Virus record (IMG/VR): IMGVR_UViG_3300042892_003674
Source of the DNA: a virus
Lineage: Duplodnaviria; Heunggongvirae; Uroviricota; Caudoviricetes
Length of the DNA stretch: 64,000 nucleotides
Direction: 5' to 3' (one strand)
Shown here: positions 1 through 64,000 of the stretch, piece after piece
Layout of the letters: each line of letters opens with the position of its first letter
Position numbering within the stretch: the stretch's first letter is position 1
Notes under the pieces: model-generated
The model's database searches: none
What the model was told of the DNA's origin: nothing
The model's input: the letters and a program-made list of their open reading frames with translations, nothing else
Made by a program: the position numbers and the translations under genes

Positions 1-1
1 T

Positions 2-724
2 AATTGGCCATCTGTATCAAAAGTTCTTAAAAGTTTTTACCCACCATTTCCTACTCAGGAAGCATCACTTAAAAAAGCAAAAGGTGATGTAGTTCTACAA
101 AAGAAACTTATTAAAGAATGGTCTCAAATGGCAGACTATGCTAACAATACTGGTAGTAGAGTTCACTATTTCCTAGAGACAAAAATCATTGATAGATTTA
201 AGTTACCTAAAGAAGTAAGAGAGCCGGAGTTTGATTGTGATTTTGAACAAATAATTACATCCGATCATATGATTAGTTATGGTGTAGATTTTTTTGAAAA
301 GATGATTAAGAATGGAGCTGTTCTAATTGATACAGAAGTTGTAATGGGAGATCCTGAACTTGGATATACTGGACAAGCTGATAAGATTTGGTTAGTATGT
401 AATAAAGAAAGAACTCAATTAGGTATTGTAGTAACAGATTGGAAAACCAATAAACCGAAAAATTTTGTTGAAACAAAATGGACAGTTCCAATGAATGAAC
501 CCTATGAAGACCTACCCAATACTGCATTAGGACATTACTACGTTCAGTTATCTTTGTATGGTAAGTTATTTAAGAAAATGTTACAAGGAACTAAATATGA
601 AAATCTACCAATTGTTAGAGCAACACTTATCTTATTGAAAGATAGTTGTTATGAAGAGTATAAAACACCAATAGATATTATAAATAGGACATTAGAGTTA
701 GATGTTGTTAGTTATTTAAAATAA
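2..724 (+). CDS. PD-(D/E)XK (Cas4/RecB-like) exonuclease, 5' end truncated by window
   Basis: Frame is open from base 2 (WPSVSKVL...). Motifs GSRVH, E..., GQADK, DWKT, YYVQLSLY are typical of phage PD-(D/E)XK exonucleases. Confidence 0.75.
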   Translation, partial: NWPSVSKVLKSFYPPFPTQEASLKKAKGDVVLQKKLIKEWSQMADYANNTGSRVHYFLETKIIDRFKLPKEVREPEFDCDFEQIITSDHMISYGVDFFEKMIKNGAVLIDTEVVMGDPELGYTGQADKIWLVCNKERTQLGIVVTDWKTNKPKNFVETKWTVPMNEPYEDLPNTALGHYYVQLSLYGKLFKKMLQGTKYENLPIVRATLILLKDSCYEEYKTPIDIINRTLELDVVSYLK

Positions 725-725
725 A

Positions 726-750
726 AAAACCCATTCTTAGAATGGGTTTT
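726..750. terminator. Bidirectional intrinsic terminator
   Basis: AAAACCCATTC-TTA-GAATGGGTTTT hairpin between convergent genes, overlapping the stop of 737..2371. Confidence 0.75.
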
Positions 751-2371
751 CGTCTTCTGTACAAAGTTCTTCGTCTCTCTCTTCTTCAAACTCAACTGGT
801 GACCAGTTTGATCCCCACATATCACTATTATAAGTATATGTATTGGTTGATTGTTCGAGATCTATATTAACAAAATTTACTTCATCACTTACAGGAGTTG
901 GAGGAGTTACTTCTTCTCTTGTATATCTATTAGCTGCTTGTGTCCATCTACCACCATAAGTTGTTTCATTTATAATTGGCTCTGGTGAAGAAGCTTCAAG
1001 TGGCATATCCGGTTCGTCTCTTACTACATCTCCTTCCCTAGCTCTTGTTCTTCTTGTTGGACGCGCGGCATTAGCTCTTTCAAATAATTGAGTAATTGTA
1101 TCTGGGTGTCTTAACTCACCCCAACCTCTTGTGTCAATTGAACCTAATACTGATTCAAGTTCACTAGTTATATCTGATAATTTAGATTTAGTACTTGATT
1201 TCTCATATACAGATCTTCTTTCTTCTTGTTCTTTTCTACGTTGTTCGATAAGTTTAAGAACTCGGTCACTATTCTTATCATTATGTTCTTCGTTGAAGAT
1301 GTAATCATCAATCAATTCTTCATAACGAGAATCTTGTTTAAGCATCCACTTATCATTGTAATTAGAATAAACAACATTCTGTCTTCCCGTCCAGATTTCG
1401 GCATATTGTACATAAGCGGCATCATTTCTGTATCTCATTACACGGTCAATCATATCGAATACCAAGTAATCAGATGGGTGTTTACTACCATCCGAAGACG
1501 TTAAAGTTCTTAAAGAAGATGTATCTTCTGGTAAGTAGTTATATAAGATACCTTTTTCAAGATCAATGAACTTGAATGTATCCATATAAGGATAGTAATG
1601 TTGTTTGATGTTAGGTAACTTTATTTCAAGTTTAAACTCTTTCTTACCAGTACCAATTTGTTCAAAGAATAAAGTATTGAACCAGTTTTGTTCTGATTTA
1701 TAGTAGTAACCGTGCTCAGTTGCCCATTGTTTAAAGTAGAATGATAACTCTTCGTCATTATACGTATAGATTCTATCCATAATTTTATGACTTTCAAAGT
1801 CCCATAAAAGAGCACGACCAATCAATCTGTTTCTGTCATTGAACATAGTCAACATAGAAACATTCTCTTCGTTTTCTGTATATAAGTCAAAATACTTTTG
1901 ACAGTGTTCATGTTTCATGCATGATACACCTAGCGAACCTCTTTCAGAAGAGTGATAGTTTTCATAGTAGTAGAAATCTTTAATAGAATCTCCTTTAACA
2001 ACTTCAAAGCGGAAAGGAGCTTTCGCAGCTTGAGATCTGAAAAGATTAGAGAATTTCTCTACCTCTTTTGCAGGAATATCTTTAAATACCTTTGAGATAA
2101 ATGCACCAGGTTTAGTCATATATCTACGAGAAGATGTCCAATACTCTTGTGGATCAAGAGAATCGATTCTGTCTTGTGTTAGGTAAGATAGTTTAGTTCT
2201 GTCTTGTTTAGAGATAGATATATAGTTCACATAAGAATCCGCCAAATCTTCTCGGTTGTTTCTTCTTTTTAATAGAAGTGCGGCAACTAAAGATTCAGAC
2301 TCTATCACGCTTAATACATTTTTCAAATCATCTGAAATGTAAATATCAACGGTTTTTCTTTCGTAAGGCAT
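737..2371 (-). CDS. Conserved phage hypothetical protein (SCM / RALLW / MDRIY / YPYMDT motif family) with acidic disordered tail
   Basis: 544 aa ORF with an upstream TAnnTTTG promoter. Confidence 0.7.
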   Translation of the reverse strand: MPYERKTVDIYISDDLKNVLSVIESESLVAALLLKRRNNREDLADSYVNYISISKQDRTKLSYLTQDRIDSLDPQEYWTSSRRYMTKPGAFISKVFKDIPAKEVEKFSNLFRSQAAKAPFRFEVVKGDSIKDFYYYENYHSSERGSLGVSCMKHEHCQKYFDLYTENEENVSMLTMFNDRNRLIGRALLWDFESHKIMDRIYTYNDEELSFYFKQWATEHGYYYKSEQNWFNTLFFEQIGTGKKEFKLEIKLPNIKQHYYPYMDTFKFIDLEKGILYNYLPEDTSSLRTLTSSDGSKHPSDYLVFDMIDRVMRYRNDAAYVQYAEIWTGRQNVVYSNYNDKWMLKQDSRYEELIDDYIFNEEHNDKNSDRVLKLIEQRRKEQEERRSVYEKSSTKSKLSDITSELESVLGSIDTRGWGELRHPDTITQLFERANAARPTRRTRAREGDVVRDEPDMPLEASSPEPIINETTYGGRWTQAANRYTREEVTPPTPVSDEVNFVNIDLEQSTNTYTYNSDMWGSNWSPVEFEEERDEELCTEDENPF

Positions 2372-2394
2372 ATGTTATTGTTTTTTTATTTCTA

Positions 2395-2425
2395 CAAAGA
2401 TAAGTAATTATATTTAATATACAAA
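2395..2425 (-). promoter_or_regulatory. Bacteroidota primary-sigma promoter (TTTG-N19-TATCTTTG)
   Basis: Minus strand: -33 TTTG at 2425-2422, 19 nt spacer, -7 TATCTTTG at 2402-2395. Confidence 0.8.
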
Positions 2426-2519
2426 TAATTCTTTTAGTTTCTTGTTTATTTTTTTAGTTATCAACAATTATTATTTGTGTTTCAAAGATATGTATTTTAT
2501 TTTTAATATATACTATTGT

Positions 2520-3185
2520 ATGAAACATTTAAGAGTATTTGAAAATTTTGATAAAAAAGAAGATCAGTTTGATATTGAAAATGTTATGCTTTATATGGTC
2601 AATGTACTTGACAATTATAAAGTAAACTTCTTTGATGTTGATAATAATATGATCAATTCTAATGATGAAAATATAAATGACTTTCAACTAACAAAAGATT
2701 ATCATAGTGTTAGAAGAAGTAGATTTATGGTAGAGATTATGCAAGATGGTCATAATCCAATAAGTATTCACGAGGTTGCAGAGATTTCAATTGAAATGAG
2801 TACTACTATAAAACACTTAGAAAGAGAAGGTTGGATTTTATCTAGTTATCACCTTAATCAATCTAAAGATAGAGATACTGGTAAAGTTGTATTCTATTAT
2901 ATTCATTATACTTTTTCAAAAGAAGATCAAGAAATTGAACCTACTAAAAGTTTACAAGATACTATATCTACTAATACAATATTAAGAGCATTTAAAAAAG
3001 AAGGTATTGAAATTGAAAAACAAGATATTAAACATTTAGATGATTCTATTGAAATTGAAGATTGGTACACTGAGTATCTATCAAATAATCAAGTAGAAGA
3101 TTCTCTTGATAAAATAACAGATCTTTTAGGTGCTACTGAATGGGAATGGTATCATGGAACAAATGGTATAAGATTTCAATTTTAA
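2520..3185 (+). CDS. Hypothetical protein with N-terminal MKHLRVFENF (capsid-targeting-like) motif
   Basis: Likely start is ATG 2520, just after TTTTAATATATA; the ORF track starts upstream at 2442. Confidence 0.7.
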   Translation: MKHLRVFENFDKKEDQFDIENVMLYMVNVLDNYKVNFFDVDNNMINSNDENINDFQLTKDYHSVRRSRFMVEIMQDGHNPISIHEVAEISIEMSTTIKHLEREGWILSSYHLNQSKDRDTGKVVFYYIHYTFSKEDQEIEPTKSLQDTISTNTILRAFKKEGIEIEKQDIKHLDDSIEIEDWYTEYLSNNQVEDSLDKITDLLGATEWEWYHGTNGIRFQF

Positions 3186-3529
3186 GAATATAAAAAGTCT
3201 TGATATTTTTCTTCATCAGTTAAATCTATCTCAATAACACAATCTTTCTTTAAAGGTGTAGTAAATACAACACACACAGATTTCAAGTATTCTGTTTGAA
3301 TTCCATTCAAAAGTTCATCTAAAATTAAATCTCTTTCATCTTCTTTAGTAAGTTTCTCACCTGTGTCGATATAGATGTTTATCTTCCACGGGAGACGTTT
3401 ATTTACAAAAGTCATAACTGACTGCTTATAAACATTTGGTTGTCTTAATTGTCTTTTAAATGTAAAAACTGCAAAGATTACAACTCTTACAATATAATGG
3501 TGATAAACTTCATTTATATCTAATTTCAT
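3182..3529 (-). CDS. Hypothetical protein
   Basis: 115 aa ORF; internal ERDLILDELL resembles the C-terminal tag motif. Confidence 0.55.
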   Translation of the reverse strand: MKLDINEVYHHYIVRVVIFAVFTFKRQLRQPNVYKQSVMTFVNKRLPWKINIYIDTGEKLTKEDERDLILDELLNGIQTEYLKSVCVVFTTPLKKDCVIEIDLTDEEKYQDFLYS

Positions 3530-3559
3530 TTAATATATATAAATAAAAATACTATATCA

Positions 3560-3958
3560 ATGAATATAAAAAAATATGTTGATGAATTTATTAGTGAGTA
3601 TTCTAAAAAGTATGATTTAAGATTAGGTAAATCATTCAATAAAGAAAAGGCAAATTGTTCTTGGTTTACCGATGTTTTTTATAAGTGGGCAAGAGAAAAG
3701 GATTTACCAGTCAAGGTAATTTATTTTGATTCTGATAAAGAAGCACATATTGTACCTATTATTGATAATAAGGTTATTGATTTCACAATCAAACAATTTA
3801 CTAAAAATCCTAACGATGATTATAAGATTACAAAGCCAGGATATTATAAAAAGTATGGTTATGATAAATTTGAAATATTAGATAAAGTACCAAACTGGAT
3901 AACAATTAGAAAGGCAGATAAAATACTTGAAAGAATAAAAAGATATGATCAGTTTTAA
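3560..3958 (+). CDS. Hypothetical protein, possibly transglutaminase/papain-like (C...H..D)
   Basis: NCSWF...EAHIVP...VIDFT; preceded by TAATATATA. Confidence 0.5.
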   Translation: MNIKKYVDEFISEYSKKYDLRLGKSFNKEKANCSWFTDVFYKWAREKDLPVKVIYFDSDKEAHIVPIIDNKVIDFTIKQFTKNPNDDYKITKPGYYKKYGYDKFEILDKVPNWITIRKADKILERIKRYDQF

Positions 3959-3959
3959 C

Positions 3960-3990
3960 AAAAAACCCACTAAATTAGTGGGTTTTTTTT
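3960..3990. terminator. Bidirectional intrinsic terminator
   Basis: A6-CCCACTA-AAT-TAGTGGG-T8. Confidence 0.8.
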
Positions 3991-4582
3991 ATTCATTAGC
4001 TTTTGCTTTCATTTGTTCAATTCTATCACGTACCTGTGCAGCGATTTCATATTCCTCACTTAAAACAGCTTGTTCTAACATTTTTTCTAAGTTTTCAATA
4101 GAAGTAGCTCTTTCCGTTTCCGTTTCTTCATCATCATCATCTGTCATATCACCAGATAAATTACTTCCATCATCATTGATTAGGACTCCGGCAGAGTTCA
4201 TAACATCAGATGAAACAAAAATCGGACAATCATGTAAAGAAGCTAGTATAACACCATCACCAATAGATGATTCAATTTCTATATCTTCTAAACCATTAGT
4301 ACAAATAATTTTAGTGTAAAAAATACCTTCTGCAAGAGAGTAGATAAAGACTTCTCTTATATCAATACCAAACGCGGTTGTCATTGATAAAAACAAATCG
4401 TGTGTTAGTGGTTTGGCAGATTTAATACCTTCCAAATCTAACGCAATACGTTGAGCATCTTGTGGTTTAATTATTACTGGTAGCTTAACTTTCCCTTTCA
4501 TTTCTGAAAGAACTAGTACGTAGGAACCAATTTGGCTTTGACTATAAGATAGTCCTAAAATTTTTACTTGTCTTTTTTTCAT
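3989..4582 (-). CDS. Bifunctional nuclease (DUF151/BFN) with C-terminal UVR domain
   Basis: LSYSQSQIGSY.LVL.E...KLPVII...AQ.IA, PLTHDLF, and C-terminal EEYEIAAQVRDRI; Bacteroidota type. Confidence 0.85.
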   Translation of the reverse strand: MKKRQVKILGLSYSQSQIGSYVLVLSEMKGKVKLPVIIKPQDAQRIALDLEGIKSAKPLTHDLFLSMTTAFGIDIREVFIYSLAEGIFYTKIICTNGLEDIEIESSIGDGVILASLHDCPIFVSSDVMNSAGVLINDDGSNLSGDMTDDDDEETETERATSIENLEKMLEQAVLSEEYEIAAQVRDRIEQMKAKANE

Positions 4583-4599
4583 TTTTTAATGTTATACTA

Positions 4600-4953
4600 T
4601 TATTTGTTTAATATACTTGAAAGTTTAAAATGTCTTTGGTACTCTTTTATACATGCATCATTTTTCTTAATACAATTTAACATTTCTGCATTTGATTTAA
4701 TTTCTATTTTTTCTTCTATGTTTTCTTCCTTCTTTAGATGTGATGATACGTTATAGAAACTACTACTTCTATTCGGATAACCTTTTTTATCTAAATCAAA
4801 AGTTCCCTTAGATTTAATAAAATAAATTTTATCATTTTCATATAGAATTGAATAAATTCGGTCTGTTCCATGAAATACCCACGGATATTCTTTGGCCCAA
4901 TGGTTTATAACCCAACCGAATTTATATAAAAATATTGTATTTATCTCAAACAT
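4600..4953 (-). CDS. Hypothetical protein with C-terminal tag (RHFKLSSIL)
   Basis: ORF in a minus-strand operon. Confidence 0.6.
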   Translation of the reverse strand: MFEINTIFLYKFGWVINHWAKEYPWVFHGTDRIYSILYENDKIYFIKSKGTFDLDKKGYPNRSSSFYNVSSHLKKEENIEEKIEIKSNAEMLNCIKKNDACIKEYQRHFKLSSILNK

Positions 4954-4954
4954 A

Positions 4955-5602
4955 TTATCCTTTTAATAACAAGTCTGCTGCTGATGTAGCAGCAAATGCC
5001 ATTGGCTTTGCCCATACTCTAAACCCTAGTGCTCTTAACCAAGGTACATAACTTTTGTAAGCAATGAATGATTTATTTCTATGACCTTTCTCATATTGAG
5101 AACTTTCAAATGGGTTGAAATCAACGTGTAAGTCAATAACTTTTGTATCCATTAAATCAACATCTGTCATAACTAAGTTTCTAACAACTGCTTCTTCATT
5201 ATGTAATTCAATGTTTGCATATTCACCTGCACTTTTTTGTAAGTGATACTTATATTTTCTTTTTTCTAATTCAGGTAAGTCTCTCGTAACACCAACTTTC
5301 TCTAACTCGTCATTGATCCATGTACCAACATCGTGTAAAAATTGTGCTTCTTTATATAATCTCTCTTGAGTTTCTCTGATTTTTGGACATGATTCTCTAA
5401 AGAATACAACGTGTGCACCTTTTTTAACCTCGGTATCATAAATCATAACAGTTACAGCATAGATGGTTCTTCTACGAACTTGAATAGAGTCACAACCCAC
5501 AGATACAACTGATCCTGGTTCTCTCTCCATAATTTCTCTTATGTATTCTACTACGTCGGGGATTTGTTCTCCACCGAACTTTTTGAATTTACTCTTGTAC
5601 AT
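4955..5602 (-). CDS. RNase H-like YkuK (DUF458) family protein
   Basis: VGCDS, GAHV, RLYKEA, LHVDFN, KP.AFAATSAAD motifs. Confidence 0.75.
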   Translation of the reverse strand: MYKSKFKKFGGEQIPDVVEYIREIMEREPGSVVSVGCDSIQVRRRTIYAVTVMIYDTEVKKGAHVVFFRESCPKIRETQERLYKEAQFLHDVGTWINDELEKVGVTRDLPELEKRKYKYHLQKSAGEYANIELHNEEAVVRNLVMTDVDLMDTKVIDLHVDFNPFESSQYEKGHRNKSFIAYKSYVPWLRALGFRVWAKPMAFAATSAADLLLKG

Positions 5603-5828
5603 CTTCTACTATTGTTTTTTTAATTTTTAATATTGATTTTTGAACTATCTCTGGTGCAAAAACCATGAAACTACCATCTTCACAAGTCAGATCAAAACTT
5701 CCGTTTGAATAAAACTGTCTCGCGATTTTAATTATATTATCATAATCTTCTTTAGATACAATAAATTTCTTACCAATAAACTCACCGAACTCATTGATAA
5801 TAATCATTTGCATTTCAACTCTTCCCAT
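5589..5828 (-). CDS. Hypothetical protein
   Basis: 79 aa ORF overlapping the next gene in the operon. Confidence 0.6.
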   Translation of the reverse strand: MGRVEMQMIIINEFGEFIGKKFIVSKEDYDNIIKIARQFYSNGSFDLTCEDGSFMVFAPEIVQKSILKIKKTIVEDVQE

Positions 5829-5871
5829 ATGAATTATATATAGAAATAATTGTTTGTTGTTTTTAAATAAA

Positions 5872-5895
5872 AAAGGGTATCAAATGATACCCTTT
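5872..5895 (-). terminator. Intrinsic terminator
   Basis: AAAGGGTATC-AAAT-GATACCCTTT downstream of the AAA gene. Confidence 0.7.
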
Positions 5896-5901
5896 GTCTT
5901 A

Positions 5902-7038
5902 TTACTTAGTACTACCAGGCTTGTTGATTTTCTTGATAGTTACTAACAAATCTTGGAATTGTAACAAGAAACGTTTCAATTTTGGATTTGTCACATCTGC
6001 GATATTATCTAAGATGTGTAGTAAGTAAGCAGTTTTTTCATCATCACCTACTTGGTTCAAGAACTTCACACAGTTGTCAAGTTGTTTGTCAGATAACTTA
6101 GTGATATCCATTTCTCTTAAACTTTGGATAAGCTCAGAGTTTTTATCACGGTTGTATTTCTTCAAATCTTCCTTAACTTTTTCAAAGTTATTAAGTACGT
6201 CCATAATGTTGATATTCATCATATCTTCACAATATGTTACGAACTTCATTGCTGAGTTTCCGATGTAACCAGCAGCTACTTCTTTCAACAAAGGCAAGAA
6301 CTCTCTTGGAGAAGAACCCATACCGTAGTTTGCTACGATGAACTCGGACATCATAGTCCAAGAACGCGGGGTTGCGTACCCTTTAGCATTGTCACTTGTT
6401 TTGTACATATGCTCTGGGTGTGTGTTGATGTAAGACACAATCATTGGGTGTACATTTTCTGTTGCGAAATCGTCAACCCACTCTTTTACATCTAAGGTGT
6501 GGTTGATGTGTACTAAACGGTTGTTTAGAGCACTATCGAATTCTTCAACGTCTGTTCCATCTTCATCACCTAAGTTACCAGAAGACATCATAAGAACGTT
6601 TTCATTGAAACGGAAATCTGTACCGATTTGACGCTCTAACAAAATTTGAAGAGCCGCGTTACGAACTTGTTGAGAAGCTCTATTCAACTCTTCAAAGTGA
6701 ATGATTGTTGGCTGTTTGTTAGCTTCGATAGCCCAACGAGGAACTACGAAATCTAAACATTTCACCATTTTACCATCAACCTCAATTTCTGTTACGTTCG
6801 GATACAAACCAACGTCAGTTTCGTCAACCATAGACAAACGAATGTCCATATATCTAAATCCCATTTTGTCTGCGATTGAACGACCAATCGCAGATTTTGC
6901 GATACCTGGTTTAGAGGTAATATTAAGAACACCGTACTTTGCCCACATAATGGCCATATACTTTCTCTCTTTTAAAGTTAGTAATGCTAACTTGTCAACC
7001 ATTGTCTCAGGCATCAACTTTGAATTCTTGTCTGTCAT
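5902..7038 (-). CDS. MoxR-like AAA+ ATPase
   Basis: Walker A SKPGIAKS, Walker B IIHFEELNRA, SSGN, DSALNNR, ATPRSW. Confidence 0.85.
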   Translation of the reverse strand: MTDKNSKLMPETMVDKLALLTLKERKYMAIMWAKYGVLNITSKPGIAKSAIGRSIADKMGFRYMDIRLSMVDETDVGLYPNVTEIEVDGKMVKCLDFVVPRWAIEANKQPTIIHFEELNRASQQVRNAALQILLERQIGTDFRFNENVLMMSSGNLGDEDGTDVEEFDSALNNRLVHINHTLDVKEWVDDFATENVHPMIVSYINTHPEHMYKTSDNAKGYATPRSWTMMSEFIVANYGMGSSPREFLPLLKEVAAGYIGNSAMKFVTYCEDMMNINIMDVLNNFEKVKEDLKKYNRDKNSELIQSLREMDITKLSDKQLDNCVKFLNQVGDDEKTAYLLHILDNIADVTNPKLKRFLLQFQDLLVTIKKINKPGSTK

Positions 7039-7071
7039 ATTGAATTATTTATTTTTTATATTTTATTTCTA

Positions 7072-7079
7072 CAAATGTA
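7072..7079 (-). promoter_or_regulatory. Bacteroidota -7 promoter element
   Basis: TACATTTG upstream of the AAA gene. Confidence 0.65.
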
Positions 7080-7110
7080 TAACTTTTTTTTGAATAAAAA
7101 AGTCTTTTTA

Positions 7111-7284
7111 TTAAATTTTTTCGTTTCTTAATTTTGTACCTAGTTCAAAATCATTTGGTGTTTCTGCAATTATTTTGGCTATTCTACCATCAACCGTCAG
7201 TTTACGTGCTTCACGTCCAAACTCCATATCGTTTGGATATTTATCTTTAAGCTCATTTAGCTTATAACATTCACATAGTTTCAT
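7111..7284 (-). CDS. Small protein with duplicated PND(M/F)E(F/L)G motif
   Basis: Likely start MKLCEC at 7284; YPNDMEFGREAR and TPNDFELGTKLR. Confidence 0.6.
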   Translation of the reverse strand: MKLCECYKLNELKDKYPNDMEFGREARKLTVDGRIAKIIAETPNDFELGTKLRNEKI

Positions 7285-7285
7285 A

Positions 7286-7801
7286 TTATTTTTCGTATTT
7301 AGTGAAGTGCTCATCAAATTTACCATAGATCTCTTCTACAAATAGATTTTTTGATTTTAGTGTACCGATACCATTATCAGTAACAATCCAAATAATCGGT
7401 TTGATTTTACTAACATATTCTGCGATAGCTTCTGGAACATCACCATCTTGGTATTGTTTAGCCAAATCATCAATTTTAACATAGTAGTTGTTACCAGTAG
7501 TACAAATATTTACATCTTTAATACAAGTGTAAAGTTGCCATTTACCAGGAAACATTTCTAATTCTAGATTGATTAGATAATCTTCTTGAATTTTTAACTC
7601 TTCTCTATAATCATTTAATTGAGCATGATACTCAACCATTCTTTCTTTATTTTCTGGGATAGTGAAATCAATATCAGAGTCAAGTAGTTTATTAAAAACC
7701 TCTTGTTTCTCTTTTTCTGATTGAGCATCACTAAACTCTTGCTCGAAGGTATCGAGAGTATAACTTTCGTTATACTCTACACCTATTATTGTATCACTCA
7801 T
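7286..7801 (-). CDS. Hypothetical protein
   Basis: 171 aa ORF. Confidence 0.65.
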   Translation of the reverse strand: MSDTIIGVEYNESYTLDTFEQEFSDAQSEKEKQEVFNKLLDSDIDFTIPENKERMVEYHAQLNDYREELKIQEDYLINLELEMFPGKWQLYTCIKDVNICTTGNNYYVKIDDLAKQYQDGDVPEAIAEYVSKIKPIIWIVTDNGIGTLKSKNLFVEEIYGKFDEHFTKYEK

Positions 7802-7804
7802 ATA

Positions 7805-8431
7805 TTATCCTTTGATTACTTCTACATTTTTAAGAGCAACTACTGGTTTAGTAGCGTCGATCATTTCAGAAACACTGTCTCCTAATTTAGCGAAGTTGTC
7901 GATAGTACCTTTAGCTACAGAGTAAGTAGTAACGGCTTTGATGATTTTTTCTTTGTCTCTTTCAGAGATTTCAGCACTTTCTTCGATCAAACGAGAAAGA
8001 ACTTCACCATATTTTTCAATCATATCGTTATCAAATGCGAAGGTAGTTTTCTCTTCAACTATGTCCTCACCGTAAGCTTCTTGTAACTCGGTAGCACGAT
8101 CTTCGTTGATAGTGATATATTTGTCTGTTGGTACAAACATAAATTGTGCAGTGTCGTCTAAGTCATTTACAGACTCTAACATAACAGAACCTGGATTTTT
8201 ACCAGTTCTATCGTATAATTTAGCCCACTCGTCTTTTGCTAAGTCTTTCAACTCGTCTGCAATCATATCAGCTTTAGCTTTGTCTCTCTTCATGTTATCT
8301 TGAAGTTGAGATAATCTAGCAACATTACCGAAGAAGTCTTCGTTATCAATTGTAATTCTTACTTTCTCGTCTTTACCTTTTGCTGCTTTTGCTGGTGCTA
8401 CTGACTTTGCTTTTGCGAATAAATTTGCCAT
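7805..8431 (-). CDS. Hypothetical early protein
   Basis: 208 aa ORF with biased codon usage, behind two tandem host-type promoters. Confidence 0.7.
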   Translation of the reverse strand: MANLFAKAKSVAPAKAAKGKDEKVRITIDNEDFFGNVARLSQLQDNMKRDKAKADMIADELKDLAKDEWAKLYDRTGKNPGSVMLESVNDLDDTAQFMFVPTDKYITINEDRATELQEAYGEDIVEEKTTFAFDNDMIEKYGEVLSRLIEESAEISERDKEKIIKAVTTYSVAKGTIDNFAKLGDSVSEMIDATKPVVALKNVEVIKG

Positions 8432-8471
8432 AGTGATATATTTTTTAGTGAGTGAGTTTTTATTTCTTCTA

Positions 8472-8593
8472 CAAAGATAAGGAATGTTTTTAATTCTACA
8501 AACTTTATTTGAAATTTATTTTTCTTTTTGTTTGTGAGATAGTGTTCCTCTCATTTGTTTTACAAAGATACGGATATTTTTTTAACTACCAAA
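8472..8593 (-). promoter_or_regulatory. Two tandem Bacteroidota promoters (TTTG-N19-TATCTTTG)
   Basis: -7 boxes at 8472-8479 and 8563-8570; -33 TTTG at 8499-8502 and 8590-8593; both spacers 19 nt. Confidence 0.8.
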
Positions 8594-8611
8594 ATATAAT
8601 ATATACTTTTA

Positions 8612-10231
8612 ATGAAATATATTAAAACATACGAAGGTTTATTCAACTTCTTTAAAAAGAAGGAAACTGATCCCAAAAAGATTGAGATTATAAAACTATG
8701 TAAAGAATATAACATTACTAAATATACTATCAATGATGATTATTCTATTGATGTAGATGGTCACGTGGATTTAGCTAATAAAAACCTGACAAAAATTCCT
8801 ATTAGGTTTAACAAAGTTACTGGTTATTTTAGTTGTGTCGGCAATCAGTTAGTTGATTTAGAAAATGCACCAAGACGGGTTGAAAGAAACTTTATGTGTC
8901 AACACCAGTATCAAGGTTCATTTATATCTTTAAAAGGTGCACCTGATTATGTTGGGTTTAGATTTGACTTTAATGATAATGAGAACTTGAAAGATTTTAC
9001 GGATTTTCCAACTTATGTAGGAGCAACAATAGACGCTAAATCAACTGGATTATACTCATTTGATTGTATTCCGGTATCTGTTACTAAGGTTATTATTGAC
9101 GAAGATACTCCATTATTCGTGATATTACGTTGTGTTTCGAGTCCTATTTTTCCTATTTTACAGAGAAATGGCTGGAGAGAAATATTTATAGATACTAATG
9201 GTAAATCTTCTGAGGCAATAGAAACATTTAAAGCTTATGATCCAATACACCCACCTAAAAATGAAGGTGATAAACCTATTTTATATATGGATAGATTTAG
9301 AATGCTTTTAGTAGAAGTAGAAAAGAAGTCAATGTCTAATTTACTTTATTCAAAAGATAGTGATACTTATAGAATGCTTGAAAAACATTATGATATAAGA
9401 AATAATGAATATAAAATAGAAGAAGGATTATTTGATTATTTCAGTAAAGAAAGTAAAGATAAACGTAGTAAGACTAAACAGATTAAAGAAGGTCTTATTA
9501 AGCTAATAAATGAAAATAAGTTAAGAATTGATAATAACTGGTCTCGTACTTTAATCCCTATCAGTGGTAAGGGAAATACACAACTTAATACAAATGATGG
9601 TAAAATTTGGATAAACATAAATGATGATTTTACAGTAGATGTTGCAGGTAATGTTGGTATGCGTTTTGGTTATGACAAAGATTTACCTTGTAAGTTTAAT
9701 AGAATAAATGGTAATTTCTTTATTGAGTTAAGCTTTTCTATCGATGATTTTATTGATAAATTTCCTGAAACGGTTGAGGGTAAATTAAGTATAACTAACT
9801 GTGGTTTAGATTCATTAAAAAAAATACCAACTAAATATGTTGGTAAAGATTTTGTTTGTAATTCTAATAATTTACAAACATTTGAAGGTTTACCAGAACA
9901 TATTGTAGGTGATATTGATGCTGATTCAAATGACATTTACACTTGTGAATTTTTAGAAAATTTTGAAGGTGGTGTAAGCTTATATCTTAATCCTATCCAA
10001 TATGTACAATTTAGTACTGGTAATTTTGTGCAGACATTACAAGAGGTGCTTACTAGTAATTCTGAAAGTGACATACCTGATCTTTTTAAATCTTGTGATC
10101 CAATTCATCCACCTTTAAAGAAAGGTGGGAAACCTATTCTTTATATTAATAGAATGGAAGCGTTTGCTAGTGAGTTAGATATAGAATTTCAGCTAAGAGA
10201 TAGTATTAAACAATATTATGATGTGAGATAA
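8612..10231 (+). CDS. Tandem two-unit LRR-like solenoid protein with N-terminal MKYIKTYE motif
   Basis: Repeats such as L.SL.GAP..V..DF.C..N.L; the two halves share INDD.(S/T).DV.G.V and DPIHPP...KPILY..R...YD.R. Confidence 0.7.
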   Translation: MKYIKTYEGLFNFFKKKETDPKKIEIIKLCKEYNITKYTINDDYSIDVDGHVDLANKNLTKIPIRFNKVTGYFSCVGNQLVDLENAPRRVERNFMCQHQYQGSFISLKGAPDYVGFRFDFNDNENLKDFTDFPTYVGATIDAKSTGLYSFDCIPVSVTKVIIDEDTPLFVILRCVSSPIFPILQRNGWREIFIDTNGKSSEAIETFKAYDPIHPPKNEGDKPILYMDRFRMLLVEVEKKSMSNLLYSKDSDTYRMLEKHYDIRNNEYKIEEGLFDYFSKESKDKRSKTKQIKEGLIKLINENKLRIDNNWSRTLIPISGKGNTQLNTNDGKIWININDDFTVDVAGNVGMRFGYDKDLPCKFNRINGNFFIELSFSIDDFIDKFPETVEGKLSITNCGLDSLKKIPTKYVGKDFVCNSNNLQTFEGLPEHIVGDIDADSNDIYTCEFLENFEGGVSLYLNPIQYVQFSTGNFVQTLQEVLTSNSESDIPDLFKSCDPIHPPLKKGGKPILYINRMEAFASELDIEFQLRDSIKQYYDVR

Positions 10232-10723
10232 TTATAGTAATACATCTAACGCTTTTTCAACCTCAACAAATCCTACTTGTGGGTTTACTTTAATAATCTT
10301 CCAATTTGGAAATATGTTTATTATATCAGAAACTTGATCATCAATAATAATAAATTTTCTAATTGGATTTTTGTCTAACCAATCTTGAATTTCTAAACCT
10401 CTATTACCAATTGGAATTGGACTACCTGCTTTAAGATGTCCTAATCCAGTTTTACCAATAACTTCACCAATCACACCTCTATCTCTAAAGATTTTTTGAA
10501 GTTCTTCTAAAGATAAATGTATTCTCCAGTTTGAGGTAATAACAATCTTTGCACCAGTTAAGTAAATAACTTCATTTAAGTTATCAACTAACTCTTTGCT
10601 AAATAAACGAGTTGTACCGTGGTATACAGGTTCATTGATTTTTTTGGACCATTCCAAATCACTTTTGTGAGTTCTTAGAACTCCGTCTATATCTAAAAAG
10701 ATTATTTTTTTATTGAAGATCAT
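10232..10723 (-). CDS. HAD-superfamily phosphatase (Swiss Army Knife RNA-repair type)
   Basis: FLDIDGV, IVITSNWR, RGLEI..WL, IIDD. Confidence 0.8.
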   Translation of the reverse strand: MIFNKKIIFLDIDGVLRTHKSDLEWSKKINEPVYHGTTRLFSKELVDNLNEVIYLTGAKIVITSNWRIHLSLEELQKIFRDRGVIGEVIGKTGLGHLKAGSPIPIGNRGLEIQDWLDKNPIRKFIIIDDQVSDIINIFPNWKIIKVNPQVGFVEVEKALDVLL

Positions 10724-10734
10724 ATTATTTTTTA

Positions 10735-10742
10735 CAAAGATA
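10735..10742 (-). promoter_or_regulatory. Bacteroidota -7 promoter element
   Basis: TATCTTTG 11 nt upstream of the HAD gene start. Confidence 0.65.
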
Positions 10743-10794
10743 TGAAAAAGTATGATAATATTTAATATATAGTATAATAAAAATAAAATATTAC

Positions 10795-11955
10795 ATGAGA
10801 AATCTGTATAAATTCATAGATTTTATAAAAGAAGAACTTAGAATTGATAAAATGAATTCTGAGGATTTAGAAAGAATAAAGATTGATTTATTAAAAAGAG
10901 TTGATGAATACAAAGTTTTCATATTAAATAATATCGAATACGATCTTAAAAATAATAAAATTGTTTATAAAGGATTTGAAGAAATAAATGTTGATTTAAT
11001 AATAACTGAATTAAATAATGAATTTACCGCGGAAGTTATACAAGATTTAAACATTGAAACACTACTACAAAAAGTAAATCAACTTTTACAACTAAGAAGA
11101 AGAAATACTAAAAAGAATATCAGAAAACAATTCGATGAATTTGCTAAAACAATAGATCATAGAATATCTGTTATTAAAACTGGTGAAGAAGCTCAACACT
11201 TTGACGAATTTGAAGGAGAAAGTTCTATTATTAAAAGAAAAGAATTTGAGTCAGAAAAATATCATATACAAGTAGAACTTTTGAAACTTCAAGAATGGGT
11301 AATAGCTAATAAAAAAAGAGTTGCTATAGTTTTTGAAGGTAGAGATTCTGCTGGAAAAGGATCAACAATCAAAAGATTTATTGAGTATCTCAATCCAAAA
11401 GGTTTTAGAGTAGTTGCTTTAGGTGTTCCAACACCAGAAGAAAAAGAAAATTGGTTCGCAAGATATGAAGCTCAAATGCCAAAAGAAGGAGAAATAGTTT
11501 TCTTTGATAGATCTTGGTATAACAGAGCAGTTGTAGAACCTGCAATGGGTTATTGCACAGAAGAGCAATATCAAGATTTTATGAATAATGTTGTTAAGTG
11601 GGAAGAAAAGATGATAAGAAGACAAGAACTTTATTTAGTAAAATTGTGGTTCTCGATAACAAAAGAAAAACAATTGAAACGTTTTGATCTAAGACAACAA
11701 AGTCCTTTAAAATACTGGAAGTTCTCTCCTAATGATGCAAAGGTTGTAGATAAATGGGATATAATAGGGAAATACAAAAATCAGATGTTTAATGTTACTT
11801 CAAGTAGAAAATCTCCTTGGGTAATAATAAACTCTAATGATAAGAAGATAGGAATGCTTAACGCAATGAGATACGTACTTTCTGAAATACCTTATGATGG
11901 TAAAAATAGAAAAATAAGTGAATACTATCCAGAAGTGGTAAGTGTATTAAAATAA
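10795..11955 (+). CDS. ppk2: Polyphosphate kinase 2 with ~140 aa N-terminal extension
   Basis: FEGRDSAGKGSTIKR, FDRSWYNRAVVE.AMG.C, PLKYWKFSP.D, SPWVII.SNDKK. Confidence 0.92.
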   Translation: MRNLYKFIDFIKEELRIDKMNSEDLERIKIDLLKRVDEYKVFILNNIEYDLKNNKIVYKGFEEINVDLIITELNNEFTAEVIQDLNIETLLQKVNQLLQLRRRNTKKNIRKQFDEFAKTIDHRISVIKTGEEAQHFDEFEGESSIIKRKEFESEKYHIQVELLKLQEWVIANKKRVAIVFEGRDSAGKGSTIKRFIEYLNPKGFRVVALGVPTPEEKENWFARYEAQMPKEGEIVFFDRSWYNRAVVEPAMGYCTEEQYQDFMNNVVKWEEKMIRRQELYLVKLWFSITKEKQLKRFDLRQQSPLKYWKFSPNDAKVVDKWDIIGKYKNQMFNVTSSRKSPWVIINSNDKKIGMLNAMRYVLSEIPYDGKNRKISEYYPEVVSVLK

Positions 11956-11980
11956 AAAACTCTTTAAAAAAGAGTTTTTT
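11954..11980. terminator. Bidirectional terminator
   Basis: AAAAAACTCTTT-AAA-AAAGAGTTTTTT. Confidence 0.6.
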
Positions 11981-11985
11981 ATTTT

Positions 11986-12264
11986 TTAGTAATCATCATT
12001 ATCATCAAAAGAGTCGTCTCCCCAACCTTCATCATCCCAATTGTCGTCTGAACCACGATCTAAATCTTCAAATACATCATTTTCTTCAAGAAGTTCTGCT
12101 AATTCATCAATTTCATTTTCATCTAAATCAATATCTTCTATTTTTAAAATGTCCCCGTTAAGATCATATTCAATCTTTCCTTCATCTTTAAGTTCATTAA
12201 GTTTAGATAGAACTAATTTTCTATCAATACATTCGTCTAAGTTATAATACTCAAATAATTCCAT
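11986..12264 (-). CDS. Small highly acidic protein
   Basis: 92 aa, D/E-rich. Confidence 0.65.
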   Translation of the reverse strand: MELFEYYNLDECIDRKLVLSKLNELKDEGKIEYDLNGDILKIEDIDLDENEIDELAELLEENDVFEDLDRGSDDNWDDEGWGDDSFDDNDDY

Positions 12265-12269
12265 AGTTT

Positions 12270-13013
12270 TTATTTATTTTTTAAAATTTTTGTAATCTCA
12301 GTTTCCGGTAACCTCGGTAAATCTTTATCTGCGGAGTACTTTGTAGCTATCCAAAACTTCTCTCCATCTTCCATATAAGTTACATCCATAAAATCACCAT
12401 CAACCTTAACTTTTAGTGTAGTTTCAGTAATTTGTAATGGAATAATATCTGCTTTTGGATCAGAATTGTAATTTTCAATCTTTCTAACAAAGTTCCAATT
12501 ATCTTTCTTATAAAATTCTTGGGCTAAAAGTTGTAAAAATTTAGATTTTTTTTTCATCACTTCATTCTTTCTTACACCGAATACATCTTTATAATTGAAT
12601 CCTAAGGTAACGTGAAAGTCTATTTCATTAAGATCATATCTTTTTCTAACTGCTTCAAGTTTATCTGAATTACAAACAATAAAGAAAGCTCTATTCTCAT
12701 TACGAGTAGCTGTACCAATACCCATAAACTTTAAATCGTCTATTGGGTATTTAAAAATAATATCTAAAGAAGAAACAAATTTATCAATTCCTACTTCTTT
12801 ACATATTTTATTATAATCTGTAACATTTATTACCGTGATATGGTATTCACCACTATCTCTTGTTTGTTGATTCTCAGTAAATACATTGTAATCTTCTTCA
12901 CCTAATACCTCTTTTAACTCATTTAGGTACAATTGTAGAGACTCATTTGGTATTTTGATACCAAGATAGTTGTTACCGATTACGTCTTTTAAATGTGTTA
13001 TATAGTATGTCAT
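12270..13013 (-). CDS. 2H phosphoesterase (Swiss Army Knife type)
   Basis: YHITVI and FHVTLGF...DVFGV.K motifs. Confidence 0.8.
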   Translation of the reverse strand: MTYYITHLKDVIGNNYLGIKIPNESLQLYLNELKEVLGEEDYNVFTENQQTRDSGEYHITVINVTDYNKICKEVGIDKFVSSLDIIFKYPIDDLKFMGIGTATRNENRAFFIVCNSDKLEAVRKRYDLNEIDFHVTLGFNYKDVFGVRKNEVMKKKSKFLQLLAQEFYKKDNWNFVRKIENYNSDPKADIIPLQITETTLKVKVDGDFMDVTYMEDGEKFWIATKYSADKDLPRLPETEITKILKNK

Positions 13014-13420
13014 GGTTTAATTGTATTTATAATCTCTTTTACATATTCTTTCTTATAAGCAACTGGTAGTCGACCTGGTTTAAAAGATGGATGTGCTCCT
13101 TCTGGAACTTCCCAGTCTAAATTATCTTCTAAAATAGGTACATAAAATTCAAACTTAGATAAGTTTTGACCTCTTTCACCACCAAATCTTTTAGTTTCTA
13201 ATGCTACTGATTTGTTAGTACCAACCTCAGTTCTAAGTTTACTATAAAAATCATGAACTGGGCCTAACTTCATATTCTCACATGCTTTTATTAGATCAAT
13301 AGTAGCAACTTTGGTCATTTTATAATTACCATAAGTAGGAGAAGTAACTTCAATTGTTTTTTCAAAGTCACCTACTTCTATGTAATCATTATACATATCT
13401 CTAAATCTTCTTATTGCCAT
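13010..13420 (-). CDS. Hypothetical protein
   Basis: 136 aa ORF, coupled to its neighbours. Confidence 0.6.
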   Translation of the reverse strand: MAIRRFRDMYNDYIEVGDFEKTIEVTSPTYGNYKMTKVATIDLIKACENMKLGPVHDFYSKLRTEVGTNKSVALETKRFGGERGQNLSKFEFYVPILEDNLDWEVPEGAHPSFKPGRLPVAYKKEYVKEIINTIKP

Positions 13421-14598
13421 TATAATAGTTTCTTAAAGTTTTCTATTTCTAACCTTTTTATTTCTAGTCCTAATTGTACACCAGTAATACCTTTTGCCAT
13501 CAATTCTTCCGCAGAAGTACTTGGTTTGTATTCTAAGAACTTAATCTTAACAGGATCATTTATCGAACTAACTTTTATCCATTCTAATATAGTTGTATCA
13601 GTGATAAAACATTGTTCTTTCTTTTTGAACATTTCAAATGCAGTCTCTGGTGTCAAAGTGTTGAAAGATAATAAGAAAATTACTTTCTTAGCTATATCAC
13701 CTTCTATTTTGTATCCTTGTACTAATTTATCTTCTAATCTGTTTAAAGGTTCGTTTTTAAATAAGTTAGCAATTACTACAACAAAGTCAGAAGATTTTAC
13801 GAAGTCAGTGTTTATGTTAGCACCAGGAAAAACTTGGTCCCACATATCAAACTTAGTAAAGAAGTTCAAGTAGTAGTTGAAATCTTTAGCTTGTTTCCAA
13901 GCTTTCTTAATTTCTTCCCAAACTCTTTCTTGAGAAATTCTTTTCATTTCACCAGTTTCTAGGTCAATGTTTTCTAATTGTTTTCTTTTCGCAATCGCTG
14001 CTTCAGTATCTTTATGTAATGGGTGTTCGTATCTTGAAGCAAATCTAAATGCTCTCAAAATTCTTAAACTATCTTCGTCAAATCTTTCAATAGGATCACC
14101 TACCATTCTTGTTATACCAGCTTCTAAGTCGCCTTTACCGCCAACTAAATCAACTATTTCTCTTTTATCAAGATCGTAGAATAAAGAGTTGTATGTTAAG
14201 TCTCTTCGTTTAACATCATCTTCAATTGTTACTCCTAATTTAACTTCTGGGTTTCTACCTTTAGAAACATCTTCTCTAAAAGTTGCGATTTCCATTCCTT
14301 CTGGAACTTCTTTAGTGAAAACAACTACAACACCGAATGCTTTACCTTGTAAGTTAGTTCTGTATGTTTTGCCAACAATGTCAATAACTTCATCAGGAAG
14401 TGCGTCGGTTGCTAAGTCAAAGTCTTTTGGTTTATCTCCAGTTAAAAAATCACGTACTGATCCACCAACAAGGTAAAGTTTTTTACCGTGTTCTTTAAAT
14501 AGTTCGTTAAGGTCTTTTACTGATTGTGGAATTATATCCCACATATCTTTTGGTTGTATTGATTCCAAGAATTTATTATATTTAGTAATTAGTTTCAC
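13420..14598 (-). CDS. cca: CCA-adding tRNA nucleotidyltransferase / poly(A) polymerase family
   Basis: VGGSVRD, KDFDLAT, EIATFR, D..RRDLT.N, RFDEDSLRILRAFRFA; GTG start followed by the MKLITKYNKFLES motif. Confidence 0.88.
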   Translation of the reverse strand: MKLITKYNKFLESIQPKDMWDIIPQSVKDLNELFKEHGKKLYLVGGSVRDFLTGDKPKDFDLATDALPDEVIDIVGKTYRTNLQGKAFGVVVVFTKEVPEGMEIATFREDVSKGRNPEVKLGVTIEDDVKRRDLTYNSLFYDLDKREIVDLVGGKGDLEAGITRMVGDPIERFDEDSLRILRAFRFASRYEHPLHKDTEAAIAKRKQLENIDLETGEMKRISQERVWEEIKKAWKQAKDFNYYLNFFTKFDMWDQVFPGANINTDFVKSSDFVVVIANLFKNEPLNRLEDKLVQGYKIEGDIAKKVIFLLSFNTLTPETAFEMFKKKEQCFITDTTILEWIKVSSINDPVKIKFLEYKPSTSAEELMAKGITGVQLGLEIKRLEIENFKKLL

Positions 14599-14613
14599 AA
14601 AGATACATTATTT

Positions 14614-15396
14614 TTATTCACTCCAGAATTTATTTGGTGATATTCTGCCAATATAATCTGCGAAGTCGTGCATAGAAAGTCCACATTCTGATGAAACTCC
14701 TGGCTCAGCAAGTATTACACTTGATAAAATTCTATACATTGTTTTATATTTTTCCACAAACCAATCTGGAACAGGATACTCAATAGAACTGTCTGAAAAG
14801 AATTTCTTTAGAAGTATTTTTATTCTACCTGCACTAGGTCTATCTGCTACTTTAATATTTATATAACTTGGAAATTGTCCATCATTATAATAAAAGTTAT
14901 GATTATGTATTTCAAAATCATTAGGTTCTAACTTGAAATCTATTCTTAAAGTATTTGTTTGAAATCCGTGTGCAGTAAAGTAATCCGGTTCTAATTCCTC
15001 TTTCATTCTATATAATTGTTCCTCTGTTTTAGGAATCAACCACATTTCTAAATAAATTTCTGCTTCTATTTCCCAATCATCACCTTGATCACCTCTTACT
15101 AATTTGGCAGTATCGTCTCTATAAGAATCTAACCAAGGGTAAAAACAAAAGTAGAACTCTTCTTCTTTATTAGTCTCTAATGATTTATTTTCTATAGTAA
15201 CTTTAATAGTTCCATATTTAGAATAAGTTTCAACTTGTTTTTTCCAAGCTTCAATCTCTTCTCTTAATAAAGATTTTTCATGATGTTGCATTAGTTTACC
15301 TGCTCTCTTAGTATGTCCTAATTTAGTAAACTTATCTGCGGCAGACTTATACGTTGAAGATTTAAGCTCTTCATTATATCTATTTAAGTATTTCAT
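14614..15396 (-). CDS. Hypothetical protein with N-terminal MKYLNRYNEE motif
   Basis: Likely start is ATG 15396, after TTTTATATATA. Confidence 0.7.
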   Translation of the reverse strand: MKYLNRYNEELKSSTYKSAADKFTKLGHTKRAGKLMQHHEKSLLREEIEAWKKQVETYSKYGTIKVTIENKSLETNKEEEFYFCFYPWLDSYRDDTAKLVRGDQGDDWEIEAEIYLEMWLIPKTEEQLYRMKEELEPDYFTAHGFQTNTLRIDFKLEPNDFEIHNHNFYYNDGQFPSYINIKVADRPSAGRIKILLKKFFSDSSIEYPVPDWFVEKYKTMYRILSSVILAEPGVSSECGLSMHDFADYIGRISPNKFWSE

Positions 15397-15429
15397 ATTT
15401 CGTATATATAAAAAATAATATATAGATTT

Positions 15430-15684
15430 ATGAGATACATAAAAGTTTTTGAGGATTTTAAGAAGAACAATCAAGAAGGTTCTTTAATTACAATTGAAGA
15501 TGTAGTTAAATGTATTAAGTCTGGTGGTGTAATTTATGCCACTATTATAAAGGATTTTGCCGAGAATGATCCTAAAGCTGCTTTAAGACCAGTAAATGTA
15601 GATAATGATGGTGAAGTAACCGTTGAGTTTGAAGGTAAAGAGTATGAGGTAAATCTAAGAAATATAGAGTCTATTGATTTTTAA
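15430..15684 (+). CDS. Small protein with MRYIKVFEDF motif
   Basis: Preceded by TAATATATA. Confidence 0.7.
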   Translation: MRYIKVFEDFKKNNQEGSLITIEDVVKCIKSGGVIYATIIKDFAENDPKAALRPVNVDNDGEVTVEFEGKEYEVNLRNIESIDF

Positions 15685-16142
15685 AACAATAGACTCTTTA
15701 GTTTAACATCCCTACTAAATGATTTTATATCATCTATATAAGTACATTCATACTTATCTAAAATTTCACTATAACAAGTCCATCTATCTTTTCTTTTTGA
15801 CCAAAAGGAAACCAATGGATCATCTGATCTACCAACTGGTACATACAAGTCTTTATTATTCGCTAAACAATAATCGACTAGATCTTCTATTTTAGAAGGA
15901 TCATTTATAAAGATGTCTAAGTGATAAACCATTACACAGTCTTGATCAATTTTAGAATAATCAAAATTCTCTGGTTTATTTATACCCCATTTTCTCATAC
16001 CAAGATTTTCTGGTAATTTATACTTATACAAAAGTAAAGTACTTAAATTATTCTTATTAAGAAGTCCATATATTGTAAGAAGATCTTTTCTTTCTTGGTA
16101 TTTACCTTCCCACGCGAACTTATCATCTATTCTATAAATCAT
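15681..16142 (-). CDS. Hypothetical protein with C-terminal tag (SRDVKLKSLL)
   Basis: 153 aa ORF. Confidence 0.65.
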   Translation of the reverse strand: MIYRIDDKFAWEGKYQERKDLLTIYGLLNKNNLSTLLLYKYKLPENLGMRKWGINKPENFDYSKIDQDCVMVYHLDIFINDPSKIEDLVDYCLANNKDLYVPVGRSDDPLVSFWSKRKDRWTCYSEILDKYECTYIDDIKSFSRDVKLKSLLF

Positions 16143-16143
16143 A

Positions 16144-16701
16144 TTACTTTAAATAAGACATTATCTTTTGTTTTATACCCATTTGCTTGATTCCCTCATT
16201 TTGTCGCTTTGTATGAACAAAATTGGTTAAACCATCAGACATATTCAAATCATCAACTGCTACCCAATGAGTAACCTCTGGGTGCAAAGCCAACCATTTT
16301 TTGATTTCTATTGAACGTTCATCTTCATAACCTTTCTTACCATTCGCTTCAAGAAATTTAAAGTCTTCTACTTCAAGAGTTGGTGTATAGTCGATTGGTC
16401 CTTTGATAACACCATATTTATCAAAAAGATCTTTCATTTCTGTTAAAGTACAATCAAAACGCCAATCAGAGGATACAACGATTTCAGCACCAGTCTCTAA
16501 TAAGATTTCATTTAAAACACGAACTGCTTTATCATTGAAATCATCGAAACGGTATTCAACATCCATTGTGTTTAAATCACAATCATACATAACAGCTTTC
16601 TCTGGATACGTTCTGTTCCAAAGTAGTTGTTTCTTACGTCGACCGCCCCATTCAGTTGCGAGACACATAACACCATCATGATCTAAAAATATTACCTTCA
16701 T
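16144..16701 (-). CDS. HAD-superfamily phosphatase (Swiss Army Knife RNA-repair type)
   Basis: FLDHDGV, IVVSSDWR, RSIEI..WL, WVAVDD; TATATTTG promoter at 16707-16714, near-leaderless. Confidence 0.8.
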   Translation of the reverse strand: MKVIFLDHDGVMCLATEWGGRRKKQLLWNRTYPEKAVMYDCDLNTMDVEYRFDDFNDKAVRVLNEILLETGAEIVVSSDWRFDCTLTEMKDLFDKYGVIKGPIDYTPTLEVEDFKFLEANGKKGYEDERSIEIKKWLALHPEVTHWVAVDDLNMSDGLTNFVHTKRQNEGIKQMGIKQKIMSYLK

Positions 16702-16763
16702 AGCTACAAATATACGACTTTTAATTATATATATTTAATATATAACAAAAAAGTATTTTCTTA

Positions 16764-17288
16764 ATGAAACATTTAAAACAATTTGAAAACTGGACTACGA
16801 CTACTACTGAACCAAGTAAAGAAGTTGATGTTCAATATACTAGTAAAGATAAGATTACTTATGGTATCCACGATATAAACATATCAAGAAAAGGTATTAG
16901 AACAAAAGTAAAGGCAAAGTTTGATTCAGGTGCTCGTTCATCTAGTATTGACTTTAAAGTTGCTAAAAGATTAGGTATATCAGACGAGTTCTTAAAAACT
17001 TCTAAAGAGTTAGATTCAGTTGATTTAGCTAAATATACAAAAGATCCTAGAAACATATCTTTATCAGAACAAGGTAGAATTGAAAGAGGTTTTTACAAAG
17101 ATTTAAAAACACAATTTCCAGAACTATCAGATGTTAAGTTAGTTAAATCATCTTCTGGATTCTCAGTTAGAATGGTTATTAGAATTGATATAGAGTATAG
17201 TGGTAAAGTTATATCAACTGATGCAAATCTTCGTGATAGAACAGGATTGGCATGTGAAATGCTAGTTGGATTAAAAGATATGTTATAA
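16764..17288 (+). CDS. Retropepsin-like (RimK-associated 'ATP-dependent Zn protease') aspartic protease with MKHLKQFE motif
   Basis: AKFDSGARSSSID, VKSSSG...R, L.DRT.L...MLVG. Confidence 0.7.
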   Translation: MKHLKQFENWTTTTTEPSKEVDVQYTSKDKITYGIHDINISRKGIRTKVKAKFDSGARSSSIDFKVAKRLGISDEFLKTSKELDSVDLAKYTKDPRNISLSEQGRIERGFYKDLKTQFPELSDVKLVKSSSGFSVRMVIRIDIEYSGKVISTDANLRDRTGLACEMLVGLKDML

Positions 17289-17740
17289 TGAAGTATATAA
17301 AAATATTTGAAGATTTTGAATCTAATGAAGATAAAATTGAAGACTTAATACAATTATGTCTTGTTGAACTAACAGATAATAATTTTAAAGTTGAAGTTTC
17401 AACACCAGAATTTCCAAGAGTATTCAAGTCCAGTGTAAAAGATATTCGTATTTCTAAAGAGAGTTGGGATATTGATAAGGATAGATTATTTGATTACAAT
17501 GATGTAAAAGACCATCTTATTACATTTATAAAACTATTGAGTAAAGATTATGAGATAGATCATGTTTTCTTTATGGGAGATTGGAAGAAAAAATCTTGGT
17601 TAGATAAAAAGATTGATAAACTTAAAGGTTCTGGACCTAGTGGTTCAAGAGAAAGAGAAGAAGTTAGTGTAGAAGATTTAATTTCAGATAAAACTAAGAT
17701 AAATTTTCAACTAATTTCTATTACAATTAAAATTAAATAG
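17288..17740 (+). CDS. Paralog-family protein with MKYIKIFEDFE motif
   Basis: Shares VKDH.I.FI.LLSKDY.ID with 18069..18512. Confidence 0.7.
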   Translation: MKYIKIFEDFESNEDKIEDLIQLCLVELTDNNFKVEVSTPEFPRVFKSSVKDIRISKESWDIDKDRLFDYNDVKDHLITFIKLLSKDYEIDHVFFMGDWKKKSWLDKKIDKLKGSGPSGSREREEVSVEDLISDKTKINFQLISITIKIK

Positions 17741-17742
17741 AT

Positions 17743-18069
17743 ATGAAACACATAAAAGTATTTGAAGAGTTTGGTGGTAGAGAAAAAGAAGTAGTATTTA
17801 CTGGTAAAAGAAACCCAAGATTAGTAATCAAAGTTCTTAAATCACCTGATGGTAGAATAATAGAAATTGAGAATGAAACTGGAATTAGATTTCCATTTTC
17901 GGTTGGACAAATCTTAAATAGAAACGCAGAAGTTTGGGCTTGTAATAATAATTTCTTAATGGATGGTAAAGATATGTGTCCAGAAGAGAAAGTATTTGGT
18001 ATTAGAAAAAAAGATATACCACAAGGACACGAATTAAGAATGATGTTTCCTGGAAAATTTAGAAAGTAA
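17743..18069 (+). CDS. Hypothetical protein with MKHIKVFEEF motif
   Basis: 108 aa ORF. Confidence 0.7.
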   Translation: MKHIKVFEEFGGREKEVVFTGKRNPRLVIKVLKSPDGRIIEIENETGIRFPFSVGQILNRNAEVWACNNNFLMDGKDMCPEEKVFGIRKKDIPQGHELRMMFPGKFRK

Positions 18070-18512
18070 TGAAGTTTTTAAGAAAATTTAATGAAGGTAA
18101 AGAACCAGATAAATCTGAAATTTCTGATTTAAGTAAAGATTACTTGGCTTATTTATTGGATGATGATTATACTTGTCATGTTGAGACTGGTTATGAATGG
18201 TCTCATACAACAGAAAAGATTACAAGTAAATTAGTCACTAAAATAATTTTTCTTAAATATAAGAATAATTCTAGCAAAACTGAAAAATTTTTATGGGATA
18301 ATGTTAAAGATCATTTTATATCATTTATACATTTATTGAGTAAAGATTACAATATAGATAATTTTGATTTTATGTGGGTAGGACTTCAAGAAGGAAGTAT
18401 TGTTCCAGTTTTAAGATCTAGTAAAAGATCATTACAACAAGTTTTAGATGATGATAATTGTGATTTTGCACCGTTAGAAAGAGTGACCGTAGTAATAAGT
18501 AAGAAAGAATAG
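18069..18512 (+). CDS. Paralog-family protein with MKFLRKFNE motif
   Basis: Paralog of 17288..17740. Confidence 0.7.
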   Translation: MKFLRKFNEGKEPDKSEISDLSKDYLAYLLDDDYTCHVETGYEWSHTTEKITSKLVTKIIFLKYKNNSSKTEKFLWDNVKDHFISFIHLLSKDYNIDNFDFMWVGLQEGSIVPVLRSSKRSLQQVLDDDNCDFAPLERVTVVISKKE

Positions 18513-18523
18513 TATTTTAAAAT

Positions 18524-18549
18524 AAAAAACCCAGTCATTGACTGGGTTT
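18524..18549. terminator. Bidirectional terminator
   Basis: AAACCCAGTC-ATT-GACTGGGTTT. Confidence 0.8.
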
Positions 18550-18554
18550 CTTTT

Positions 18555-20120
18555 TTATTTCTCATTCGCTTCAAGAACGATTTGTTTTACTTTACCGTTT
18601 GTACAAGCAATCGGACATTTAGTACCAACAGAGATAATAAGTGTTCTACCTTTGATACCTTTGAAGTTCAATTGGTCTGTGTAACCGTCTGTTAAAATTA
18701 CCGTGTTAAAGTCATTAAAATGTTCTCTAACGTAATCAATCGCAGGGTTCAAACAAGTACCACCTAAACCTTTAATAGGAATACTTTCAAGTTTTCTCTT
18801 ACTCTTAATGTTCTCAACCCAATTTACTTGTGTATCAGACTCCATCAAGTTGATTTCTATATCATTACGATATACATAAGATAAAACTCTTTCAAAGGTT
18901 CCTTGACCACCCATCGAACCTGATGTATCTAAGATAACATTGATTTTGGTTTTCACCTTTCTAGTACCTTTAAGACCAGCGATTTGTCGTCTGTTTGGTT
19001 TAACGATAGTTTTTTGTTTCACAGTACCGAAAATCAAGTTAGACACAGCTCTCTTAATTTCTTTAAGGTAATCTTTTCTTTTCTTTCTTAACTTGTTAAG
19101 AGTAGTCTCAACATTACCCGCAGATAAACCACGAGCAGCTAATCTTTCCATAACGTCTCTTACCATCGCTTCACGCATCTCTTCTGGAACGTCGTCTCCC
19201 ATGTGTTTATCTAAATACTCACCTGTACCGTTTTCGTAATCTTCAAAGATTTGCTCAGTTGACCAAGTATCGATCGCATCACCATCTTTACCAGGGTTTT
19301 TACCGTAAGGACCGTATGATGGTTTACCAGTAGAGTCTTTACCAGACTCACCACCATCTTTACCAGTTCCACCACAATCTGGACATGGTTCACCTTGGCC
19401 TTGACCATCACCTTGTCCTTCACCTTGACCGTCACCTTTTTGGTCTGATTGTCCATCACCTTGACCTTCGCCTTGCTCTTGACCATCTTTACCTTTTCCT
19501 TGACCTTCTGATTTATCTTGTGGTTGACCATCACCTTCACCAGGCTCTTGACCTTTACCTTTATCAGATTTATCTTGTGGTTTTTTACCACTACCACTAC
19601 AAGTAGAACATTCGCATTTAGATTTTTGTTCTTTATTCCACTCGTCTTTTTTCTCTTTCATCCACTCGTATAACTCTTCAAAGATAAGTTTACCTTCATA
19701 TTCTTTTGGAACAAAAAGAGCCATATTCTTACCATCTGGAGATTTAGGAATTTCAACGAAGTTATGTGAAATATCTTCCCATATAATATGATTGATAATC
19801 ATATCTTGTACAATGTTAGACAATTTGTGATCGTATTGACCAGTGATTGTTCTTTTTGGGTGGTTGAAAAGTAAGTGGAAATCCTCGTGAAGAGTAATAA
19901 AGTTTACTTCTTTTTGAGACATATCTGCTAGGAACTTTGGAGAATAGTAAAAGTTCATACCCTTTGTACCTACGTTTACACCACAAGTACCTATACTATC
20001 ATTCTCGTGAAAATTGATGTGTAGATTAAACTCTCCGTAGTATGGGAGGTTCACTTTTGTGTCGATAAGCATTGTTTGGATACTAGCTAATAGTTTCTCG
20101 TGAATGTTTTTTATTACCAT
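18555..20120 (-). CDS. DUF2201-type metallopeptidase-vWA protein (MoxR partner)
   Basis: HEDFH (HExxH), D..IN, G/Q-rich linker, MIDAS DTSGSM, GGT, TDG; promoter TATCTTTG at 20152-20159. Confidence 0.85.
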   Translation of the reverse strand: MVIKNIHEKLLASIQTMLIDTKVNLPYYGEFNLHINFHENDSIGTCGVNVGTKGMNFYYSPKFLADMSQKEVNFITLHEDFHLLFNHPKRTITGQYDHKLSNIVQDMIINHIIWEDISHNFVEIPKSPDGKNMALFVPKEYEGKLIFEELYEWMKEKKDEWNKEQKSKCECSTCSGSGKKPQDKSDKGKGQEPGEGDGQPQDKSEGQGKGKDGQEQGEGQGDGQSDQKGDGQGEGQGDGQGQGEPCPDCGGTGKDGGESGKDSTGKPSYGPYGKNPGKDGDAIDTWSTEQIFEDYENGTGEYLDKHMGDDVPEEMREAMVRDVMERLAARGLSAGNVETTLNKLRKKRKDYLKEIKRAVSNLIFGTVKQKTIVKPNRRQIAGLKGTRKVKTKINVILDTSGSMGGQGTFERVLSYVYRNDIEINLMESDTQVNWVENIKSKRKLESIPIKGLGGTCLNPAIDYVREHFNDFNTVILTDGYTDQLNFKGIKGRTLIISVGTKCPIACTNGKVKQIVLEANEK

Positions 20121-20199
20121 ATTTATTTTAATTAGTTTATTATTTATTCTACAAAGATATGTATAAAAAGTTTAATAAGAAAGAAAATAACAAATTATT

Positions 20200-20679
20200 T
20201 TATGGTTGATAGTTATCAGATTGATCTAAAAACTTAAATTGACTTACATCTAATTTAAAACCATCAAATCTATTTAGAAAATCAATAAACTCTTTAAGTG
20301 AATTGTTATCTAGTGCGAATATACTGTTAGACGGATCAGTTTTAGATCTAAATGAAGTATATTCAGTAACACCAACTTTACTTGGACTATCGACATAAAA
20401 TTCACAAGCCATAGCTTCACCCCAGGTTATATCTATATCTATTCTCATTTTTGGATCTTCCGAGAAATAAAAGTCAAATTCTAGTGTACTAGGAGCACCC
20501 CATTCATTCTTTGAATTTTCATATGTGACTTGTACCATATCAGAATTCTTCATTATGTTTCCAAGTTTGAATGTATGTTCTCCATCTTTTAATATAACCA
20601 TTTGTTGTGGAAGAATTGTTTTCCAATCTACATCATAGATGTTTGATTCAAATAGAATATATGATTTTAAGTATTTCAT
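20200..20679 (-). CDS. Hypothetical protein with MKYLKSYILFES motif
   Basis: Preceded by TTTTATATATA on the minus strand. Confidence 0.7.
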   Translation of the reverse strand: MKYLKSYILFESNIYDVDWKTILPQQMVILKDGEHTFKLGNIMKNSDMVQVTYENSKNEWGAPSTLEFDFYFSEDPKMRIDIDITWGEAMACEFYVDSPSKVGVTEYTSFRSKTDPSNSIFALDNNSLKEFIDFLNRFDGFKLDVSQFKFLDQSDNYQP

Positions 20680-20690
20680 ATACTATATAT

Positions 20691-20720
20691 AAAAATCACA
20701 CATCGAATGTGTGATTTTTT
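20691..20720 (-). terminator. Intrinsic terminator
   Basis: AAAAATCACACAT-CGA-ATGTGTGATTTTT. Confidence 0.75.
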
Positions 20721-21213
20721 ATAAAATACTATCTAACTTTCTACCTATTGTTTTATAGATTGTAAGATTTTGATGTGGTTCATTCTTTCCGATTGGTGGT
20801 TCTATTATGATACCACCCTCTTGTTCATAAAGTTTATAGTACTTGTTTACTTTTTTTTCGGTTACTCTTTTATTACCTCCCCAACCCCAAGATCCTTTTA
20901 TTACATAAATGGTTGCACATGGGAACGTTCTTTTTACTACTTTAAATAATTCTTTGATATTTCCGGTCTCTGCTCTAAAATTATTATTTGTTCCTATACA
21001 TAGTATAATATTTTTTATATCAGGTGATGTTTTGTAATTCAAAACCATTGAAGTTAGTTTATCAACTCCTATTCCACCTTTCCATAATGATCTCACTCTT
21101 TCTACCTTAGTTGAATTTTTATCAATGTAAGGTGTTTGTGAATCCCCTATTATGAGATTCTGAGAATGACATAATAGGGGAATAAAATATAATATGTATA
21201 ATAGTTTCTTCAC
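20719..21213 (-). CDS. Secreted SGNH/GDSL-like hydrolase
   Basis: Signal peptide, IIGDSQ, G, IGTNN, ..PH. Confidence 0.6.
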   Translation of the reverse strand: MKKLLYILYFIPLLCHSQNLIIGDSQTPYIDKNSTKVERVRSLWKGGIGVDKLTSMVLNYKTSPDIKNIILCIGTNNNFRAETGNIKELFKVVKRTFPCATIYVIKGSWGWGGNKRVTEKKVNKYYKLYEQEGGIIIEPPIGKNEPHQNLTIYKTIGRKLDSIL

Positions 21214-22946
21214 TATGATAGAACTGAAGTGATTTTATCGTCTCTTAAAACAGCAGTAACCGTACTTAAATCGTGATTTTTAATCTGATATAATTCAGTT
21301 CCTTCTGGGAAGTTTACAATAACTTCTGCATAATTATCGTCAAATTGATGTTGAATGTAATCATCTAAATCAAATTCATTTGAATATGTACCATCATCTA
21401 ATCTAGCTGAAATTCCAACTGTACCAACAAATCCAGGAATGATATAAGCATCAACAATGTCTGTGTAACCTTCATGATCTTCATCAGCTAACCAGGTCTT
21501 ATACTCATTGAGGGTTATTACCGAACCAAATCCGCTACAAGAGATATACTTTTTAGTGTCTTTTCCACCAACATAAAGATCAAATCCACTTTCATCATCA
21601 GTTACTTGAAAATCATTACCATCACCAAGGATAACAATCGTTTCTGGTTTGTCAAATGTTCTCAAAGTTTTTTGTTTAAACTCTGGGTTCTCTACTTTTT
21701 TAGTAAGTTCTCTAGTCGGATGAACTGTGTTAGGTTCAGTTTTTGATTCAATAAGAACAAACTCACCATCAGAACCTTCCGCACCACCAGTTTTCACTTC
21801 ATATGAATTAGAACCGGCAATCTTGTCAAATTCTGGTTCTTGTTCAAAACCTTTCTTCAACATTTTTGCAGTAAGTTGGTGCCAGTTTAATTTACCTCTG
21901 TATTCAAATTCACCTTCTGCAGTAACCGTAAGCTTACCAAATAAGTCAACCGATTGAACTAATTTATAAATTTCTTTAGTAGCTTCTTTATCTTCAAAGT
22001 TATCCTTCTTAGCGATAGAGATTTTGTAGAAACTTTCAGTTAAGTGTTTAATCAAAACATCTTTTTTAAGTTTCATTAGGTCAGAAATTCTACCTACTAA
22101 TTCAGTATCAGAGTCAGATAAACCAATTTCACTTTTTTGTTCATCAGAAACTAAGAAAACATATCCATTAGGAGTTGCGTTAGGAACTAATGTTTCTAAA
22201 CGAGTTTCTAAAATAGAAAGTGCTTCAGAAGATTTCTCTGCATTAGCTTCAGCATGTTTAGCTTCTGAATTATACCTTTTAATCTCTGTCTCAGTTTTTT
22301 CAATACGTTCTTTCAACTCATTGATTTTATCTTCATTCATTTTGTTGAATTGCTCTTCCATATAAGTAAGAGCGATTGGTTTTTCAACAACAACTTCCTC
22401 GATAACTTGTTCAACTACCGGTGTTTCGTCCTCAATGGTTTCTATAGTTTCACCTGATAATAACATATCAAGAAAACTCAAACCTTTTTCAGATAATTCA
22501 GTAGTTTCTTCTTTTTGTTTTTCTTCTTCAAAAAGGTTCATAAGTTTATCATAAGGTTTAACGTGTTCTACTTCAAGAAAACATTTATAACCATCTTGAT
22601 CTTCAAATTCTAAACCAGCAACAATAAATTTTTGAGCATACCCACTAACATCAGTTGAGTCAATTTCATTGATCAAACGTTGTTTCATTGCATTATCTGC
22701 TAAGTTAGTACCTTCAACTTCTTCAAAGTTGATAGTTCCTTCATCACAAATTGTTATTTTGAATTTAGCACGTTCTAACATACCAGATAGTTTTCTACCT
22801 TCGATAAAGGCAGTTTCTCTGATTAAACGTATTTTCTTACCAGAAATGGCAGAAACGAAACTTAAAAACTTTCGTTTAGGTTTGAAATCACCGATAACTG
22901 GTTCTTTAACGATTATCTCTTTTTCTTCAATATTATTCTCAATCAT
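21213..22946 (-). CDS. Large acidic/coiled-coil protein with C-terminal tag (LRDDKITSVL)
   Basis: 577 aa; TATATTTG promoter at 22972-22979. Confidence 0.7.
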   Translation of the reverse strand: MIENNIEEKEIIVKEPVIGDFKPKRKFLSFVSAISGKKIRLIRETAFIEGRKLSGMLERAKFKITICDEGTINFEEVEGTNLADNAMKQRLINEIDSTDVSGYAQKFIVAGLEFEDQDGYKCFLEVEHVKPYDKLMNLFEEEKQKEETTELSEKGLSFLDMLLSGETIETIEDETPVVEQVIEEVVVEKPIALTYMEEQFNKMNEDKINELKERIEKTETEIKRYNSEAKHAEANAEKSSEALSILETRLETLVPNATPNGYVFLVSDEQKSEIGLSDSDTELVGRISDLMKLKKDVLIKHLTESFYKISIAKKDNFEDKEATKEIYKLVQSVDLFGKLTVTAEGEFEYRGKLNWHQLTAKMLKKGFEQEPEFDKIAGSNSYEVKTGGAEGSDGEFVLIESKTEPNTVHPTRELTKKVENPEFKQKTLRTFDKPETIVILGDGNDFQVTDDESGFDLYVGGKDTKKYISCSGFGSVITLNEYKTWLADEDHEGYTDIVDAYIIPGFVGTVGISARLDDGTYSNEFDLDDYIQHQFDDNYAEVIVNFPEGTELYQIKNHDLSTVTAVLRDDKITSVLS

Positions 22947-23001
22947 AAGTTTTATAGTTTAATTTAGTTTACAAATATACAAATAATTTTTTAATAAAAA
23001 A

Positions 23002-23409
23002 CTATTCTACTTCTTTTTCGTCAATTAGATCAATTCTAATATCACGAACTTCATCTTTTGTAAACACTTCACTAACTTTATTATCTTGAGAATCGACAAT
23101 GTTTTCTGTTTCGATGTAAGTATCACCGGTTTCAGTAATTAAGCTTAATAAGGTCTCATTTTTAACTTCTTTATCATCTTGAACGTCAAATATTTCCATA
23201 ATTTGTTTTTCAAAAGGAATGAAGTTGTGTTTAACGACTAAGTTTTCGTCGTCATGTTTGTCTAAGCAAAGTGTAAGTAATAAATATAACTCTCTATCCG
23301 AAAGTTCATTCATTCTTTCTATTTGACTGTAAACATTGAAATGTTTGTAGATGTCCATAAATAAATCTGAAACAACCACCGTTTTTGTTTTTTCTCCCAT
23401 AATTCTCAT
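23002..23409 (-). CDS. Hypothetical protein, tag-like C-terminus (RDIRIDLI)
   Basis: 135 aa ORF. Confidence 0.65.
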   Translation of the reverse strand: MRIMGEKTKTVVVSDLFMDIYKHFNVYSQIERMNELSDRELYLLLTLCLDKHDDENLVVKHNFIPFEKQIMEIFDVQDDKEVKNETLLSLITETGDTYIETENIVDSQDNKVSEVFTKDEVRDIRIDLIDEKEVE

Positions 23410-23411
23410 TT

Positions 23412-23888
23412 TTAAATTCCTAATTTTTCTAATTGATAATCTCTATAATCTTGTTTAGAGACAGTTCCTAATTCATAGGCTCTTTGAAAAAATACCTCAA
23501 ATACACTTTCGTATATAGGTTCATTCTCAACTCTTTCTAACTGTCTAGCAACCATAGCTCTATTGATGGCTTTATGTTCATCAGTAATTCTAATAGCTTG
23601 TGTTCTGGCTAATCTAATAGCTTTTTCCTCGTCACCAGCACATTTAGTGAAGATGTCTCTTACTCTAGTATAATTCTTTGTATATTCTGCTTTTGTTTGA
23701 CCATTGTAGTCTCCGTTTTGGTTTTTAGGCATAAATTCTAGTGTTATTAGTTTACATTCGAGCATCACTTCAAATTGTTGTTTTGCTCTCATACCTTTAT
23801 ATTCTTTTAATAAGGAATATTTATTTGATTGTTGATACTTAATCCAAAAGTAATACAAATCCGTTAGATCTACAAATTTTTTATTCAT
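23412..23888 (-). CDS. Hypothetical protein, tag-like C-terminus (RDYQLEKLGI)
   Basis: 158 aa ORF. Confidence 0.65.
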   Translation of the reverse strand: MNKKFVDLTDLYYFWIKYQQSNKYSLLKEYKGMRAKQQFEVMLECKLITLEFMPKNQNGDYNGQTKAEYTKNYTRVRDIFTKCAGDEEKAIRLARTQAIRITDEHKAINRAMVARQLERVENEPIYESVFEVFFQRAYELGTVSKQDYRDYQLEKLGI

Positions 23889-24639
23889 TATTTATAACTT
23901 CATCAATTCTTGCTGTTCTACTCCAAGTTAGTTGGTCTTCTTTCATAAGGGTTGAATTACCATATCTAATAATAGTATCTGGTTTATCATTTAGTATCTC
24001 ACTAAGAATATATTCGATCGTGTATTTATTTCCTGTTTGTTGATACTCATATTTTAAAACAAGATAATCGATTGAACGATTTGTGACATCTGAAACAACT
24101 TCTGATATTTTAAATTTAGGTTCAATAATTAGAAAGATTAAGGCATCTTCAATAAACTTTACATAACCCATTATGTCACCTAAATTACCTTCAATCATAT
24201 AATCATACTTTGTATAGTCTTTTTTATATAAAGTATGGTACTCATTTTTAAAATCAATTGTAAGACTATCAAGGTTTATATCACGGTATGTACCAACAGT
24301 TTTGCCAAAACCATCATTTAGATAAACTTTAGTTTGTAAATTACTATGTTTGATTATATTGTAGATTTCATGAAACTTATCAACCATAGAGTTCTCTATT
24401 GAGAAAACTAAGTTATATCTTATATGTGGTTCTTTTACAACATTACCTGAATTATTTGTGTAAAGATTTCTACCCCAACTTTGTTGTGATACTTCCGGTC
24501 TTGTTATATCTGGAGAGTATTCAATTGCAGGAAATATTGTATTTGAATTATATTGTGCTTTGATAAAAATACCTAGTTGATGATCTATAAGTCGATCATT
24601 CCAAGACATTATTTCTCTATCACTTAGTGATGTTATCAT
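23881..24639 (-). CDS. Hypothetical protein, tag-like C-terminus (RTARIDEVI)
   Basis: 252 aa ORF. Confidence 0.65.
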   Translation of the reverse strand: MITSLSDREIMSWNDRLIDHQLGIFIKAQYNSNTIFPAIEYSPDITRPEVSQQSWGRNLYTNNSGNVVKEPHIRYNLVFSIENSMVDKFHEIYNIIKHSNLQTKVYLNDGFGKTVGTYRDINLDSLTIDFKNEYHTLYKKDYTKYDYMIEGNLGDIMGYVKFIEDALIFLIIEPKFKISEVVSDVTNRSIDYLVLKYEYQQTGNKYTIEYILSEILNDKPDTIIRYGNSTLMKEDQLTWSRTARIDEVINNE

Positions 24640-24690
24640 TTTAAATTAGTTTATTCTATTGTACAATAATAATTGTTAAAAGTTTAAATT

Positions 24691-24714
24691 AAAAAATCCT
24701 CAATAGAGGATTTT
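24691..24714 (-). terminator. Intrinsic terminator
   Basis: AAAATCCTC-AATA-GAGGATTTT. Confidence 0.65.
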
Positions 24715-24792
24715 AATGTAAATTAAATAGTCTTTTTATTTTCATCTTTCTATTATATTTTCTATTAATAGATGGGAAATGAGGTAGTGACA

Positions 24793-25368
24793 TTATAGAT
24801 GCTTACTACTCTTATCTAAGAAATCTTTTTCCTCCGGACTTAATGATTGAATACCATCCTTTAATATTTTATCTAAGATTAAATCCATATCAAACATTGG
24901 TTCCATATCTACATCTTCATCACCTTTAATGATTTTATATTGAACAATACTTCTATCTACCTCAGGAATTGAGTCAATTACTTTTTTGTCTTTATGATAC
25001 TCACCCTCAACCATCATTCTTACTTTTGTGAGTTCAGTAACAATGTTTTTAATGTCTTCTGGAATTAAACCTTTTTCTAAACGATTAGTCATTACGAAGT
25101 TACCAACTTTAATAGTAACATCTACTCTAACTTTTGACAACTCAATCTTCAAACGTTTTTTGTATTTTAATTTGAATAATTCTTCATTACTGATAATCTC
25201 AGAATCAGACTTTGATTTGGTTACAAAAAACCCATACGAATAGTAAACATCAATTTTAGAATCATCTAATTTTGTATTCAATATTTTTTTATGAATTATT
25301 TTAATCCATTTTTTTACTTGTGTGAATTCCTCACAAACTTTTTCAATTTTAGTGTCAATTATATACAT
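24793..25368 (-). CDS. Protein with C-terminal DUF6576-like helical domain
   Basis: MDLILDKILKDGIQSLSPEEKDFL. Confidence 0.6.
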   Translation of the reverse strand: MYIIDTKIEKVCEEFTQVKKWIKIIHKKILNTKLDDSKIDVYYSYGFFVTKSKSDSEIISNEELFKLKYKKRLKIELSKVRVDVTIKVGNFVMTNRLEKGLIPEDIKNIVTELTKVRMMVEGEYHKDKKVIDSIPEVDRSIVQYKIIKGDEDVDMEPMFDMDLILDKILKDGIQSLSPEEKDFLDKSSKHL

Positions 25369-25382
25369 AGTTTTTCTTTTTT

Positions 25383-26024
25383 TTATCTTCTACCACCAGT
25401 TGAACGTCCACCACCAGTTGAAGTTCTTGGTGAACTAGATGGTGTATTAGTTCTCGGAGACTCAGTTCTTGGTGTAGAGTAAGTTCTCGGAGTATTTGGA
25501 GTATTATTAGTTCTCGGAGACTCAGTTCTTGGTGTAGAGTAAGTTCTCGGAGTATTTGGAGTATTATTAGTTCTCGGAGACTCAGTTCTTGGTGTAGAGT
25601 AAGTTCTCGGAGTATTATAGTTATTATTTTGTCTTGGTTGTGTGATTACACCGCCTCTACGTCCAGGTGAGTAGTAATATTGGTTATTACCAAAATGGTA
25701 TGGTCTTGGAAAGCCATAATATGATTGATAATAGTTTGTATAGTAAAAATTATATGGATAATAATTGTAGTGATTATATCCAAAGTAATTATTATAGTAG
25801 TAGTTTGTATAGGGCCAGTGGTTAGTATAAATGTTATTTGGGTGTAGATAACTATTATACCAATAAGGGTTATTATTATAACTATAAACAATAGTTAGTG
25901 TTGGACTTACCGTAGGAGAGTTAGAAAAGTAGTTTGGTCTTTCTTCTTCTCTTACATAAGTAGAAGTAGTTGTACAAGAGATTGATAACATAGTTATCAA
26001 AAGTAAAATTAGAAATTTTTTCAT
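25383..26024 (-). CDS. Lipoprotein with Asn/Tyr-rich and Ser/Thr/Pro/Arg repeat regions
   Basis: Lipobox MKKFLILLLITMLSIS-C followed by low-complexity sequence. Confidence 0.75.
   Translation of the reverse strand: MKKFLILLLITMLSISCTTTSTYVREEERPNYFSNSPTVSPTLTIVYSYNNNPYWYNSYLHPNNIYTNHWPYTNYYYNNYFGYNHYNYYPYNFYYTNYYQSYYGFPRPYHFGNNQYYYSPGRRGGVITQPRQNNNYNTPRTYSTPRTESPRTNNTPNTPRTYSTPRTESPRTNNTPNTPRTYSTPRTESPRTNTPSSSPRTSTGGGRSTGGRR
25445..25616. repeat. Perfect 60-bp tandem repeat (~2.9 copies), coding
   Basis: Sequence lines 25441, 25501 and 25561 are near identical; encodes TPRTYSTPRTESPRTNNTPN. Confidence 0.95.
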
Positions 26025-26074
26025 ATGATTTTATATTTTTCTATTATATATTTTATTATTATTTATTCAAAAGT

Positions 26075-26542
26075 TTAAACTAATAAACATAATTGATAAT
26101 CTCTACCAATAGAGATTTCATTTTTCCAAGTATCTAGTCTCCTAACGAGATTAGTGTGTAAGTGATTGTATAATTCTCTGTTTATTCTTTCTGGTGAACC
26201 AACTAACTCCTCAAATAGTGTGATTAAGTCAGATGTCATCCACACTCCATCCATACTTCTAATAAAGAAATGTTTCTCATTGGCTCTAATAATAAAGTTG
26301 ATAATATCTTTCATTTCAATATAAATGTGATCATTGACATGCCATTTATCTCTCCATTGATTAACTTGTGGATCTAATATTGATTCTAAAGTTTTATCAT
26401 AAGAGATAGGTTTGGGTCTAAATCCAATATATTTATCCCACTTCTCTTTAATATAAGAAGGATCACAATCAATGAAGTCATTATGTGATTTGTGGAATGC
26501 GAAGCTGAACCTAATAAGGTTGTCGATTTGATTTTTGTTCAT
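26075..26542 (-). CDS. Hypothetical protein, tag-like C-terminus (RDYQLCLLV)
   Basis: Likely start MNKNQ at 26542; TATATTTG at 26549-26556. Confidence 0.65.
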   Translation of the reverse strand: MNKNQIDNLIRFSFAFHKSHNDFIDCDPSYIKEKWDKYIGFRPKPISYDKTLESILDPQVNQWRDKWHVNDHIYIEMKDIINFIIRANEKHFFIRSMDGVWMTSDLITLFEELVGSPERINRELYNHLHTNLVRRLDTWKNEISIGRDYQLCLLV

Positions 26543-26589
26543 AATAAACAAATATAGGAATAAAATATATAATAACAAAAAGTTTTATA

Positions 26590-27483
26590 ATGAAAATAAA
26601 GCATAAAGTAATAAAAGAGTTTCAATACCTTAGTCCTGATAAGAAAATATTTATTCTTAAACTAGGAACTATTCTTGAAGACTATATTTATAAAGTAAAA
26701 ACTGAACTTATACCAATTGATAAAGATATTATTGATAATAATCCGGACTTCTTTATTGTAATCGACTGGAAAGCAGAGTTACTTACTTATCTTAAAACTA
26801 ATAAGATACCTCAACCCGCAGTTTTAAGTAAGAAATTATTCCCATTTATTGAAGAATTTATACTTTCATCGGTTACTCAACAATCTGGTCCAGTATTAGA
26901 TGAATCTAAATTGAGAGAATTAGATGATAAAGAGTTTGACTTGAATAGAAGAGAAAAAAGAATTAAAGAAAAGGAAGATGATTTAGAATCTCGAATTGAT
27001 AAAATTGAAAAGAGAGAGAATGAGTATAAGACAGATGTTAGACTTTTGGATAAAAGAGAAGATGATATAAGACAAAGATCTACTGAACTAACTAATAAGG
27101 AATTAGATTTTCAAGAAAAACAACAAGAACTTAGTGAGAGAGAGCGTAATATTGAAAGTGAAATATTAGCAGCATCAAAAGATATGGATGGTAAATATTT
27201 AGAGCTTCAACAAAAAGTTGATGAAGATATTAAATCGGTAAATGAAAAGGAAAATAAGTTAGAGGTTGAACTGAGAGAGTTAAATCAATCAAAAGAAGAA
27301 TTTGAGGAATACAAATTAGAAGTTGAAAGATATAGTACTTACCTCAGTGATAAAGTATCTGAGCTTACTAATTGGAAAAATATGGTTGAGCCTAATATAA
27401 ATTATGCACATCTATCTAGTTTTGGAATCAATGTTCCTCCTTTCCCATTATTAGATTTTAAAGAAATAAAAAAGACATCATAA
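26590..27483 (+). CDS. Coiled-coil protein
   Basis: Long heptad-rich E/K region. Confidence 0.7.
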   Translation: MKIKHKVIKEFQYLSPDKKIFILKLGTILEDYIYKVKTELIPIDKDIIDNNPDFFIVIDWKAELLTYLKTNKIPQPAVLSKKLFPFIEEFILSSVTQQSGPVLDESKLRELDDKEFDLNRREKRIKEKEDDLESRIDKIEKRENEYKTDVRLLDKREDDIRQRSTELTNKELDFQEKQQELSERERNIESEILAASKDMDGKYLELQQKVDEDIKSVNEKENKLEVELRELNQSKEEFEEYKLEVERYSTYLSDKVSELTNWKNMVEPNINYAHLSSFGINVPPFPLLDFKEIKKTS

Positions 27484-27498
27484 GATGTCTTTTTTTTT
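27468..27498. terminator. Bidirectional terminator
   Basis: AAAAAGACATC-ATAA-GATGTCTTTTT. Confidence 0.75.
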
Positions 27499-27499
27499 A

Positions 27500-27880
27500 T
27501 TAGAATGGTACAGAGTTCTCTACCGAGAGTTTTTCTTTAAGCTTAACCAGATTAAAAATCTGTGTGTTATTATAATTATAAAATCTAAATCGAGTTCTGA
27601 CCATCCACTCTAAATTCTTAATTCGTTTATTACAGTGATGAATATACATAACATTATATCGTAACCTGCTTGCTTCAATAAGTGCATAATCTTTCCTAGC
27701 TAAAACAGTGGCTACATCAACACCCGGATAATCTCTTTTGATTATCACTTTGAATTTTTCGACTCTTTCCTTTAACTCATGTATAAGATCAACTATACAA
27801 AGTTCTTTCAGTTTGTCACCTATGTTTCTATCTACAAGATTTGCTACGTTATTATATTTTAAAGTATTCCCGGTCGTCAT
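27500..27880 (-). CDS. Hypothetical protein
   Basis: TACTTTTG promoter at 27897-27904. Confidence 0.6.
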   Translation of the reverse strand: MTTGNTLKYNNVANLVDRNIGDKLKELCIVDLIHELKERVEKFKVIIKRDYPGVDVATVLARKDYALIEASRLRYNVMYIHHCNKRIKNLEWMVRTRFRFYNYNNTQIFNLVKLKEKLSVENSVPF

Positions 27881-27916
27881 TTGATTTAATTTTCTACAAA
27901 AGTAAATATACTTTTT

Positions 27917-28162
27917 TTAATTTCCTAATATTTGATTTAATTTTTCTTCTCTTATTTCGTCTATTGTTTCAAAATAGTTAGTAAAGTTTTCCTCAGTGCC
28001 AATCCAATCACAAAAATCAAATTGGTAAATCTTTACTCCTTCTTCGTGTTGTCTTAATAAGACAACATAGTATTCACCTTCTTCAAATTGAAAGTATGGT
28101 TGTGTTAAGTTCCAATAGAAACTTTCCTTACATCTACATCTTTCTTTACTTATCTCCTTCAT
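27917..28162 (-). CDS. Small protein with C-terminal tag (REEKLNQIL)
   Basis: 81 aa ORF. Confidence 0.65.
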   Translation of the reverse strand: MKEISKERCRCKESFYWNLTQPYFQFEEGEYYVVLLRQHEEGVKIYQFDFCDWIGTEENFTNYFETIDEIREEKLNQILGN

Positions 28163-28529
28163 TTAATACATTTTCTATTTTTAAATTTCTTTTATATTGT
28201 AAAGTTACATCATCAAAAATAAATGAGTTTAAATCAATCATTTCTTTACTTAGAATAGTTTCCTGTTCTATATCAATTTTTTCATCATCACTTATGTAAA
28301 AATCTAAATAAGTATAAGTAGTTGTTGTTTGATGTGATTTAAAGAAACGAGTACAAATGATGTCACCTTTTTTTAAATCTAATGTATAGGTTAAATCATC
28401 CCAATCATTTATATTACGTAAGTCTCTTTCTCTAGCATTGTCCAATACAGATATAGTAAAGTCATTCAACATTTCATAATAATGAAATTGTTGATACTTC
28501 TCATGAATATATCTTGGTAAGTATTCCAT
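28146..28529 (-). CDS. Hypothetical protein with C-terminal tag (RNLKIENVL)
   Basis: 127 aa ORF. Confidence 0.65.
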   Translation of the reverse strand: MEYLPRYIHEKYQQFHYYEMLNDFTISVLDNARERDLRNINDWDDLTYTLDLKKGDIICTRFFKSHQTTTTYTYLDFYISDDEKIDIEQETILSKEMIDLNSFIFDDVTLQYKRNLKIENVLNEGDK

Positions 28530-28687
28530 TAAAGTTCTTTCTCTTTGTTTCTATTATCAATAACAACTCTTTTACAACCATCACAAACAACGACTGGTCC
28601 TTCTTTTGTCATTACAACTTTTCTTAAACACTCTCCTTCACAGAAAGTAGTTCCAACTGGAGCGTATTTTCTTAATTCTTTATCCAT
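28529..28687 (-). CDS. 52-aa zinc-ribbon-like protein (not in ORF track)
   Basis: MDKELRKYAPVGTTFCEGECLRKVVMTKEGPVVVCDGCKRVVIDNRNKEKEL; TATATTTG promoter at 28702-28709; stop overlaps the next ATG. Confidence 0.7.
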   Translation of the reverse strand: MDKELRKYAPVGTTFCEGECLRKVVMTKEGPVVVCDGCKRVVIDNRNKEKEL

Positions 28688-28734
28688 ATTATAAATTTTT
28701 ACAAATATAAGAATAATTTATCAATATATAAAAT

Positions 28735-28974
28735 ATGGAGGATTTTTTATTGAAGAATGGATTTTTATATGTAAAAGATTTTGATGAATGGGAAAAGAAA
28801 ACATTCGAGGGTAAGATGATTGTTTTTAAGAGAAATTTAATTAGTAGATGGATATTATCATATGAAGATGGTGATAATTATTTACATGAATTAAAGTCTG
28901 GAAGTGAGGATGATGTGTTACTTTCAATTAAAGAATATGAGAGAGATAGAAAGATTAGAGAGATTTTAGGATAA
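28735..28974 (+). CDS. Small protein with C-terminal tag (RDRKIREIL)
   Basis: 79 aa ORF. Confidence 0.65.
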   Translation: MEDFLLKNGFLYVKDFDEWEKKTFEGKMIVFKRNLISRWILSYEDGDNYLHELKSGSEDDVLLSIKEYERDRKIREILG

Positions 28975-29024
28975 ACAAAGAAAAATTTTTTACTATATAT
29001 AAGACAAAAAATCAAGTTTTATAA

Positions 29025-30863
29025 ATGTCAATAGATAAAAAATACCAAAAACTCGATGATATATCTCACGTTATTGCTAGACCCGGAATGTATATCGGTT
29101 CTATTAAACCACACACTGCAACTAAATGGGTGTTAGATAACGACAAGATGGTTCAACAAGAACTAACTTACAATCCAGGATTTCTTAAAATTTTTGATGA
29201 GATTATTACAAACTCTGTCGATGAGAGTAAGAGAGCTGGTTCTAAACTAACTACCGTTAAGGTTACAATAAAAGATAATACTATCTCAATCTGGGATAAC
29301 GGTGGAATACCCGTAGTTAAACACACAGAACATAACGAATGGATTCCTGAAATGATTTTCTCAAATCTTAAATCTGGTTCTAACTTTGATGATACAGAAG
29401 AAAGATCTTGGGCAGGAACAAATGGTGTGGGTTCTACACTAACAAATATTTACTCTAATGAATTTATCATTTCTACTTGTGATGGTAAAAATCATTTCTA
29501 TCAAACTTATAAAAATAATATGAGAGATAGAGTTGAAGCAAAAATTAAAAAATCAAAAGTAGCTCATACTGAAATTACTTTTAAACCTGACTTTGAAAAG
29601 TTTGCACTAGATGGAATTGATCAAGATCACTTTAAAATGATTCAGAAAAGAATATATGATTTAGCGGCTTGTAATACACACTTAAAAATATATTTCAATA
29701 ATGATTTGGTAAACCTTAATTCATTTGAAGATTATATCAAGCTATATGTTACTGAATACTTTTATGAAACTAATAAAGATAAGACTTGGTCAATTGCAAT
29801 AGCTCTTTCAGAGAATGGATTTCAACAGATTAGTTTTGCTAACTCAACAGAAACTTATGATGGTGGAACTCACGTTGATTATATAATGAACCAAATTGTA
29901 GTAGAGTTAAGAGAGTTCTTTGTGAAGAAACATAAAGTCGATATAAAACCATCAGAGTTAAAGAGTCATATGTTTCTATTCTTGGATTCAACGGTTATCA
30001 ACCCTTCATTCTCTTCACAAACAAAAGAGAAACTTATTACAGAGGTAAAAGACTTTGGTTGTTCATTTGAAGTTAGTAAGAAGCTTACTCAATTGATTTT
30101 AAAATCGGAAATAGTAAATTCTATTTTAGATTGGATTCAACAAAAGAAAAGTGCTGATGATAATAAATTACAAAGAGAGTTAAATAAAAAACTATCTAAG
30201 ATTAAGGTTGAGAAACTAATTGATGCTAAAGGTAAAGATCGTTGGAAGTGTTCACTAGGATTGTTCGAGGGAGATTCTGCATCAGGTGCTTTTAGAAAGT
30301 ATAGGTCACCAGAAACAATGGGTGCGTTCTCTTTGAAAGGAAAGTTTATAAATGTATCTGAGATTACTAATCAAAAATTAGTTCAAAATACAGAAGCGGT
30401 AAACTTAATGGCGGCAATTGGTTTAAAATTAGGACAACAAATTGAGTTAAAACATCTAAGATATGGTAAGATACTTTTCTATACTGATGCTGATGTCGAT
30501 GGAAATAGTATTTCTGCGTTACTTATCAATTTCTTTTACAAGTATTGGCCAGAGATTTTTGATAGAGGAATGATTTACAAAGTTGAAACACCTATTGTTG
30601 TTGCGGTTCCAAAATCTAAGAAGGTTAAGAAGATACTTTTCTATACACAGACCGAGTATAATGAATGGGCCGATAAGAATGATCTTAAAAACTTTGAAAT
30701 TAAGTATAAGAAAGGTTTAGCTGCGTTAGTTGATGATGAGTATCAAGACATTATCAATAGCCCAAGAATGACTAAAATATCAAAAGATGAAATTTCAACT
30801 GAGTATTTAGATATATGGTTTGGTAAAAACGCAGATTTAAGAAAAACAGAATTATTAAAATAA
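29025..30863 (+). CDS. Type II DNA topoisomerase, ATPase/TOPRIM subunit (T4 gp39+60 / GyrB-like)
   Basis: RPGMYIGS, EII.NSVDE, DNGGIP, GTNGVG, EGDSA, LKGK, YTDADVDG, YKKGL. Confidence 0.93.
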   Translation: MSIDKKYQKLDDISHVIARPGMYIGSIKPHTATKWVLDNDKMVQQELTYNPGFLKIFDEIITNSVDESKRAGSKLTTVKVTIKDNTISIWDNGGIPVVKHTEHNEWIPEMIFSNLKSGSNFDDTEERSWAGTNGVGSTLTNIYSNEFIISTCDGKNHFYQTYKNNMRDRVEAKIKKSKVAHTEITFKPDFEKFALDGIDQDHFKMIQKRIYDLAACNTHLKIYFNNDLVNLNSFEDYIKLYVTEYFYETNKDKTWSIAIALSENGFQQISFANSTETYDGGTHVDYIMNQIVVELREFFVKKHKVDIKPSELKSHMFLFLDSTVINPSFSSQTKEKLITEVKDFGCSFEVSKKLTQLILKSEIVNSILDWIQQKKSADDNKLQRELNKKLSKIKVEKLIDAKGKDRWKCSLGLFEGDSASGAFRKYRSPETMGAFSLKGKFINVSEITNQKLVQNTEAVNLMAAIGLKLGQQIELKHLRYGKILFYTDADVDGNSISALLINFFYKYWPEIFDRGMIYKVETPIVVAVPKSKKVKKILFYTQTEYNEWADKNDLKNFEIKYKKGLAALVDDEYQDIINSPRMTKISKDEISTEYLDIWFGKNADLRKTELLK

Positions 30864-31112
30864 ATGGATATAATAATTAAATATCATGAAAAAACATCTG
30901 GTGAAAATCAGATGTTTCTTTTAGATTTAACTAAACATTATCAAATTGTGCCAATAAATACCCCACAATCAAAAGTAGATTTATCTAAATATGATGGTAA
31001 AATTGTTTATGGTATTTTTGAAGGATATGGACGTATTGATGGTAACTCTATTTTTATAATAGATACTTTACAAATAGATAGAGATTTAAAAATAAATGAG
31101 ATTTTAGAATAA
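30864..31112 (+). CDS. Small protein with C-terminal tag (RDLKINEIL)
   Basis: 82 aa ORF. Confidence 0.65.
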   Translation: MDIIIKYHEKTSGENQMFLLDLTKHYQIVPINTPQSKVDLSKYDGKIVYGIFEGYGRIDGNSIFIIDTLQIDRDLKINEILE

Positions 31113-31432
31113 TGAGAGATCGTGCCTGGAGAAGATATAAACAAGATGTGAAGTTGTTACAACGCCTTCATAATATTATATTTACCTATGGTTGGGGTCA
31201 TAAAGATGAGAATGGAGTATATCTCGTAAATCCCTCAATAAAAAGTTTTATAGGTTCTGATTTATATTGTAAGTTTAAAACACACACAACTGATAGACAC
31301 GACTCTCGTTATAAAACAAAATACTCACCAAATAAACAAAACTCTTACTACCGTGATAATAACAAAGATGGTAGAAGAGAATTAGATAAAGTTATTTTTT
31401 TTAAAATGTTAAAAGAATATGGAATTAAGTAA
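31112..31432 (+). CDS. Basic hypothetical protein
   Basis: 106 aa ORF. Confidence 0.6.
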   Translation: MRDRAWRRYKQDVKLLQRLHNIIFTYGWGHKDENGVYLVNPSIKSFIGSDLYCKFKTHTTDRHDSRYKTKYSPNKQNSYYRDNNKDGRRELDKVIFFKMLKEYGIK

Positions 31433-31940
31433 TCTAATACCAAATAAATCAGATGATTGGAATATAAAAAAAGGAACTCTTTTTTATAAGAAACTCCAAA
31501 ATATACCAATGGCTAAAATTGATGATGAGATAGTTTATGTTTTTTTAGAATGTTCTATACCAAGAGTAGTAATTGATTTAGTTAAACATCTTATGAAGAT
31601 TGGGGTAGAGTTTTACTTTCTACCACCATCTTGGTCACATCCAGCTACCATTATTGATAACTCTATTGTAATAAAACATTACTTCACATCTTATTCAAAA
31701 GACAAGTTTTTTATAGGTTTTAATAAGATAGGTTTTGATATGATGGGTAACCTAGTGAATTGGTGTAAGAAAGAAGATTGTATTCCTTTGATAAAAGAGA
31801 ATTATAATGAGATAAATAAAAAAGTTCAAAAGACTTATTACGATTGGTATGTGAATAAGGAAGTAAGTAGTTATTCTGATGATATAAGAGAAGAGTTTAG
31901 AACTTTATATCGTGATATACAAATCTCTATGATTTTATAA
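31419..31940 (+). CDS. Hypothetical protein, tag-like C-terminus (RDIQISMIL)
   Basis: 173 aa ORF. Confidence 0.65.
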   Translation: MELSNLIPNKSDDWNIKKGTLFYKKLQNIPMAKIDDEIVYVFLECSIPRVVIDLVKHLMKIGVEFYFLPPSWSHPATIIDNSIVIKHYFTSYSKDKFFIGFNKIGFDMMGNLVNWCKKEDCIPLIKENYNEINKKVQKTYYDWYVNKEVSSYSDDIREEFRTLYRDIQISMIL

Positions 31941-31984
31941 CTTATCGATTATTTTGAATATAAAGAAAAAATAACTAACTTAAA

Positions 31985-32365
31985 ATGGCTAAAAAATGGA
32001 CAACAAATACAACTGCTAATGCTAATACTTCAATCGGTACTTCAATCGGTTATGCAGCGGGTACTAATAATAATATAATAATGGCAAATGGAACTGTAGC
32101 CATAGGATCTGGAGTGTATTCTGGAACTTCTGCAACTATAACACCACAAAAAGTAACTTATCATGTATTAGGTGAAGATATAGAAGTAAGTGGCTACTAT
32201 GATACAAATCTTATTATGATTATAGCAACTTTAAATATATTAAAGAAACCTTATTATGATGAATTAAAAAAGAATAGGTTTAAATTTCCAGAAGAAATAG
32301 ACAATTGTTTAAGAATTGGATTCAGAGATAATTTAATTGATGATTTAATGAAACCTAATTTTTAA
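31985..32365 (+). CDS. Hypothetical protein with G/T/A/N-rich fibre-like N-terminus and tag-like C-terminus
   Basis: SIGTSIGYAAGTNNNII.ANGTVAIGSG ... FRDNLIDDLM. Confidence 0.6.
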   Translation: MAKKWTTNTTANANTSIGTSIGYAAGTNNNIIMANGTVAIGSGVYSGTSATITPQKVTYHVLGEDIEVSGYYDTNLIMIIATLNILKKPYYDELKKNRFKFPEEIDNCLRIGFRDNLIDDLMKPNF

Positions 32366-32747
32366 CCCTTTCTGGCCAGGTTTTATGAGTAAATCTTATA
32401 AGAAAAACATTTGGTACAAATCCTTGAGTAAATTGTTTATACTCTATTAAATAATCTGGATATTCTATTTTTACTTTTTTAACACACTCTTCAACATCTA
32501 AATATAGTTTTTGAGTTTCATATCCACAAGTAGTAAATGGTGTAATGTCTTGAAAGTATGAGTTTGCAAAATTCTTAACTTCTGGCATAGGTACATTAAA
32601 AGATAAATCTATTAGTTTGTCTGTTCCAAATCTTTCTAACTTACGAAAACGTTCACTCTCGATTAAATCGATGAAACACATTTCGATATACTCTACATCG
32701 ATTTTTTCAGTATTTGATTCTGTTATGAGCTTTTTTAAGTATTTCAT
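32355..32747 (-). CDS. Paralog-family protein with MKYLKKLITES motif
   Basis: YIEMCFIDL and CVKKVKIEYP shared with 56947..57438. Confidence 0.7.
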   Translation of the reverse strand: MKYLKKLITESNTEKIDVEYIEMCFIDLIESERFRKLERFGTDKLIDLSFNVPMPEVKNFANSYFQDITPFTTCGYETQKLYLDVEECVKKVKIEYPDYLIEYKQFTQGFVPNVFLIRFTHKTWPERVKN

Positions 32748-32818
32748 AACTTATATATTAAAAAGTCTTACAACATAAGTGTTATTTTCTATATAAATAA
32801 AAAATAAGATAAAACTAC

Positions 32819-33790
32819 ATGAGAGTAGATTTAGTAATTGATGGTAACTACATTTTAAGTAAGTTAGTTTTTACCCTACACAAACACAACTTACTTTTCG
32901 GTGGATTACACAAAGCATTAGAAGCAGCAGTTGGTAATTACAGAAAGTGGTACCCTTTCACAAATATTTATTTAGTATCAGATTCAAAAGAAAAATCTTG
33001 GAGAAAAGATTATACTGATAACTACAAAGGTACAAGAAAAAAAGATACTGACATTGACTGGAACTTTGTTTACACTGCTTATGACGAGTTTAAACAATCT
33101 TTAAAAGGTCAAATGATCGTATTAGAAGCACCAAAGGTGGAAGGAGATGACTGGATCAGCTACTTAGTTGAGAAAGCAAATGAAGAAGAAAGATGTGTTA
33201 TTATAGTTTCAAATGACTATGATATTAAACAACTAGTAAATTATCGTTTAAATCCACTAACAATAAACATAATGACGAATGAGATGTATAACAAAGAGAA
33301 GTTATTTCTACCTAGAAATTATCAAATCTTTGTCAATAAGGTTACTAAGCTTCCAAATGATGACATCTTTAATCTCAATGATAATACAGAGTTTTTATTA
33401 CTATTGAATAAGTTTATTGATAAGTATGAGATACACGAAATAAATCCTATTGAATCTTTAATTGTAAAGATTATTTCAGGTGACCAAAGTGATAACATTG
33501 GTTCAGTTTGGAGTGTTACCAAAAATGGTAAGAAAAGAGGAATTGGGGCAGCAGGCGCTCAAACAATTTATAATGAGTATATTTCTGAATTTGGTGAGGT
33601 TAGTTTAACTGATCCTGACTTATATGAAAACATTGCAGATTTAATTTGTGAGAAAAAGAAGTTAAGTAAAAATCAAATAGAACCAATTGTAACAAACATT
33701 GAAAAAAATGTAAAACTAATTGATTTAAGATTGATAAACTTACCAGATGAGATTATAGAGAAAATGAATCAAGTTTATAATAATAGATAA
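32819..33790 (+). CDS. rnh: 5'-3' exonuclease / T4 RNase H (FEN-like)
   Basis: IDGN, D...SWRK...YKGTR, EGDD, SNDYD..QL, GDQSDNI. Confidence 0.85.
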   Translation: MRVDLVIDGNYILSKLVFTLHKHNLLFGGLHKALEAAVGNYRKWYPFTNIYLVSDSKEKSWRKDYTDNYKGTRKKDTDIDWNFVYTAYDEFKQSLKGQMIVLEAPKVEGDDWISYLVEKANEEERCVIIVSNDYDIKQLVNYRLNPLTINIMTNEMYNKEKLFLPRNYQIFVNKVTKLPNDDIFNLNDNTEFLLLLNKFIDKYEIHEINPIESLIVKIISGDQSDNIGSVWSVTKNGKKRGIGAAGAQTIYNEYISEFGEVSLTDPDLYENIADLICEKKKLSKNQIEPIVTNIEKNVKLIDLRLINLPDEIIEKMNQVYNNR

Positions 33791-34176
33791 TGGCAGAATT
33801 GATAGACGTTTTTAACGCAATGATTAAAAGAGGTAATTGGGAAGCGATCACCGTTGAAGAAAAAGAAAAAAACTTTTTCATATTTAACAGGTACTTTTCG
33901 AAGAAGTACCCAGTACAAGCACAACTTTTAAACTTAAAAAACATAGATAAAGTAGTCGCTATGGAACTTTGGTATCAGTTTATGAAGAATGAACCTTATC
34001 CCAGTTATTTCTGGTCTAAAAGTGAGAAAAATGATAAACCGATACTTGCACCAAAGGATTACAAAATACTATTGGTGAGTTTAAAGATTAAACCAGATGA
34101 TTTAGATTACTTAATTGAGAAACATTTCGATTTCGTTAAAGAAGAATTATCATATCTAAAAAAAGTAAATACATAA
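33790..34176 (+). CDS. Probable sliding-clamp loader small subunit (T4 gp62-like)
   Basis: FIFNRYFS...A..LN...W..K pattern; sits next to rnh. Confidence 0.45.
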   Translation: MAELIDVFNAMIKRGNWEAITVEEKEKNFFIFNRYFSKKYPVQAQLLNLKNIDKVVAMELWYQFMKNEPYPSYFWSKSEKNDKPILAPKDYKILLVSLKIKPDDLDYLIEKHFDFVKEELSYLKKVNT

Positions 34177-34190
34177 AAATAAAATATAAT

Positions 34191-34745
34191 ATGAGTACAG
34201 AAGTTATAAATAAAACAGACATGAAGTGGTATGTAGTACGTACCCAGGGTAACCGTGAAAAATCAGTTGGAGAGCGTCTTACAAAAGAAGCTGAGAAAGG
34301 AGATCTTATAGGTAAAGTAGGACAAGTAATTGTACCACTTGAAAAGATTGTTTATCTTAAAGATGGTAAGAAAGTTCAAAAAGATAAAATTATGTTACCT
34401 GGTTATATCTTTATGGAAACGAATTCATTAGGAGAACTTAAATACTTTTTAAAAAGTGTTAAAGGTGTTGCTGGTTTCTTAACTGAAAGAAATGGTGATA
34501 TTAAATCTCTTACTGAAAATGAAGTAAATAGAATGATTGGTAGACATACAGAATCAATGAATAAAGAAACAACAATTACATTTATTGTTGGTGAAGAAGT
34601 TATGATCAACGAAGGACCATTTACTTCAATGAAAGCTACTATTGAGAAAATAGAAGACCAGAAAGTAACTCTAGCAGTTTCAATTTTCGGAAGAAAAACT
34701 CCATTGACTTTGGATTTACACCAGATTGATAAAATCCATGGATAA
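34191..34745 (+). CDS. nusG: Transcription termination/antitermination factor NusG
   Basis: WYVV...GNREK.V, LPGYIF, V.GFL, KOW GEEV.I.EGPF, VSIFGRKTP..L. Confidence 0.92.
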   Translation: MSTEVINKTDMKWYVVRTQGNREKSVGERLTKEAEKGDLIGKVGQVIVPLEKIVYLKDGKKVQKDKIMLPGYIFMETNSLGELKYFLKSVKGVAGFLTERNGDIKSLTENEVNRMIGRHTESMNKETTITFIVGEEVMINEGPFTSMKATIEKIEDQKVTLAVSIFGRKTPLTLDLHQIDKIHG

Positions 34746-34950
34746 TCGATCTTTAATTAGTAAGATAAACAAAGCAGCAAACGCAATTAGCAGATCTTCT
34801 ATAAGAGGTTCTGCTAATTATGTTGTTACATCAAAAGAAACTTATGAAGAGTTTCATAAGATATTAAGGAGACATAGAAGAGTTGAGAAAATTAAAAGAA
34901 TAATGAAATGGAAAAGAAAAAACAAGAAAGATACGATCAAGTATATCTAA
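34738..34950 (+). CDS. Small protein resembling a major-capsid fragment plus tag
   Basis: LISKINKAANAISRSSIRGSANYVVTS then RRVEKIKRIM. Confidence 0.55.
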   Translation: MDNRSLISKINKAANAISRSSIRGSANYVVTSKETYEEFHKILRRHRRVEKIKRIMKWKRKNKKDTIKYI

Positions 34951-35321
34951 ATATGGCTCATGAGTGGGCAACACTTTCACATTGTACAAGAAAACAAGTA
35001 GGTGCAATAATAGTTAAAAATGGTATGATAGTATCAGATGGTTACAATGGGACACCTACAGGGTTCGATAACTGTTGTGAGACGAATGATGAAACTAATT
35101 GGTTCGTTATTCACGCAGAAGCAAATGCTATCTTAAAATGTGCTAAACACGGTCAATCGTGTGATGGTGCTACATTATATCAAACACATTCTCCGTGTAG
35201 AGATTGTTCTAAATTAGTTCTTCAATCAGGAATTAAAAGATTAGTTTATCACGAAGATTATAAAGATATAACTGGTGTAGAGTTTTTAAGAGAAGCTGGA
35301 GTAGAAATAGTTAAAATATAA
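34908..35321 (+). CDS. dCMP deaminase
   Basis: GYNGTP, HAEANAI, SPCRDC. Confidence 0.92.
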   Translation: MEKKKQERYDQVYLNMAHEWATLSHCTRKQVGAIIVKNGMIVSDGYNGTPTGFDNCCETNDETNWFVIHAEANAILKCAKHGQSCDGATLYQTHSPCRDCSKLVLQSGIKRLVYHEDYKDITGVEFLREAGVEIVKI

Positions 35322-35785
35322 TGTATAGTAGAATTATAAACGGAATAAACCAAACTTATAAAGGTTCGTTAGTACCCATCGATAATTATTGTTTGGAAGG
35401 ATTAGTAGCCTTTGTAGAAAACTCACGATTACTTGGAGGAACTGGTATTACTGCTAAATTTGACTTATCATTATGGATGAATGATTTTCTTATTAAACAT
35501 GTTGATAAGATTTCTTATACTACTATAACACCAAGTTTTTCTATACAGAGTTTAGAAGATGGTAGACTAACTGAAAAAGTTATCGCAGTTAAAAGTATAA
35601 CATTCAATAGTGATGCTGAACTTGATGATTTCTTCGAAAATCAAATAGGTAAAAAACTAGTGGTATACACCATCGGTAAGTTTATTGATTTAAGTAATAT
35701 GGCAATTTCTTATGAGTTAAGATATGCTGATATAACTTTAAAAAGTGAACAAAGAGAAATTAAATTAAATAAAATACTACAATAA
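35321..35785 (+). CDS. Hypothetical protein with C-terminal tag (REIKLNKIL)
   Basis: 154 aa ORF. Confidence 0.65.
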   Translation: MYSRIINGINQTYKGSLVPIDNYCLEGLVAFVENSRLLGGTGITAKFDLSLWMNDFLIKHVDKISYTTITPSFSIQSLEDGRLTEKVIAVKSITFNSDAELDDFFENQIGKKLVVYTIGKFIDLSNMAISYELRYADITLKSEQREIKLNKILQ

Positions 35786-36252
35786 TGGAACTAATTACAA
35801 CAAGAGTATGTATGGCCTCACAGATAGGAGTACATGGAAATTTATTTGGTGGTGAAATGATGTCAATTTTAGACGAGTCCGCAGCAGTTTACTGCTGTCA
35901 GATTTGTGATACACCAAGAATGGTTACAAAGAAAATTGAAGAAGTAATTTTTCAAAGACCAGTTAAAACTGGTAACTTAATCAAAATTTATGGGAGTGTT
36001 GAAAGAATAGGTACTACATCTATTACAATAAATCTTGAAGCAAGAAAACATAATGTTTATACAGGAGTTCAAGATTTAGTTTGTTCAACTAAAATGGTAT
36101 TCGTTAGAATTGATGATGAAGGAGCACCAGTACCGATTTCAGAGAGAGTTAAGAAAAGATATGATGATAGAGTTAAATTGTTTGGTAGAGGATTACTAAC
36201 ACCAGAGGAAATGGTTATAGAGAGAAGTAAAAAGAAAAAAGAGGACAAATAG
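35785..36252 (+). CDS. Acyl-CoA thioesterase (hotdog fold, YciA-like)
   Basis: HGNLFGG.MM..LDE, F..PV..G, G.TS, VFV.IDD.G.P.PI. Confidence 0.85.
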   Translation: MELITTRVCMASQIGVHGNLFGGEMMSILDESAAVYCCQICDTPRMVTKKIEEVIFQRPVKTGNLIKIYGSVERIGTTSITINLEARKHNVYTGVQDLVCSTKMVFVRIDDEGAPVPISERVKKRYDDRVKLFGRGLLTPEEMVIERSKKKKEDK

Positions 36253-36261
36253 TCCTCTTTT
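36238..36261. terminator. Bidirectional terminator
   Basis: AAAGAGGAC-AAATA-GTCCTCTTT. Confidence 0.7.
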
Positions 36262-36262
36262 A

Positions 36263-36637
36263 TTATTTTGTTAAGTTTAGTAAACCTCTTTTTACTTGTG
36301 GTACACTAAGTTTGTATGATTTACCTTCAAACTCAGCTATGATTGGATAAGTTCTATTTCTCGTTTTGATGTCAGTGATAGTGAATGTTTTACCATTTAC
36401 TACAGTAAATCTACCGATAACATTACCATCAAATCCTAACATTTTAGAAGTATTATCATTTACAGTGATAACTCTTTCAGTGATAACTTTAGTTTTAACC
36501 GTCATTGTAGTGTTATACTTAGCACTATCATATCTACAAGAACCAAAAGAAATATCTACATTCTCTTCTCTTGCGATTTGAGCGATTGCTGCTTTGATTT
36601 TTGCTTGAACTGAATTGATTTTTGTTGAAGTTATCAT
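36263..36637 (-). CDS. Hypothetical early protein
   Basis: TATATTTG promoter at 36666-36673. Confidence 0.65.
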   Translation of the reverse strand: MITSTKINSVQAKIKAAIAQIAREENVDISFGSCRYDSAKYNTTMTVKTKVITERVITVNDNTSKMLGFDGNVIGRFTVVNGKTFTITDIKTRNRTYPIIAEFEGKSYKLSVPQVKRGLLNLTK

Positions 36638-36738
36638 ATGTCGTATTTGTTATTTGATTAGAGTACAAATATACGGTGATTATTTGATAATAAAAAAAAA
36701 CAAAGATATTTTTTTCAATATAATAAATAAATTTTATT

Positions 36739-37695
36739 ATGAACCTAAGGAATAAATTAGAAGATCAAATTAAACTAAATGGTGGTTGGGTAAATACACA
36801 TGCACATTTTGACAGAGCATTTTCATTAGATGAAGATTCTGTAAAGCATATTTACTCTGAATTACAAAAGAAGTGGTCAATTGTTGATACACTAAAACGA
36901 AGTTCCTCAGTTGAGGATATTTTTTTGCGTATGCAAAAGGCAACTGAACTAATGGTGTCTCAAGGATGTCAGGCATTTGGTAGTTTTATTGATGTTGATG
37001 AAGCTATTGAAGATAAGGCAATACTTGCGGCAGAAATGCTCAGAAGTAAATGGGATGATAAAATAAAGATGAAGTTTGTTAATCAAACACTTAAAGGTGT
37101 TATTGATAAGGATGCAAAATATTGGTTTGATAGATCACTTGATTTTGTAGATATTATTGGTGGTTTACCAGCAAAAGATTCTGGTAATGAAGAAAAACAT
37201 TTAGATATTATTTTACAAGCAGGTAAAAGATTAAATAAAAGAGTTCATGTTCATGTTGACCAATTCAATACTAGTCAAGAAAGTGAGACTGAATTACTTG
37301 CCAAGAAAACAATTCAATGGGGTATGGAAGGAATGGTAACTGCCATTCACTCAATATCAGTTGGTGCACATATTAAAGAAAAACGTCAAGACATTTATAG
37401 ATTAATGAAAGAAGCTAATTTAAGTGTTATCTCTTGTCCTATTGCTTGGATAGATCACCCAAGAACTGAGAGATTGGCACCAAGTCATAATTCTATAACA
37501 CCGGTAGATGAAATGATTGAATGGGGTATTAAAGTGGCAATCGGTACGGATAATATAAATGATGTTTATAAACCATTTGGTGATGGTGATATGTGGACAG
37601 AAATAAAGGTATTATTAGAAGCATGTAAGATTTACAATGTTGATGTTTTATCAGAGATTGCAACAAAAAATGGATTACAAGTTTTAGGACTATAA
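36739..37695 (+). CDS. Metal-dependent amidohydrolase (cytosine deaminase CodA-like)
   Basis: HAHFD, HVHVDQ, AIH, GTDN..D...PFG.GD. Confidence 0.8.
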   Translation: MNLRNKLEDQIKLNGGWVNTHAHFDRAFSLDEDSVKHIYSELQKKWSIVDTLKRSSSVEDIFLRMQKATELMVSQGCQAFGSFIDVDEAIEDKAILAAEMLRSKWDDKIKMKFVNQTLKGVIDKDAKYWFDRSLDFVDIIGGLPAKDSGNEEKHLDIILQAGKRLNKRVHVHVDQFNTSQESETELLAKKTIQWGMEGMVTAIHSISVGAHIKEKRQDIYRLMKEANLSVISCPIAWIDHPRTERLAPSHNSITPVDEMIEWGIKVAIGTDNINDVYKPFGDGDMWTEIKVLLEACKIYNVDVLSEIATKNGLQVLGL

Positions 37696-37709
37696 AAAAA
37701 AATTAAAAT

Positions 37710-39044
37710 ATGAAGCTTTGGACTAAAGGATTTGATACAAATAAAGAGATTGAGAGATTTACGGTAGGTAAAGATCGTGAAATGGATTTGATGATGGCTA
37801 AGTTTGATGTATTTGGATCATTGGCACATATAAAGATGTTGCAGAGTATTAATCTTCTAACTTTAGAAGAACATGATATTCTTAAAAAAGAACTTTTAAT
37901 CATCTTAGATGAGATTAAAAATAATAATTTTCAAATAGAAGAAAATATAGAAGATGTTCATTCACAAGTGGAGCTTCTTCTTACTAGAAGAGTAGGTGAG
38001 ATTGGTAAAAAGATTCATAGTGGTAGATCTAGAAATGACCAAGTTCTTTTAGATTTAAAATTATTTATTCGTGATAAAATAACAGATGTGGTAAAGATAA
38101 GTAATGAACTTTTCAATACACTTATTGAACTTAGTGAAGAGTATAAAGATGTTATGATGCCAGGTTATACTCATTATCAAGTTGCAATGCCATCTTCATT
38201 TGGACTTTGGTTTGCTTGTTGGGCAGAAAGTTTAGTAGATGATATAACACAACTTGAAGCGGCTTATAAAATTACTAATAAGAATCCATTAGGTTCTGCA
38301 GCTGGTTATGGTTCTTCTTTTCCATTAAATAGAACTTTAACAACTGAGTTATTAGGATTTGATACATTAAATTATAATGTTGTTTATGCTCAAATGGGTA
38401 GAGGTAAGGTAGAAAGAATTGTATCACAAGCTCTATCATCAATTGCACAAACTTTAAGTAAGATGTCACAGGATGTATGTTTGTTCACTAATCAAAATTA
38501 TGAATTTATGAAATTACCTAATGAGATTACAACTGGTTCAAGTATTATGCCACATAAGAAAAATCCAGATGTTTTTGAATTAGTAAGAGCGAAGTGTAAT
38601 AAATTAAGTTCACTATCTAATGAAATAACACTAATAACAACTAATTTGTCATCTGGATATCACAGAGATTTACAAATGATTAAAGAAAGTTTTATGCCAG
38701 CATTTGATGATTTAATTGATTGTTTACAAATAAGTAATTACTCACTTAAACAAATCTCAGTAAATAAGGAAATACTTAATGATGATAGATATAAATATTT
38801 ATTCTCAGTTGAAGAGGTGAACAATTTAGTTCTACAAGGTAAAAGTTTTAGAGATGCTTATCGTGAAGTTGGTGATAACATAGAGTCTGGTAAATATGAT
38901 TTTGATAATAAGACAACTAATCATACCCATGAAGGAAGTATTGGGAACTTATGTAATGAACAAATAAGAAATCAAATGCAACTAATAATTGAGAAGTTTA
39001 ATTTTGATAAGGTTGATAAAGCTATAGAAAGTTTATGTAAATAA
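37710..39044 (+). CDS. argH: Argininosuccinate lyase
   Basis: HSGRSRNDQV, PGYTHYQ.AMP, PLGSAAGYG, TGSSIMPHKKNPD, GYHRDLQ, FRDAY. Confidence 0.95.
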   Translation: MKLWTKGFDTNKEIERFTVGKDREMDLMMAKFDVFGSLAHIKMLQSINLLTLEEHDILKKELLIILDEIKNNNFQIEENIEDVHSQVELLLTRRVGEIGKKIHSGRSRNDQVLLDLKLFIRDKITDVVKISNELFNTLIELSEEYKDVMMPGYTHYQVAMPSSFGLWFACWAESLVDDITQLEAAYKITNKNPLGSAAGYGSSFPLNRTLTTELLGFDTLNYNVVYAQMGRGKVERIVSQALSSIAQTLSKMSQDVCLFTNQNYEFMKLPNEITTGSSIMPHKKNPDVFELVRAKCNKLSSLSNEITLITTNLSSGYHRDLQMIKESFMPAFDDLIDCLQISNYSLKQISVNKEILNDDRYKYLFSVEEVNNLVLQGKSFRDAYREVGDNIESGKYDFDNKTTNHTHEGSIGNLCNEQIRNQMQLIIEKFNFDKVDKAIESLCK

Positions 39045-39070
39045 AAAAATCCACCTTAGGGTGGATTTTT
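39043..39070. terminator. Bidirectional terminator
   Basis: AAAAATCCACC-TTA-GGTGGATTTTT. Confidence 0.8.
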
Positions 39071-39074
39071 AATT

Positions 39075-39443
39075 CTATTCATTTAATATCTGATTTAATT
39101 TTTCTTCACGTTCATCTTGTAAGGTATATAACATAACATCTTTATGTTCAACCCAGTTATTTATATAACTATTTTTAGTTCGTACTCTATATTCAAGTTT
39201 ATAACTACTTTTAATACTTGGTATTATGTATCTTTCATTTATATCTATGATAAATCCAATATGATAAAAATCTAACTTAATATCATCAATCTCTAATACA
39301 AACTTAACTTTTACACGATCACCCTTTGAGAACTTTAAATTGTTGTCTGTATTTAAAGACTGCGAGGTCTTTTGCTTTGGCTTCAATCTCTGTATCAAAG
39401 TCAAGACCAAATGTTTTAATTTCTTCATAAATATAATCTGCAT
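39075..39443 (-). CDS. Hypothetical protein with C-terminal tag (REEKLNQIL); start uncertain
   Basis: KFSKGDRVKV...; overlaps the 3' end of uvsE. Confidence 0.55.
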   Translation of the reverse strand: MQIIFMKKLKHLVLTLIQRLKPKQKTSQSLNTDNNLKFSKGDRVKVKFVLEIDDIKLDFYHIGFIIDINERYIIPSIKSSYKLEYRVRTKNSYINNWVEHKDVMLYTLQDEREEKLNQILNE

Positions 39444-40242
39444 GTGCAGTGTTTTTACCTGATGTGTCTTCTAATGTTTTTGGTGAACTCATATGAGTTA
39501 GAACTCTTGTTTTCCAAGTAGAGTGTGCTAGTCTCAATGCTTCTTCCATAGTTTGGTCTTGTGGACCATAGTTATAATGATGTTGGTCAAACGTAATTGG
39601 AATACCGATAACTTGATAAACCCAATCATATAACATTTTAACAGAGTATTGGTTTTGACCATCATCGTTCTCAACAACTAATCTTTTCTTACAAGACTCT
39701 GATAAGTTTTCAAACTCTTTACAAAATCTTTCTGCAGCCAACTCTCTTGTTGGTTGAGTAGTATTGATATGAATGTTGATTGGATAGAATGTAGTTTGGT
39801 CTAATTCCATCAAATCCATAAGTTCTGCGTGTTTATTTAACTCTTTAATAGTTTTCTCTACAACTGATGGATTCTCACTTGCCAGTACATTGAAGGGACC
39901 AGGATGGTACGATACACGTATACCGTGGTCTTTTACTTTCTTACCGATAAGTTTCAAGTAAGTATGAATGGCAGGGAACTTTGGTAGATCACTGAACTCA
40001 TATTCTGACATCCAAGGAAAGGAGTCACTAGACATTCGATAAATGTAAATGTTATTTTTAATATTATACTCTAATAATTTTAAAGTATCTTTTAGATTTT
40101 CAATAACTAACTCTGATACATAAGGAAGTCCTTTTGCATCAAATGTTCTACGAACCATGCCTCGGTTCACTGTTACGAATTCTTTCTTTTTCTTACCTGT
40201 ATTTACTCCCATGGAGATACAACAATAGCCTATATTCTTCAT
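39319..40242 (-). CDS. uvsE: UV-damage endonuclease
   Basis: IGYCC, YRMSS..FP, HPG.F..L.S, INIH, ENDD, FD.HH, AHADY, EAKAKD; TATCTTTG at 40247-40254. Confidence 0.92.
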   Translation of the reverse strand: MKNIGYCCISMGVNTGKKKKEFVTVNRGMVRRTFDAKGLPYVSELVIENLKDTLKLLEYNIKNNIYIYRMSSDSFPWMSEYEFSDLPKFPAIHTYLKLIGKKVKDHGIRVSYHPGPFNVLASENPSVVEKTIKELNKHAELMDLMELDQTTFYPINIHINTTQPTRELAAERFCKEFENLSESCKKRLVVENDDGQNQYSVKMLYDWVYQVIGIPITFDQHHYNYGPQDQTMEEALRLAHSTWKTRVLTHMSSPKTLEDTSGKNTAHADYIYEEIKTFGLDFDTEIEAKAKDLAVFKYRQQFKVLKG

Positions 40243-40387
40243 TTTACAAAGATATAATTTTTTTTAATTTTTTACTATAAAAAATCCTTTTATTTTACTA
40301 GGATTCTATTTTTATTTAGTAGAAAGTTGACATTTTTTTATTTTTTTATTTAATATATAACTATGAAAAAAAAATATCAACCAACCA

Positions 40388-42304
40388 ATGAAAAAAATCT
40401 TAACCTTTATGGTCGGATTATTCTTGTTATGTAGTTTTTCTACATTTGCACAGATTTGTCCTACCGCTCCTGGAACAGGAGTTTATGTTATGTTTGACAG
40501 TACTTACCCAGTCGGGACAATTACTGCAGGAGAAACTCACGTTAGAATGTGTTATGCGAACACTACTTCTACAAAAGTTTCTGGGGTTCAGTTTAGAGTA
40601 TGGTATGACAAAGTAGCTTTCGCAGGTGGAGCTCCAGTCGTAACTTCTTTAAACACAACATTCCCACAAAGTTTACAATATGTTACCAACACTTCTGAAG
40701 GTAGCATAACAATTACAATCGCATACACTGGTAGTTCTTCTACCTTTACTATTCCTGATGGAGCATTATTTGATTTGAAGTTACTTCATACTTCTAACTT
40801 CCAAAACTTTTCAGGAACAAACCCAATTGCTAATATGGCAGTAACTGGTGTAACACCATTTCCAAATGGTGCATCAGATATAAATGGTTTGGATACTAAC
40901 TTAGTAGTTCATAACTACGGTGGGGTTTTACAACAACAAATGTTTGCTTACTCTGGTAACTTCAAAACAGTTACAGGAGCCGGTGCAAAAAACATCCCAG
41001 TTGTATTACAGAAGAAAGCAACTACTGCAACAACTTGGACAGATGTAACAACATTTACTACTGATGTCAATGGTGCTTTCTCATTTAATGAGCCAATTGA
41101 CGTATCTTACTATGATGTAAGAATACACGTTCAAGGTGATGCACTTGACTTTGGTAACATCGTAACGACTGCAGATGCACAAAAAGCAAATGATATTATT
41201 TTAGGCACAACTACTCCAACAGGATTTGATTTCTATTCTGCTGACGTAAATGGTTCTAATACAATTACTATTGCAGACGTTTATTCAATCTTTGGTAGAA
41301 TAGCTGGTAGATTTACTGCTTGGCCAAATAACGTAAAAGATGTTTTATTCTTTAACGAAACTGAATACAATACAATCAATACTTCACCAACAAACTTGAG
41401 ATCTACAATTCCTGGTGTAACTGTATTTGATAAAGTTATTTTACCAGCTGATCCACATACATTAGTAAGTTTCTATGTATTAGGTGCTGGAGATACTAAC
41501 AATACAGGTTTCCAAATGGCTCGTATGATTCCAATTGAAATTGCTAACCCTGCAAATGCTCCTTATCATATTATTGATAAAACTATCGAATTCGATAATG
41601 TAAATCAAGAAATTGAATTAAACTTACCTACCTTAAATAACATTCAAGAAGGTAACTTAATCAATGTTCCTGTAAAAGTACTTTCTGCTAATTACCTATT
41701 AGGTTCTATGCAGTTTGGAGTATGGTATGATCAATCCCTTTTAGAATTTAGAGGGATTGAGAGTACAACATCTGTTTCAAGATGGATGTCTTATACTAAC
41801 CCAGAAGAAAACATTATTGACTGGGGTGGGTATGATGCTTTCGGAGGATTAGACTTAGTTAAAAATAATGATATAGCATTCACATTACAATTTGTTGCAA
41901 AACAACCACAATCTAACTGGGGAACTTCTCCATTAGTAGTTACTCGTAAAGCGGCAGGTGATGCACAATCTCGTGATTTCAATATTAGACCAACTGATGG
42001 TTTAGTAGTAATCAATAGAATAAATAATAGTTCTTTAGTAAGTACAAATGAAATGATTGTTTACCCTAATCCAACCGATGGTGCAGTAACAGTTACTTTC
42101 ACAGTATCAAATGGAACTAGAGCTAACTTAGGATTCTATGACATCAATGGTAGAAAATGTGTTGATGTTATAACTGAGAATTTTCCAAAAGGGAAATATA
42201 GCTATACAGTAGATTTAGGTGAATTACCAACTGGAACATATATTGCAGTTTTAGCACCTGATTCTCAACAACATTTAACTGCGAAAAAAGTAGTTAAACA
42301 ATAA
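40388..42304 (+). CDS. Secreted cohesin/dockerin-containing protein with T9SS type-A C-terminal sorting domain
   Basis: Signal peptide, two cohesin-like domains (QF.VWYD), dockerin-like ADVNGSNTITIAD, CTD VYPNPT...G.Y......KKVVKQ. Confidence 0.8.
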   Translation: MKKILTFMVGLFLLCSFSTFAQICPTAPGTGVYVMFDSTYPVGTITAGETHVRMCYANTTSTKVSGVQFRVWYDKVAFAGGAPVVTSLNTTFPQSLQYVTNTSEGSITITIAYTGSSSTFTIPDGALFDLKLLHTSNFQNFSGTNPIANMAVTGVTPFPNGASDINGLDTNLVVHNYGGVLQQQMFAYSGNFKTVTGAGAKNIPVVLQKKATTATTWTDVTTFTTDVNGAFSFNEPIDVSYYDVRIHVQGDALDFGNIVTTADAQKANDIILGTTTPTGFDFYSADVNGSNTITIADVYSIFGRIAGRFTAWPNNVKDVLFFNETEYNTINTSPTNLRSTIPGVTVFDKVILPADPHTLVSFYVLGAGDTNNTGFQMARMIPIEIANPANAPYHIIDKTIEFDNVNQEIELNLPTLNNIQEGNLINVPVKVLSANYLLGSMQFGVWYDQSLLEFRGIESTTSVSRWMSYTNPEENIIDWGGYDAFGGLDLVKNNDIAFTLQFVAKQPQSNWGTSPLVVTRKAAGDAQSRDFNIRPTDGLVVINRINNSSLVSTNEMIVYPNPTDGAVTVTFTVSNGTRANLGFYDINGRKCVDVITENFPKGKYSYTVDLGELPTGTYIAVLAPDSQQHLTAKKVVKQ

Positions 42305-42320
42305 AAAAAATAAAATAAAT

Positions 42321-42677
42321 ATGAGTTTAAAATCATTTTTTGGTGGCGACAGTGAGTATGTAAAAGTAGATGATAAAAATCGCTTTTACTTTATGTTACA
42401 ACAAATGCAATCAAATCGTTGGAGAATTACTGCGATAGTATTAGGTTTATTCTTTATGATTATATTAGGAATAAATTCTGGTATATTCTTTGGAGTAACA
42501 GTAGGAGAAGATTGGAAAGAATTATTACTTATCCTTTTAGGTGCATTCGTAGGAAATCTTAATAAAGTAGTTGACTATTGGTTCAACTCTGAAGATAGAG
42601 ATAAAATGCTTATTCAAAAGGTAGATGAAGAAGATGGTGTTACATTATCTAACACAATGTCTACAGAAGAACAATAA
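42321..42677 (+). CDS. Two-TM membrane protein
   Basis: Two hydrophobic segments, then VVDYWF.S. Confidence 0.7.
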   Translation: MSLKSFFGGDSEYVKVDDKNRFYFMLQQMQSNRWRITAIVLGLFFMIILGINSGIFFGVTVGEDWKELLLILLGAFVGNLNKVVDYWFNSEDRDKMLIQKVDEEDGVTLSNTMSTEEQ

Positions 42678-42694
42678 AAAAAAAATAGAAAATT

Positions 42695-43015
42695 ATGTCA
42701 GAAGAAACACAAGATCACAATGATGGATCATGGTCAGGATTAAAGAAAACAATAATCGGTGGATTAACAACTTTAATCACTGCAGGTGGAGTTTGGGTAT
42801 CAACTCAATTATTTGGTGGACAATCAGAAGATGAAGATAAACCAAAAACAGAAGTTGCTGCACCAGCACCAGTTGTAGTTAACTTAACTAACAACAACAC
42901 AAATCAACAAAAACAACAAGGTGGTGGTACAACAACCATCATTAAAGAAAAAACTGTTGAAAAGGCAGCACCAGCTGCGGCACCAGCCAAACCTAAAGAG
43001 GAAGACCCTTGGTAA
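42695..43015 (+). CDS. Single-TM protein with low-complexity tail
   Basis: TIIGGLTTLITAGGVWV followed by a Q/N/P/A-rich region. Confidence 0.7.
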   Translation: MSEETQDHNDGSWSGLKKTIIGGLTTLITAGGVWVSTQLFGGQSEDEDKPKTEVAAPAPVVVNLTNNNTNQQKQQGGGTTTIIKEKTVEKAAPAAAPAKPKEEDPW

Positions 43016-43026
43016 AAACCAAAAAT

Positions 43027-43060
43027 AAAAAGGGATGGTTTTAAATCATCTCTTTTTTTT
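43027..43060 (+). terminator. Intrinsic terminator/attenuator inside the envelope operon
   Basis: AAAAGGGATGGTTT-TA-AATCATCTCTTTTTTTT. Confidence 0.55.
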
Positions 43061-43081
43061 TCTAAAAAATAAAAAAATGTA

Positions 43082-43789
43082 ATGAAAAACCTATTATTTA
43101 TAATATTTTCTCTTATAGGATTCTCAGCGAGTGCTCAGGTAATTGGTAGTACCAAAACTGAGTCATATCAAGCAGAATTTGAGAAAAAACAATCTATCAA
43201 TGTAGTTGCAGACTATGATGGTGAACCAATACCAGTACAAGTACTTTCAATTGGTATTAATGATGATGTTTATGCTATGTACCCAGAACTTAAAGATAAG
43301 AGAGTTGGATTGGGGGTAGCAAACATTGTATTAGAATATTTAGAGATGACAAATCGTTTTGTATTCACAGAAGATAAAAATGAAATCAAACAAAAGATGA
43401 TTGCACAAGATAAGGCATCTGCAAAGGGTATATCATCAAATGAGATTAAAGTAAAGGGTAATGTCCTTTTAGCAAAATACTTTGTTTATATCGAAGTGTA
43501 TGACTTCTCAGTATCAGATGAAGAAGAACTTACTGTTGGTTCCGCGGAGTTAAAACAAAAAACTATTCTTGGTCTTCAAGTTAGATTTGTTGATGCACAA
43601 ACTGGTGAAGTTATTACTGGTTCCGGTACAAGTGAAGCTCTTACTATAAAGAAGGCAACCTTACTTGATGGTGTTGATGAAGTTAAATTCAATCAGTCAA
43701 CTATTGGTATTACAACAAAGAAATCTCTTGAGACTGCGGCATCAAGAATTATATCAAAAATGATTAAAAAAGGGGTATTTACTAAATAA
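43082..43789 (+). CDS. CsgG/HfaB-like outer-membrane secretion pore protein
   Basis: Signal peptide; G.G....EYL..TNRF, A.YFV...V.DF, LQVRFVDA.TGEVI..SG. Confidence 0.7.
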   Translation: MKNLLFIIFSLIGFSASAQVIGSTKTESYQAEFEKKQSINVVADYDGEPIPVQVLSIGINDDVYAMYPELKDKRVGLGVANIVLEYLEMTNRFVFTEDKNEIKQKMIAQDKASAKGISSNEIKVKGNVLLAKYFVYIEVYDFSVSDEEELTVGSAELKQKTILGLQVRFVDAQTGEVITGSGTSEALTIKKATLLDGVDEVKFNQSTIGITTKKSLETAASRIISKMIKKGVFTK

Positions 43790-45726
43790 TGAAAAAATTA
43801 CTAACATTACTTTTAATACTAATTAGTTTAGCTACATATTCACAAAGTAGTTATCAATATTCTTATATCGAACCTTGTTCTGGTAAGTTAAAGTCATTGA
43901 CTGTACCTATTGGTGCACAGGGTAGTAATGTAACAGTTAATTATTTTGGATATGTAAATACTTTTAATAGTGTTGATTTTAATAATGGTGTATTCCAAAG
44001 TTGGATGAATAATATTGCAGGAAATAATACGGGTCGACCATGTGATCAGATAGCAACTATTTTAACAAATAATATAAATATGACTGTTACTCAAAATGTT
44101 ATAACTACTGTTGTAAATGTCGCATCTATAACAAATATGATGAGTGATGTCTTATCAGATGTTACAGGTAGTGCAATGTCTAGTAACCTAGCAAATGCAT
44201 TAGATAATAGTGAGAATAGTGAGTCATCATCTAAAGATAGTAAGAAGAAATCAACTTCTGGTTCTGTTTCAGCTAATGGTTCAGCTAATGGTTCAGCTAA
44301 TGGTTCAGCTAATGGTTCAGCTAATGGTTCAGCTAATGGTTCAGCTAATGGTTCAGCTAATGGTTCTACTTCTGGTGGTTCAACTAATGGTTCAACTAAT
44401 GGTTCAACTAATGGTTCAACTACTTCTGGTTCAACTACTTCTGGTGGTTCTACTTCTGGTGGTTCTACTTCTGGTTCAACTACTTCTGGTTCAACTACTT
44501 CTGGTGGTTCTACTTCTGGTTCAACTACTTCTGGTTCAACTACTTCTGGTGGTTCTACTTCTGGTTCAACTACTTCTGGTTCAACTACTTCTGGTTCTAC
44601 TTCTGGTGGTTCAGCTAATGGTTCAGCTAATGGTTCTACTTCTGGTGGTTCAGCTAATGGTTCAGCTAATGGTTCTACTTCTGGTGGTTCAGCTAATGGT
44701 TCGGCTAATGGTTCGGCTAATGGTTCTACTTCTGGTGGTTCAGCTAATGGTGGTTCTACTTCTGGTGGTTCTACTTCTGGTGGTTCAGCTAATGGTGGTT
44801 CAGCTAATGGTGGTTCTACTTCTGGTGGTTCTACTTCTGGTGGTTCTACTTCTGGTTCAACTAATGGAACTGGAGTTACGACTCAAGGTAGTAGTGGAAG
44901 TGGTAGTGGAGCTACCGCAAATGCAGTTTCAAATGCAGAAGGTAACTCTAGTGGTGATACTAAAGATGATAAGGATAAAAATACATCAACAAGTTCAAGT
45001 TCTGGTACAACATCAGTGGCAGTTGCCAACGCAGAAGAGAATTCAGGTGGTGATGGAGGAAAAGGTAATAAGAGTGAGAAGAAGACTGGTTCGATGATTG
45101 GAACAGGTGATATTGTTGTAATGAAAAGTGCGGAAGATCCTACTGCTAAAAATCAGTTTAGGTTTACTAGTTCAATGACAAAGGCAAATACTGATAATAC
45201 ACGTGTTAAAGGGGTATTAGTCAATTTTACATCAGTTGTGAATAATACTAATATAACCTTCTATAAAGCTTGGGTATTTAAGAAATCTAAACTAACATTT
45301 ATTGCAGCAAATTCATCAATGATGAACTTTGAAAAAGACTTTTTTAATACTACTACATTAGTATTATCTAAAAGGTATAAGGGTAATTGGAAAAAACTTA
45401 CTACAATGGCAGGTTTAAACTATACTGCTGGTAAGTATGGTGATGCAAGCTTTATGAATGTATCTGCAATTGGTGGTGGTTTTTACTCATATAATATAAA
45501 TAAAAAAATATCAGGTTCTGTACTAATTATTGGAGTTTACTCTCCATTTACACAATTTTATGATGGTAGATGGTGGGATAGTAGTACACTTATCGTTCCT
45601 TATTCTACTTGGGATTATAAAATAACAAAAACATTTAAGTTTAATGTTAGTTTCTCAGGAGTATATGAAATGAATAAAAGCATGTTAAACTATCAAGTTT
45701 TAACAGGTGGAAAAATAATGTTTTAA
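43789..45726 (+). CDS. Exported protein with long S/G/T/N repeat and probable C-terminal beta-barrel
   Basis: Signal peptide; SANG/STSGG repeats; amphipathic beta strands ending in a terminal Phe (GGKIMF). Confidence 0.7.
44269..44866. repeat. Coding microsatellite array (TCAGCTAATGGT / TCTACTTCTGGTGGT units)
   Basis: Directly visible 12- and 15-bp units over about 600 bp. Confidence 0.95.
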
Positions 45727-45728
45727 GT

Positions 45729-46175
45729 ATGAAAAATTTAATAATAATTTTAGTTGCTATAACTCTAATGGGGTTTACAAAACCTTGTTATAAGGTTACT
45801 GAAATTAAGTCGTCAGTTGATGCACCAGAAATGAAGAAAGAAAGAGTAGTTTTTGGTATTAGACAAATCACAGAAGAGATTATGTCAGAAAACTTTACTA
45901 TTTGTGAGGATGGTAAACCAATTGTTGTTGAAATAGTTAGTATCGAAGCACCAACTGTTGGTATGTCAATTGGTCCATTTATGAAAGTTAGTAAAGATAC
46001 AGAGGTTAAAGTTAAAATAACAAAGGATGGTGAAGATTTTGAGGGAGTTGGTAGAGCCAAAACATCGGTAACTGCAACATTTATTGATCTAAATGATGAG
46101 AATCTACCATTTAACAAAACTTCATTCGCGGGAGCATTAAAAAAAAGTATAGAAGATGCAGTTTATAAAATGTAA
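45729..46175 (+). CDS. Exported protein of the envelope operon (possibly CsgG accessory)
   Basis: N-terminal signal-like segment; C-terminus echoes that of the CsgG-like protein (FN.TS...ALKKS.E.A). Confidence 0.6.
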   Translation: MKNLIIILVAITLMGFTKPCYKVTEIKSSVDAPEMKKERVVFGIRQITEEIMSENFTICEDGKPIVVEIVSIEAPTVGMSIGPFMKVSKDTEVKVKITKDGEDFEGVGRAKTSVTATFIDLNDENLPFNKTSFAGALKKSIEDAVYKM

Positions 46176-46647
46176 ATTATTTTTAATATGTTTTATTCTA
46201 TTTTATTCTAGTTTAAACGCACAAATTAAAATAGATAAAGCGGGAGATTTCTGGGATCTAGAGATACAAAGATCACTTGATAAGATTAAGATAGTTGATC
46301 CATTTATTTATGACTTCGTAGAATCAAATGTAGATAGAATTAGCGTTTGGAATGGTAATATCAATACTATTCATATGATTGATGGGAAAAGAGTTATTGT
46401 AATATCTTCTAAAAATTTTGGTAGAGGTTCTATAAATAATCTAGCATCAACAATTATTCATGAGGCGTATCATATTGCACATATCCCTGATAATAATAAT
46501 GTTTGTATTGAAGAAATGAACGCTTACTTATTTGAGTTAACTTTTTTATTTAAAATAGAAGATGTTGAACCTTGGTTAATTGAGTTTGTTTATGATAAAG
46601 CTATGTATTATAGATTAAAGGTAGAAAAAGGTACTTGTGATAAGTAA
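46156..46647 (+). CDS. Secreted HExxH metallopeptidase-like protein
   Basis: Signal peptide, IIHEAYH...EE..AY. Confidence 0.6.
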   Translation: MQFIKCKLFLICFILFYSSLNAQIKIDKAGDFWDLEIQRSLDKIKIVDPFIYDFVESNVDRISVWNGNINTIHMIDGKRVIVISSKNFGRGSINNLASTIIHEAYHIAHIPDNNNVCIEEMNAYLFELTFLFKIEDVEPWLIEFVYDKAMYYRLKVEKGTCDK

Positions 46648-46657
46648 TATATAGTAT

Positions 46658-46930
46658 ATGAAACATTTAAAAACTTTTGAAGGATTCGGATATTCAGATG
46701 ATGAATATCAATCAGAAGTTATTTCTATATTAAAAAAATTTAATTTGAGACCGATTGAAATAAATAATCTCATAGATTTTTATTCAGAGATGATGTTAGA
46801 ATATGAAGATAGTGGTAAAGTACCTCAAGTATTCGTAAATGATATACAAGATAAGATAGGATTAGGACAAGGTGGTTATTCAACAATTATAATGCCACCA
46901 AAGCCAAATACATCAATAAAAAATTTATAA
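46658..46930 (+). CDS. Small protein with MKHLKTFE motif
   Basis: Preceded by TAATATATA. Confidence 0.7.
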   Translation: MKHLKTFEGFGYSDDEYQSEVISILKKFNLRPIEINNLIDFYSEMMLEYEDSGKVPQVFVNDIQDKIGLGQGGYSTIIMPPKPNTSIKNL

Positions 46931-46934
46931 TAAG

Positions 46935-47501
46935 ATGAAGATAGTTAAATATACAGAATTTATTCTTGAGACAACTGATACAATTGAAAATTATAGTAAC
47001 TCGTTATTGGGTGTTTTAAAGAATAAGATTGATAAGATGTTTATCTTTGAGACTGAACCGGAAGAAGGTTCAGAGCAAGAACAAATGACTATTAAAAAAG
47101 CAAAGTTTTCTTCTAATAAAGATAAGAATAAACCAACATTTAAAGAGTTTGGTGTTAGATTGGATAGTTCTGAGATTTCAAATAGAAATACTTGTTTAAC
47201 TATTAAGTTTTCTGATGATGAAAATTCATATTCGATCTTTATAAAGGTAGATACTGCTGAAGTTGCACAAGATATTGCGGCATTTCCAAAAGAGGATAAT
47301 AAAGATTTTAGTATAGAAGACATCAAAAAGTGTCATGTAACTCTTAAAAAGTATAATATAGATACATTTGAAATAGTTGGTCAGCTAGATAAAAATGTAG
47401 ATGTCAAGTCTTTAGATGAAGAATATTTAATCAATCTTAAAATTGAATTAGATGATATGTTTGAAGATGAAGAGGAAAAATTTGAAATAGAAACTAAATA
47501 G
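46935..47501 (+). CDS. Acidic protein with MKIVKYTEFILE motif
   Basis: 188 aa ORF. Confidence 0.7.
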   Translation: MKIVKYTEFILETTDTIENYSNSLLGVLKNKIDKMFIFETEPEEGSEQEQMTIKKAKFSSNKDKNKPTFKEFGVRLDSSEISNRNTCLTIKFSDDENSYSIFIKVDTAEVAQDIAAFPKEDNKDFSIEDIKKCHVTLKKYNIDTFEIVGQLDKNVDVKSLDEEYLINLKIELDDMFEDEEEKFEIETK

Positions 47502-47529
47502 GAAACATGTTTATTTTAATAAATAAATT

Positions 47530-48027
47530 ATGTTAAGTATAGTATCAAATTTCCAAGTTCTACAAAGTTTTAAAAATTCTAGATATTTTCGAGTTAGTCT
47601 TGGATTAGTTCCTACTGTAGAAAAAAATGGCTCACGTATTTATAATGATAAAGATAAGTTTGCAAAGTTTTATAACATGCAATATAATACTACAATTTAT
47701 GGACAAGGAAATGTCGGTGATATAAGATTTTATGTAGACCATTATATAAAAGGTACATCGTTTGCAGTTTACACAGAAGATTTACAAGAGTTTTTATTTG
47801 AATTAGATACTTTATTGATAAGAGATAAGGGTATTGAGTTTTATTTAGGACATATTTTGAAGACAGTTGAAGAAGAGTATGAAGCAAGAGTTCTAGCAAA
47901 TGAACTTAAAAAGATAGAAGAAAAACCAGTAGGATACTCAGAGAAAATATTTACCAACCCAGGTAATGTAAATTATGAAGATTTGAAAGCTTATCTTGCA
48001 GAAAAGAATAAAAATAGATATTTATAA
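47530..48027 (+). CDS. Hypothetical protein
   Basis: 165 aa ORF. Confidence 0.65.
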   Translation: MLSIVSNFQVLQSFKNSRYFRVSLGLVPTVEKNGSRIYNDKDKFAKFYNMQYNTTIYGQGNVGDIRFYVDHYIKGTSFAVYTEDLQEFLFELDTLLIRDKGIEFYLGHILKTVEEEYEARVLANELKKIEEKPVGYSEKIFTNPGNVNYEDLKAYLAEKNKNRYL

Positions 48028-48270
48028 ATAAACAAAAAGTAATTTATATACCTCTAACTTATCTTCATCATCTAATTGTTCAAAAGGAAAAGGATAATCT
48101 AAATTATCTAAGAATCTATGAAGAATAATATTATTATTCTTCAACTCTATAGTATCAAAAGTCTCAAAACTCAAAGGTAAATCAATAACTATTTCAGAAA
48201 TATCTGAACCTATATCACTAATTAGTTTAGTAACTTTTCTTCTTATAACATTGCTAAATATTTCTTTCAT
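48022..48270 (-). CDS. Hypothetical protein
   Basis: 82 aa ORF after TTTTATATATA. Confidence 0.55.
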   Translation of the reverse strand: MKEIFSNVIRRKVTKLISDIGSDISEIVIDLPLSFETFDTIELKNNNIILHRFLDNLDYPFPFEQLDDEDKLEVYKLLFVYL

Positions 48271-48282
48271 ATACTTATATAT

Positions 48283-48312
48283 AAAAACCCAGTAATATAA
48301 TTACTGGGTTTT
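48283..48312 (-). terminator. dnaK terminator
   Basis: AAAAACCCAGTAAT-ATA-ATTACTGGGTTTTT. Confidence 0.8.
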
Positions 48313-48329
48313 TAAATAGTTAGAAACTA

Positions 48330-50219
48330 TTACTTGGTTTCTTGATCAGAAACTTCCTCAAAGCTTACATCTTCAACACTTTCCGAACCTTCATTAGTTT
48401 GTTCAGGCTCATTTTGAGATTGTTCGTACAATTTAGTACTGATTGCATGCCAAGAATCACTTAGTTTTTTAGAACTTTCGTCGATTGCTTCAACATTTTT
48501 ATCAGCATAAGCCTTTTTCAATTCATCTAGGTCTATACCTAAAGCTCTCTTGTCTTCCTCTGTTAGTTTTTCATCAAACTCTTTCATTTGTTTTTCTGTT
48601 TGGAAGATTAGGTTATCTGCACCGTTAAGTTTATCAACTTTTTCTCTTTCAATTCTATCAGATTCTGCATTAGCTTCAGCTTCTGCTTTCATATTCTCAA
48701 TTTCTTCTTTTGTTAATTGAGAACCACCTTCAATTCGGATTTTGTTTTCTTTACCACTTGCTTTATCTTTCGCTGTTACAGAAAGTATGCCGTTGGCATC
48801 GATATCCAAAATTACCTCTACTTGTGGAATACCTCTTGGTGCGGGTGGAATACCATCTAAATGGAATCTACCTAAAGAACGATTGTCTTTTGCCATAGGT
48901 CTTTCACCTTGAAGACAGTGGATCTCTACAGAAGATTGATTATCTGCTGCAGTAGAGAATGTTTCACTTTTTCTTGTAGGAATAGTAGTGTTTGCATCAA
49001 TCAATTTAGTAAACACACCACCCATTGTTTCAATACCAAGTGAAAGAGGGGTTACATCTAATAGTAATACGTCAGTAATACCACCAGTCAACACTGCACC
49101 TTGAATAGCCGCTCCTAATGCAACAACTTCATCTGGATTTACAGATTTGTTTGCTTTCTTACCAATGAATGATTCGATAGCTTCTTGAATAGATGGGATT
49201 CTTGTAGAACCACCAACCAAGATAACTTCATCGATATCAGCTGGTTTTAATTTAGCACTTTTAAGAGCAGATTTAGCACAATCAATTGCTCTTTTAACTA
49301 ATGAACTAGTCATTTGGTCAAATTTTGCTTTAGTTAATTGCTTTACAAAGTGCAAAGGTTGATTGTCTCTTGATGTGATGTAAGGTAGATTAATATCAGT
49401 TGTTGTAGAAGAAGATAATTCAATCTTAGCTTTTTCTGCAGCTTCTTTTAATCTTTGTAATGCCATAGCATCTTTTGATAAATCCACATCATTTTCAGAT
49501 TTGAATTCTTGAACCATCCAAGTGATGATTTCGTTATCAAAGTCGTCACCACCTAGGTGAGTATCACCATCAGTAGATTTTACTTCAAAAACACCGTCTC
49601 CAATTTCTAATACAGATACGTCATGAGTTCCCCCACCACAATCAAATACTAAAATCTTGGATTCCGTATTTTTCTTATCTAAACCATATGCTAAAGCTGC
49701 AGCAGTTGGTTCGTTGATAATTCTTTCAACTTTCAAACCAGCGATTTCACCAGCTTCGATTGTTGCGGTTCTTTCTGCATCACCAAAGTAAGCAGGAACA
49801 GTGATAACTGCTCTCGTGATTTCACATCCTAAATAATCTTCAGCAGTTTTTTTCATTTTTTGTAAAATCATTGCAGAGATTTCTTGTGGAGTATATACTC
49901 TGTCTCCAATTCTAACACCAGGTACATTAGAGCCAGTTTTTTCTACTTTATAAGGAGTTCTTTTAATTTCATCTGAACAAGATGAGAAGTCTTTCCCTAT
50001 AAATCTTTTGATTGAGTAAACAGTTTGTTCTGGGTTAGTAACTGCTTGTCTTTTTGCAGGATCGCCCACTTTTCTATCGTCTTTAGTGAATCCTACAATA
50101 GAAGGTGTTGTTCTTTTACCTTCCGAGTTTGAAATAACGATTGGTTCACCACCTTCAACAACTGCTACACAGCTATTAGTGGTTCCAAGATCGATTCCGA
50201 TGATTACATCTTTTGCCAT
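48330..50219 (-). CDS. dnaK: Chaperone DnaK (Hsp70)
   Basis: [42 protein letters not shown]. Confidence 0.97.
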
Positions 50220-50254
50220 AATTTAATTAATTTATTTTTTTGTAATTAGTAATA

Positions 50255-50319
50255 TTCAATTTCTGTGCCAAAGTTATTTTACTGACATTTATACATAATA
50301 TTATGACATTATGTCATAA
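50255..50319 (-). promoter_or_regulatory. Sigma54-like promoter (TTGGCACAGAAATTGAA) plus upstream palindrome TTATGACA-TTA-TGTCATAA
   Basis: -24/-12 spacing matches TGGCAC-N5-TTG; palindrome at 50301-50319; half-site at 50282-50289. Confidence 0.6.
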
Positions 50320-50386
50320 ATAATCTTTACACTAAATATATATTGTAAAATTTAAAAAAGTTTAACAAAATTTAATATATACTTTT

Positions 50387-50812
50387 ATGTTAAGTAAAAT
50401 AAACTCATATTCACAATTTATAAATGAAAGTTTGGTAGTGCCAAGACAACCTATTGATCAAATGGTAGATACCTTTATTCCTGAAGTATTTGATAAGTTT
50501 GATATAGATTATTGCAAACCAGAAGATGAAGAAAAAATGCAATTTGCTCAAGAAACGTATTGGACTTTTATATTTGAGGATAGAGACGGTAAAGGTGGTT
50601 TATTAGAAAACCCATATGAACAATTTCTTGAAATATGTTGGTTAGATAGTGAGTTATATACAAATGTAATGAATGAACTGTTAGCAGTAAAGAGTATGGT
50701 TGAGAGAAGAACTGGATATAGTTATAAGTTAAAACATAGTACCAGTTGGGGTTATGGGTTTATAACTATAGAAACTAGAGATATATACGGTAATTTTTTA
50801 AGACCGGAATAA
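50387..50812 (+). CDS. Hypothetical protein with ...YSQFINES N-terminal motif
   Basis: Preceded by TTAATATATA. Confidence 0.65.
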   Translation: MLSKINSYSQFINESLVVPRQPIDQMVDTFIPEVFDKFDIDYCKPEDEEKMQFAQETYWTFIFEDRDGKGGLLENPYEQFLEICWLDSELYTNVMNELLAVKSMVERRTGYSYKLKHSTSWGYGFITIETRDIYGNFLRPE

Positions 50813-50836
50813 AAAACCCACCAATCGGTGGGTTTT
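50811..50836. terminator. Bidirectional terminator
   Basis: AAAACCCACC-AATC-GGTGGGTTTT. Confidence 0.8.
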
Positions 50837-52094
50837 AGTCTTCTACATCTTCTTCAACGTCAATGAAGAATAAAGTTGGATCAATTTTAGATAACCACTC
50901 TCTTGCTATTAACAATTTGTTAGTATCTCTTGATAACCAAGCTTTAGCCATTTCAAATGGTTCAGAAGTTTTGATCATATTTTCATATCTTTCATATTCT
51001 TCAAAGATTTCTAAGATTTCTTCTCTTGATAGTAATGACATTTCATCTACAGTCGCCATTTTCATTACAAACGAGAAGTTCTCTTCTTTACCTCTATAGT
51101 TGATTGCATAATCTTTTCTTGAACCTACAGTTAAGTAGAAATCATATGATCTTTTTATTTCTTCAACTTTTTTAGATAAAGCTCTTTTAACTATTAAGAT
51201 AATTTTTTCAATTCTAGCGTGAGCTTCTACTTCATCTTCTGGGATTTGTGCAACAACATCGTCAATTTCATCAGTTAAGATATAGTTGATTATGATGTTC
51301 TCTCTGTAAATATCCTCAGTCAATATACCGTGTCTTTTGAAGTACCAATCAGTTTTGATTTTCATCAATAAACCATTAGTAAATTCAATTATCCATCCTT
51401 CTTTATCTTCTGTATAAGAAGCCATTTCAACCAATTCGTCTAAAGTATAACCTGACTCAGAAGGAGTCACTCTAACGTCACCGATTACGTCTAAATAGTC
51501 ATTTAAGTCTAATAGTTCACCGGTAACATTATCTCTCAATCTTAATAAAATTAAGTCTTCTTTAGCATATCTTAAAACAATTTTGTTTGATGGTGCAACA
51601 TACTCAAAGATTGCAGTTATATCGTTATCAAAAGTCCAATCAACAAATCTTTTTACAGATGTGTTTGATTTGTAAACTCTCATGATACCTTCTGCTTGAT
51701 CAGTGATAACTGACATTTTTGATTTACCAAAAACTGAACCGTCTGGTAATTTGATAAATGATGCTACAGATCCATCTTCTTTGTTGTAGATAGATTTGAT
51801 TTTAAAGTCTTTAACTTCTGAATACATAGTATCTGGTACTTGGTTCAAGTTGAAGAATTTCTCTAATAGTAAGTATCTTTTAAACAAAGATCCATCAGAG
51901 TTGAACACATAAGTGATCCCTCTCATTTCTTTTGCACCTGTGTCATTGAAGTCTGCCCAAGAAGCTAATCTATAGTTGAAAGTAGATACAGCATACCCAC
52001 CAACAATAGATTTTGATTCGTAAAATGGAGAGTCCACTTTATTAACCAAAGCTAATGCTTCATCGTAAGTTGGTATGTTGTATATTGTTTTCAT
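50835..52094 (-). CDS. RNA ligase 1 (T4 RnlA-like)
   Basis: E.RG, KFFN, motif I KEDGS, FEYV.P.N.IV, EGW, MKIKT.WY..H. Confidence 0.88.
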   Translation of the reverse strand: MKTIYNIPTYDEALALVNKVDSPFYESKSIVGGYAVSTFNYRLASWADFNDTGAKEMRGITYVFNSDGSLFKRYLLLEKFFNLNQVPDTMYSEVKDFKIKSIYNKEDGSVASFIKLPDGSVFGKSKMSVITDQAEGIMRVYKSNTSVKRFVDWTFDNDITAIFEYVAPSNKIVLRYAKEDLILLRLRDNVTGELLDLNDYLDVIGDVRVTPSESGYTLDELVEMASYTEDKEGWIIEFTNGLLMKIKTDWYFKRHGILTEDIYRENIIINYILTDEIDDVVAQIPEDEVEAHARIEKIILIVKRALSKKVEEIKRSYDFYLTVGSRKDYAINYRGKEENFSFVMKMATVDEMSLLSREEILEIFEEYERYENMIKTSEPFEMAKAWLSRDTNKLLIAREWLSKIDPTLFFIDVEEDVED

Positions 52095-52095
52095 T

Positions 52096-52308
52096 TTATT
52101 TAAGTTTTGCTTTTACTTCTTCGTATCTTCGTTTAATTTCTAATAGTAATTCATCCCACTCCATCTTGACAACTTCTAATCCATCCCAAGAAAATTTCTC
52201 GTCATGAATCATATTAAGTGCTTCTCTTATCTTAGTGTGATTATTAGATGTTAGACCATCACTAAGAAGGTTTATTGCGGATACTGCGATGTTATAGTTG
52301 TTATTCAT
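52096..52308 (-). CDS. Hypothetical protein
   Basis: 70 aa ORF in operon. Confidence 0.6.
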   Translation of the reverse strand: MNNNYNIAVSAINLLSDGLTSNNHTKIREALNMIHDEKFSWDGLEVVKMEWDELLLEIKRRYEEVKAKLK

Positions 52309-52312
52309 ATTT

Positions 52313-52504
52313 TTAGTCTTTTAATAAGTTTTCTGCAACAGAGTATTGTTTATCACTTAAAACTTTTACTTGTCTTCCTTTAAAATCTTCTTTGTTTAGT
52401 TTTGTATTTGTTTTTAATTGCTTCTGTAATGATAGTAAAAATGAATTAGTACCATCGTAAGATTTAATCTTCTTATTTAATTCTACTTTTTCGTTTATTT
52501 CCAT
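52313..52504 (-). CDS. Hypothetical protein
   Basis: 63 aa; TATCTTTG promoter at 52524-52531. Confidence 0.6.
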   Translation of the reverse strand: MEINEKVELNKKIKSYDGTNSFLLSLQKQLKTNTKLNKEDFKGRQVKVLSDKQYSVAENLLKD

Positions 52505-52583
52505 GTTTTAAATTATATTTTGACAAAGATAAGAAAAACTTCTTACTAAATACATATATAATAATAAAATTACTAAAAATAAT

Positions 52584-53081
52584 ATGAAAATAACAATACG
52601 CCCTGAAGAGATCGTGAAAAGATGTCTGTGGGACACTTATGTTTATTATGTGTTACAGTGCACTGAGAAAGAAGCAGAACGAATACTTAAAGAAAATGAA
52701 GAAATAGAAGTATCTGAAAGAGATGCTTTAGTTATGGGTTTACTTAAAATAATTGAAACTATAAATTTAATTCACAAGTTTAATACTTATGTTACTGAGT
52801 TTTTAACTAATAAGTCTATTGGTAATCCTAAGAAAGATGGTACATTATTGATTAGAAAGAAAAACTTTGACTATGCAGTTGATAAGTTTTTAGATAAATT
52901 TCCTGATTATTGGGAACCTAGTGCGGGATGGGTAAATTCACTAAAAGAACTTGTTGAATACATAGATGAAATGAAAATAAGTTTAGAAAAACTTGAAGTG
53001 ATTGAACTTGAAGACAAAAATGTTATATATGAGTTTTATAACTCAAGTGCTGTAAAAAAACTATTAAAATTTAATTATTAA
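52584..53081 (+). CDS. Hypothetical protein
   Basis: 165 aa ORF. Confidence 0.65.
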   Translation: MKITIRPEEIVKRCLWDTYVYYVLQCTEKEAERILKENEEIEVSERDALVMGLLKIIETINLIHKFNTYVTEFLTNKSIGNPKKDGTLLIRKKNFDYAVDKFLDKFPDYWEPSAGWVNSLKELVEYIDEMKISLEKLEVIELEDKNVIYEFYNSSAVKKLLKFNY

Positions 53082-53087
53082 TAAATC

Positions 53088-53540
53088 ATGGAAAAAGAAG
53101 AACAAAAAGAAATTTTAGAAGAAACTGTTGTTGAAGTAACAGTAGAGCAAAAACTACAAGAGTCCGAGGACAAATACTTACGTCTTTATGCAGATTTTGA
53201 AAACTATAAAAGAAGAGTTCAGAAGGATAAAGAAGAATTAGTATTAAACACAAAAACAAAAATGTTATCATCTGTTATTGATATGGATAATGACGTTACA
53301 TTAGCATTGAAATCAATGGATAAAGTTGATAAAGGAGTTTTACTAATTGCACAAAAATTAGAAACTTTCTTAAAGTCACAAGGTATTGAACCAATTCAAA
53401 CCGAAACCTATGACGATGAGTTACACGAGGTTATTAGTGTAACTGAATCAGGTGCCAAAAAAGTAATAGACGTAGTATCTAAAGGTTATACATTGAATGG
53501 TAAACCTTTCAGATATCCAAAAGTTGTTTTAGGAAAATAG
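53088..53540 (+). CDS. grpE: Nucleotide exchange factor GrpE
   Basis: YLRLYADFENYKRR, D..LHE.I, V..KGY.LNG...R..KVV. Confidence 0.9.
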   Translation: MEKEEQKEILEETVVEVTVEQKLQESEDKYLRLYADFENYKRRVQKDKEELVLNTKTKMLSSVIDMDNDVTLALKSMDKVDKGVLLIAQKLETFLKSQGIEPIQTETYDDELHEVISVTESGAKKVIDVVSKGYTLNGKPFRYPKVVLGK

Positions 53541-54061
53541 TGAATACTAAACCTTCCATATTAGAGATAAATCAAAACCCATCGTATAGAGAGATAATTC
53601 TTGATACGTTGTGTCAAGGTATTAAAAATACATCTGAGTTTAGAGATTTATTAGAATATGTAATTGATAATAAACTTTACTTATTTGAAGGTTTTGAGTT
53701 CAAAGGAACTTTATATGATGGTGATGATGATCTATTAGATCTGATTCTACCATCAATTAGAAGAGTGTGGGGTAAAGTTTATATTACACCACCTTCTATG
53801 TTAAGGGAAAAAAGATTACAATTATTTGAATTATTATTTGATATAGATGAATTTTTAGATTATTTGGTTTTAATACTACCAAAGTCTTCAAATAAGTTAG
53901 AAATATTTAATAATTTAGATAGAACACAAGAAACATTACAACTTATAGTTGATAATTATATTGCAGGTTTATTTCATCGAGCTTATAATTCAGAAACAAT
54001 TGATGAAGATATGAAAGTTGCAACAAGAGATAAAAATTTAAAGAAACTAATAAATGATTAA
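53540..54061 (+). CDS. Hypothetical protein (capsid N-terminus-like segment) with C-terminal tag (RDKNLKKLI)
   Basis: GTG start; ILPSIRRVWGKV. Confidence 0.6.
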   Translation: MNTKPSILEINQNPSYREIILDTLCQGIKNTSEFRDLLEYVIDNKLYLFEGFEFKGTLYDGDDDLLDLILPSIRRVWGKVYITPPSMLREKRLQLFELLFDIDEFLDYLVLILPKSSNKLEIFNNLDRTQETLQLIVDNYIAGLFHRAYNSETIDEDMKVATRDKNLKKLIND

Positions 54062-54368
54062 TTGGTATGTACAAATATCAGAAGAAGCACCAATTGGGTT
54101 TAACTCTGATATTTACTTAGGTAATGTTATAGATACCGCTACTCCATTTATGGATTACTTCTGTAAAAGATTATCAGAAATAGAAAATTGGATGATAGAA
54201 GATGCGGAGAAAATATTTAAAGATATAATTGATGAAATGCCAATTATGTCTTCAATTATAAATAATACTGAATTTATTATAAAGTATAATAGATGGGTAA
54301 GTATTAGACTGACGGATACAACCAAGCAAATATATAGAGATATAAAATTAGAAAAAATACTAACATAA
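54054..54368 (+). CDS. Hypothetical protein with C-terminal tag (RDIKLEKIL)
   Basis: 104 aa ORF. Confidence 0.65.
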   Translation: MINWYVQISEEAPIGFNSDIYLGNVIDTATPFMDYFCKRLSEIENWMIEDAEKIFKDIIDEMPIMSSIINNTEFIIKYNRWVSIRLTDTTKQIYRDIKLEKILT

Positions 54369-54371
54369 ATT

Positions 54372-55439
54372 ATGGCAAAAGATTATTATGACGTACTAGG
54401 TGTTGATAGAAATGCAACAGAAGATGAGATTAAGAAATCTTATCGTAAAATGGCAATGAAATGGCATCCTGATCGAAATCCGGATAACCCAGAAGCAGAA
54501 GTAAAATTTAAAGAAGCTGCAGAAGCTTATGATGTACTTTCTACTCCAGATAAGAAATCAAATTATGATAGATTTGGATCGGCAGATGGTGGAGGTAATC
54601 CATTCGGTGGTAATCCATTCGGTGGCGGTCGAGGTCACGGTTTTAATATGGATGATATTTTCAGTCAATTTGGAGATATATTTGGAGGTGGATTTGGTGG
54701 TCAAAGACAACAACAAAGACAAGCGAAAGGTTCTGATTTAAGAATAAAAGTATCTTTAACTATTGAAGAAATAATCAATGGTGTTACAAAGAAATTAAAA
54801 TATAAAAGAAACGAACCTTGTTCTCCTTGTAATGGTAAAGGTGGTTCTGATGTAAGAACATGTATTCCCTGTAATGGTTCTGGACATAGAACTGTAATAC
54901 AGAATACACCATTTGGGCAAATTAGAAATTCATCTACTTGTCCTGATTGTAATGGTACTGGTAATCAAATAACAAATAAGTGTAATGTTTGTCACGGACA
55001 AGCAACTTTACCAAAAGAACAAACAGTTGATGTTGAAATACCTAAAGGTGTTGGAAACGGAATGCAAATGACAATGGCAGGTTTTGGTAATCATGTTTTG
55101 AATGGTGTTCCTGGTGATTTATATATTGTCTTTGATGAAATTAGAGAAATGTATTTCAGAAGAGAAGGTGGTAATATTATAACAGATGTAGAAATTTCAG
55201 TTATTGATGCGATAATTGGTGCTAATGTAACAGTTAAGTCTCCACATGGTGATGTAATAGTTGCTATTGAACCAGGTACAGAACACGGTAAAATTATAAG
55301 AATAAATGGTAAAGGTATTCCAGATATTCACGAGGGTATGGGAAGTTTAATAATAAATGTTAAAATTAGAATACCAAAGTCTATAAATCTTGAGCAAAAA
55401 GCAATGTTGGAAAAACTAAAAAATGCTGGTAATTTTTAA
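54372..55439 (+). CDS. dnaJ: Chaperone DnaJ
   Basis: J domain HPD, G/F region, four CxxCxGxG repeats. Confidence 0.96.
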
Positions 55440-55612
55440 TGTCAAGATTATCATTTGATACCAAACCAAGTAATCCTAATGATGGTGACTTGTATTATGA
55501 TAAAAGTACTCGTATAAATAGTATTTACTCAAAAGGTCAATGGTTTGAGTTAAAAGTAAGTTTATCAAAGAATTTAGAAAGAAAAGAAAAAATAAAAGCC
55601 ATATTAAAATAA
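55439..55612 (+). CDS. 57-aa protein: fibre-like P..P..GD.YYD repeat plus C-terminal tag (not in ORF track)
   Basis: [57 protein letters not shown]; ATG overlaps the dnaJ stop. Confidence 0.7.
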   Translation: MSRLSFDTKPSNPNDGDLYYDKSTRINSIYSKGQWFELKVSLSKNLERKEKIKAILK

Positions 55613-55621
55613 TATGGCTTT
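55594..55621. terminator. Bidirectional terminator
   Basis: AAAGCCATATT-AAAAT-AATATGGCTTT. Confidence 0.7.
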
Positions 55622-55927
55622 CTATATTTCTATTTTTAAATCATTAGGTACTCCTAATTCTTTTAGTATTCTTTTAGAAAGAGGAAAGTAAATACTTCTT
55701 TCATCTTTTTCAGTAGTTCTACTTCTTGTTTGGTATAGATTCCCATTGAGTATATACTCATTTGTGAAGAAATACTTACCTTGAAATCCTAATTCCATAG
55801 TTTCATCAAATGGAACTCGTTGTCTGTAAATTAGAATATTATTTAAGAAGTAAAGACGATAGTTTATTCGTCTACCATTCTTAGATTTTACTCCGTGTTG
55901 ATATTTTGTGGTTATTTTAAATTCCAT
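55622..55927 (-). CDS. Hypothetical protein
   Basis: 101 aa ORF. Confidence 0.6.
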   Translation of the reverse strand: MEFKITTKYQHGVKSKNGRRINYRLYFLNNILIYRQRVPFDETMELGFQGKYFFTNEYILNGNLYQTRSRTTEKDERSIYFPLSKRILKELGVPNDLKIEI

Positions 55928-56094
55928 TAAAATTCTAAATTTCTATGTTTTGGTTTTCTATTATAGTCTTTTTGAGATTTATGTACTTTATGAGTGGCTA
56001 CCCAACCAGCATTAGCTTCGATCTCCATTTCTCTTGAAGCTTTCTTTCTAGATTTGATGATTTGTTCTTTTGTTATTTTTCCGATTGAGTTCAT
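55927..56094 (-). CDS. Small basic protein (HKVHKS.KDYNRK.KH)
   Basis: Start MNSIGK at 56094; TATCTTTG at 56118-56125. Confidence 0.65.
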   Translation of the reverse strand: MNSIGKITKEQIIKSRKKASREMEIEANAGWVATHKVHKSQKDYNRKPKHRNLEF

Positions 56095-56165
56095 AGTTTC
56101 TATCTTTTTTAGTGATACAAAGATAATATAAAAATTTAATATATACAATAAATATTAAAATTTTT

Positions 56166-56945
56166 ATGGCAGATTATATTCCTTATCAAGGTGGTTTAAC
56201 AATAGATGAATTTATAGATTTGGTACAAACTGAAATAAGTGTTTCTTGTGCTTTACCTAAAACTTTACCTGATGCAAATTTACGTCAAATAATAGAAACA
56301 AGAGCACTTCCTTACTTTTATAGATGGTCTCAATATGCTGTACAAAAAATGTATTTTCTTCTTAGAAAGGAAGCATTTACCACTGAGGAATTTACAAGGT
56401 ATAGTTATGTAACTGTTCCTTGTGAAATACAATCAGTTATTTACTTATATGAAGTGAAAGGTGCATCTCTTTTTCAATTAGGTATCAATACACCAAACTT
56501 ATCTGTAAATTTAGGGGTTACTAATCAACCTTACTTATCTTCTTATGTTACAACAATTGGAGAGTTAGGAGTTTATAAAACAATGTTAGATAATATGTCT
56601 GATATGTTGAACCAATTAAATAAATACACACTTAAATATTCATTTAATCAATTAAATCATAGATTACATATTTTAACAAAAGTTGAACATGATGTGATTA
56701 TTGAGGCTTATGCTAATATTCCTCAAGAGAACTTATTCAGAGATGATTTATTTTATAAGTATTGTGTTGGTTGGGCAAAAGTTCAATTAGGAAATATGAT
56801 TGGTATGTATGACTTTACATTACCAGGTGGTGTTAAGATAAATCATGCTAACTTGATTACTCAAGGTCAAGCTGAATATAAAGAAGTTGAAGAAGAAATC
56901 AAAGGACAATCAAATTCTTCTTGGTTTGTAATGGTTAAGAAATAA
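56166..56945 (+). CDS. Neck/head-completion protein (T4 gp13-like)
   Basis: C-terminal Y....AK.QLG.......LPGGVKIN......G..E; late-type promoter upstream. Confidence 0.7.
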   Translation: MADYIPYQGGLTIDEFIDLVQTEISVSCALPKTLPDANLRQIIETRALPYFYRWSQYAVQKMYFLLRKEAFTTEEFTRYSYVTVPCEIQSVIYLYEVKGASLFQLGINTPNLSVNLGVTNQPYLSSYVTTIGELGVYKTMLDNMSDMLNQLNKYTLKYSFNQLNHRLHILTKVEHDVIIEAYANIPQENLFRDDLFYKYCVGWAKVQLGNMIGMYDFTLPGGVKINHANLITQGQAEYKEVEEEIKGQSNSSWFVMVKK

Positions 56946-56946
56946 T

Positions 56947-57438
56947 ATGAAACATTTAAAAAGAATTTTTGAAAGTACAGAAGAATTAGACACTGATTAT
57001 ATCGAGATGTGTTTTGTTGATTTTATCGATCAAGGGTGTGATATTGAAGTTGATATTGATGAAGATGGTAGAAAGTATATTGAACTACTTCCTAATTTAC
57101 CAGGTATAGAGCATTCTATTGAAGATGGGTTTAAAAATACAAATAAAAGAAAGACTCTTGATGATATTTTAAAATGTAGTAAAGAACTTTATGATTTTTA
57201 TGATGAGATAAATACTTGTATAAAAAAAGTAAAAATAAAATATCCAAGTATAGAAGTTGAGTTTAATATAGAGAGAGAAGGATATGATAACAATAACCCC
57301 TTTGATGCTTATGTAAACTTAGTTTTTATGTTACCAAAAAATATTAAAAGAATCCCATTAGAAAAAGGAAAACTAGGTACGGTAAATTTTTCCGAATTAG
57401 GTGATACTTGGGATGTTAGATCAGAAGATGAAGATTAG
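56947..57438 (+). CDS. Paralog-family protein with MKHLKRIFES motif
   Basis: Paralog of 32355..32747. Confidence 0.7.
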   Translation: MKHLKRIFESTEELDTDYIEMCFVDFIDQGCDIEVDIDEDGRKYIELLPNLPGIEHSIEDGFKNTNKRKTLDDILKCSKELYDFYDEINTCIKKVKIKYPSIEVEFNIEREGYDNNNPFDAYVNLVFMLPKNIKRIPLEKGKLGTVNFSELGDTWDVRSEDED

Positions 57439-57961
57439 AAAGTATAACGAAGCTTGGAGATATGGTGATGCCGAAGACCAACGTGCGTGGACCAAGGAAA
57501 GAGAAGAGCGTGAAAAGGAGATGAGAAAACATAGTAGAGGTGAGTTCTATGATTATGTTAAATCTTGTTTTATAAATATGATTGAGAGATCTGAAAGTTA
57601 TGGATTAGATGATGAGAGTATTTTTGAAATAACAGAAGAAGATAATGAATATGGTCATAAACCTTCAATGGCACTTTTTATTGATTTACGACCACCTTCA
57701 CAAGTAACTAAAATAAAAGAAATTACACCACCTTTCACTAATAATGATACTGAAAATGTTATTAATAACATGATAGAATATAATAATTATGTAAATGAAA
57801 CATATGAAGAAGTATTATCTTGTTTAACATTAGTAAAACAACAATACCCTAATTGTAGTTATCAAATAGAAACAGGTGATACAGAAATTGATAAAGTAAA
57901 TAAAAATATAAACTTCACTTATATATACTGGCAATTGATAACATTTTACTTAGAAAAATAA
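57428..57961 (+). CDS. Paralog-family protein with MKIRKYNEA motif
   Basis: Likely start 57428; YVKSCFINMIE, CLTLVKQQYP. Confidence 0.7.
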   Translation: MKIRKYNEAWRYGDAEDQRAWTKEREEREKEMRKHSRGEFYDYVKSCFINMIERSESYGLDDESIFEITEEDNEYGHKPSMALFIDLRPPSQVTKIKEITPPFTNNDTENVINNMIEYNNYVNETYEEVLSCLTLVKQQYPNCSYQIETGDTEIDKVNKNINFTYIYWQLITFYLEK

Positions 57962-57985
57962 AAAACCACTCAAATGAGTGGTTTT
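57960..57985. terminator. Bidirectional terminator
   Basis: AAAACCACTCA-AA-TGAGTGGTTTT. Confidence 0.75.
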
Positions 57986-57989
57986 CTTT

Positions 57990-59009
57990 TTACTTATTGA
58001 ATCTATCAAAAGCATTCTGTGATATTTTAACCCAGTTAGCTTGACCAATAAACTCTTCTAAAGTTCTACTATTAGAATAAGACATTGCCGATCTTAAATA
58101 ATCAGTAAAGTTTTCTCTCCATCCAGATAAAGTATATTCCACTCTATTGTACTTAGAAATACCTTCTCCTGTTTTAAGTTCTTTCCTATTCCAAGACTTC
58201 TGAACTTCTTTAGTTGACATTCCTCTATAATACTTCCAAACATCTATACCACTATCGAAATTAGTGATTGCACGTTCTTCATCTATTAAGTGAAATATAC
58301 CAACAGAATCTTTTAAGAAGTTATCAGAACAACTTTCTAAACATTTGTTAAAGATTCCCCCTAACATACAAGCATGAGCACCAAGTGCTAGTGCCTTAAT
58401 TATGTCAGAGAAGTTTCTAAATCCACCATCTGCTAAGATTTTAGTAGGATTATCAAACTCTCTTGAAACTTCATAACACTCGTTCACTAATGATGCCATT
58501 GGAAAATGTATTGAAACATTTGCAGATGTAGTACAAGCAGAACCTCCACCAATACCAACTCTAATCCAATCAACTCCGATCTCACAGTATTTTCTGTAGG
58601 TATCAGGGTTAGCAATGTTGCCAACCATTAGTTCAATGTTATTACCATATTTCTCTTTTATTCTTTTAGAGATTTCCCACAGCTTAAACATGTGACCGTT
58701 CGCCACATCGATTAGCACTTTTTTAGGTAGCTCTTTACCAGACTCGAATAACTCAATCATTTCATCAAGACCATAAGAATAGAAGTAATTATCATTCTTT
58801 AAACTATCAAATTTAACATTTCTAGGTAAACAAATGTTTACATTATTTAATTCAAATTCAGATATGTTATTTTCATCAATAACCATATCCATTGGTGCAG
58901 TAAAGATAGGAAGCTTTCCATTTTGTAATGGATTTATCTCACTACGAGAAGCAATAGTACTCAGAGTATCTGGTATTATTGTGATGTCATTCCAGTCGAA
59001 TTTTTTCAT
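57990..59009 (-). CDS. guaC: GMP reductase / IMP dehydrogenase family
   Basis: APMD, IDVANGH, GNIA, VGIGGGSACTT, ADGG, YRGMST, GEG, LRSAMSY. Confidence 0.75.
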   Translation of the reverse strand: MKKFDWNDITIIPDTLSTIASRSEINPLQNGKLPIFTAPMDMVIDENNISEFELNNVNICLPRNVKFDSLKNDNYFYSYGLDEMIELFESGKELPKKVLIDVANGHMFKLWEISKRIKEKYGNNIELMVGNIANPDTYRKYCEIGVDWIRVGIGGGSACTTSANVSIHFPMASLVNECYEVSREFDNPTKILADGGFRNFSDIIKALALGAHACMLGGIFNKCLESCSDNFLKDSVGIFHLIDEERAITNFDSGIDVWKYYRGMSTKEVQKSWNRKELKTGEGISKYNRVEYTLSGWRENFTDYLRSAMSYSNSRTLEEFIGQANWVKISQNAFDRFNK

Positions 59010-59012
59010 ATA

Positions 59013-59318
59013 TTAATAGAAGGTGTATTTTTCTTCTTTAACACAATAGATTGAGATTGGATAAAGTCTTACTTCACCTTGTGTTTCATCAACTAAAAAT
59101 CTCATTGAACCATCAATGATTTCATTAGTTATCTTAACTGTTGCATTGTTAAGTCCTTTAAAAATTGTGTGATTGATTTCATCACTTTCATCAATTGTTA
59201 AGAAGTTTTTCTTACCTAAGATTTTACCTTTGAATCCCTCTTCAAAGTAAGATTTCTCGATAAGTGCTTGGATTGTAGTAGAGTCAGAAAAATCTACTTT
59301 AATTTCGTGTTTTACCAT
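59013..59318 (-). CDS. Hypothetical protein
   Basis: 101 aa ORF. Confidence 0.6.
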   Translation of the reverse strand: MVKHEIKVDFSDSTTIQALIEKSYFEEGFKGKILGKKNFLTIDESDEINHTIFKGLNNATVKITNEIIDGSMRFLVDETQGEVRLYPISIYCVKEEKYTFY

Positions 59319-59419
59319 TATTTTGGTTTTTAATTAGACAATAAATTATTTACTTATCTTTTATCATTTTTAGGTAAAAAGTTTGAAACAAGGTGCTAAT
59401 TTTTAATATATAATTTATA

Positions 59420-59502
59420 ACCGGGGGTCATAGAACCCAACTTTAGGACCGGTATAGTTTAGGCTATAAAAGAAAACACCAAATTCGCTCCTTGGTGTTT
59501 TC
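59420..59502 (+). ncRNA. Candidate structured small RNA (unclassified)
   Basis: GC-rich intergenic island after TTAATATATA with nested stems ACCGG/CCGGT, GGGT/ACCC, ATAG/CTAT and GAAAACACCAA/TTGGTGTTTTC. Confidence 0.45.
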
Positions 59503-59562
59503 ACTTTCTAAACAACTTTATAATAAATTAGTATATAAAATAAACATAAAAATAATATAAAC

Positions 59563-60525
59563 ATGGAAAAAGAACACATATTGACAGAGAATCCTAGTAG
59601 ATTCGTAATCTTTCCTATAAAATATCACGATATTTGGGAAATGTATAAAACAGAAGAGATGTCATTCTGGACTGCTGAAGAAATAGATCTAGCACAGGAT
59701 ATTACTGACTGGGAAGAAAAGTTAAATGATAATGAAAGACATTACATTAAGAATGTATTAGCTTTCTTTGCAGCATCAGATGGTATCGTAAATGAAAACT
59801 TAGCTGAAAATTTCTTAAAAGAAGTACAATATCCTGAAGCAAAATCTTTTTATGGATTCCAAATTGCTATGGAAAATGTTCACTCTGAAACTTACTCTTT
59901 ATTGATTGATACTTATATCAAAGATAATGATGAGAAAGATCGTTTATTTAATGCAATTGATACTGTTCCTTCAGTTCAAAAGAAAGCTCAATGGGCTTTA
60001 AAGTGGATTGACTCTGAATCATTTGCTGAAAGATTGATAGCATTTGCTGCAGTTGAAGGTATATTCTTCTCTGGATCATTTTGTGCAATCTTCTGGTTGA
60101 AGAAAAGAGGTTTAATGCCAGGATTATCATTCTCTAATGAGTTGATTTCAAGAGACGAAGCGTTACATTGTCAATTTGCTTGTTTATTACATAATAAGTA
60201 TATCCAAAATAAGGTAACAGAAGAAAGAATCAAAGAAATCATTTGTGATGCTGTTGAAATTGAGAAAGAATTTATTTCTGATTCACTACCAGTATCTTTA
60301 ATTGGAATGAATGAGAAACTTATGTCACAATATATTGAGTTCGTTGCTGACTTCTGGTTAGTTGAATTAGGTTGTTCTAAAGTTTACAATTCTGAAAATC
60401 CTTTTGACTTTATGGAAATGTTATCTTTACAAGGTAAAGTAAACTTCTTTGAGAAAAGAAATGGTGATTATCAAAAAGTTTCTGATAAAGTAATTGACTT
60501 TGATAATCTTAATGAAGATTTCTAA
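59563..60525 (+). CDS. nrdB: Class Ia ribonucleotide reductase beta subunit
   Basis: [54 protein letters not shown]. Confidence 0.95.
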
Positions 60526-60526
60526 A

Positions 60527-60553
60527 AACAACCCACTTTCGAGTGGGTTTTTT
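60527..60553 (+). terminator. Intrinsic terminator
   Basis: AACCCACT-TTCG-AGTGGGTTTTTT. Confidence 0.85.
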
Positions 60554-60579
60554 GTTTGATAATTTTAATATATAACTTT

Positions 60580-60915
60580 ATGAAAATATTAAAATTTAAT
60601 GAGTTTGATGAAGTGAATGAAGCACTTCCTAGACAACAATCTGTAGATCAGTTAAAAAAAGTTATGAAGATATCTACAAAGACTGATATTGGTAACAGAA
60701 TATCTGATATGAATAAACAAGGTGCGAATATAGATTATATTAAAAATCCTATTGATACTGGTATAGAATCTTATGAAGATTTCGAAAAACACAATAAAAA
60801 ATTTGTTCCATCTTGGAACCTAAAGAATCTTATTGGACCATTTGCACCAGAACCTAAACCAAAAGTTGATTTTGATTTAGATTATGAAAAGAAACAAGGT
60901 AAAGTAAAGAAATAA
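60580..60915 (+). CDS. Hypothetical protein with MKILKFNEF motif
   Basis: Likely start 60580, after TTAATATATA. Confidence 0.7.
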   Translation: MKILKFNEFDEVNEALPRQQSVDQLKKVMKISTKTDIGNRISDMNKQGANIDYIKNPIDTGIESYEDFEKHNKKFVPSWNLKNLIGPFAPEPKPKVDFDLDYEKKQGKVKK

Positions 60916-62207
60916 TGAAAAATTTAATAAAATATAATCTATTTGAATCATTTCAGTATGAAAATGGTTGTATAATGTTAGAACTTCCGATCTCTAATTG
61001 GGATGATATTTTATCTGTAATAGAAGAAGAAGATATTTATGATGTACAAGGTGGTAAAATACCATTTGGTCTTCAAAAAAGACCTCACTTAACTTTACTT
61101 TATCCAATTAAAAATAATGTAACTTTTGATGAAGTCAAAAACCAATTAGATGAAGTTGTAAAAGATGAACCGATAAATATAGTTACAAAAAACATAGAAG
61201 TCTTTGATGGTAGTAATTATGATATATTAGTTATCAAAGTAGAAGACAATCCTTATTTAAAGAAAATACACAACTATTTAAGTTCTCATCTACCGAACTA
61301 TAATAAACATTCATTTAACCCACATATAACTATTGGTTATATTAAGAAGGGTACAGGTGATAAGTATTGTAAAAATTTAAAATCAGAGATAAATGGTATT
61401 GATACAATAACATATTCTCATAAAGGAGAAGATAGTTTGTATAAGTTAAATGAAAATAAAATGTGGTATAAAACCATACAAGAAATGTTAAACTTTCTTA
61501 AAAGTAAGTCCAATTTACCTTGGTTATGGTTAGATACAGAAACAACTGGGTTATTAGGTCCTAAAAAAGAACAACTGACACAAGTTTCTGCTCTTGCGAC
61601 TAAATATAATTTCAGTTCTAATACATTTGATGAGATTGGTTCTTTTGATGAGAAAATAAAACTAACATCTGAAATTAAAACAAGATATAATCAACCTGAC
61701 GGTGGTAATAGAAGAATTCTAAGTTTCAATCATTATGGTTCAGGTGGTTATAAATATAAAGAAGAAAGACAAATCGTTGATGAATTTTTTAATTGGATTA
61801 CAAATTTCTCACCTTGTTTGTTGATAGCACAGAATGCTGGATTTGATATGCAAATGTTATCTGGTAGATTTGGTCACAAGATAACTAATGAAGTCTTAGA
61901 CACTAAAATGTTGATTCAATTATATTTCTTACCTCTTATTCAAAAGTTGGCAGAAACTGATATAACTTATCAAAAAATGGTAGATGGTATCGGAACTTCA
62001 CCGAGAGATAATGGTTTAATATCATCTTCTATGAGTAAAGTTGGACCAGCACTTGGAATAAATATGCAAGGATATCATGATGCATTAACGGATTGTCGTA
62101 TTACGATAGAAATGTATAGAAGAATAGTTGATTTATTAAATCAGTATAATAGTGTAGATATATCTAAGTATCAAACCGAAAGGATAAAAAGTATTAGAAC
62201 AAAGTAA
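60915..62207 (+). CDS. Fusion: 2H phosphodiesterase (T4 57B/Acb1-like) plus DEDDh 3'-5' exonuclease, with MKNLIKYNLFES motif
   Basis: PHLTLLY and FNPHITIGY; LDTETTG, NAGFD, HDALTD. Confidence 0.75.
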   Translation: MKNLIKYNLFESFQYENGCIMLELPISNWDDILSVIEEEDIYDVQGGKIPFGLQKRPHLTLLYPIKNNVTFDEVKNQLDEVVKDEPINIVTKNIEVFDGSNYDILVIKVEDNPYLKKIHNYLSSHLPNYNKHSFNPHITIGYIKKGTGDKYCKNLKSEINGIDTITYSHKGEDSLYKLNENKMWYKTIQEMLNFLKSKSNLPWLWLDTETTGLLGPKKEQLTQVSALATKYNFSSNTFDEIGSFDEKIKLTSEIKTRYNQPDGGNRRILSFNHYGSGGYKYKEERQIVDEFFNWITNFSPCLLIAQNAGFDMQMLSGRFGHKITNEVLDTKMLIQLYFLPLIQKLAETDITYQKMVDGIGTSPRDNGLISSSMSKVGPALGINMQGYHDALTDCRITIEMYRRIVDLLNQYNSVDISKYQTERIKSIRTK

Positions 62208-62737
62208 TGAAATTAAGAAAGTATAACGAAGCATTTGAAGAAGGTCACTTATATGATAAAGAAGGTAATGATCTAGGTGTGTGGAAAAGTGCTTGGCGAG
62301 AAGAAGTAGAAAGAAAACTTGCTCAAGATGCTAATAAAAAATATGATATGTTATATCTAAAAACTATTTTTAATGAGGTTTTAGAGGATACTAAGGATTT
62401 ATTAGATGATTACTTTGTAGAAGCACTTGATCGTGATGCAAAAACATCTATATCTAAAGTAAATAAGGCAGATCATGTTGGTTTTTTTGGTAGATATAGA
62501 ATTGTAGGTAACTATGCAAAAGGAGATAAAACTTTATCTGGTTATGCAGCAACTTTTAATGGACTTAGTAATGACTTTCTTGATATAGAAACTGGTCTTA
62601 AACACTTACAAGCAAAATTCAAAGATGAAAGTATCTTTGGTGAAGAATTTCCAATTACTACACTTACACACACTTTAAATGTTACTCATAATGATAGAGG
62701 TATTAGTTATGAGTTCATATTAGATATGAAATTCTAA
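62207..62737 (+). CDS. Hypothetical protein with MKLRKYNEA motif
   Basis: 176 aa ORF. Confidence 0.7.
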   Translation: MKLRKYNEAFEEGHLYDKEGNDLGVWKSAWREEVERKLAQDANKKYDMLYLKTIFNEVLEDTKDLLDDYFVEALDRDAKTSISKVNKADHVGFFGRYRIVGNYAKGDKTLSGYAATFNGLSNDFLDIETGLKHLQAKFKDESIFGEEFPITTLTHTLNVTHNDRGISYEFILDMKF

Positions 62738-62783
62738 ACTAATACATTCTTATTAGATATAACTTTAAATTAAAAGAGATAGA

Positions 62784-63647
62784 ATGAGAGTTTTAAATGT
62801 TAGAATGTTATTTGGGGTTGAACTTATACTTAGATATAATGATCTATTCCAGCAATTATTAGATCTATCAATTGTTGATTCGATAAATTGTGCGATATGT
62901 GAAGAAATTGTTAGGACGTATAGAGATACATATTCAGATGATTTTATAAAAGGTTATACAGATATTGCTAATTATATAATGTGTGATAGTAGAATAAATG
63001 TTACTACTGTTGATAATATTACTAGTCAATTTCCAAATGATGCAGAATTTAAAGAATTTATGTCACCATCTTCAATAGAAGAAAGATTTAACATATCAGA
63101 AACTTATCAAAATAGAAGAATAGTTGATGAATCAATTGAGACATTATTACCACAAAAATATATTACAATATCATCAAAGTGTTTGAATGTTTCTAGATCG
63201 GAATATGAGAATAGTAAAATGACTATATTTGAAATCTTAAATGAATCTAAGATACCGGTTGTAATTTTGGGAGAAAGAGAGGTTAAAAGTTGTAAAGAAT
63301 ATGAGATTCATCAAACATATTCAATTTACGAAGACTTATTCAATAATCTTGAGAATAAAATAGATTTAACTATAGCTAGTTCAGAGAATAATAATGATTT
63401 ATATCCTCTTAAAAAGACTTTTAAAATACTTAGTGATAGTAGTTTAAATATATTTATAAGTACCGCTGGGGTAAAGAGAGTAGTTGTTTATAGTAGTAGT
63501 AATAATGTTTTAGGATTAGTAACAACTGATTTTATTTCATTTTCTACTGGAGTAAAAAATAGGATAGATTCTGAGAATATAACTATTGTAGATAGTTTTA
63601 ATTTATTTAATATATCATTACGTGATGTATTAAATAAATTAAAATAA
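62784..63647 (+). CDS. Hypothetical protein, possibly GT-B glycosyltransferase-like
   Basis: YITI, PVVILGERE, IDLT pattern recalls the GT9 C-terminal domain; weak. Confidence 0.4.
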   Translation: MRVLNVRMLFGVELILRYNDLFQQLLDLSIVDSINCAICEEIVRTYRDTYSDDFIKGYTDIANYIMCDSRINVTTVDNITSQFPNDAEFKEFMSPSSIEERFNISETYQNRRIVDESIETLLPQKYITISSKCLNVSRSEYENSKMTIFEILNESKIPVVILGEREVKSCKEYEIHQTYSIYEDLFNNLENKIDLTIASSENNNDLYPLKKTFKILSDSSLNIFISTAGVKRVVVYSSSNNVLGLVTTDFISFSTGVKNRIDSENITIVDSFNLFNISLRDVLNKLK

Positions 63648-63765
63648 ATATAAAAAAAAATGAAAAAAACCTAATAAAATAACAACTTTTTTTAAACTTT
63701 TTTCAATATTTTTTATATAATAAGTAATCGGGTTAAAACCGATATAGAAAAAAAAATTAAAAGCA

Positions 63766-64000
63766 ATGAACGAATTAGATGACTTATTTAATGGCGGCCT
63801 AGACAGCAAAATGGACTTCTTAAATGAAGCAAAAACAACAAACAATGACGGAATTTACAGAGTAGATTTATCAAAATGTAAAGACAAGAAAAAAGGATGG
63901 AGATCTGTAGTAAGATTTTTACCTAACTTAACTCAAGAAGGAAAAATCGGACAATCAGCAATTGAGAAAATCACTCACTATGTTGATATTAAAAATCAAA
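63766..64000 (+). CDS. Single-stranded DNA-binding protein (T4 gp32-like), 3' truncated
   Basis: MNELDDLF...KGWRSVVRFLPN; (V/I)RFLP is a gp32 hallmark. Confidence 0.6.
   Translation, partial: MNELDDLFNGGLDSKMDFLNEAKTTNNDGIYRVDLSKCKDKKKGWRSVVRFLPNLTQEGKIGQSAIEKITHYVDIKNQ

Follow-up and report, generated by a model that had tools for sequence, protein, structure and literature searches.

A C-terminal tag on unrelated proteins of the window

The window, the whole 64,000-nucleotide stretch analyzed here, comes from a Bacteroidota megaphage that is kin to LR745206 and LR756502. It encodes a MoxR-clade AAA+ ATPase (5902..7038, minus strand), a metallopeptidase fused to a vWA domain (18555..20120, minus strand), and a series of proteins carrying the consensus R-[DEN]-x-K-[IL]-x-x-[IL]-[LG] near the C terminus, here referred to as the tag. 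The original prediction had listed 19 such proteins, and all the peptides that it quoted were located in the window at or near the ORFs given for them. A held-out PSSM trained on LR745206 only, with a cutoff of at least 11, scored 14 of 95 window genes as tagged (0.07 expected) and, together with the ORF at 39075, supported 15 of the 19. On the minus strand, these are the 117-aa protein at 4600..4953 (score of 21.1), the 153-aa protein at 15681..16142 (19.7), the 577-aa protein at 21213..22946, the 135-aa protein at 23002..23409 (13.9), the 158-aa protein at 23412..23888 (22.9), which ends in L-G-I, the 81-aa protein at 27917..28162 (27.9), the 127-aa protein at 28146..28529 (22.1), and the ORF at 39075..39443 (24.9), whose true start is probably not the first ATG, which runs into the next gene, but a later codon. 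On the plus strand, they comprise the 79-aa protein at 28735..28974 (22.7), the 82-aa protein at 30864..31112 (27.0), the 173-aa protein at 31419..31940 (18.5), the 154-aa protein at 35321..35785 (27.3), the protein at 53540..54061 (11.0; orthologues, 15.6 and 22.9), the 104-aa protein at 54054..54368 (27.6), and the 57-aa protein at 55439..55612 (11.7; its LR756502 orthologue is tagged).

Three further copies are degenerate, and their orthologues in related phages score as tagged. Two, in the 252-aa protein at 23881..24639 (minus strand; LR745206 orthologue, 16.3) and in the protein at 26075..26578 (minus strand; orthologues, 13), match a loose pattern; the third, in the 126-aa protein at 31985..32365 (plus strand), scores 7.4 against 18 to 24 for three orthologues. 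The peptide at 34738 found no support: the ORF that contains it is doubtful, starts with TTG, and overlaps the genes on either side, and the peptide stops well short of the end of that ORF. Conversely, one copy absent from the first list is internal: it is at residue 66 of the 115-aa protein at 3182..3529 (minus strand; codons 3308-3334; score of 20.2) and is conserved in eight relatives.

The excess at C termini withstood the comparison with shuffled termini that had been proposed as a check. Among 97 window ORFs chosen blind to the motif, the strict pattern matched 6 C termini and none of 18,810 internal positions, while the medium pattern gave 12 matches, compared with a mean of 0.07 and a maximum of 2 in 2,000 shuffles of the last 20 residues. 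As claimed, the bodies are dissimilar (15 of 15 are singletons), and the tag is never joined with the N-terminal tag of the same phages (0 of 8 in the window and 0 of 92 in LR745206, where 18.7 were expected). The statement that none of the tagged proteins is a recognizable enzyme holds within the window by Pfam and PHROGs; genome-wide it does not, as two helicases (DinG-like and UvsW) hold the tag as an inserted loop. Pfam and PHROGs gave no information on the tagged proteins of the window and little on 150 from LR745206, and the tag profile had no sequence match in the PDB. DUF6576 and the UVR motif are similar but in another register. Searching DNA with a degenerate pattern gave too much noise for tags to be counted.

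The largest tagged protein, of 577 aa, has no fold match, all atlas leads being subthreshold. Its tag forms a predicted terminal helix (residues 560 to 576) in which R568 is invariant in 45 homologues. The protein is missing from LR756504 and LR756501 and is therefore not the hub.

A portable tag under protein-level selection

In related phages, between 126 and 193 proteins per genome carry the tag, amounting to about one-fifth of all proteins in this megaphage group; they are mutually unrelated, mostly small, and non-late. An expanded PcfJ-like family, which appears enzymatic, follows the distribution of the tagged clade. Often, a tagged gene is tightly linked to the one that follows (median gap of −4 nt), as would be expected if the tag were a promoter, a ribosome site, or a recombination site in the DNA. 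This reading, or that of one expanded gene family, is hardly credible. Every synonymous codon appears at about its genome-wide frequency, Arg being encoded by both AGR and CGN, which already refutes a DNA-level reading; in 77 of 174 pairs of orthologues, the two Arg codons are synonymous but not identical. Moreover, tags lie in convergent genes (37 of 171), and 193 bodies form 191 families. The gene at 15681..16142 is convergent with its neighbor as well, so its tag is not a downstream start signal. Collectively, these data show that the tag is real, portable, and selected at the protein level, that it is found on non-late genes, and that it follows a genome-wide dialect in each lineage.

Judged from promoter boxes only, the timing of expression separates the two tags: among genes with their own promoter space, a late box precedes 5 of 135 tagged genes versus 75 of 107 N-tagged genes, and the promoters of the former are of host type.

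Within the motif, Arg is fixed at 99%, and Lys never substitutes for it within one genome. In 380 tags, proline is absent from positions 0 through +8. The mean hydrophobic moment has no peak at 100 degrees, so the case for a helical tag is made by the AF2 model, the lack of proline, and an N-cap-like S/T-x-x-E upstream. Encapsulation peptides of microcompartments have a similar h-x-x-h-h spacing and are likewise terminal on unrelated cargo. This resemblance in spacing and placement, together with the missing proline and the predicted helix, is what favors a self-associating helix by which proteins would be sorted into a condensate or compartment of the phage. We consider this distinctly unlikely, since the near-invariant Arg better fits a specific pocket, no shell or nucleus protein has so far come to light, and the tagged genes are non-late.

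The same spacing and the internal copies in the two helicases could suggest a sliding-clamp-binding motif of the T4 gp45/PIP type, and LR745206 encodes a clamp (139078-139866). The clamp was nevertheless set aside as the reader, and this explanation appears very improbable: the C-terminal clamp motif of the phage polymerase is in another register (h-x-h-F; PSSM score below 0) and ignores the tag dialect in LR756504, and polymerase, ligase, RNase H, and the late sigma factor lack the tag.

A further reading is a tether or degron for a protease. Candidate readers are the phage ClpC lacking its N-domain together with ClpP, the M16 peptidase, and host ClpC or Lon, with the XB peptide of SspB and SPO1 Gp53 as precedents, the latter binding ClpC through an Arg and hydrophobic residues (PMC6873191). 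LR745206, LR756502, G001, and LR756504 encode such a ClpC and ClpP, some tagged bodies copy the UVR motif of ClpC, and the M16 peptidase occurs in only 5 of 50,697 phage records, all five of them tagged. The distribution of these proteases, however, does not follow the tag. The complete genome G006 has the truncated ClpC (60%), ClpP (64%), and M16 (69%), yet carries no tag (4 found, 3.2 expected), and LR756501 is tagged but lacks ClpP. Phage Clp and M16 were accordingly set aside as readers. Terminal copies are followed by 0 to 20 residues, and each genome has some 20 further copies at internal or N-terminal positions, which speaks against a degron of the ssrA, MuA, or SulA type that needs a free C terminus. 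Overall, a protease tether or degron is unlikely.

MoxR and the vWA-peptidase as the predicted docking site

The 378-aa MoxR protein (AF2 pLDDT of 94) retains the Walker A and B motifs (G-x-x-K-S and F-E-E), and its top structural neighbors are NorQ (9qh4), CbbQ (6l1q), and the dynein/Rea1 AAA modules. The NorQ and CbbQ matches span residues 7 to 275 only. Residues ~273 to 375 form an extra C-terminal helical domain, our proposed tag reader, and no solved complex resembling it was found. The 521-aa partner combines an intact HExxH (DUF2201_N) with a DUF2201 vWA domain whose MIDAS is intact (D-x-S-x-S, T, and D conserved); its gene adjoins MoxR in G010, L363, and L369. Stand-alone copies of the reader domain adjoin MoxR in two loci (E values of 5e-16 and 3e-15).

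A complex of both proteins with the last 32 residues of the 154-aa tagged protein was modeled with a score of 0.65 (runs of 0.68, 0.65, and 0.50), the best control reaching 0.20; MoxR was kept in all controls, which did not include a scrambled amphipathic helix. The runs agree in at least 75% of contacts, with a partner pLDDT of at least 61. The same mark was attained by 58 of 80 solved pairs versus 2 of 110 mismatched pairs, a calibration that does not extend to a three-chain job with custom alignments such as this one. The contacts of least error fall exactly on tag positions 0, +1, +3, +4, +7, and +8. In the model, R0 sits on D344 and its neighbors, +1 on K369/N372, and the hydrophobic residues +4, +7, and +8 in a groove of L343, L358/359, L365, and I368, while residues 21 to 24 of the vWA-metallopeptidase touch the tag. 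Most contacts lie on MoxR; still, replacing the vWA protein lowered the score to 0.20, which may reflect either a composite site or context-dependent confidence. The modeled tag lies on the C-terminal domain of MoxR and away from the MIDAS, the site where an acidic residue of the client would be engaged in MoxR/vWA systems; here the MIDAS may bind a target rather than the tag.

Comparative data point the same way. Tagged genomes encode MoxR and the vWA-peptidase, whereas neither occurs in G006, a complete untagged relative, or in G007, G013, Lak-C1, LR756508, MA9V-1, or PTm1; the untagged LR756500 has a distant MoxR with no detectable reader domain. This pattern is confounded with phylogeny. 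Position 344 is D or E in 13 of 13 MoxR proteins from tagged phages versus 61 of 129 family members. A prediction set before look-up held that a distant MoxR with an acidic 344 sits among tagged genes. Twelve contigs were looked up, six of them long enough to inform; four contigs with an acidic 344 were too short for a verdict. In L369, a distant phage of 41% GC reached by MoxR homology alone, 20 of 55 genes around the vWA-MoxR operon end in R-x-x-K-[LI]-x-x-[VI] (shuffle mean of 0.5, maximum of 4). In L361, 6 of 24 genes were tagged, and in L363, marginally, 3 of 13 (shuffle maximum of 3, with K in place of R). As this relaxed pattern was devised after L361 and L363 had been seen and was fixed before L369, only L369 is a clean test. 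Four contigs with a nonacidic 344 gave 0 of 54 genes, and these contigs have fewer small orphan genes.

The dialect also tends to vary with MoxR. Tag position +1 is acidic in 56 to 77% of tags where residue 369 is K or R (the window, LR745206, LR756502, G001, G008, and G009) whereas with S (LR756504) or M (L369) at that residue, about 55% of tags have a basic +1. LR756501 (R369, with T at +1) and L361 (mixed) break the rule.

MoxR could instead be a mere clade marker, with the tag bound by some conserved factor of the host or by a different phage hub such as DnaK, SSB, RNA polymerase, or the membrane. The host-type promoters without a late box would suit this reading, many other genes share the distribution of the clade, and a membrane anchor is predicted for about 5% of the tagged proteins. 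However, it leaves unexplained the tag arrays around the operon of L369 and the modeled contacts on exactly the conserved positions. DnaK, one of the hubs originally proposed, also occurs in the untagged Lak and LR756508. Altogether, we give this explanation a small chance.

We therefore favor MoxR: the tag probably docks unrelated early phage proteins onto its C-terminal domain, with the vWA-peptidase bordering the site. Thus the idea of a docking label for one hub gains support, and MoxR/vWA is the best-supported of the candidates then named, by comparative genomics and by the model, on which the binding itself rests. Against this reader counts the presence of the MoxR-vWA-peptidase pair in many jumbo phages without described tags (PMC7824862).

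Proposed mechanism and known systems

We propose that a portable helical plug of 9 to 14 residues would bring 100 to 190 unrelated early proteins to a groove in the clade-specific helical domain of MoxR, next to the vWA-metallopeptidase. By analogy with CbbQ/CbbO, NorQ/NorD, and RavA/ViaA, the MoxR hexamer would spend ATP on remodeling the bound complexes, and the fused zinc peptidase may then cleave. Least certain is the role of the cargo. Most tagged proteins may be interchangeable adaptors or baits whose variable body holds a host or phage target while the tag links it to the motor, acting early in infection in host takeover and counter-defense. Given MoxR as the reader, we lean toward adaptors or baits, with a substantial chance, short of even, that a tagged protein is a direct client, itself remodeled or turned over. 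The bodies that are fragments of the major capsid protein, the prohead protease, or the ClpC M-domain are as expected of baits or adaptors. The full picture, a eukaryote-style modular system in which a MoxR unfoldase and a vWA-zinc peptidase use 100 to 190 interchangeable small adaptors or decoys with a coevolving nine-residue tag to dismantle host defense sensors and other targets, is possible but somewhat doubtful.

If true, docking on MoxR would give a common function to about one-fifth of the genes in some of the largest known phages, nearly all of them "hypothetical" at present, and the jumbo-phage pair would gain a set of clients as well as a docking site open to testing. With the tag, a one-line filter would pick out candidates for host takeover and anti-defense among the proteins of uncultured megaphages. 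Tag and 100-residue reader, with their lineage-shifting specificity, could also be put to use as a compact orthogonal system for recruitment. To test the central claim, a single peptide and a single small domain suffice, with no need for phage culture.

In line with the original prediction that no such phage system was known, a literature search covering only a minority of subscription journals found no account of the tag or of a tag-on-MoxR arrangement. The pairs NorQ-NorD, CbbQ-CbbO, and RavA-ViaA are closest in structure to residues 7 to 275 of the phage MoxR, and the MIDAS of the partner is intact here. They act on one or few clients, which are taken via the vWA protein, and lack the ~100-residue C-terminal domain predicted to take the tag. 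The MoxR/vWA-metallopeptidase pair of group 2.2 jumbo phages has the same two genes and domain layout, the metallopeptidase being N-terminal to the vWA domain, and a role in virion assembly was proposed for it, with no client tag (Iyer et al. 2021, PMC7824862); the ligands predicted here are instead non-late, number 100 to 190 per genome, share a short motif, and exclude the late N-terminal tag. Kaur et al. (2020) described ternary conflict systems in which a vWA-MoxR core is combined with variable partners, effector-associated domains, and peptide-processing modules, and a zincin peptidase is linked to small proteins that evolve fast but conserve a C-terminal peptide of the FxSxx-COOH type (PMC7159879). 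Both the core with variable partners and the zincin with C-terminal-peptide proteins resemble our case. Those systems, however, are bacterial and operon-local and use folded homotypic adaptor domains or a single precursor peptide, whereas the tag is a phage-wide linear motif on about one-fifth of the proteome and also lies inside helicases. Near the MoxR and vWA genes, Pfam recognized no VMAP-type third component or effector-associated domains.

The capsid targeting sequence of T4 is likewise short, portable, and carried by phage proteins that are unrelated to one another, but it is N-terminal, late, and cleaved in the head. The tag described here is C-terminal or internal and rarely preceded by a late box, and the mutually exclusive N-terminal tag fills the T4 role. 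The XB peptide of SspB on ClpX and Gp53 on ClpC and, by analogy, viral F-box and SOCS-box adaptors use another motor and motif, and the bacterial cases are single proteins rather than a repertoire of more than 100; what they share with the proposed arrangement is a variable body joined to a short constant element that docks on an accessory domain of an ATP-powered machine.

The C-terminal tag and its carriers

The window (29.8% GC) is T4-like megaphage DNA; LR745206 (W01, 635 kb) is syntenic with it, and LR756502 (W02), LR756501 (W03) and LR756504 (W04) are relatives. Further comparison contigs were taken from IMG/VR, among them G001 (476 kb) and G006 (373 kb, with terminal repeats). A Bacteroidota species is the most likely host, because the window DnaK is nearest to Bacteroidota and TAnnTTTG promoter boxes were found 5′ of non-late genes. 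A cluster of signal-peptide proteins at 40388-46647 is an insertion when compared with LR745206, which has no orthologue of it, and resembles a host-like outer-membrane or secreted module.

The original prediction listed 19 unrelated proteins sharing the C-terminal tag R(D/E)xK(I/L)xx(I/L)L (R, position 0). In a gene set built blind to the motif, the pattern was indeed far more frequent at C-termini than internal rates and shuffles led to expect. A PSSM trained on W01 only (cut-off ≥11) found the tag in 14 of the window's 95 genes (0.07 expected) and, in addition, in the ORF at 39075; in W02 it found 156 of 972 genes (1.7 expected). It supported 15 of the 19 listed proteins; three were degenerate, one (34738) was unsupported, and an internal copy (gene 3182-3529) had been missed. 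The consensus comprises R (99%), D/E/N at +1, K at +3 (70%), I/L at +4 (99%), I/L at +7 and L/G/I at +8, preceded by a weak helix cap, S/T-x-x-E.

Tagged proteins (193 in W01, 187 in W02 and 126 in G001) represent about 20% of genes and have a median length of about 106 aa. The 193 W01 bodies fell into 191 families. Selection acts on the tag peptide, since its codons match genome usage, 77 of 174 orthologue pairs differ synonymously at the Arg codon, and the tag also occurs on convergent genes. Internal copies number about 20 per genome. When the DinG-like and UvsW helicases are compared with their W03/W04 orthologues, the tag stands out as an insertion of 11-14 residues, and a shrunken capsid-protein fragment likewise carries it as an insert, at a loop. 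Among the recognisable tagged bodies are major-capsid fragments of three kinds, a fragment of the prohead protease (capsid and protease fragments at LR745206 291407, 207176, 255010 and 460435; LR756504 415901) and ClpC M-domain copies. The capsid fragments include what we take to be the equivalent of the T4 Gol peptide region, and these capsid and protease fragments are candidate decoys for host capsid sensors.

A separate N-terminal tag, M-K-[YH]-[IL]-K-x-[FY]-E, occurs with the late box TAATATATA in about 10% of genes (window 8612, 15430, 16764-18512, 46658 and others). The two tags were never found together (0/92; 18.7 expected), and the late box accompanied 5 of 135 C-tagged versus 75 of 107 N-tagged genes.

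The C-terminal tag has dialects, with K at +1 in W04 (about 139 proteins), T at +1 in W03 (about 25) and a neutral form in G010. Among the genomes examined for it, it was absent from Lak-C1, LR756500, LR756508, MA9V-1, PTm1, MaF61 and G006 (4 found versus 3.2 expected in the last). Three adjoining small genes of the otherwise untagged G006 (138685-139756; L188:229-973) end in a local common tail, [DE]-x-R-[LI]-L-L-[MA]. Genome-wide (e.g., L136), W03 also carries a second, unrelated tag, D-P-Y-G-E-E-x-W, in about 85 proteins, late N-tagged proteins and C-terminal positions alike; it was found in none of the other compared genomes.

Candidate readers of the tag

The sliding clamp was dropped as a reader, the polymerase's own clamp motif lying in a different register. 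A ClpC without the N-terminal domain, together with ClpP and an M16 peptidase, seemed promising at first; however, G006 has all three yet no tag, and W03 is tagged without ClpP. This ClpC (LR745206 423224-425329, L026:3224-5329; also W02, W04, G001 and G006) is accompanied by one to three ClpP genes, and a ClpS-like gene also occurs in W01, W02, W04 and G001. The M16 (insulinase/MPP-family) peptidase, with HxxEH intact (L020:10766-11875; LR745206 310766), occurs in only 5 of 50,697 phage records, yet is common in IMG/VR megaphage contigs. The gene at window 737-2371 belongs to a family that has expanded in tagged phages, to about 7-18 domain hits in each genome, and is absent from G006; its N-S-C-M motif is conserved, and it gave a weak PcfJ-like lead.

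The MoxR ATPase (5902..7038, minus strand, 378 aa) and the vWA-metallopeptidase (18555..20120, minus strand, 521 aa), both encoded in the window, are among the genes common to all tagged genomes and missing from G006. This pattern held over 21 further records with fragments allowed for. Phylogeny confounds it, and its sole use was in choosing the test. The order MoxR, RNase H-like gene, BFN-UVR gene is conserved, also in the distant L364; the last gene (window 3989-4582) combines a bifunctional-nuclease domain with a UVR motif.

A joint model of the vWA-peptidase, MoxR and a tag alignment of 58 rows scored 0.65 versus 0.20 for the best of three controls, each with MoxR retained and none with a scrambled helix; removing the vWA chain while keeping MoxR also abolished the score. 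In a calibration whose set-up differs from the tag job, 58 of 80 solved complexes reached the score mark, as did 2 of 110 mismatched pairs. Separate runs shared at least 75% of contacts, with partner pLDDT of at least 61. The modelled site spans MoxR residues 340-375: R0 contacts 340/343/344/368/372, +1 contacts 369/372, and +4, +7 and +8 contact 343, 358/359, 365, 368 and 369, while vWA residues 21-24 contact the upstream flank of the tag. In the AF2 model of MoxR (pLDDT 94), residues 278-372 form a separate helical domain. The solved relatives NorQ and CbbQ match residues 7-275 only, which makes it unlikely that the prediction merely repeats a solved complex. The model supports, rather than shows, binding of the tag to MoxR; the MoxR/vWA machinery, one of the hubs originally proposed, is the best-supported candidate.

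MoxR residues and tags in distant loci

All 13 MoxR proteins from tagged phages have an acidic residue at position 344 (D in the window), as against 61 of the 129 members of the family. We predicted, before fetching the contigs concerned, that distant homologues with acidic 344 sit among tagged genes; the outcome covers contigs with enough genes, five others having too few. New dialects appeared in L361 (6/24 genes) and L363 (3/13), countable only after the pattern was relaxed to [RK]-x-x-K-[IL]-x-x-h. With that pattern already fixed, 20 of 55 genes (shuffle mean 0.5, maximum 4) matched in L369, a 41%-GC phage locus whose MoxR fits the acidic-344 rule but was absent from the written list; its tag arrays flank the vWA-MoxR operon on both sides. 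In four contigs with non-acidic 344, 0 of 54 genes were tagged. A basic residue at MoxR 369 goes with a mostly acidic +1 in the tag, and S or M at 369 with a mostly basic +1; W03 and L361 are exceptions.

In two loci (L367:1450-1767 and L368:2125-2544) the C-terminal domain of MoxR, the proposed reader, is also encoded as a stand-alone copy immediately downstream of MoxR, and weaker candidates were seen in W03, W04 and L074. In the distant MoxR of LR756500 this domain was undetectable.

Proposed mechanism and known systems

The most likely reading, and a fairly probable one, is that the tag is a plug by which proteins dock on the MoxR hexamer. ATP hydrolysis would then remodel the bound complex, as it does in CbbQ/CbbO and NorQ/NorD; the fused peptidase, whose HExxH is intact, may cut it. 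Tagged proteins may be adaptors or clients. Several features seem to favour recruitment over destruction: the bodies are small and variable, some fragments look like decoys, some members have a membrane anchor, and helicases that look essential carry the tag internally.

In literature searches, neither a proteome-wide phage tag nor this MoxR reader domain was found described. The MoxR-vWA-peptidase pair of jumbo phages is known, with virion assembly as its proposed role (PMC7824862), and bacterial vWA-MoxR ternary systems include adaptor domains and peptide-processing modules (PMC7159879). The parts found here belong to a known family, and their tag-and-reader organisation does not match any described kind.

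Follow-up and report, generated by a model that had tools for sequence, protein, structure and literature searches.

A tagged mini-gene with homology to the Gp23 capsid protein in the slot behind nusG of Mahaphage-type phages

The locus and the capsid homology of its product

The window, by which we mean the whole 64,000-nucleotide stretch of Caudoviricetes DNA analyzed here (IMG/VR record IMGVR_UViG_3300042892_003674), contains a mini-gene at positions 34738 to 34950 of the plus strand. Its translation is 70 amino acids long and matches exactly the protein quoted in the first-pass annotation, confirming that the reading frame is real. The mini-gene start overlaps the stop of nusG (34191 to 34745) by 8 nucleotides, and its final 43 nucleotides overlap dcd (34908 to 35321), which encodes dCMP deaminase; both neighbors were identified by Pfam and lie on the same strand. 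Further downstream is a gene for a 154-amino-acid protein with no assigned family (35321 to 35785, plus strand), which carries a nonbasic subtype of the tag described below and is variably present in the slot. The annotation placed the mini-gene in a “replication operon.” The neighbors that it named are there, with nusG as the upstream anchor of the slot, but the term is loose, and the post-nusG slot is occupied by variable tagged small genes.

The mini-protein can be divided into four parts. Residues 4 to 35 (34747 to 34842) form a Gp23-type helix-loop-strand segment, equivalent to positions 222 to 253 of the Pfam model, residues 351 to 382 of T4 gp23, and approximately residues 412 to 454 of the major capsid protein of the clade. 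Residues 36 to 47 (34843 to 34878) form a helical linker under weak constraint. They are followed by the shared C-terminal tag R-x-x-K-I-x-x-I-(L/M) (residues 48 to 56; 34879 to 34905), an amphipathic helix of the basic subtype that here reads R48-x-x-K51-I52-x-x-I55-M56. The last 14 residues (57 to 70; 34906 to 34950) are the 5′ end of dcd translated in another frame. The usual and ancestral form of the mini-gene is 57 to 60 amino acids long, stopping just past the tag; the 70-residue form exists because dcd directly follows and its start offers no stop, and the read-through tail is probably incidental. The capsid fragment had been described as fused to the C-terminal tag, and the tag is indeed present and its motif enriched (see below), although a 12-residue linker separates the two and, in this copy, the tag is not terminal.

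As a single sequence, residues 4 to 35 match PF07068 with an E value of 1.1e-4 and 22.2 bits, slightly below the cut-off of 24.4 bits, and the protein matches PHROG 138, major head protein, with an E value of 4.5e-5. At the family level, 23 of 26 members match the Gp23 Pfam model, with a best E value of 5.5e-9. When the family profile was compared with PDB sequences, the four top matches were all T4 gp23 (residues 351 to 390; E = 0.006), and the profile also retrieved full-length Gp23 proteins among long database proteins. The likeness to a conserved gp23 segment that the first-pass annotation pointed out is borne out by profile alignment and exceeds chance. From HK97 topology, we place the segment where the axial (A) domain begins, and the order of elements in a low-confidence model of the clade capsid agrees.

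Homology is limited to 32 of the about 520 to 570 residues of a Gp23 major capsid protein (PF07068, PHROG 138; T4 gp23, PDB 5VF3 and 6UZC), whereas a full HK97 fold takes about 350 residues or more; the spine helix, the P domain, and the remaining A domain are missing. In contrast to capsid genes, the mini-gene lies outside the head module, between nusG and dcd, and is fused to an unrelated tag, while complete relatives keep an intact capsid gene elsewhere. In LR756502, for example, the capsid gene is at 227 to 229 kb and the mini-gene orthologue at 502 kb.

AlphaFold predicts the mini-protein as a helix (residues 3 to 23), a loop (24 to 32), and a second helix (33 to 68), with a mean pLDDT of 84 and a pTM of 0.46. 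In this isolated helix-loop-helix, the capsid strand is unformed, as there is no sheet with which it could pair. The model of the clade capsid, usable for element order only (mean pLDDT, 49) and with T4 gp23 as its best Foldseek matches, shows the same segment as helix-loop-strand-helix directly after the long spine helix. The mini-protein model had no match in the PDB by Foldseek, the ESM Atlas gave no usable match, and PADLOC gave none. A predicted complex of the mini-protein with residues 300 to 571 of the clade capsid scored 0.01, which is uninformative either way. As for expression, a promoter scan showed no excess over shuffled sequences (16 matches versus 19.9), and contigs from two metatranscriptome runs of two studies contained 72% and 47% of the words of 33800 to 36300, a region-level figure in which strand and DNA carry-over are not separated.

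Conservation and descent of the capsid piece

The mini-gene is conserved in related phages. It has more than 50 relatives, mostly located just after nusG in Mahaphage-type phages (approximately 640 kb): 34 close homologues (61 to 91% identity) and 17 distant ones (35 to 62%), all of 56 to 70 amino acids. One of the close homologues, P0010, is encoded on a 612-kb contig. The position after nusG, either direct or past one inserted gene, holds in the 18 loci examined plus L163; a few distant members are found elsewhere, one of them (P0053) in an array of tagged small genes. This array (L161:195-6044) comprises about 20 small genes, most of them ending in the tag and several of them paralogous. 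The named sources of homologous loci are mostly freshwater or wastewater metagenomes. The closest complete records, LR745206 (635 kb) and LR756502 (642 kb), share the gene order around nusG with the window, and their topoisomerase is 79% identical to the window's. Yet the mini-gene itself is absent from LR745206, and cassettes have been gained and lost among relatives. No tagged capsid mini-gene was found in Lak-B5, PTm1, immuto, MaF61, or MA9V-2.

Two observations concern the loci themselves. One mini-gene, at L009:6001-6213, is a mosaic between strains, with ends of the window type and a middle of the type found at L002:2542-2715, a pattern that points to recombination within the mini-gene. 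In addition, some relatives have a DUF723-type endonuclease-like gene inserted upstream of nusG on the opposite strand (L001:3042-3968, L003:189-1112, and L013:4205-5110).

We estimated selection by pairwise NG86 counting among ten close strains, whose pairs are nonindependent and include some recombination. The dN/dS ratio was 0.56 for codons 1 to 55 (confidence interval [CI], 0.35 to 0.85) and 0.30 for the capsid core, codons 9 to 32 (bootstrap CI, 0.11 to 0.59; P of a ratio of at least 1, 0.0005), versus 0.85, with a wide interval, for the linker. Thus, the capsid part is itself constrained. The mini-gene as a whole evolves faster than its neighbors, for which the same comparison gave 0.22 (nusG) and 0.08 (dcd). 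Variable sites are biased to third codon positions (13 of 23). Across 25 divergent members, G24 and I17 are found in all, L6 in 23, and N27 in 22. The conserved positions map to the hydrophobic face of the helix, and the nonhelical turn (G24, S25, N27, and the aromatic residue at 28) is conserved as strongly as the helix. The reading frame is under purifying selection, which is concentrated on the capsid part.

This evidence leaves little room for the weakest explanation of the locus, that it is debris, whether a capsid-gene remnant that has decayed or is not translated or a reading frame that arose by chance. In its favor are the single-sequence Pfam score below the cut-off and the incidental tail. 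Against it, more than 50 relatives, some only about 35% identical, keep the frame open and share its start, length, and tag; together with a dN/dS ratio below 1, the third-position bias, and the lack of any DNA-level trace of recent duplication, this largely refutes debris and makes it very improbable.

Where the capsid piece came from was evaluated against the capsid of the clade, represented by two complete genomes and 170 sequences at 69% identity or more, as a stand-in for the window's own capsid gene, which lies outside the window. LR745206 and LR756502 each carry one full Gp23 gene. Of the 32 homologous positions, 22 do not vary among the 170 distinct capsid proteins of the clade, and the window protein matches 7 of these 22. 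The clade-invariant residues T8, H12, T19, E20, G21, P25, Q27, G33, G34, and L35 are present in none of 25 mini-gene members. Instead, the family has R23, S25, N27, and S32, as in canonical T4-type capsids and unlike the clade's own. The start of the helix (R4, L6, K9, and I10) does resemble the own-clade capsid, with 8 of 15 identities in the helix half, and the LR756502 orthologue is 42% identical to residues 421 to 451 of its own capsid.

In a 29-taxon capsid tree, the best placement of the mini-gene is on the deep branch that separates the Mahaphage/Lak/PTm1 group from the canonical T4-type group, a placement that relies on 32 columns and long branches and so carries a risk of long-branch artifact. 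All own-clade placements are rejected by the AU (about 0.02) and KH (about 0.002) tests and only marginally rejected by the SH test (0.03 to 0.06). The rank of the top-scoring foreign capsids is biased, since they were chosen by similarity to the family. By blastn, no DNA-level similarity indicating a recent duplication of the capsid gene was found. The 7 of 22 invariants, the tree tests, and the blastn result all speak against a piece duplicated recently from the capsid gene of the clade. What these comparisons firmly show is that the capsid piece, either old or foreign in origin, has been retained close to the consensus of the superfamily. The 32 columns and long branches do not tell an ancient own-lineage duplicate apart from a piece captured out of a lineage that has not been sampled.

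The tag and the other tagged pieces

The motif R-x-x-K-(I/L)-x-x-(I/L/V)-hydrophobic stands at the C terminus of 11 of the 95 window open reading frames, against 0.1 expected (P of about 1e-19), while matches at internal positions of these frames number one in 17,531. The pattern was defined after viewing the sequences, with the genome of LR756502 as an independent check; there, it is found on 89 of 1005 open reading frames. Overall, about 9 to 12% of proteins carry the tag, most of them without a recognizable core-protein body. The mini-protein belongs to this set, having such a helix near its C terminus, and R48, K51, and I52 are invariant among 36 close family members. At the tag arginine, 76 of 84 sequences have R and 2 have K. 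This near-invariance makes a specific reader of the tag more likely than a generic membrane helix, a candidate that we do not favor for this reason. In LR756502, tags with a net charge of +4 or more are carried by 15 proteins with a median length of 59 amino acids, compared with 110 proteins with a median length of 116; the tag of the mini-gene family is of the basic subtype, which sits on the shortest proteins.

The internal proteins of T4 offer a parallel for such an address, as their capsid targeting sequence is a short shared N-terminal peptide, later cleaved, that brings unrelated proteins to one place. The tag of the mini-gene differs in being C-terminal. A leader of the N-terminal kind is found separately in the window, where about 20 open reading frames (between 2490 and 62737) begin with a shared M-K-(Y/H)-(L/I)-K-x-F-E type motif that also looks like an address but differs from the C-terminal tag. 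Two tagged small proteins of LR756502 (320919 to 321134 and 381760 to 382026) match that phage's own 707-amino-acid Clp-like protein (440544 to 442667) over a stretch of 24 to 30 residues that is UVR-like by eye (E values of 1e-4 and 0.006), which may connect the tag to protein quality control.

Other tagged proteins also carry pieces of core phage proteins. In many relatives, a second tagged mini-gene, whose body resembles the C-terminal part of the portal protein, lies directly downstream of the capsid mini-gene (L002:2712-2900, L003:2050-2229, L006:5724-5897, L013:6455-6649, L019:17519-17674, and L163:3312-3482). Alignment of the portal body gave shuffle P values of 0.005 to 0.01 for five of eight, and another matched Pfam Portal_T4 with an E value of 0.019. 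This gene is missing in the window, plausibly through tag-to-tag recombination, as suggested by the junction sequence. In LR745206, the slot has a portal piece instead of the capsid module.

Tagged capsid pieces were also seen outside the mini-gene family, in related contigs and in LR745206 and LR756502. They correspond to Pfam positions 102 to 163, 164 to 196, and 302 to 356, covering the spine helix, the preceding strand, and C-terminal strands, for four capsid segments overall (L018:1453-1653, L027:1468-1656, L026:1462-1674, L025:1573-1758, L023:1429-1656 on the minus strand, and L179:17261-17446). Two other LR745206 capsid-fragment types reject the own clade just as the mini-gene does, which makes three of four types in total, and two of the four place best on the foreign P0055 lineage; for the spine-helix type, own-clade placement is not rejected (AU, 0.32). 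Good alignments to the phage's own proteins were obtained for one LR756502 capsid piece and for the portal pieces. We do not favor a scenario in which the capsid pieces jointly rebuild a miniature HK97 fold, as the set of tagged pieces differs between complete genomes.

A 49-amino-acid tagged protein (L192:3495-3644; LR756502 523495 to 523644) carries motif A of family B DNA polymerase (PolB), with E values of 1.3e-4 (Pfam) and 3.2e-4 (PHROG), and has only a weak likeness to motif A of the phage's own PolB (score, 29). The piece would necessarily be foreign if the clade had no PolB, an idea that we rejected: the clade has a split PolB and no DnaE. The two PolB genes lie more than 100 kb apart in LR756502 (120483 to 121907 and 253958 to 255391), and the same split is found in LR745206, LR756504, and LR756501; no DnaE-type polymerase was found. 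Among other short tagged proteins, likeness to tail tube or sheath seen by eye had no profile confirmation. A tagged window protein of 173 amino acids with a GTG start, encoded between grpE and dnaJ (53540 to 54061), had been suspected of likeness to the capsid N terminus, but its best score of 44 did not exceed the shuffled mean of 44.

Capsid-like sequences without the strict tag also occur. Short proteins at L204:1417-1722 (LR756501) and L205:1501-1932 (LR756508) contain the same capsid segment, and one of this pair is in a phage with a canonical T4-type capsid. Larger degenerate paralogues of 250 amino acids (L024:1426-2178, minus strand; LR756502) and 479 amino acids (L206:1192-2631, minus strand; LR756501) begin with an unrelated N-terminal part that is followed by the C-terminal half of Gp23, and the smaller of them has an internal tag-like helix.

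Candidate roles of the mini-protein

That the mini-gene encodes a functional, tagged, capsid-derived mini-protein is, in our assessment, very likely, and this protein probably acts as a capsid mimic. Of the roles that such a mimic could have, we tentatively rank first, at less than even odds, the decoy function raised by the first-pass annotation, in which the capsid part would serve as bait occupying a host capsid-sensing factor. According to this model, an old, sequence-derived Gp23 element (helix, glycine turn, and short strand) would be carried on a basic amphipathic helix. The mini-gene would be translated by coupling to nusG, the tag would dock on one common partner, and the capsid part would fill the site of a host factor that recognizes T4-type capsids without activating it, as DSAD1 does for DSR2.

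Three considerations place bait first. The identified cargo classes (capsid, portal, and PolB motif A) are known triggers: all three proteins are reported to trigger Avs (PMC13581612), and CapRel (PMC9712102) and a Thoeris system (PMC12578639) respond to capsid as well. Moreover, the mini-gene appears to behave like an accessory conflict gene, evolving fast and belonging to cassettes that come and go. Finally, a nonactivating mimic has a precedent in DSAD1 of phage SPbeta, a small mimic of a virion protein that fills the sensor pocket of DSR2 without activating it (PMC10973363). For DSAD1, which imitates the tail tube, the target has been demonstrated, whereas the mini-protein has clear Gp23 sequence descent, a shared tag, and a putative target; they have in common a likeness to a phage protein that triggers immunity, as capsid is a documented trigger. 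To our knowledge, DSAD1 is not a sequence-derived piece of the tail tube and has no shared tag.

The annotation had also pointed to Lit as a host defense that senses capsid. The Gol peptide read by Lit and EF-Tu shows that 29 residues of gp23 can be recognized by host machinery (PMC3014915), yet the precedent is not directly applicable: Gol is located within the first quarter of gp23, acts within the full protein, and activates the defense (PMC3014915), while the mini-gene piece corresponds to residues 351 to 382 and is a separate gene. The mini-gene product is a partial Gp23 homologue and a putative antidefense protein; it is neither a capsid protein nor a Gol peptide. Avs7, Avs8, Avs10, and Dsr1 (PMC13581612), CapRel SJ46 (PMC9712102), and a staphylococcal Thoeris system (PMC12578639) are candidate targets, all of them host proteins that read folded capsid, whereas the mini-protein is a phage fragment. 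Avs7 contacts the A domain (PMC13581612), where the segment probably belongs. In the literature searched, we found no report of fragment decoys against capsid sensors and, within its incomplete coverage, no published account of the tag or of capsid fragments that carry it. The gene design is new as far as this search goes; if the mini-protein is a decoy, its mode of action has a precedent in DSAD1.

Several results weaken the bait reading. Avs7 grips the whole HK97 capsid fold over 3,700 square angstroms (PMC13581612), a contact that a 32-residue piece cannot reproduce. Bait should resemble the phage's own capsid, yet the mini-protein lacks the own-clade invariants and the tree tests reject a position in that clade. 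On its own, it is modeled as a helix-loop-helix in which the capsid strand does not form, and most tagged proteins are not recognizable fragments of core proteins. The conserved positions lie on a hydrophobic helix face, which could equally well pack against the core of a protein or be presented to a sensor.

The foreign-looking residues and the hydrophobic face are better explained if the mini-protein is a weapon against coinfecting canonical T4-type phages, although some pieces are own-like. The piece would enter, or swap with, the folding capsid of the competitor and spoil its heads; the resident capsid would be immune through divergence at this segment, and the tag would direct the protein to an assembly site, a protease, or a chaperone. 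Consistent with this, the loop-strand half (R23, S25, N27, and S32) agrees with canonical T4-type capsids rather than with those of the clade, most capsid-fragment types reject the own clade, and the tagged PolB piece is a poor match to the resident PolB. Huge phages have been reported to use CRISPR against their competitors (PMC7162821), and Flavobacterium is a host of canonical T4-type phages. Yet the helix half is the most own-clade-like part, the well-aligning LR756502 capsid piece and portal pieces point to the phage itself, and the deep-branch placement, with its biased foreign ranks and artifact-prone 32 columns, fits an ancient own-lineage duplicate equally well. We regard such a weapon as the main rival of the bait reading, though as unlikely in itself.

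It is somewhat more unlikely that the capsid piece is exapted cargo, the tag being the working part, an address to one hub, and the piece surviving as a stable helical hairpin with a role unrelated to capsids. In that case, whatever short helical segment came to lie ahead of the tag could be retained. The abundance of the tag on bodies mostly unrelated to core proteins would fit, as would the presence of distant members in arrays of tagged small genes such as L161 and the two-helix model, in which self-packing could explain the conserved hydrophobic face. The conservation of the turn alongside the helix argues otherwise. Also, the pieces come repeatedly from the best-conserved core motifs, the capsid having been sampled four times, which random capture does not predict.

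The absence of the clade-invariant residues weakens not only a decoy of the self capsid but also a modulator of the phage's own head assembly, which would bind the own capsid protein and act in size control, timing, or competition for a chaperone. The clade-like helix half and the 42% identity of the LR756502 orthologue would suit this role, and the domain to which we assign the segment makes capsomer-center contacts in T4 (PMC9546572), the assignment being inferred. Against it, some 270 kb separate the mini-gene from the head genes in LR756502, and the complete relative LR745206 has no copy. We consider such a modulator improbable.

Returning to bait and weapon, the tagged pieces could be seen together. 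With not quite an even chance in our estimate, the huge phages of Bacteroidota maintain a library of modular mini-proteins, each joining a signature motif of a core protein to one docking helix, that would soak up host pattern-recognition receptors or jam the assembly of rival T4-type phages; the mini-gene would be its capsid A-domain module. Bacterial sensors for capsid, portal, and polymerase have been well documented, and escape from them is considered difficult because the folds that they read are conserved. If the library exists, a tagged set of conserved motifs would be a general counterstrategy or a phage-versus-phage weapon, present in some of the largest phages known with its tag on about a tenth of the proteome, and each module would mark an epitope that matters. 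Proteins of about 57 residues are cheap to synthesize and suited to existing sensor-trigger toxicity assays.

Genomes in the size class of LR745206 and LR756502 have been assigned to the Mahaphage clade, for which Bacteroidetes hosts have been predicted (PMC7162821); this agrees with the presence of a Por-secretion-tail protein in the region orthologous to the window. Host-like genes lie in the window at 36739 to 42304 and 48330 to 55439. Besides the Por-secretion-tail protein, they include an amidohydrolase, an argininosuccinate-lyase-like protein, and a UvdE endonuclease, all assigned by Pfam on orthologues, and dnaK, grpE, and dnaJ, which were identified by sequence appearance.
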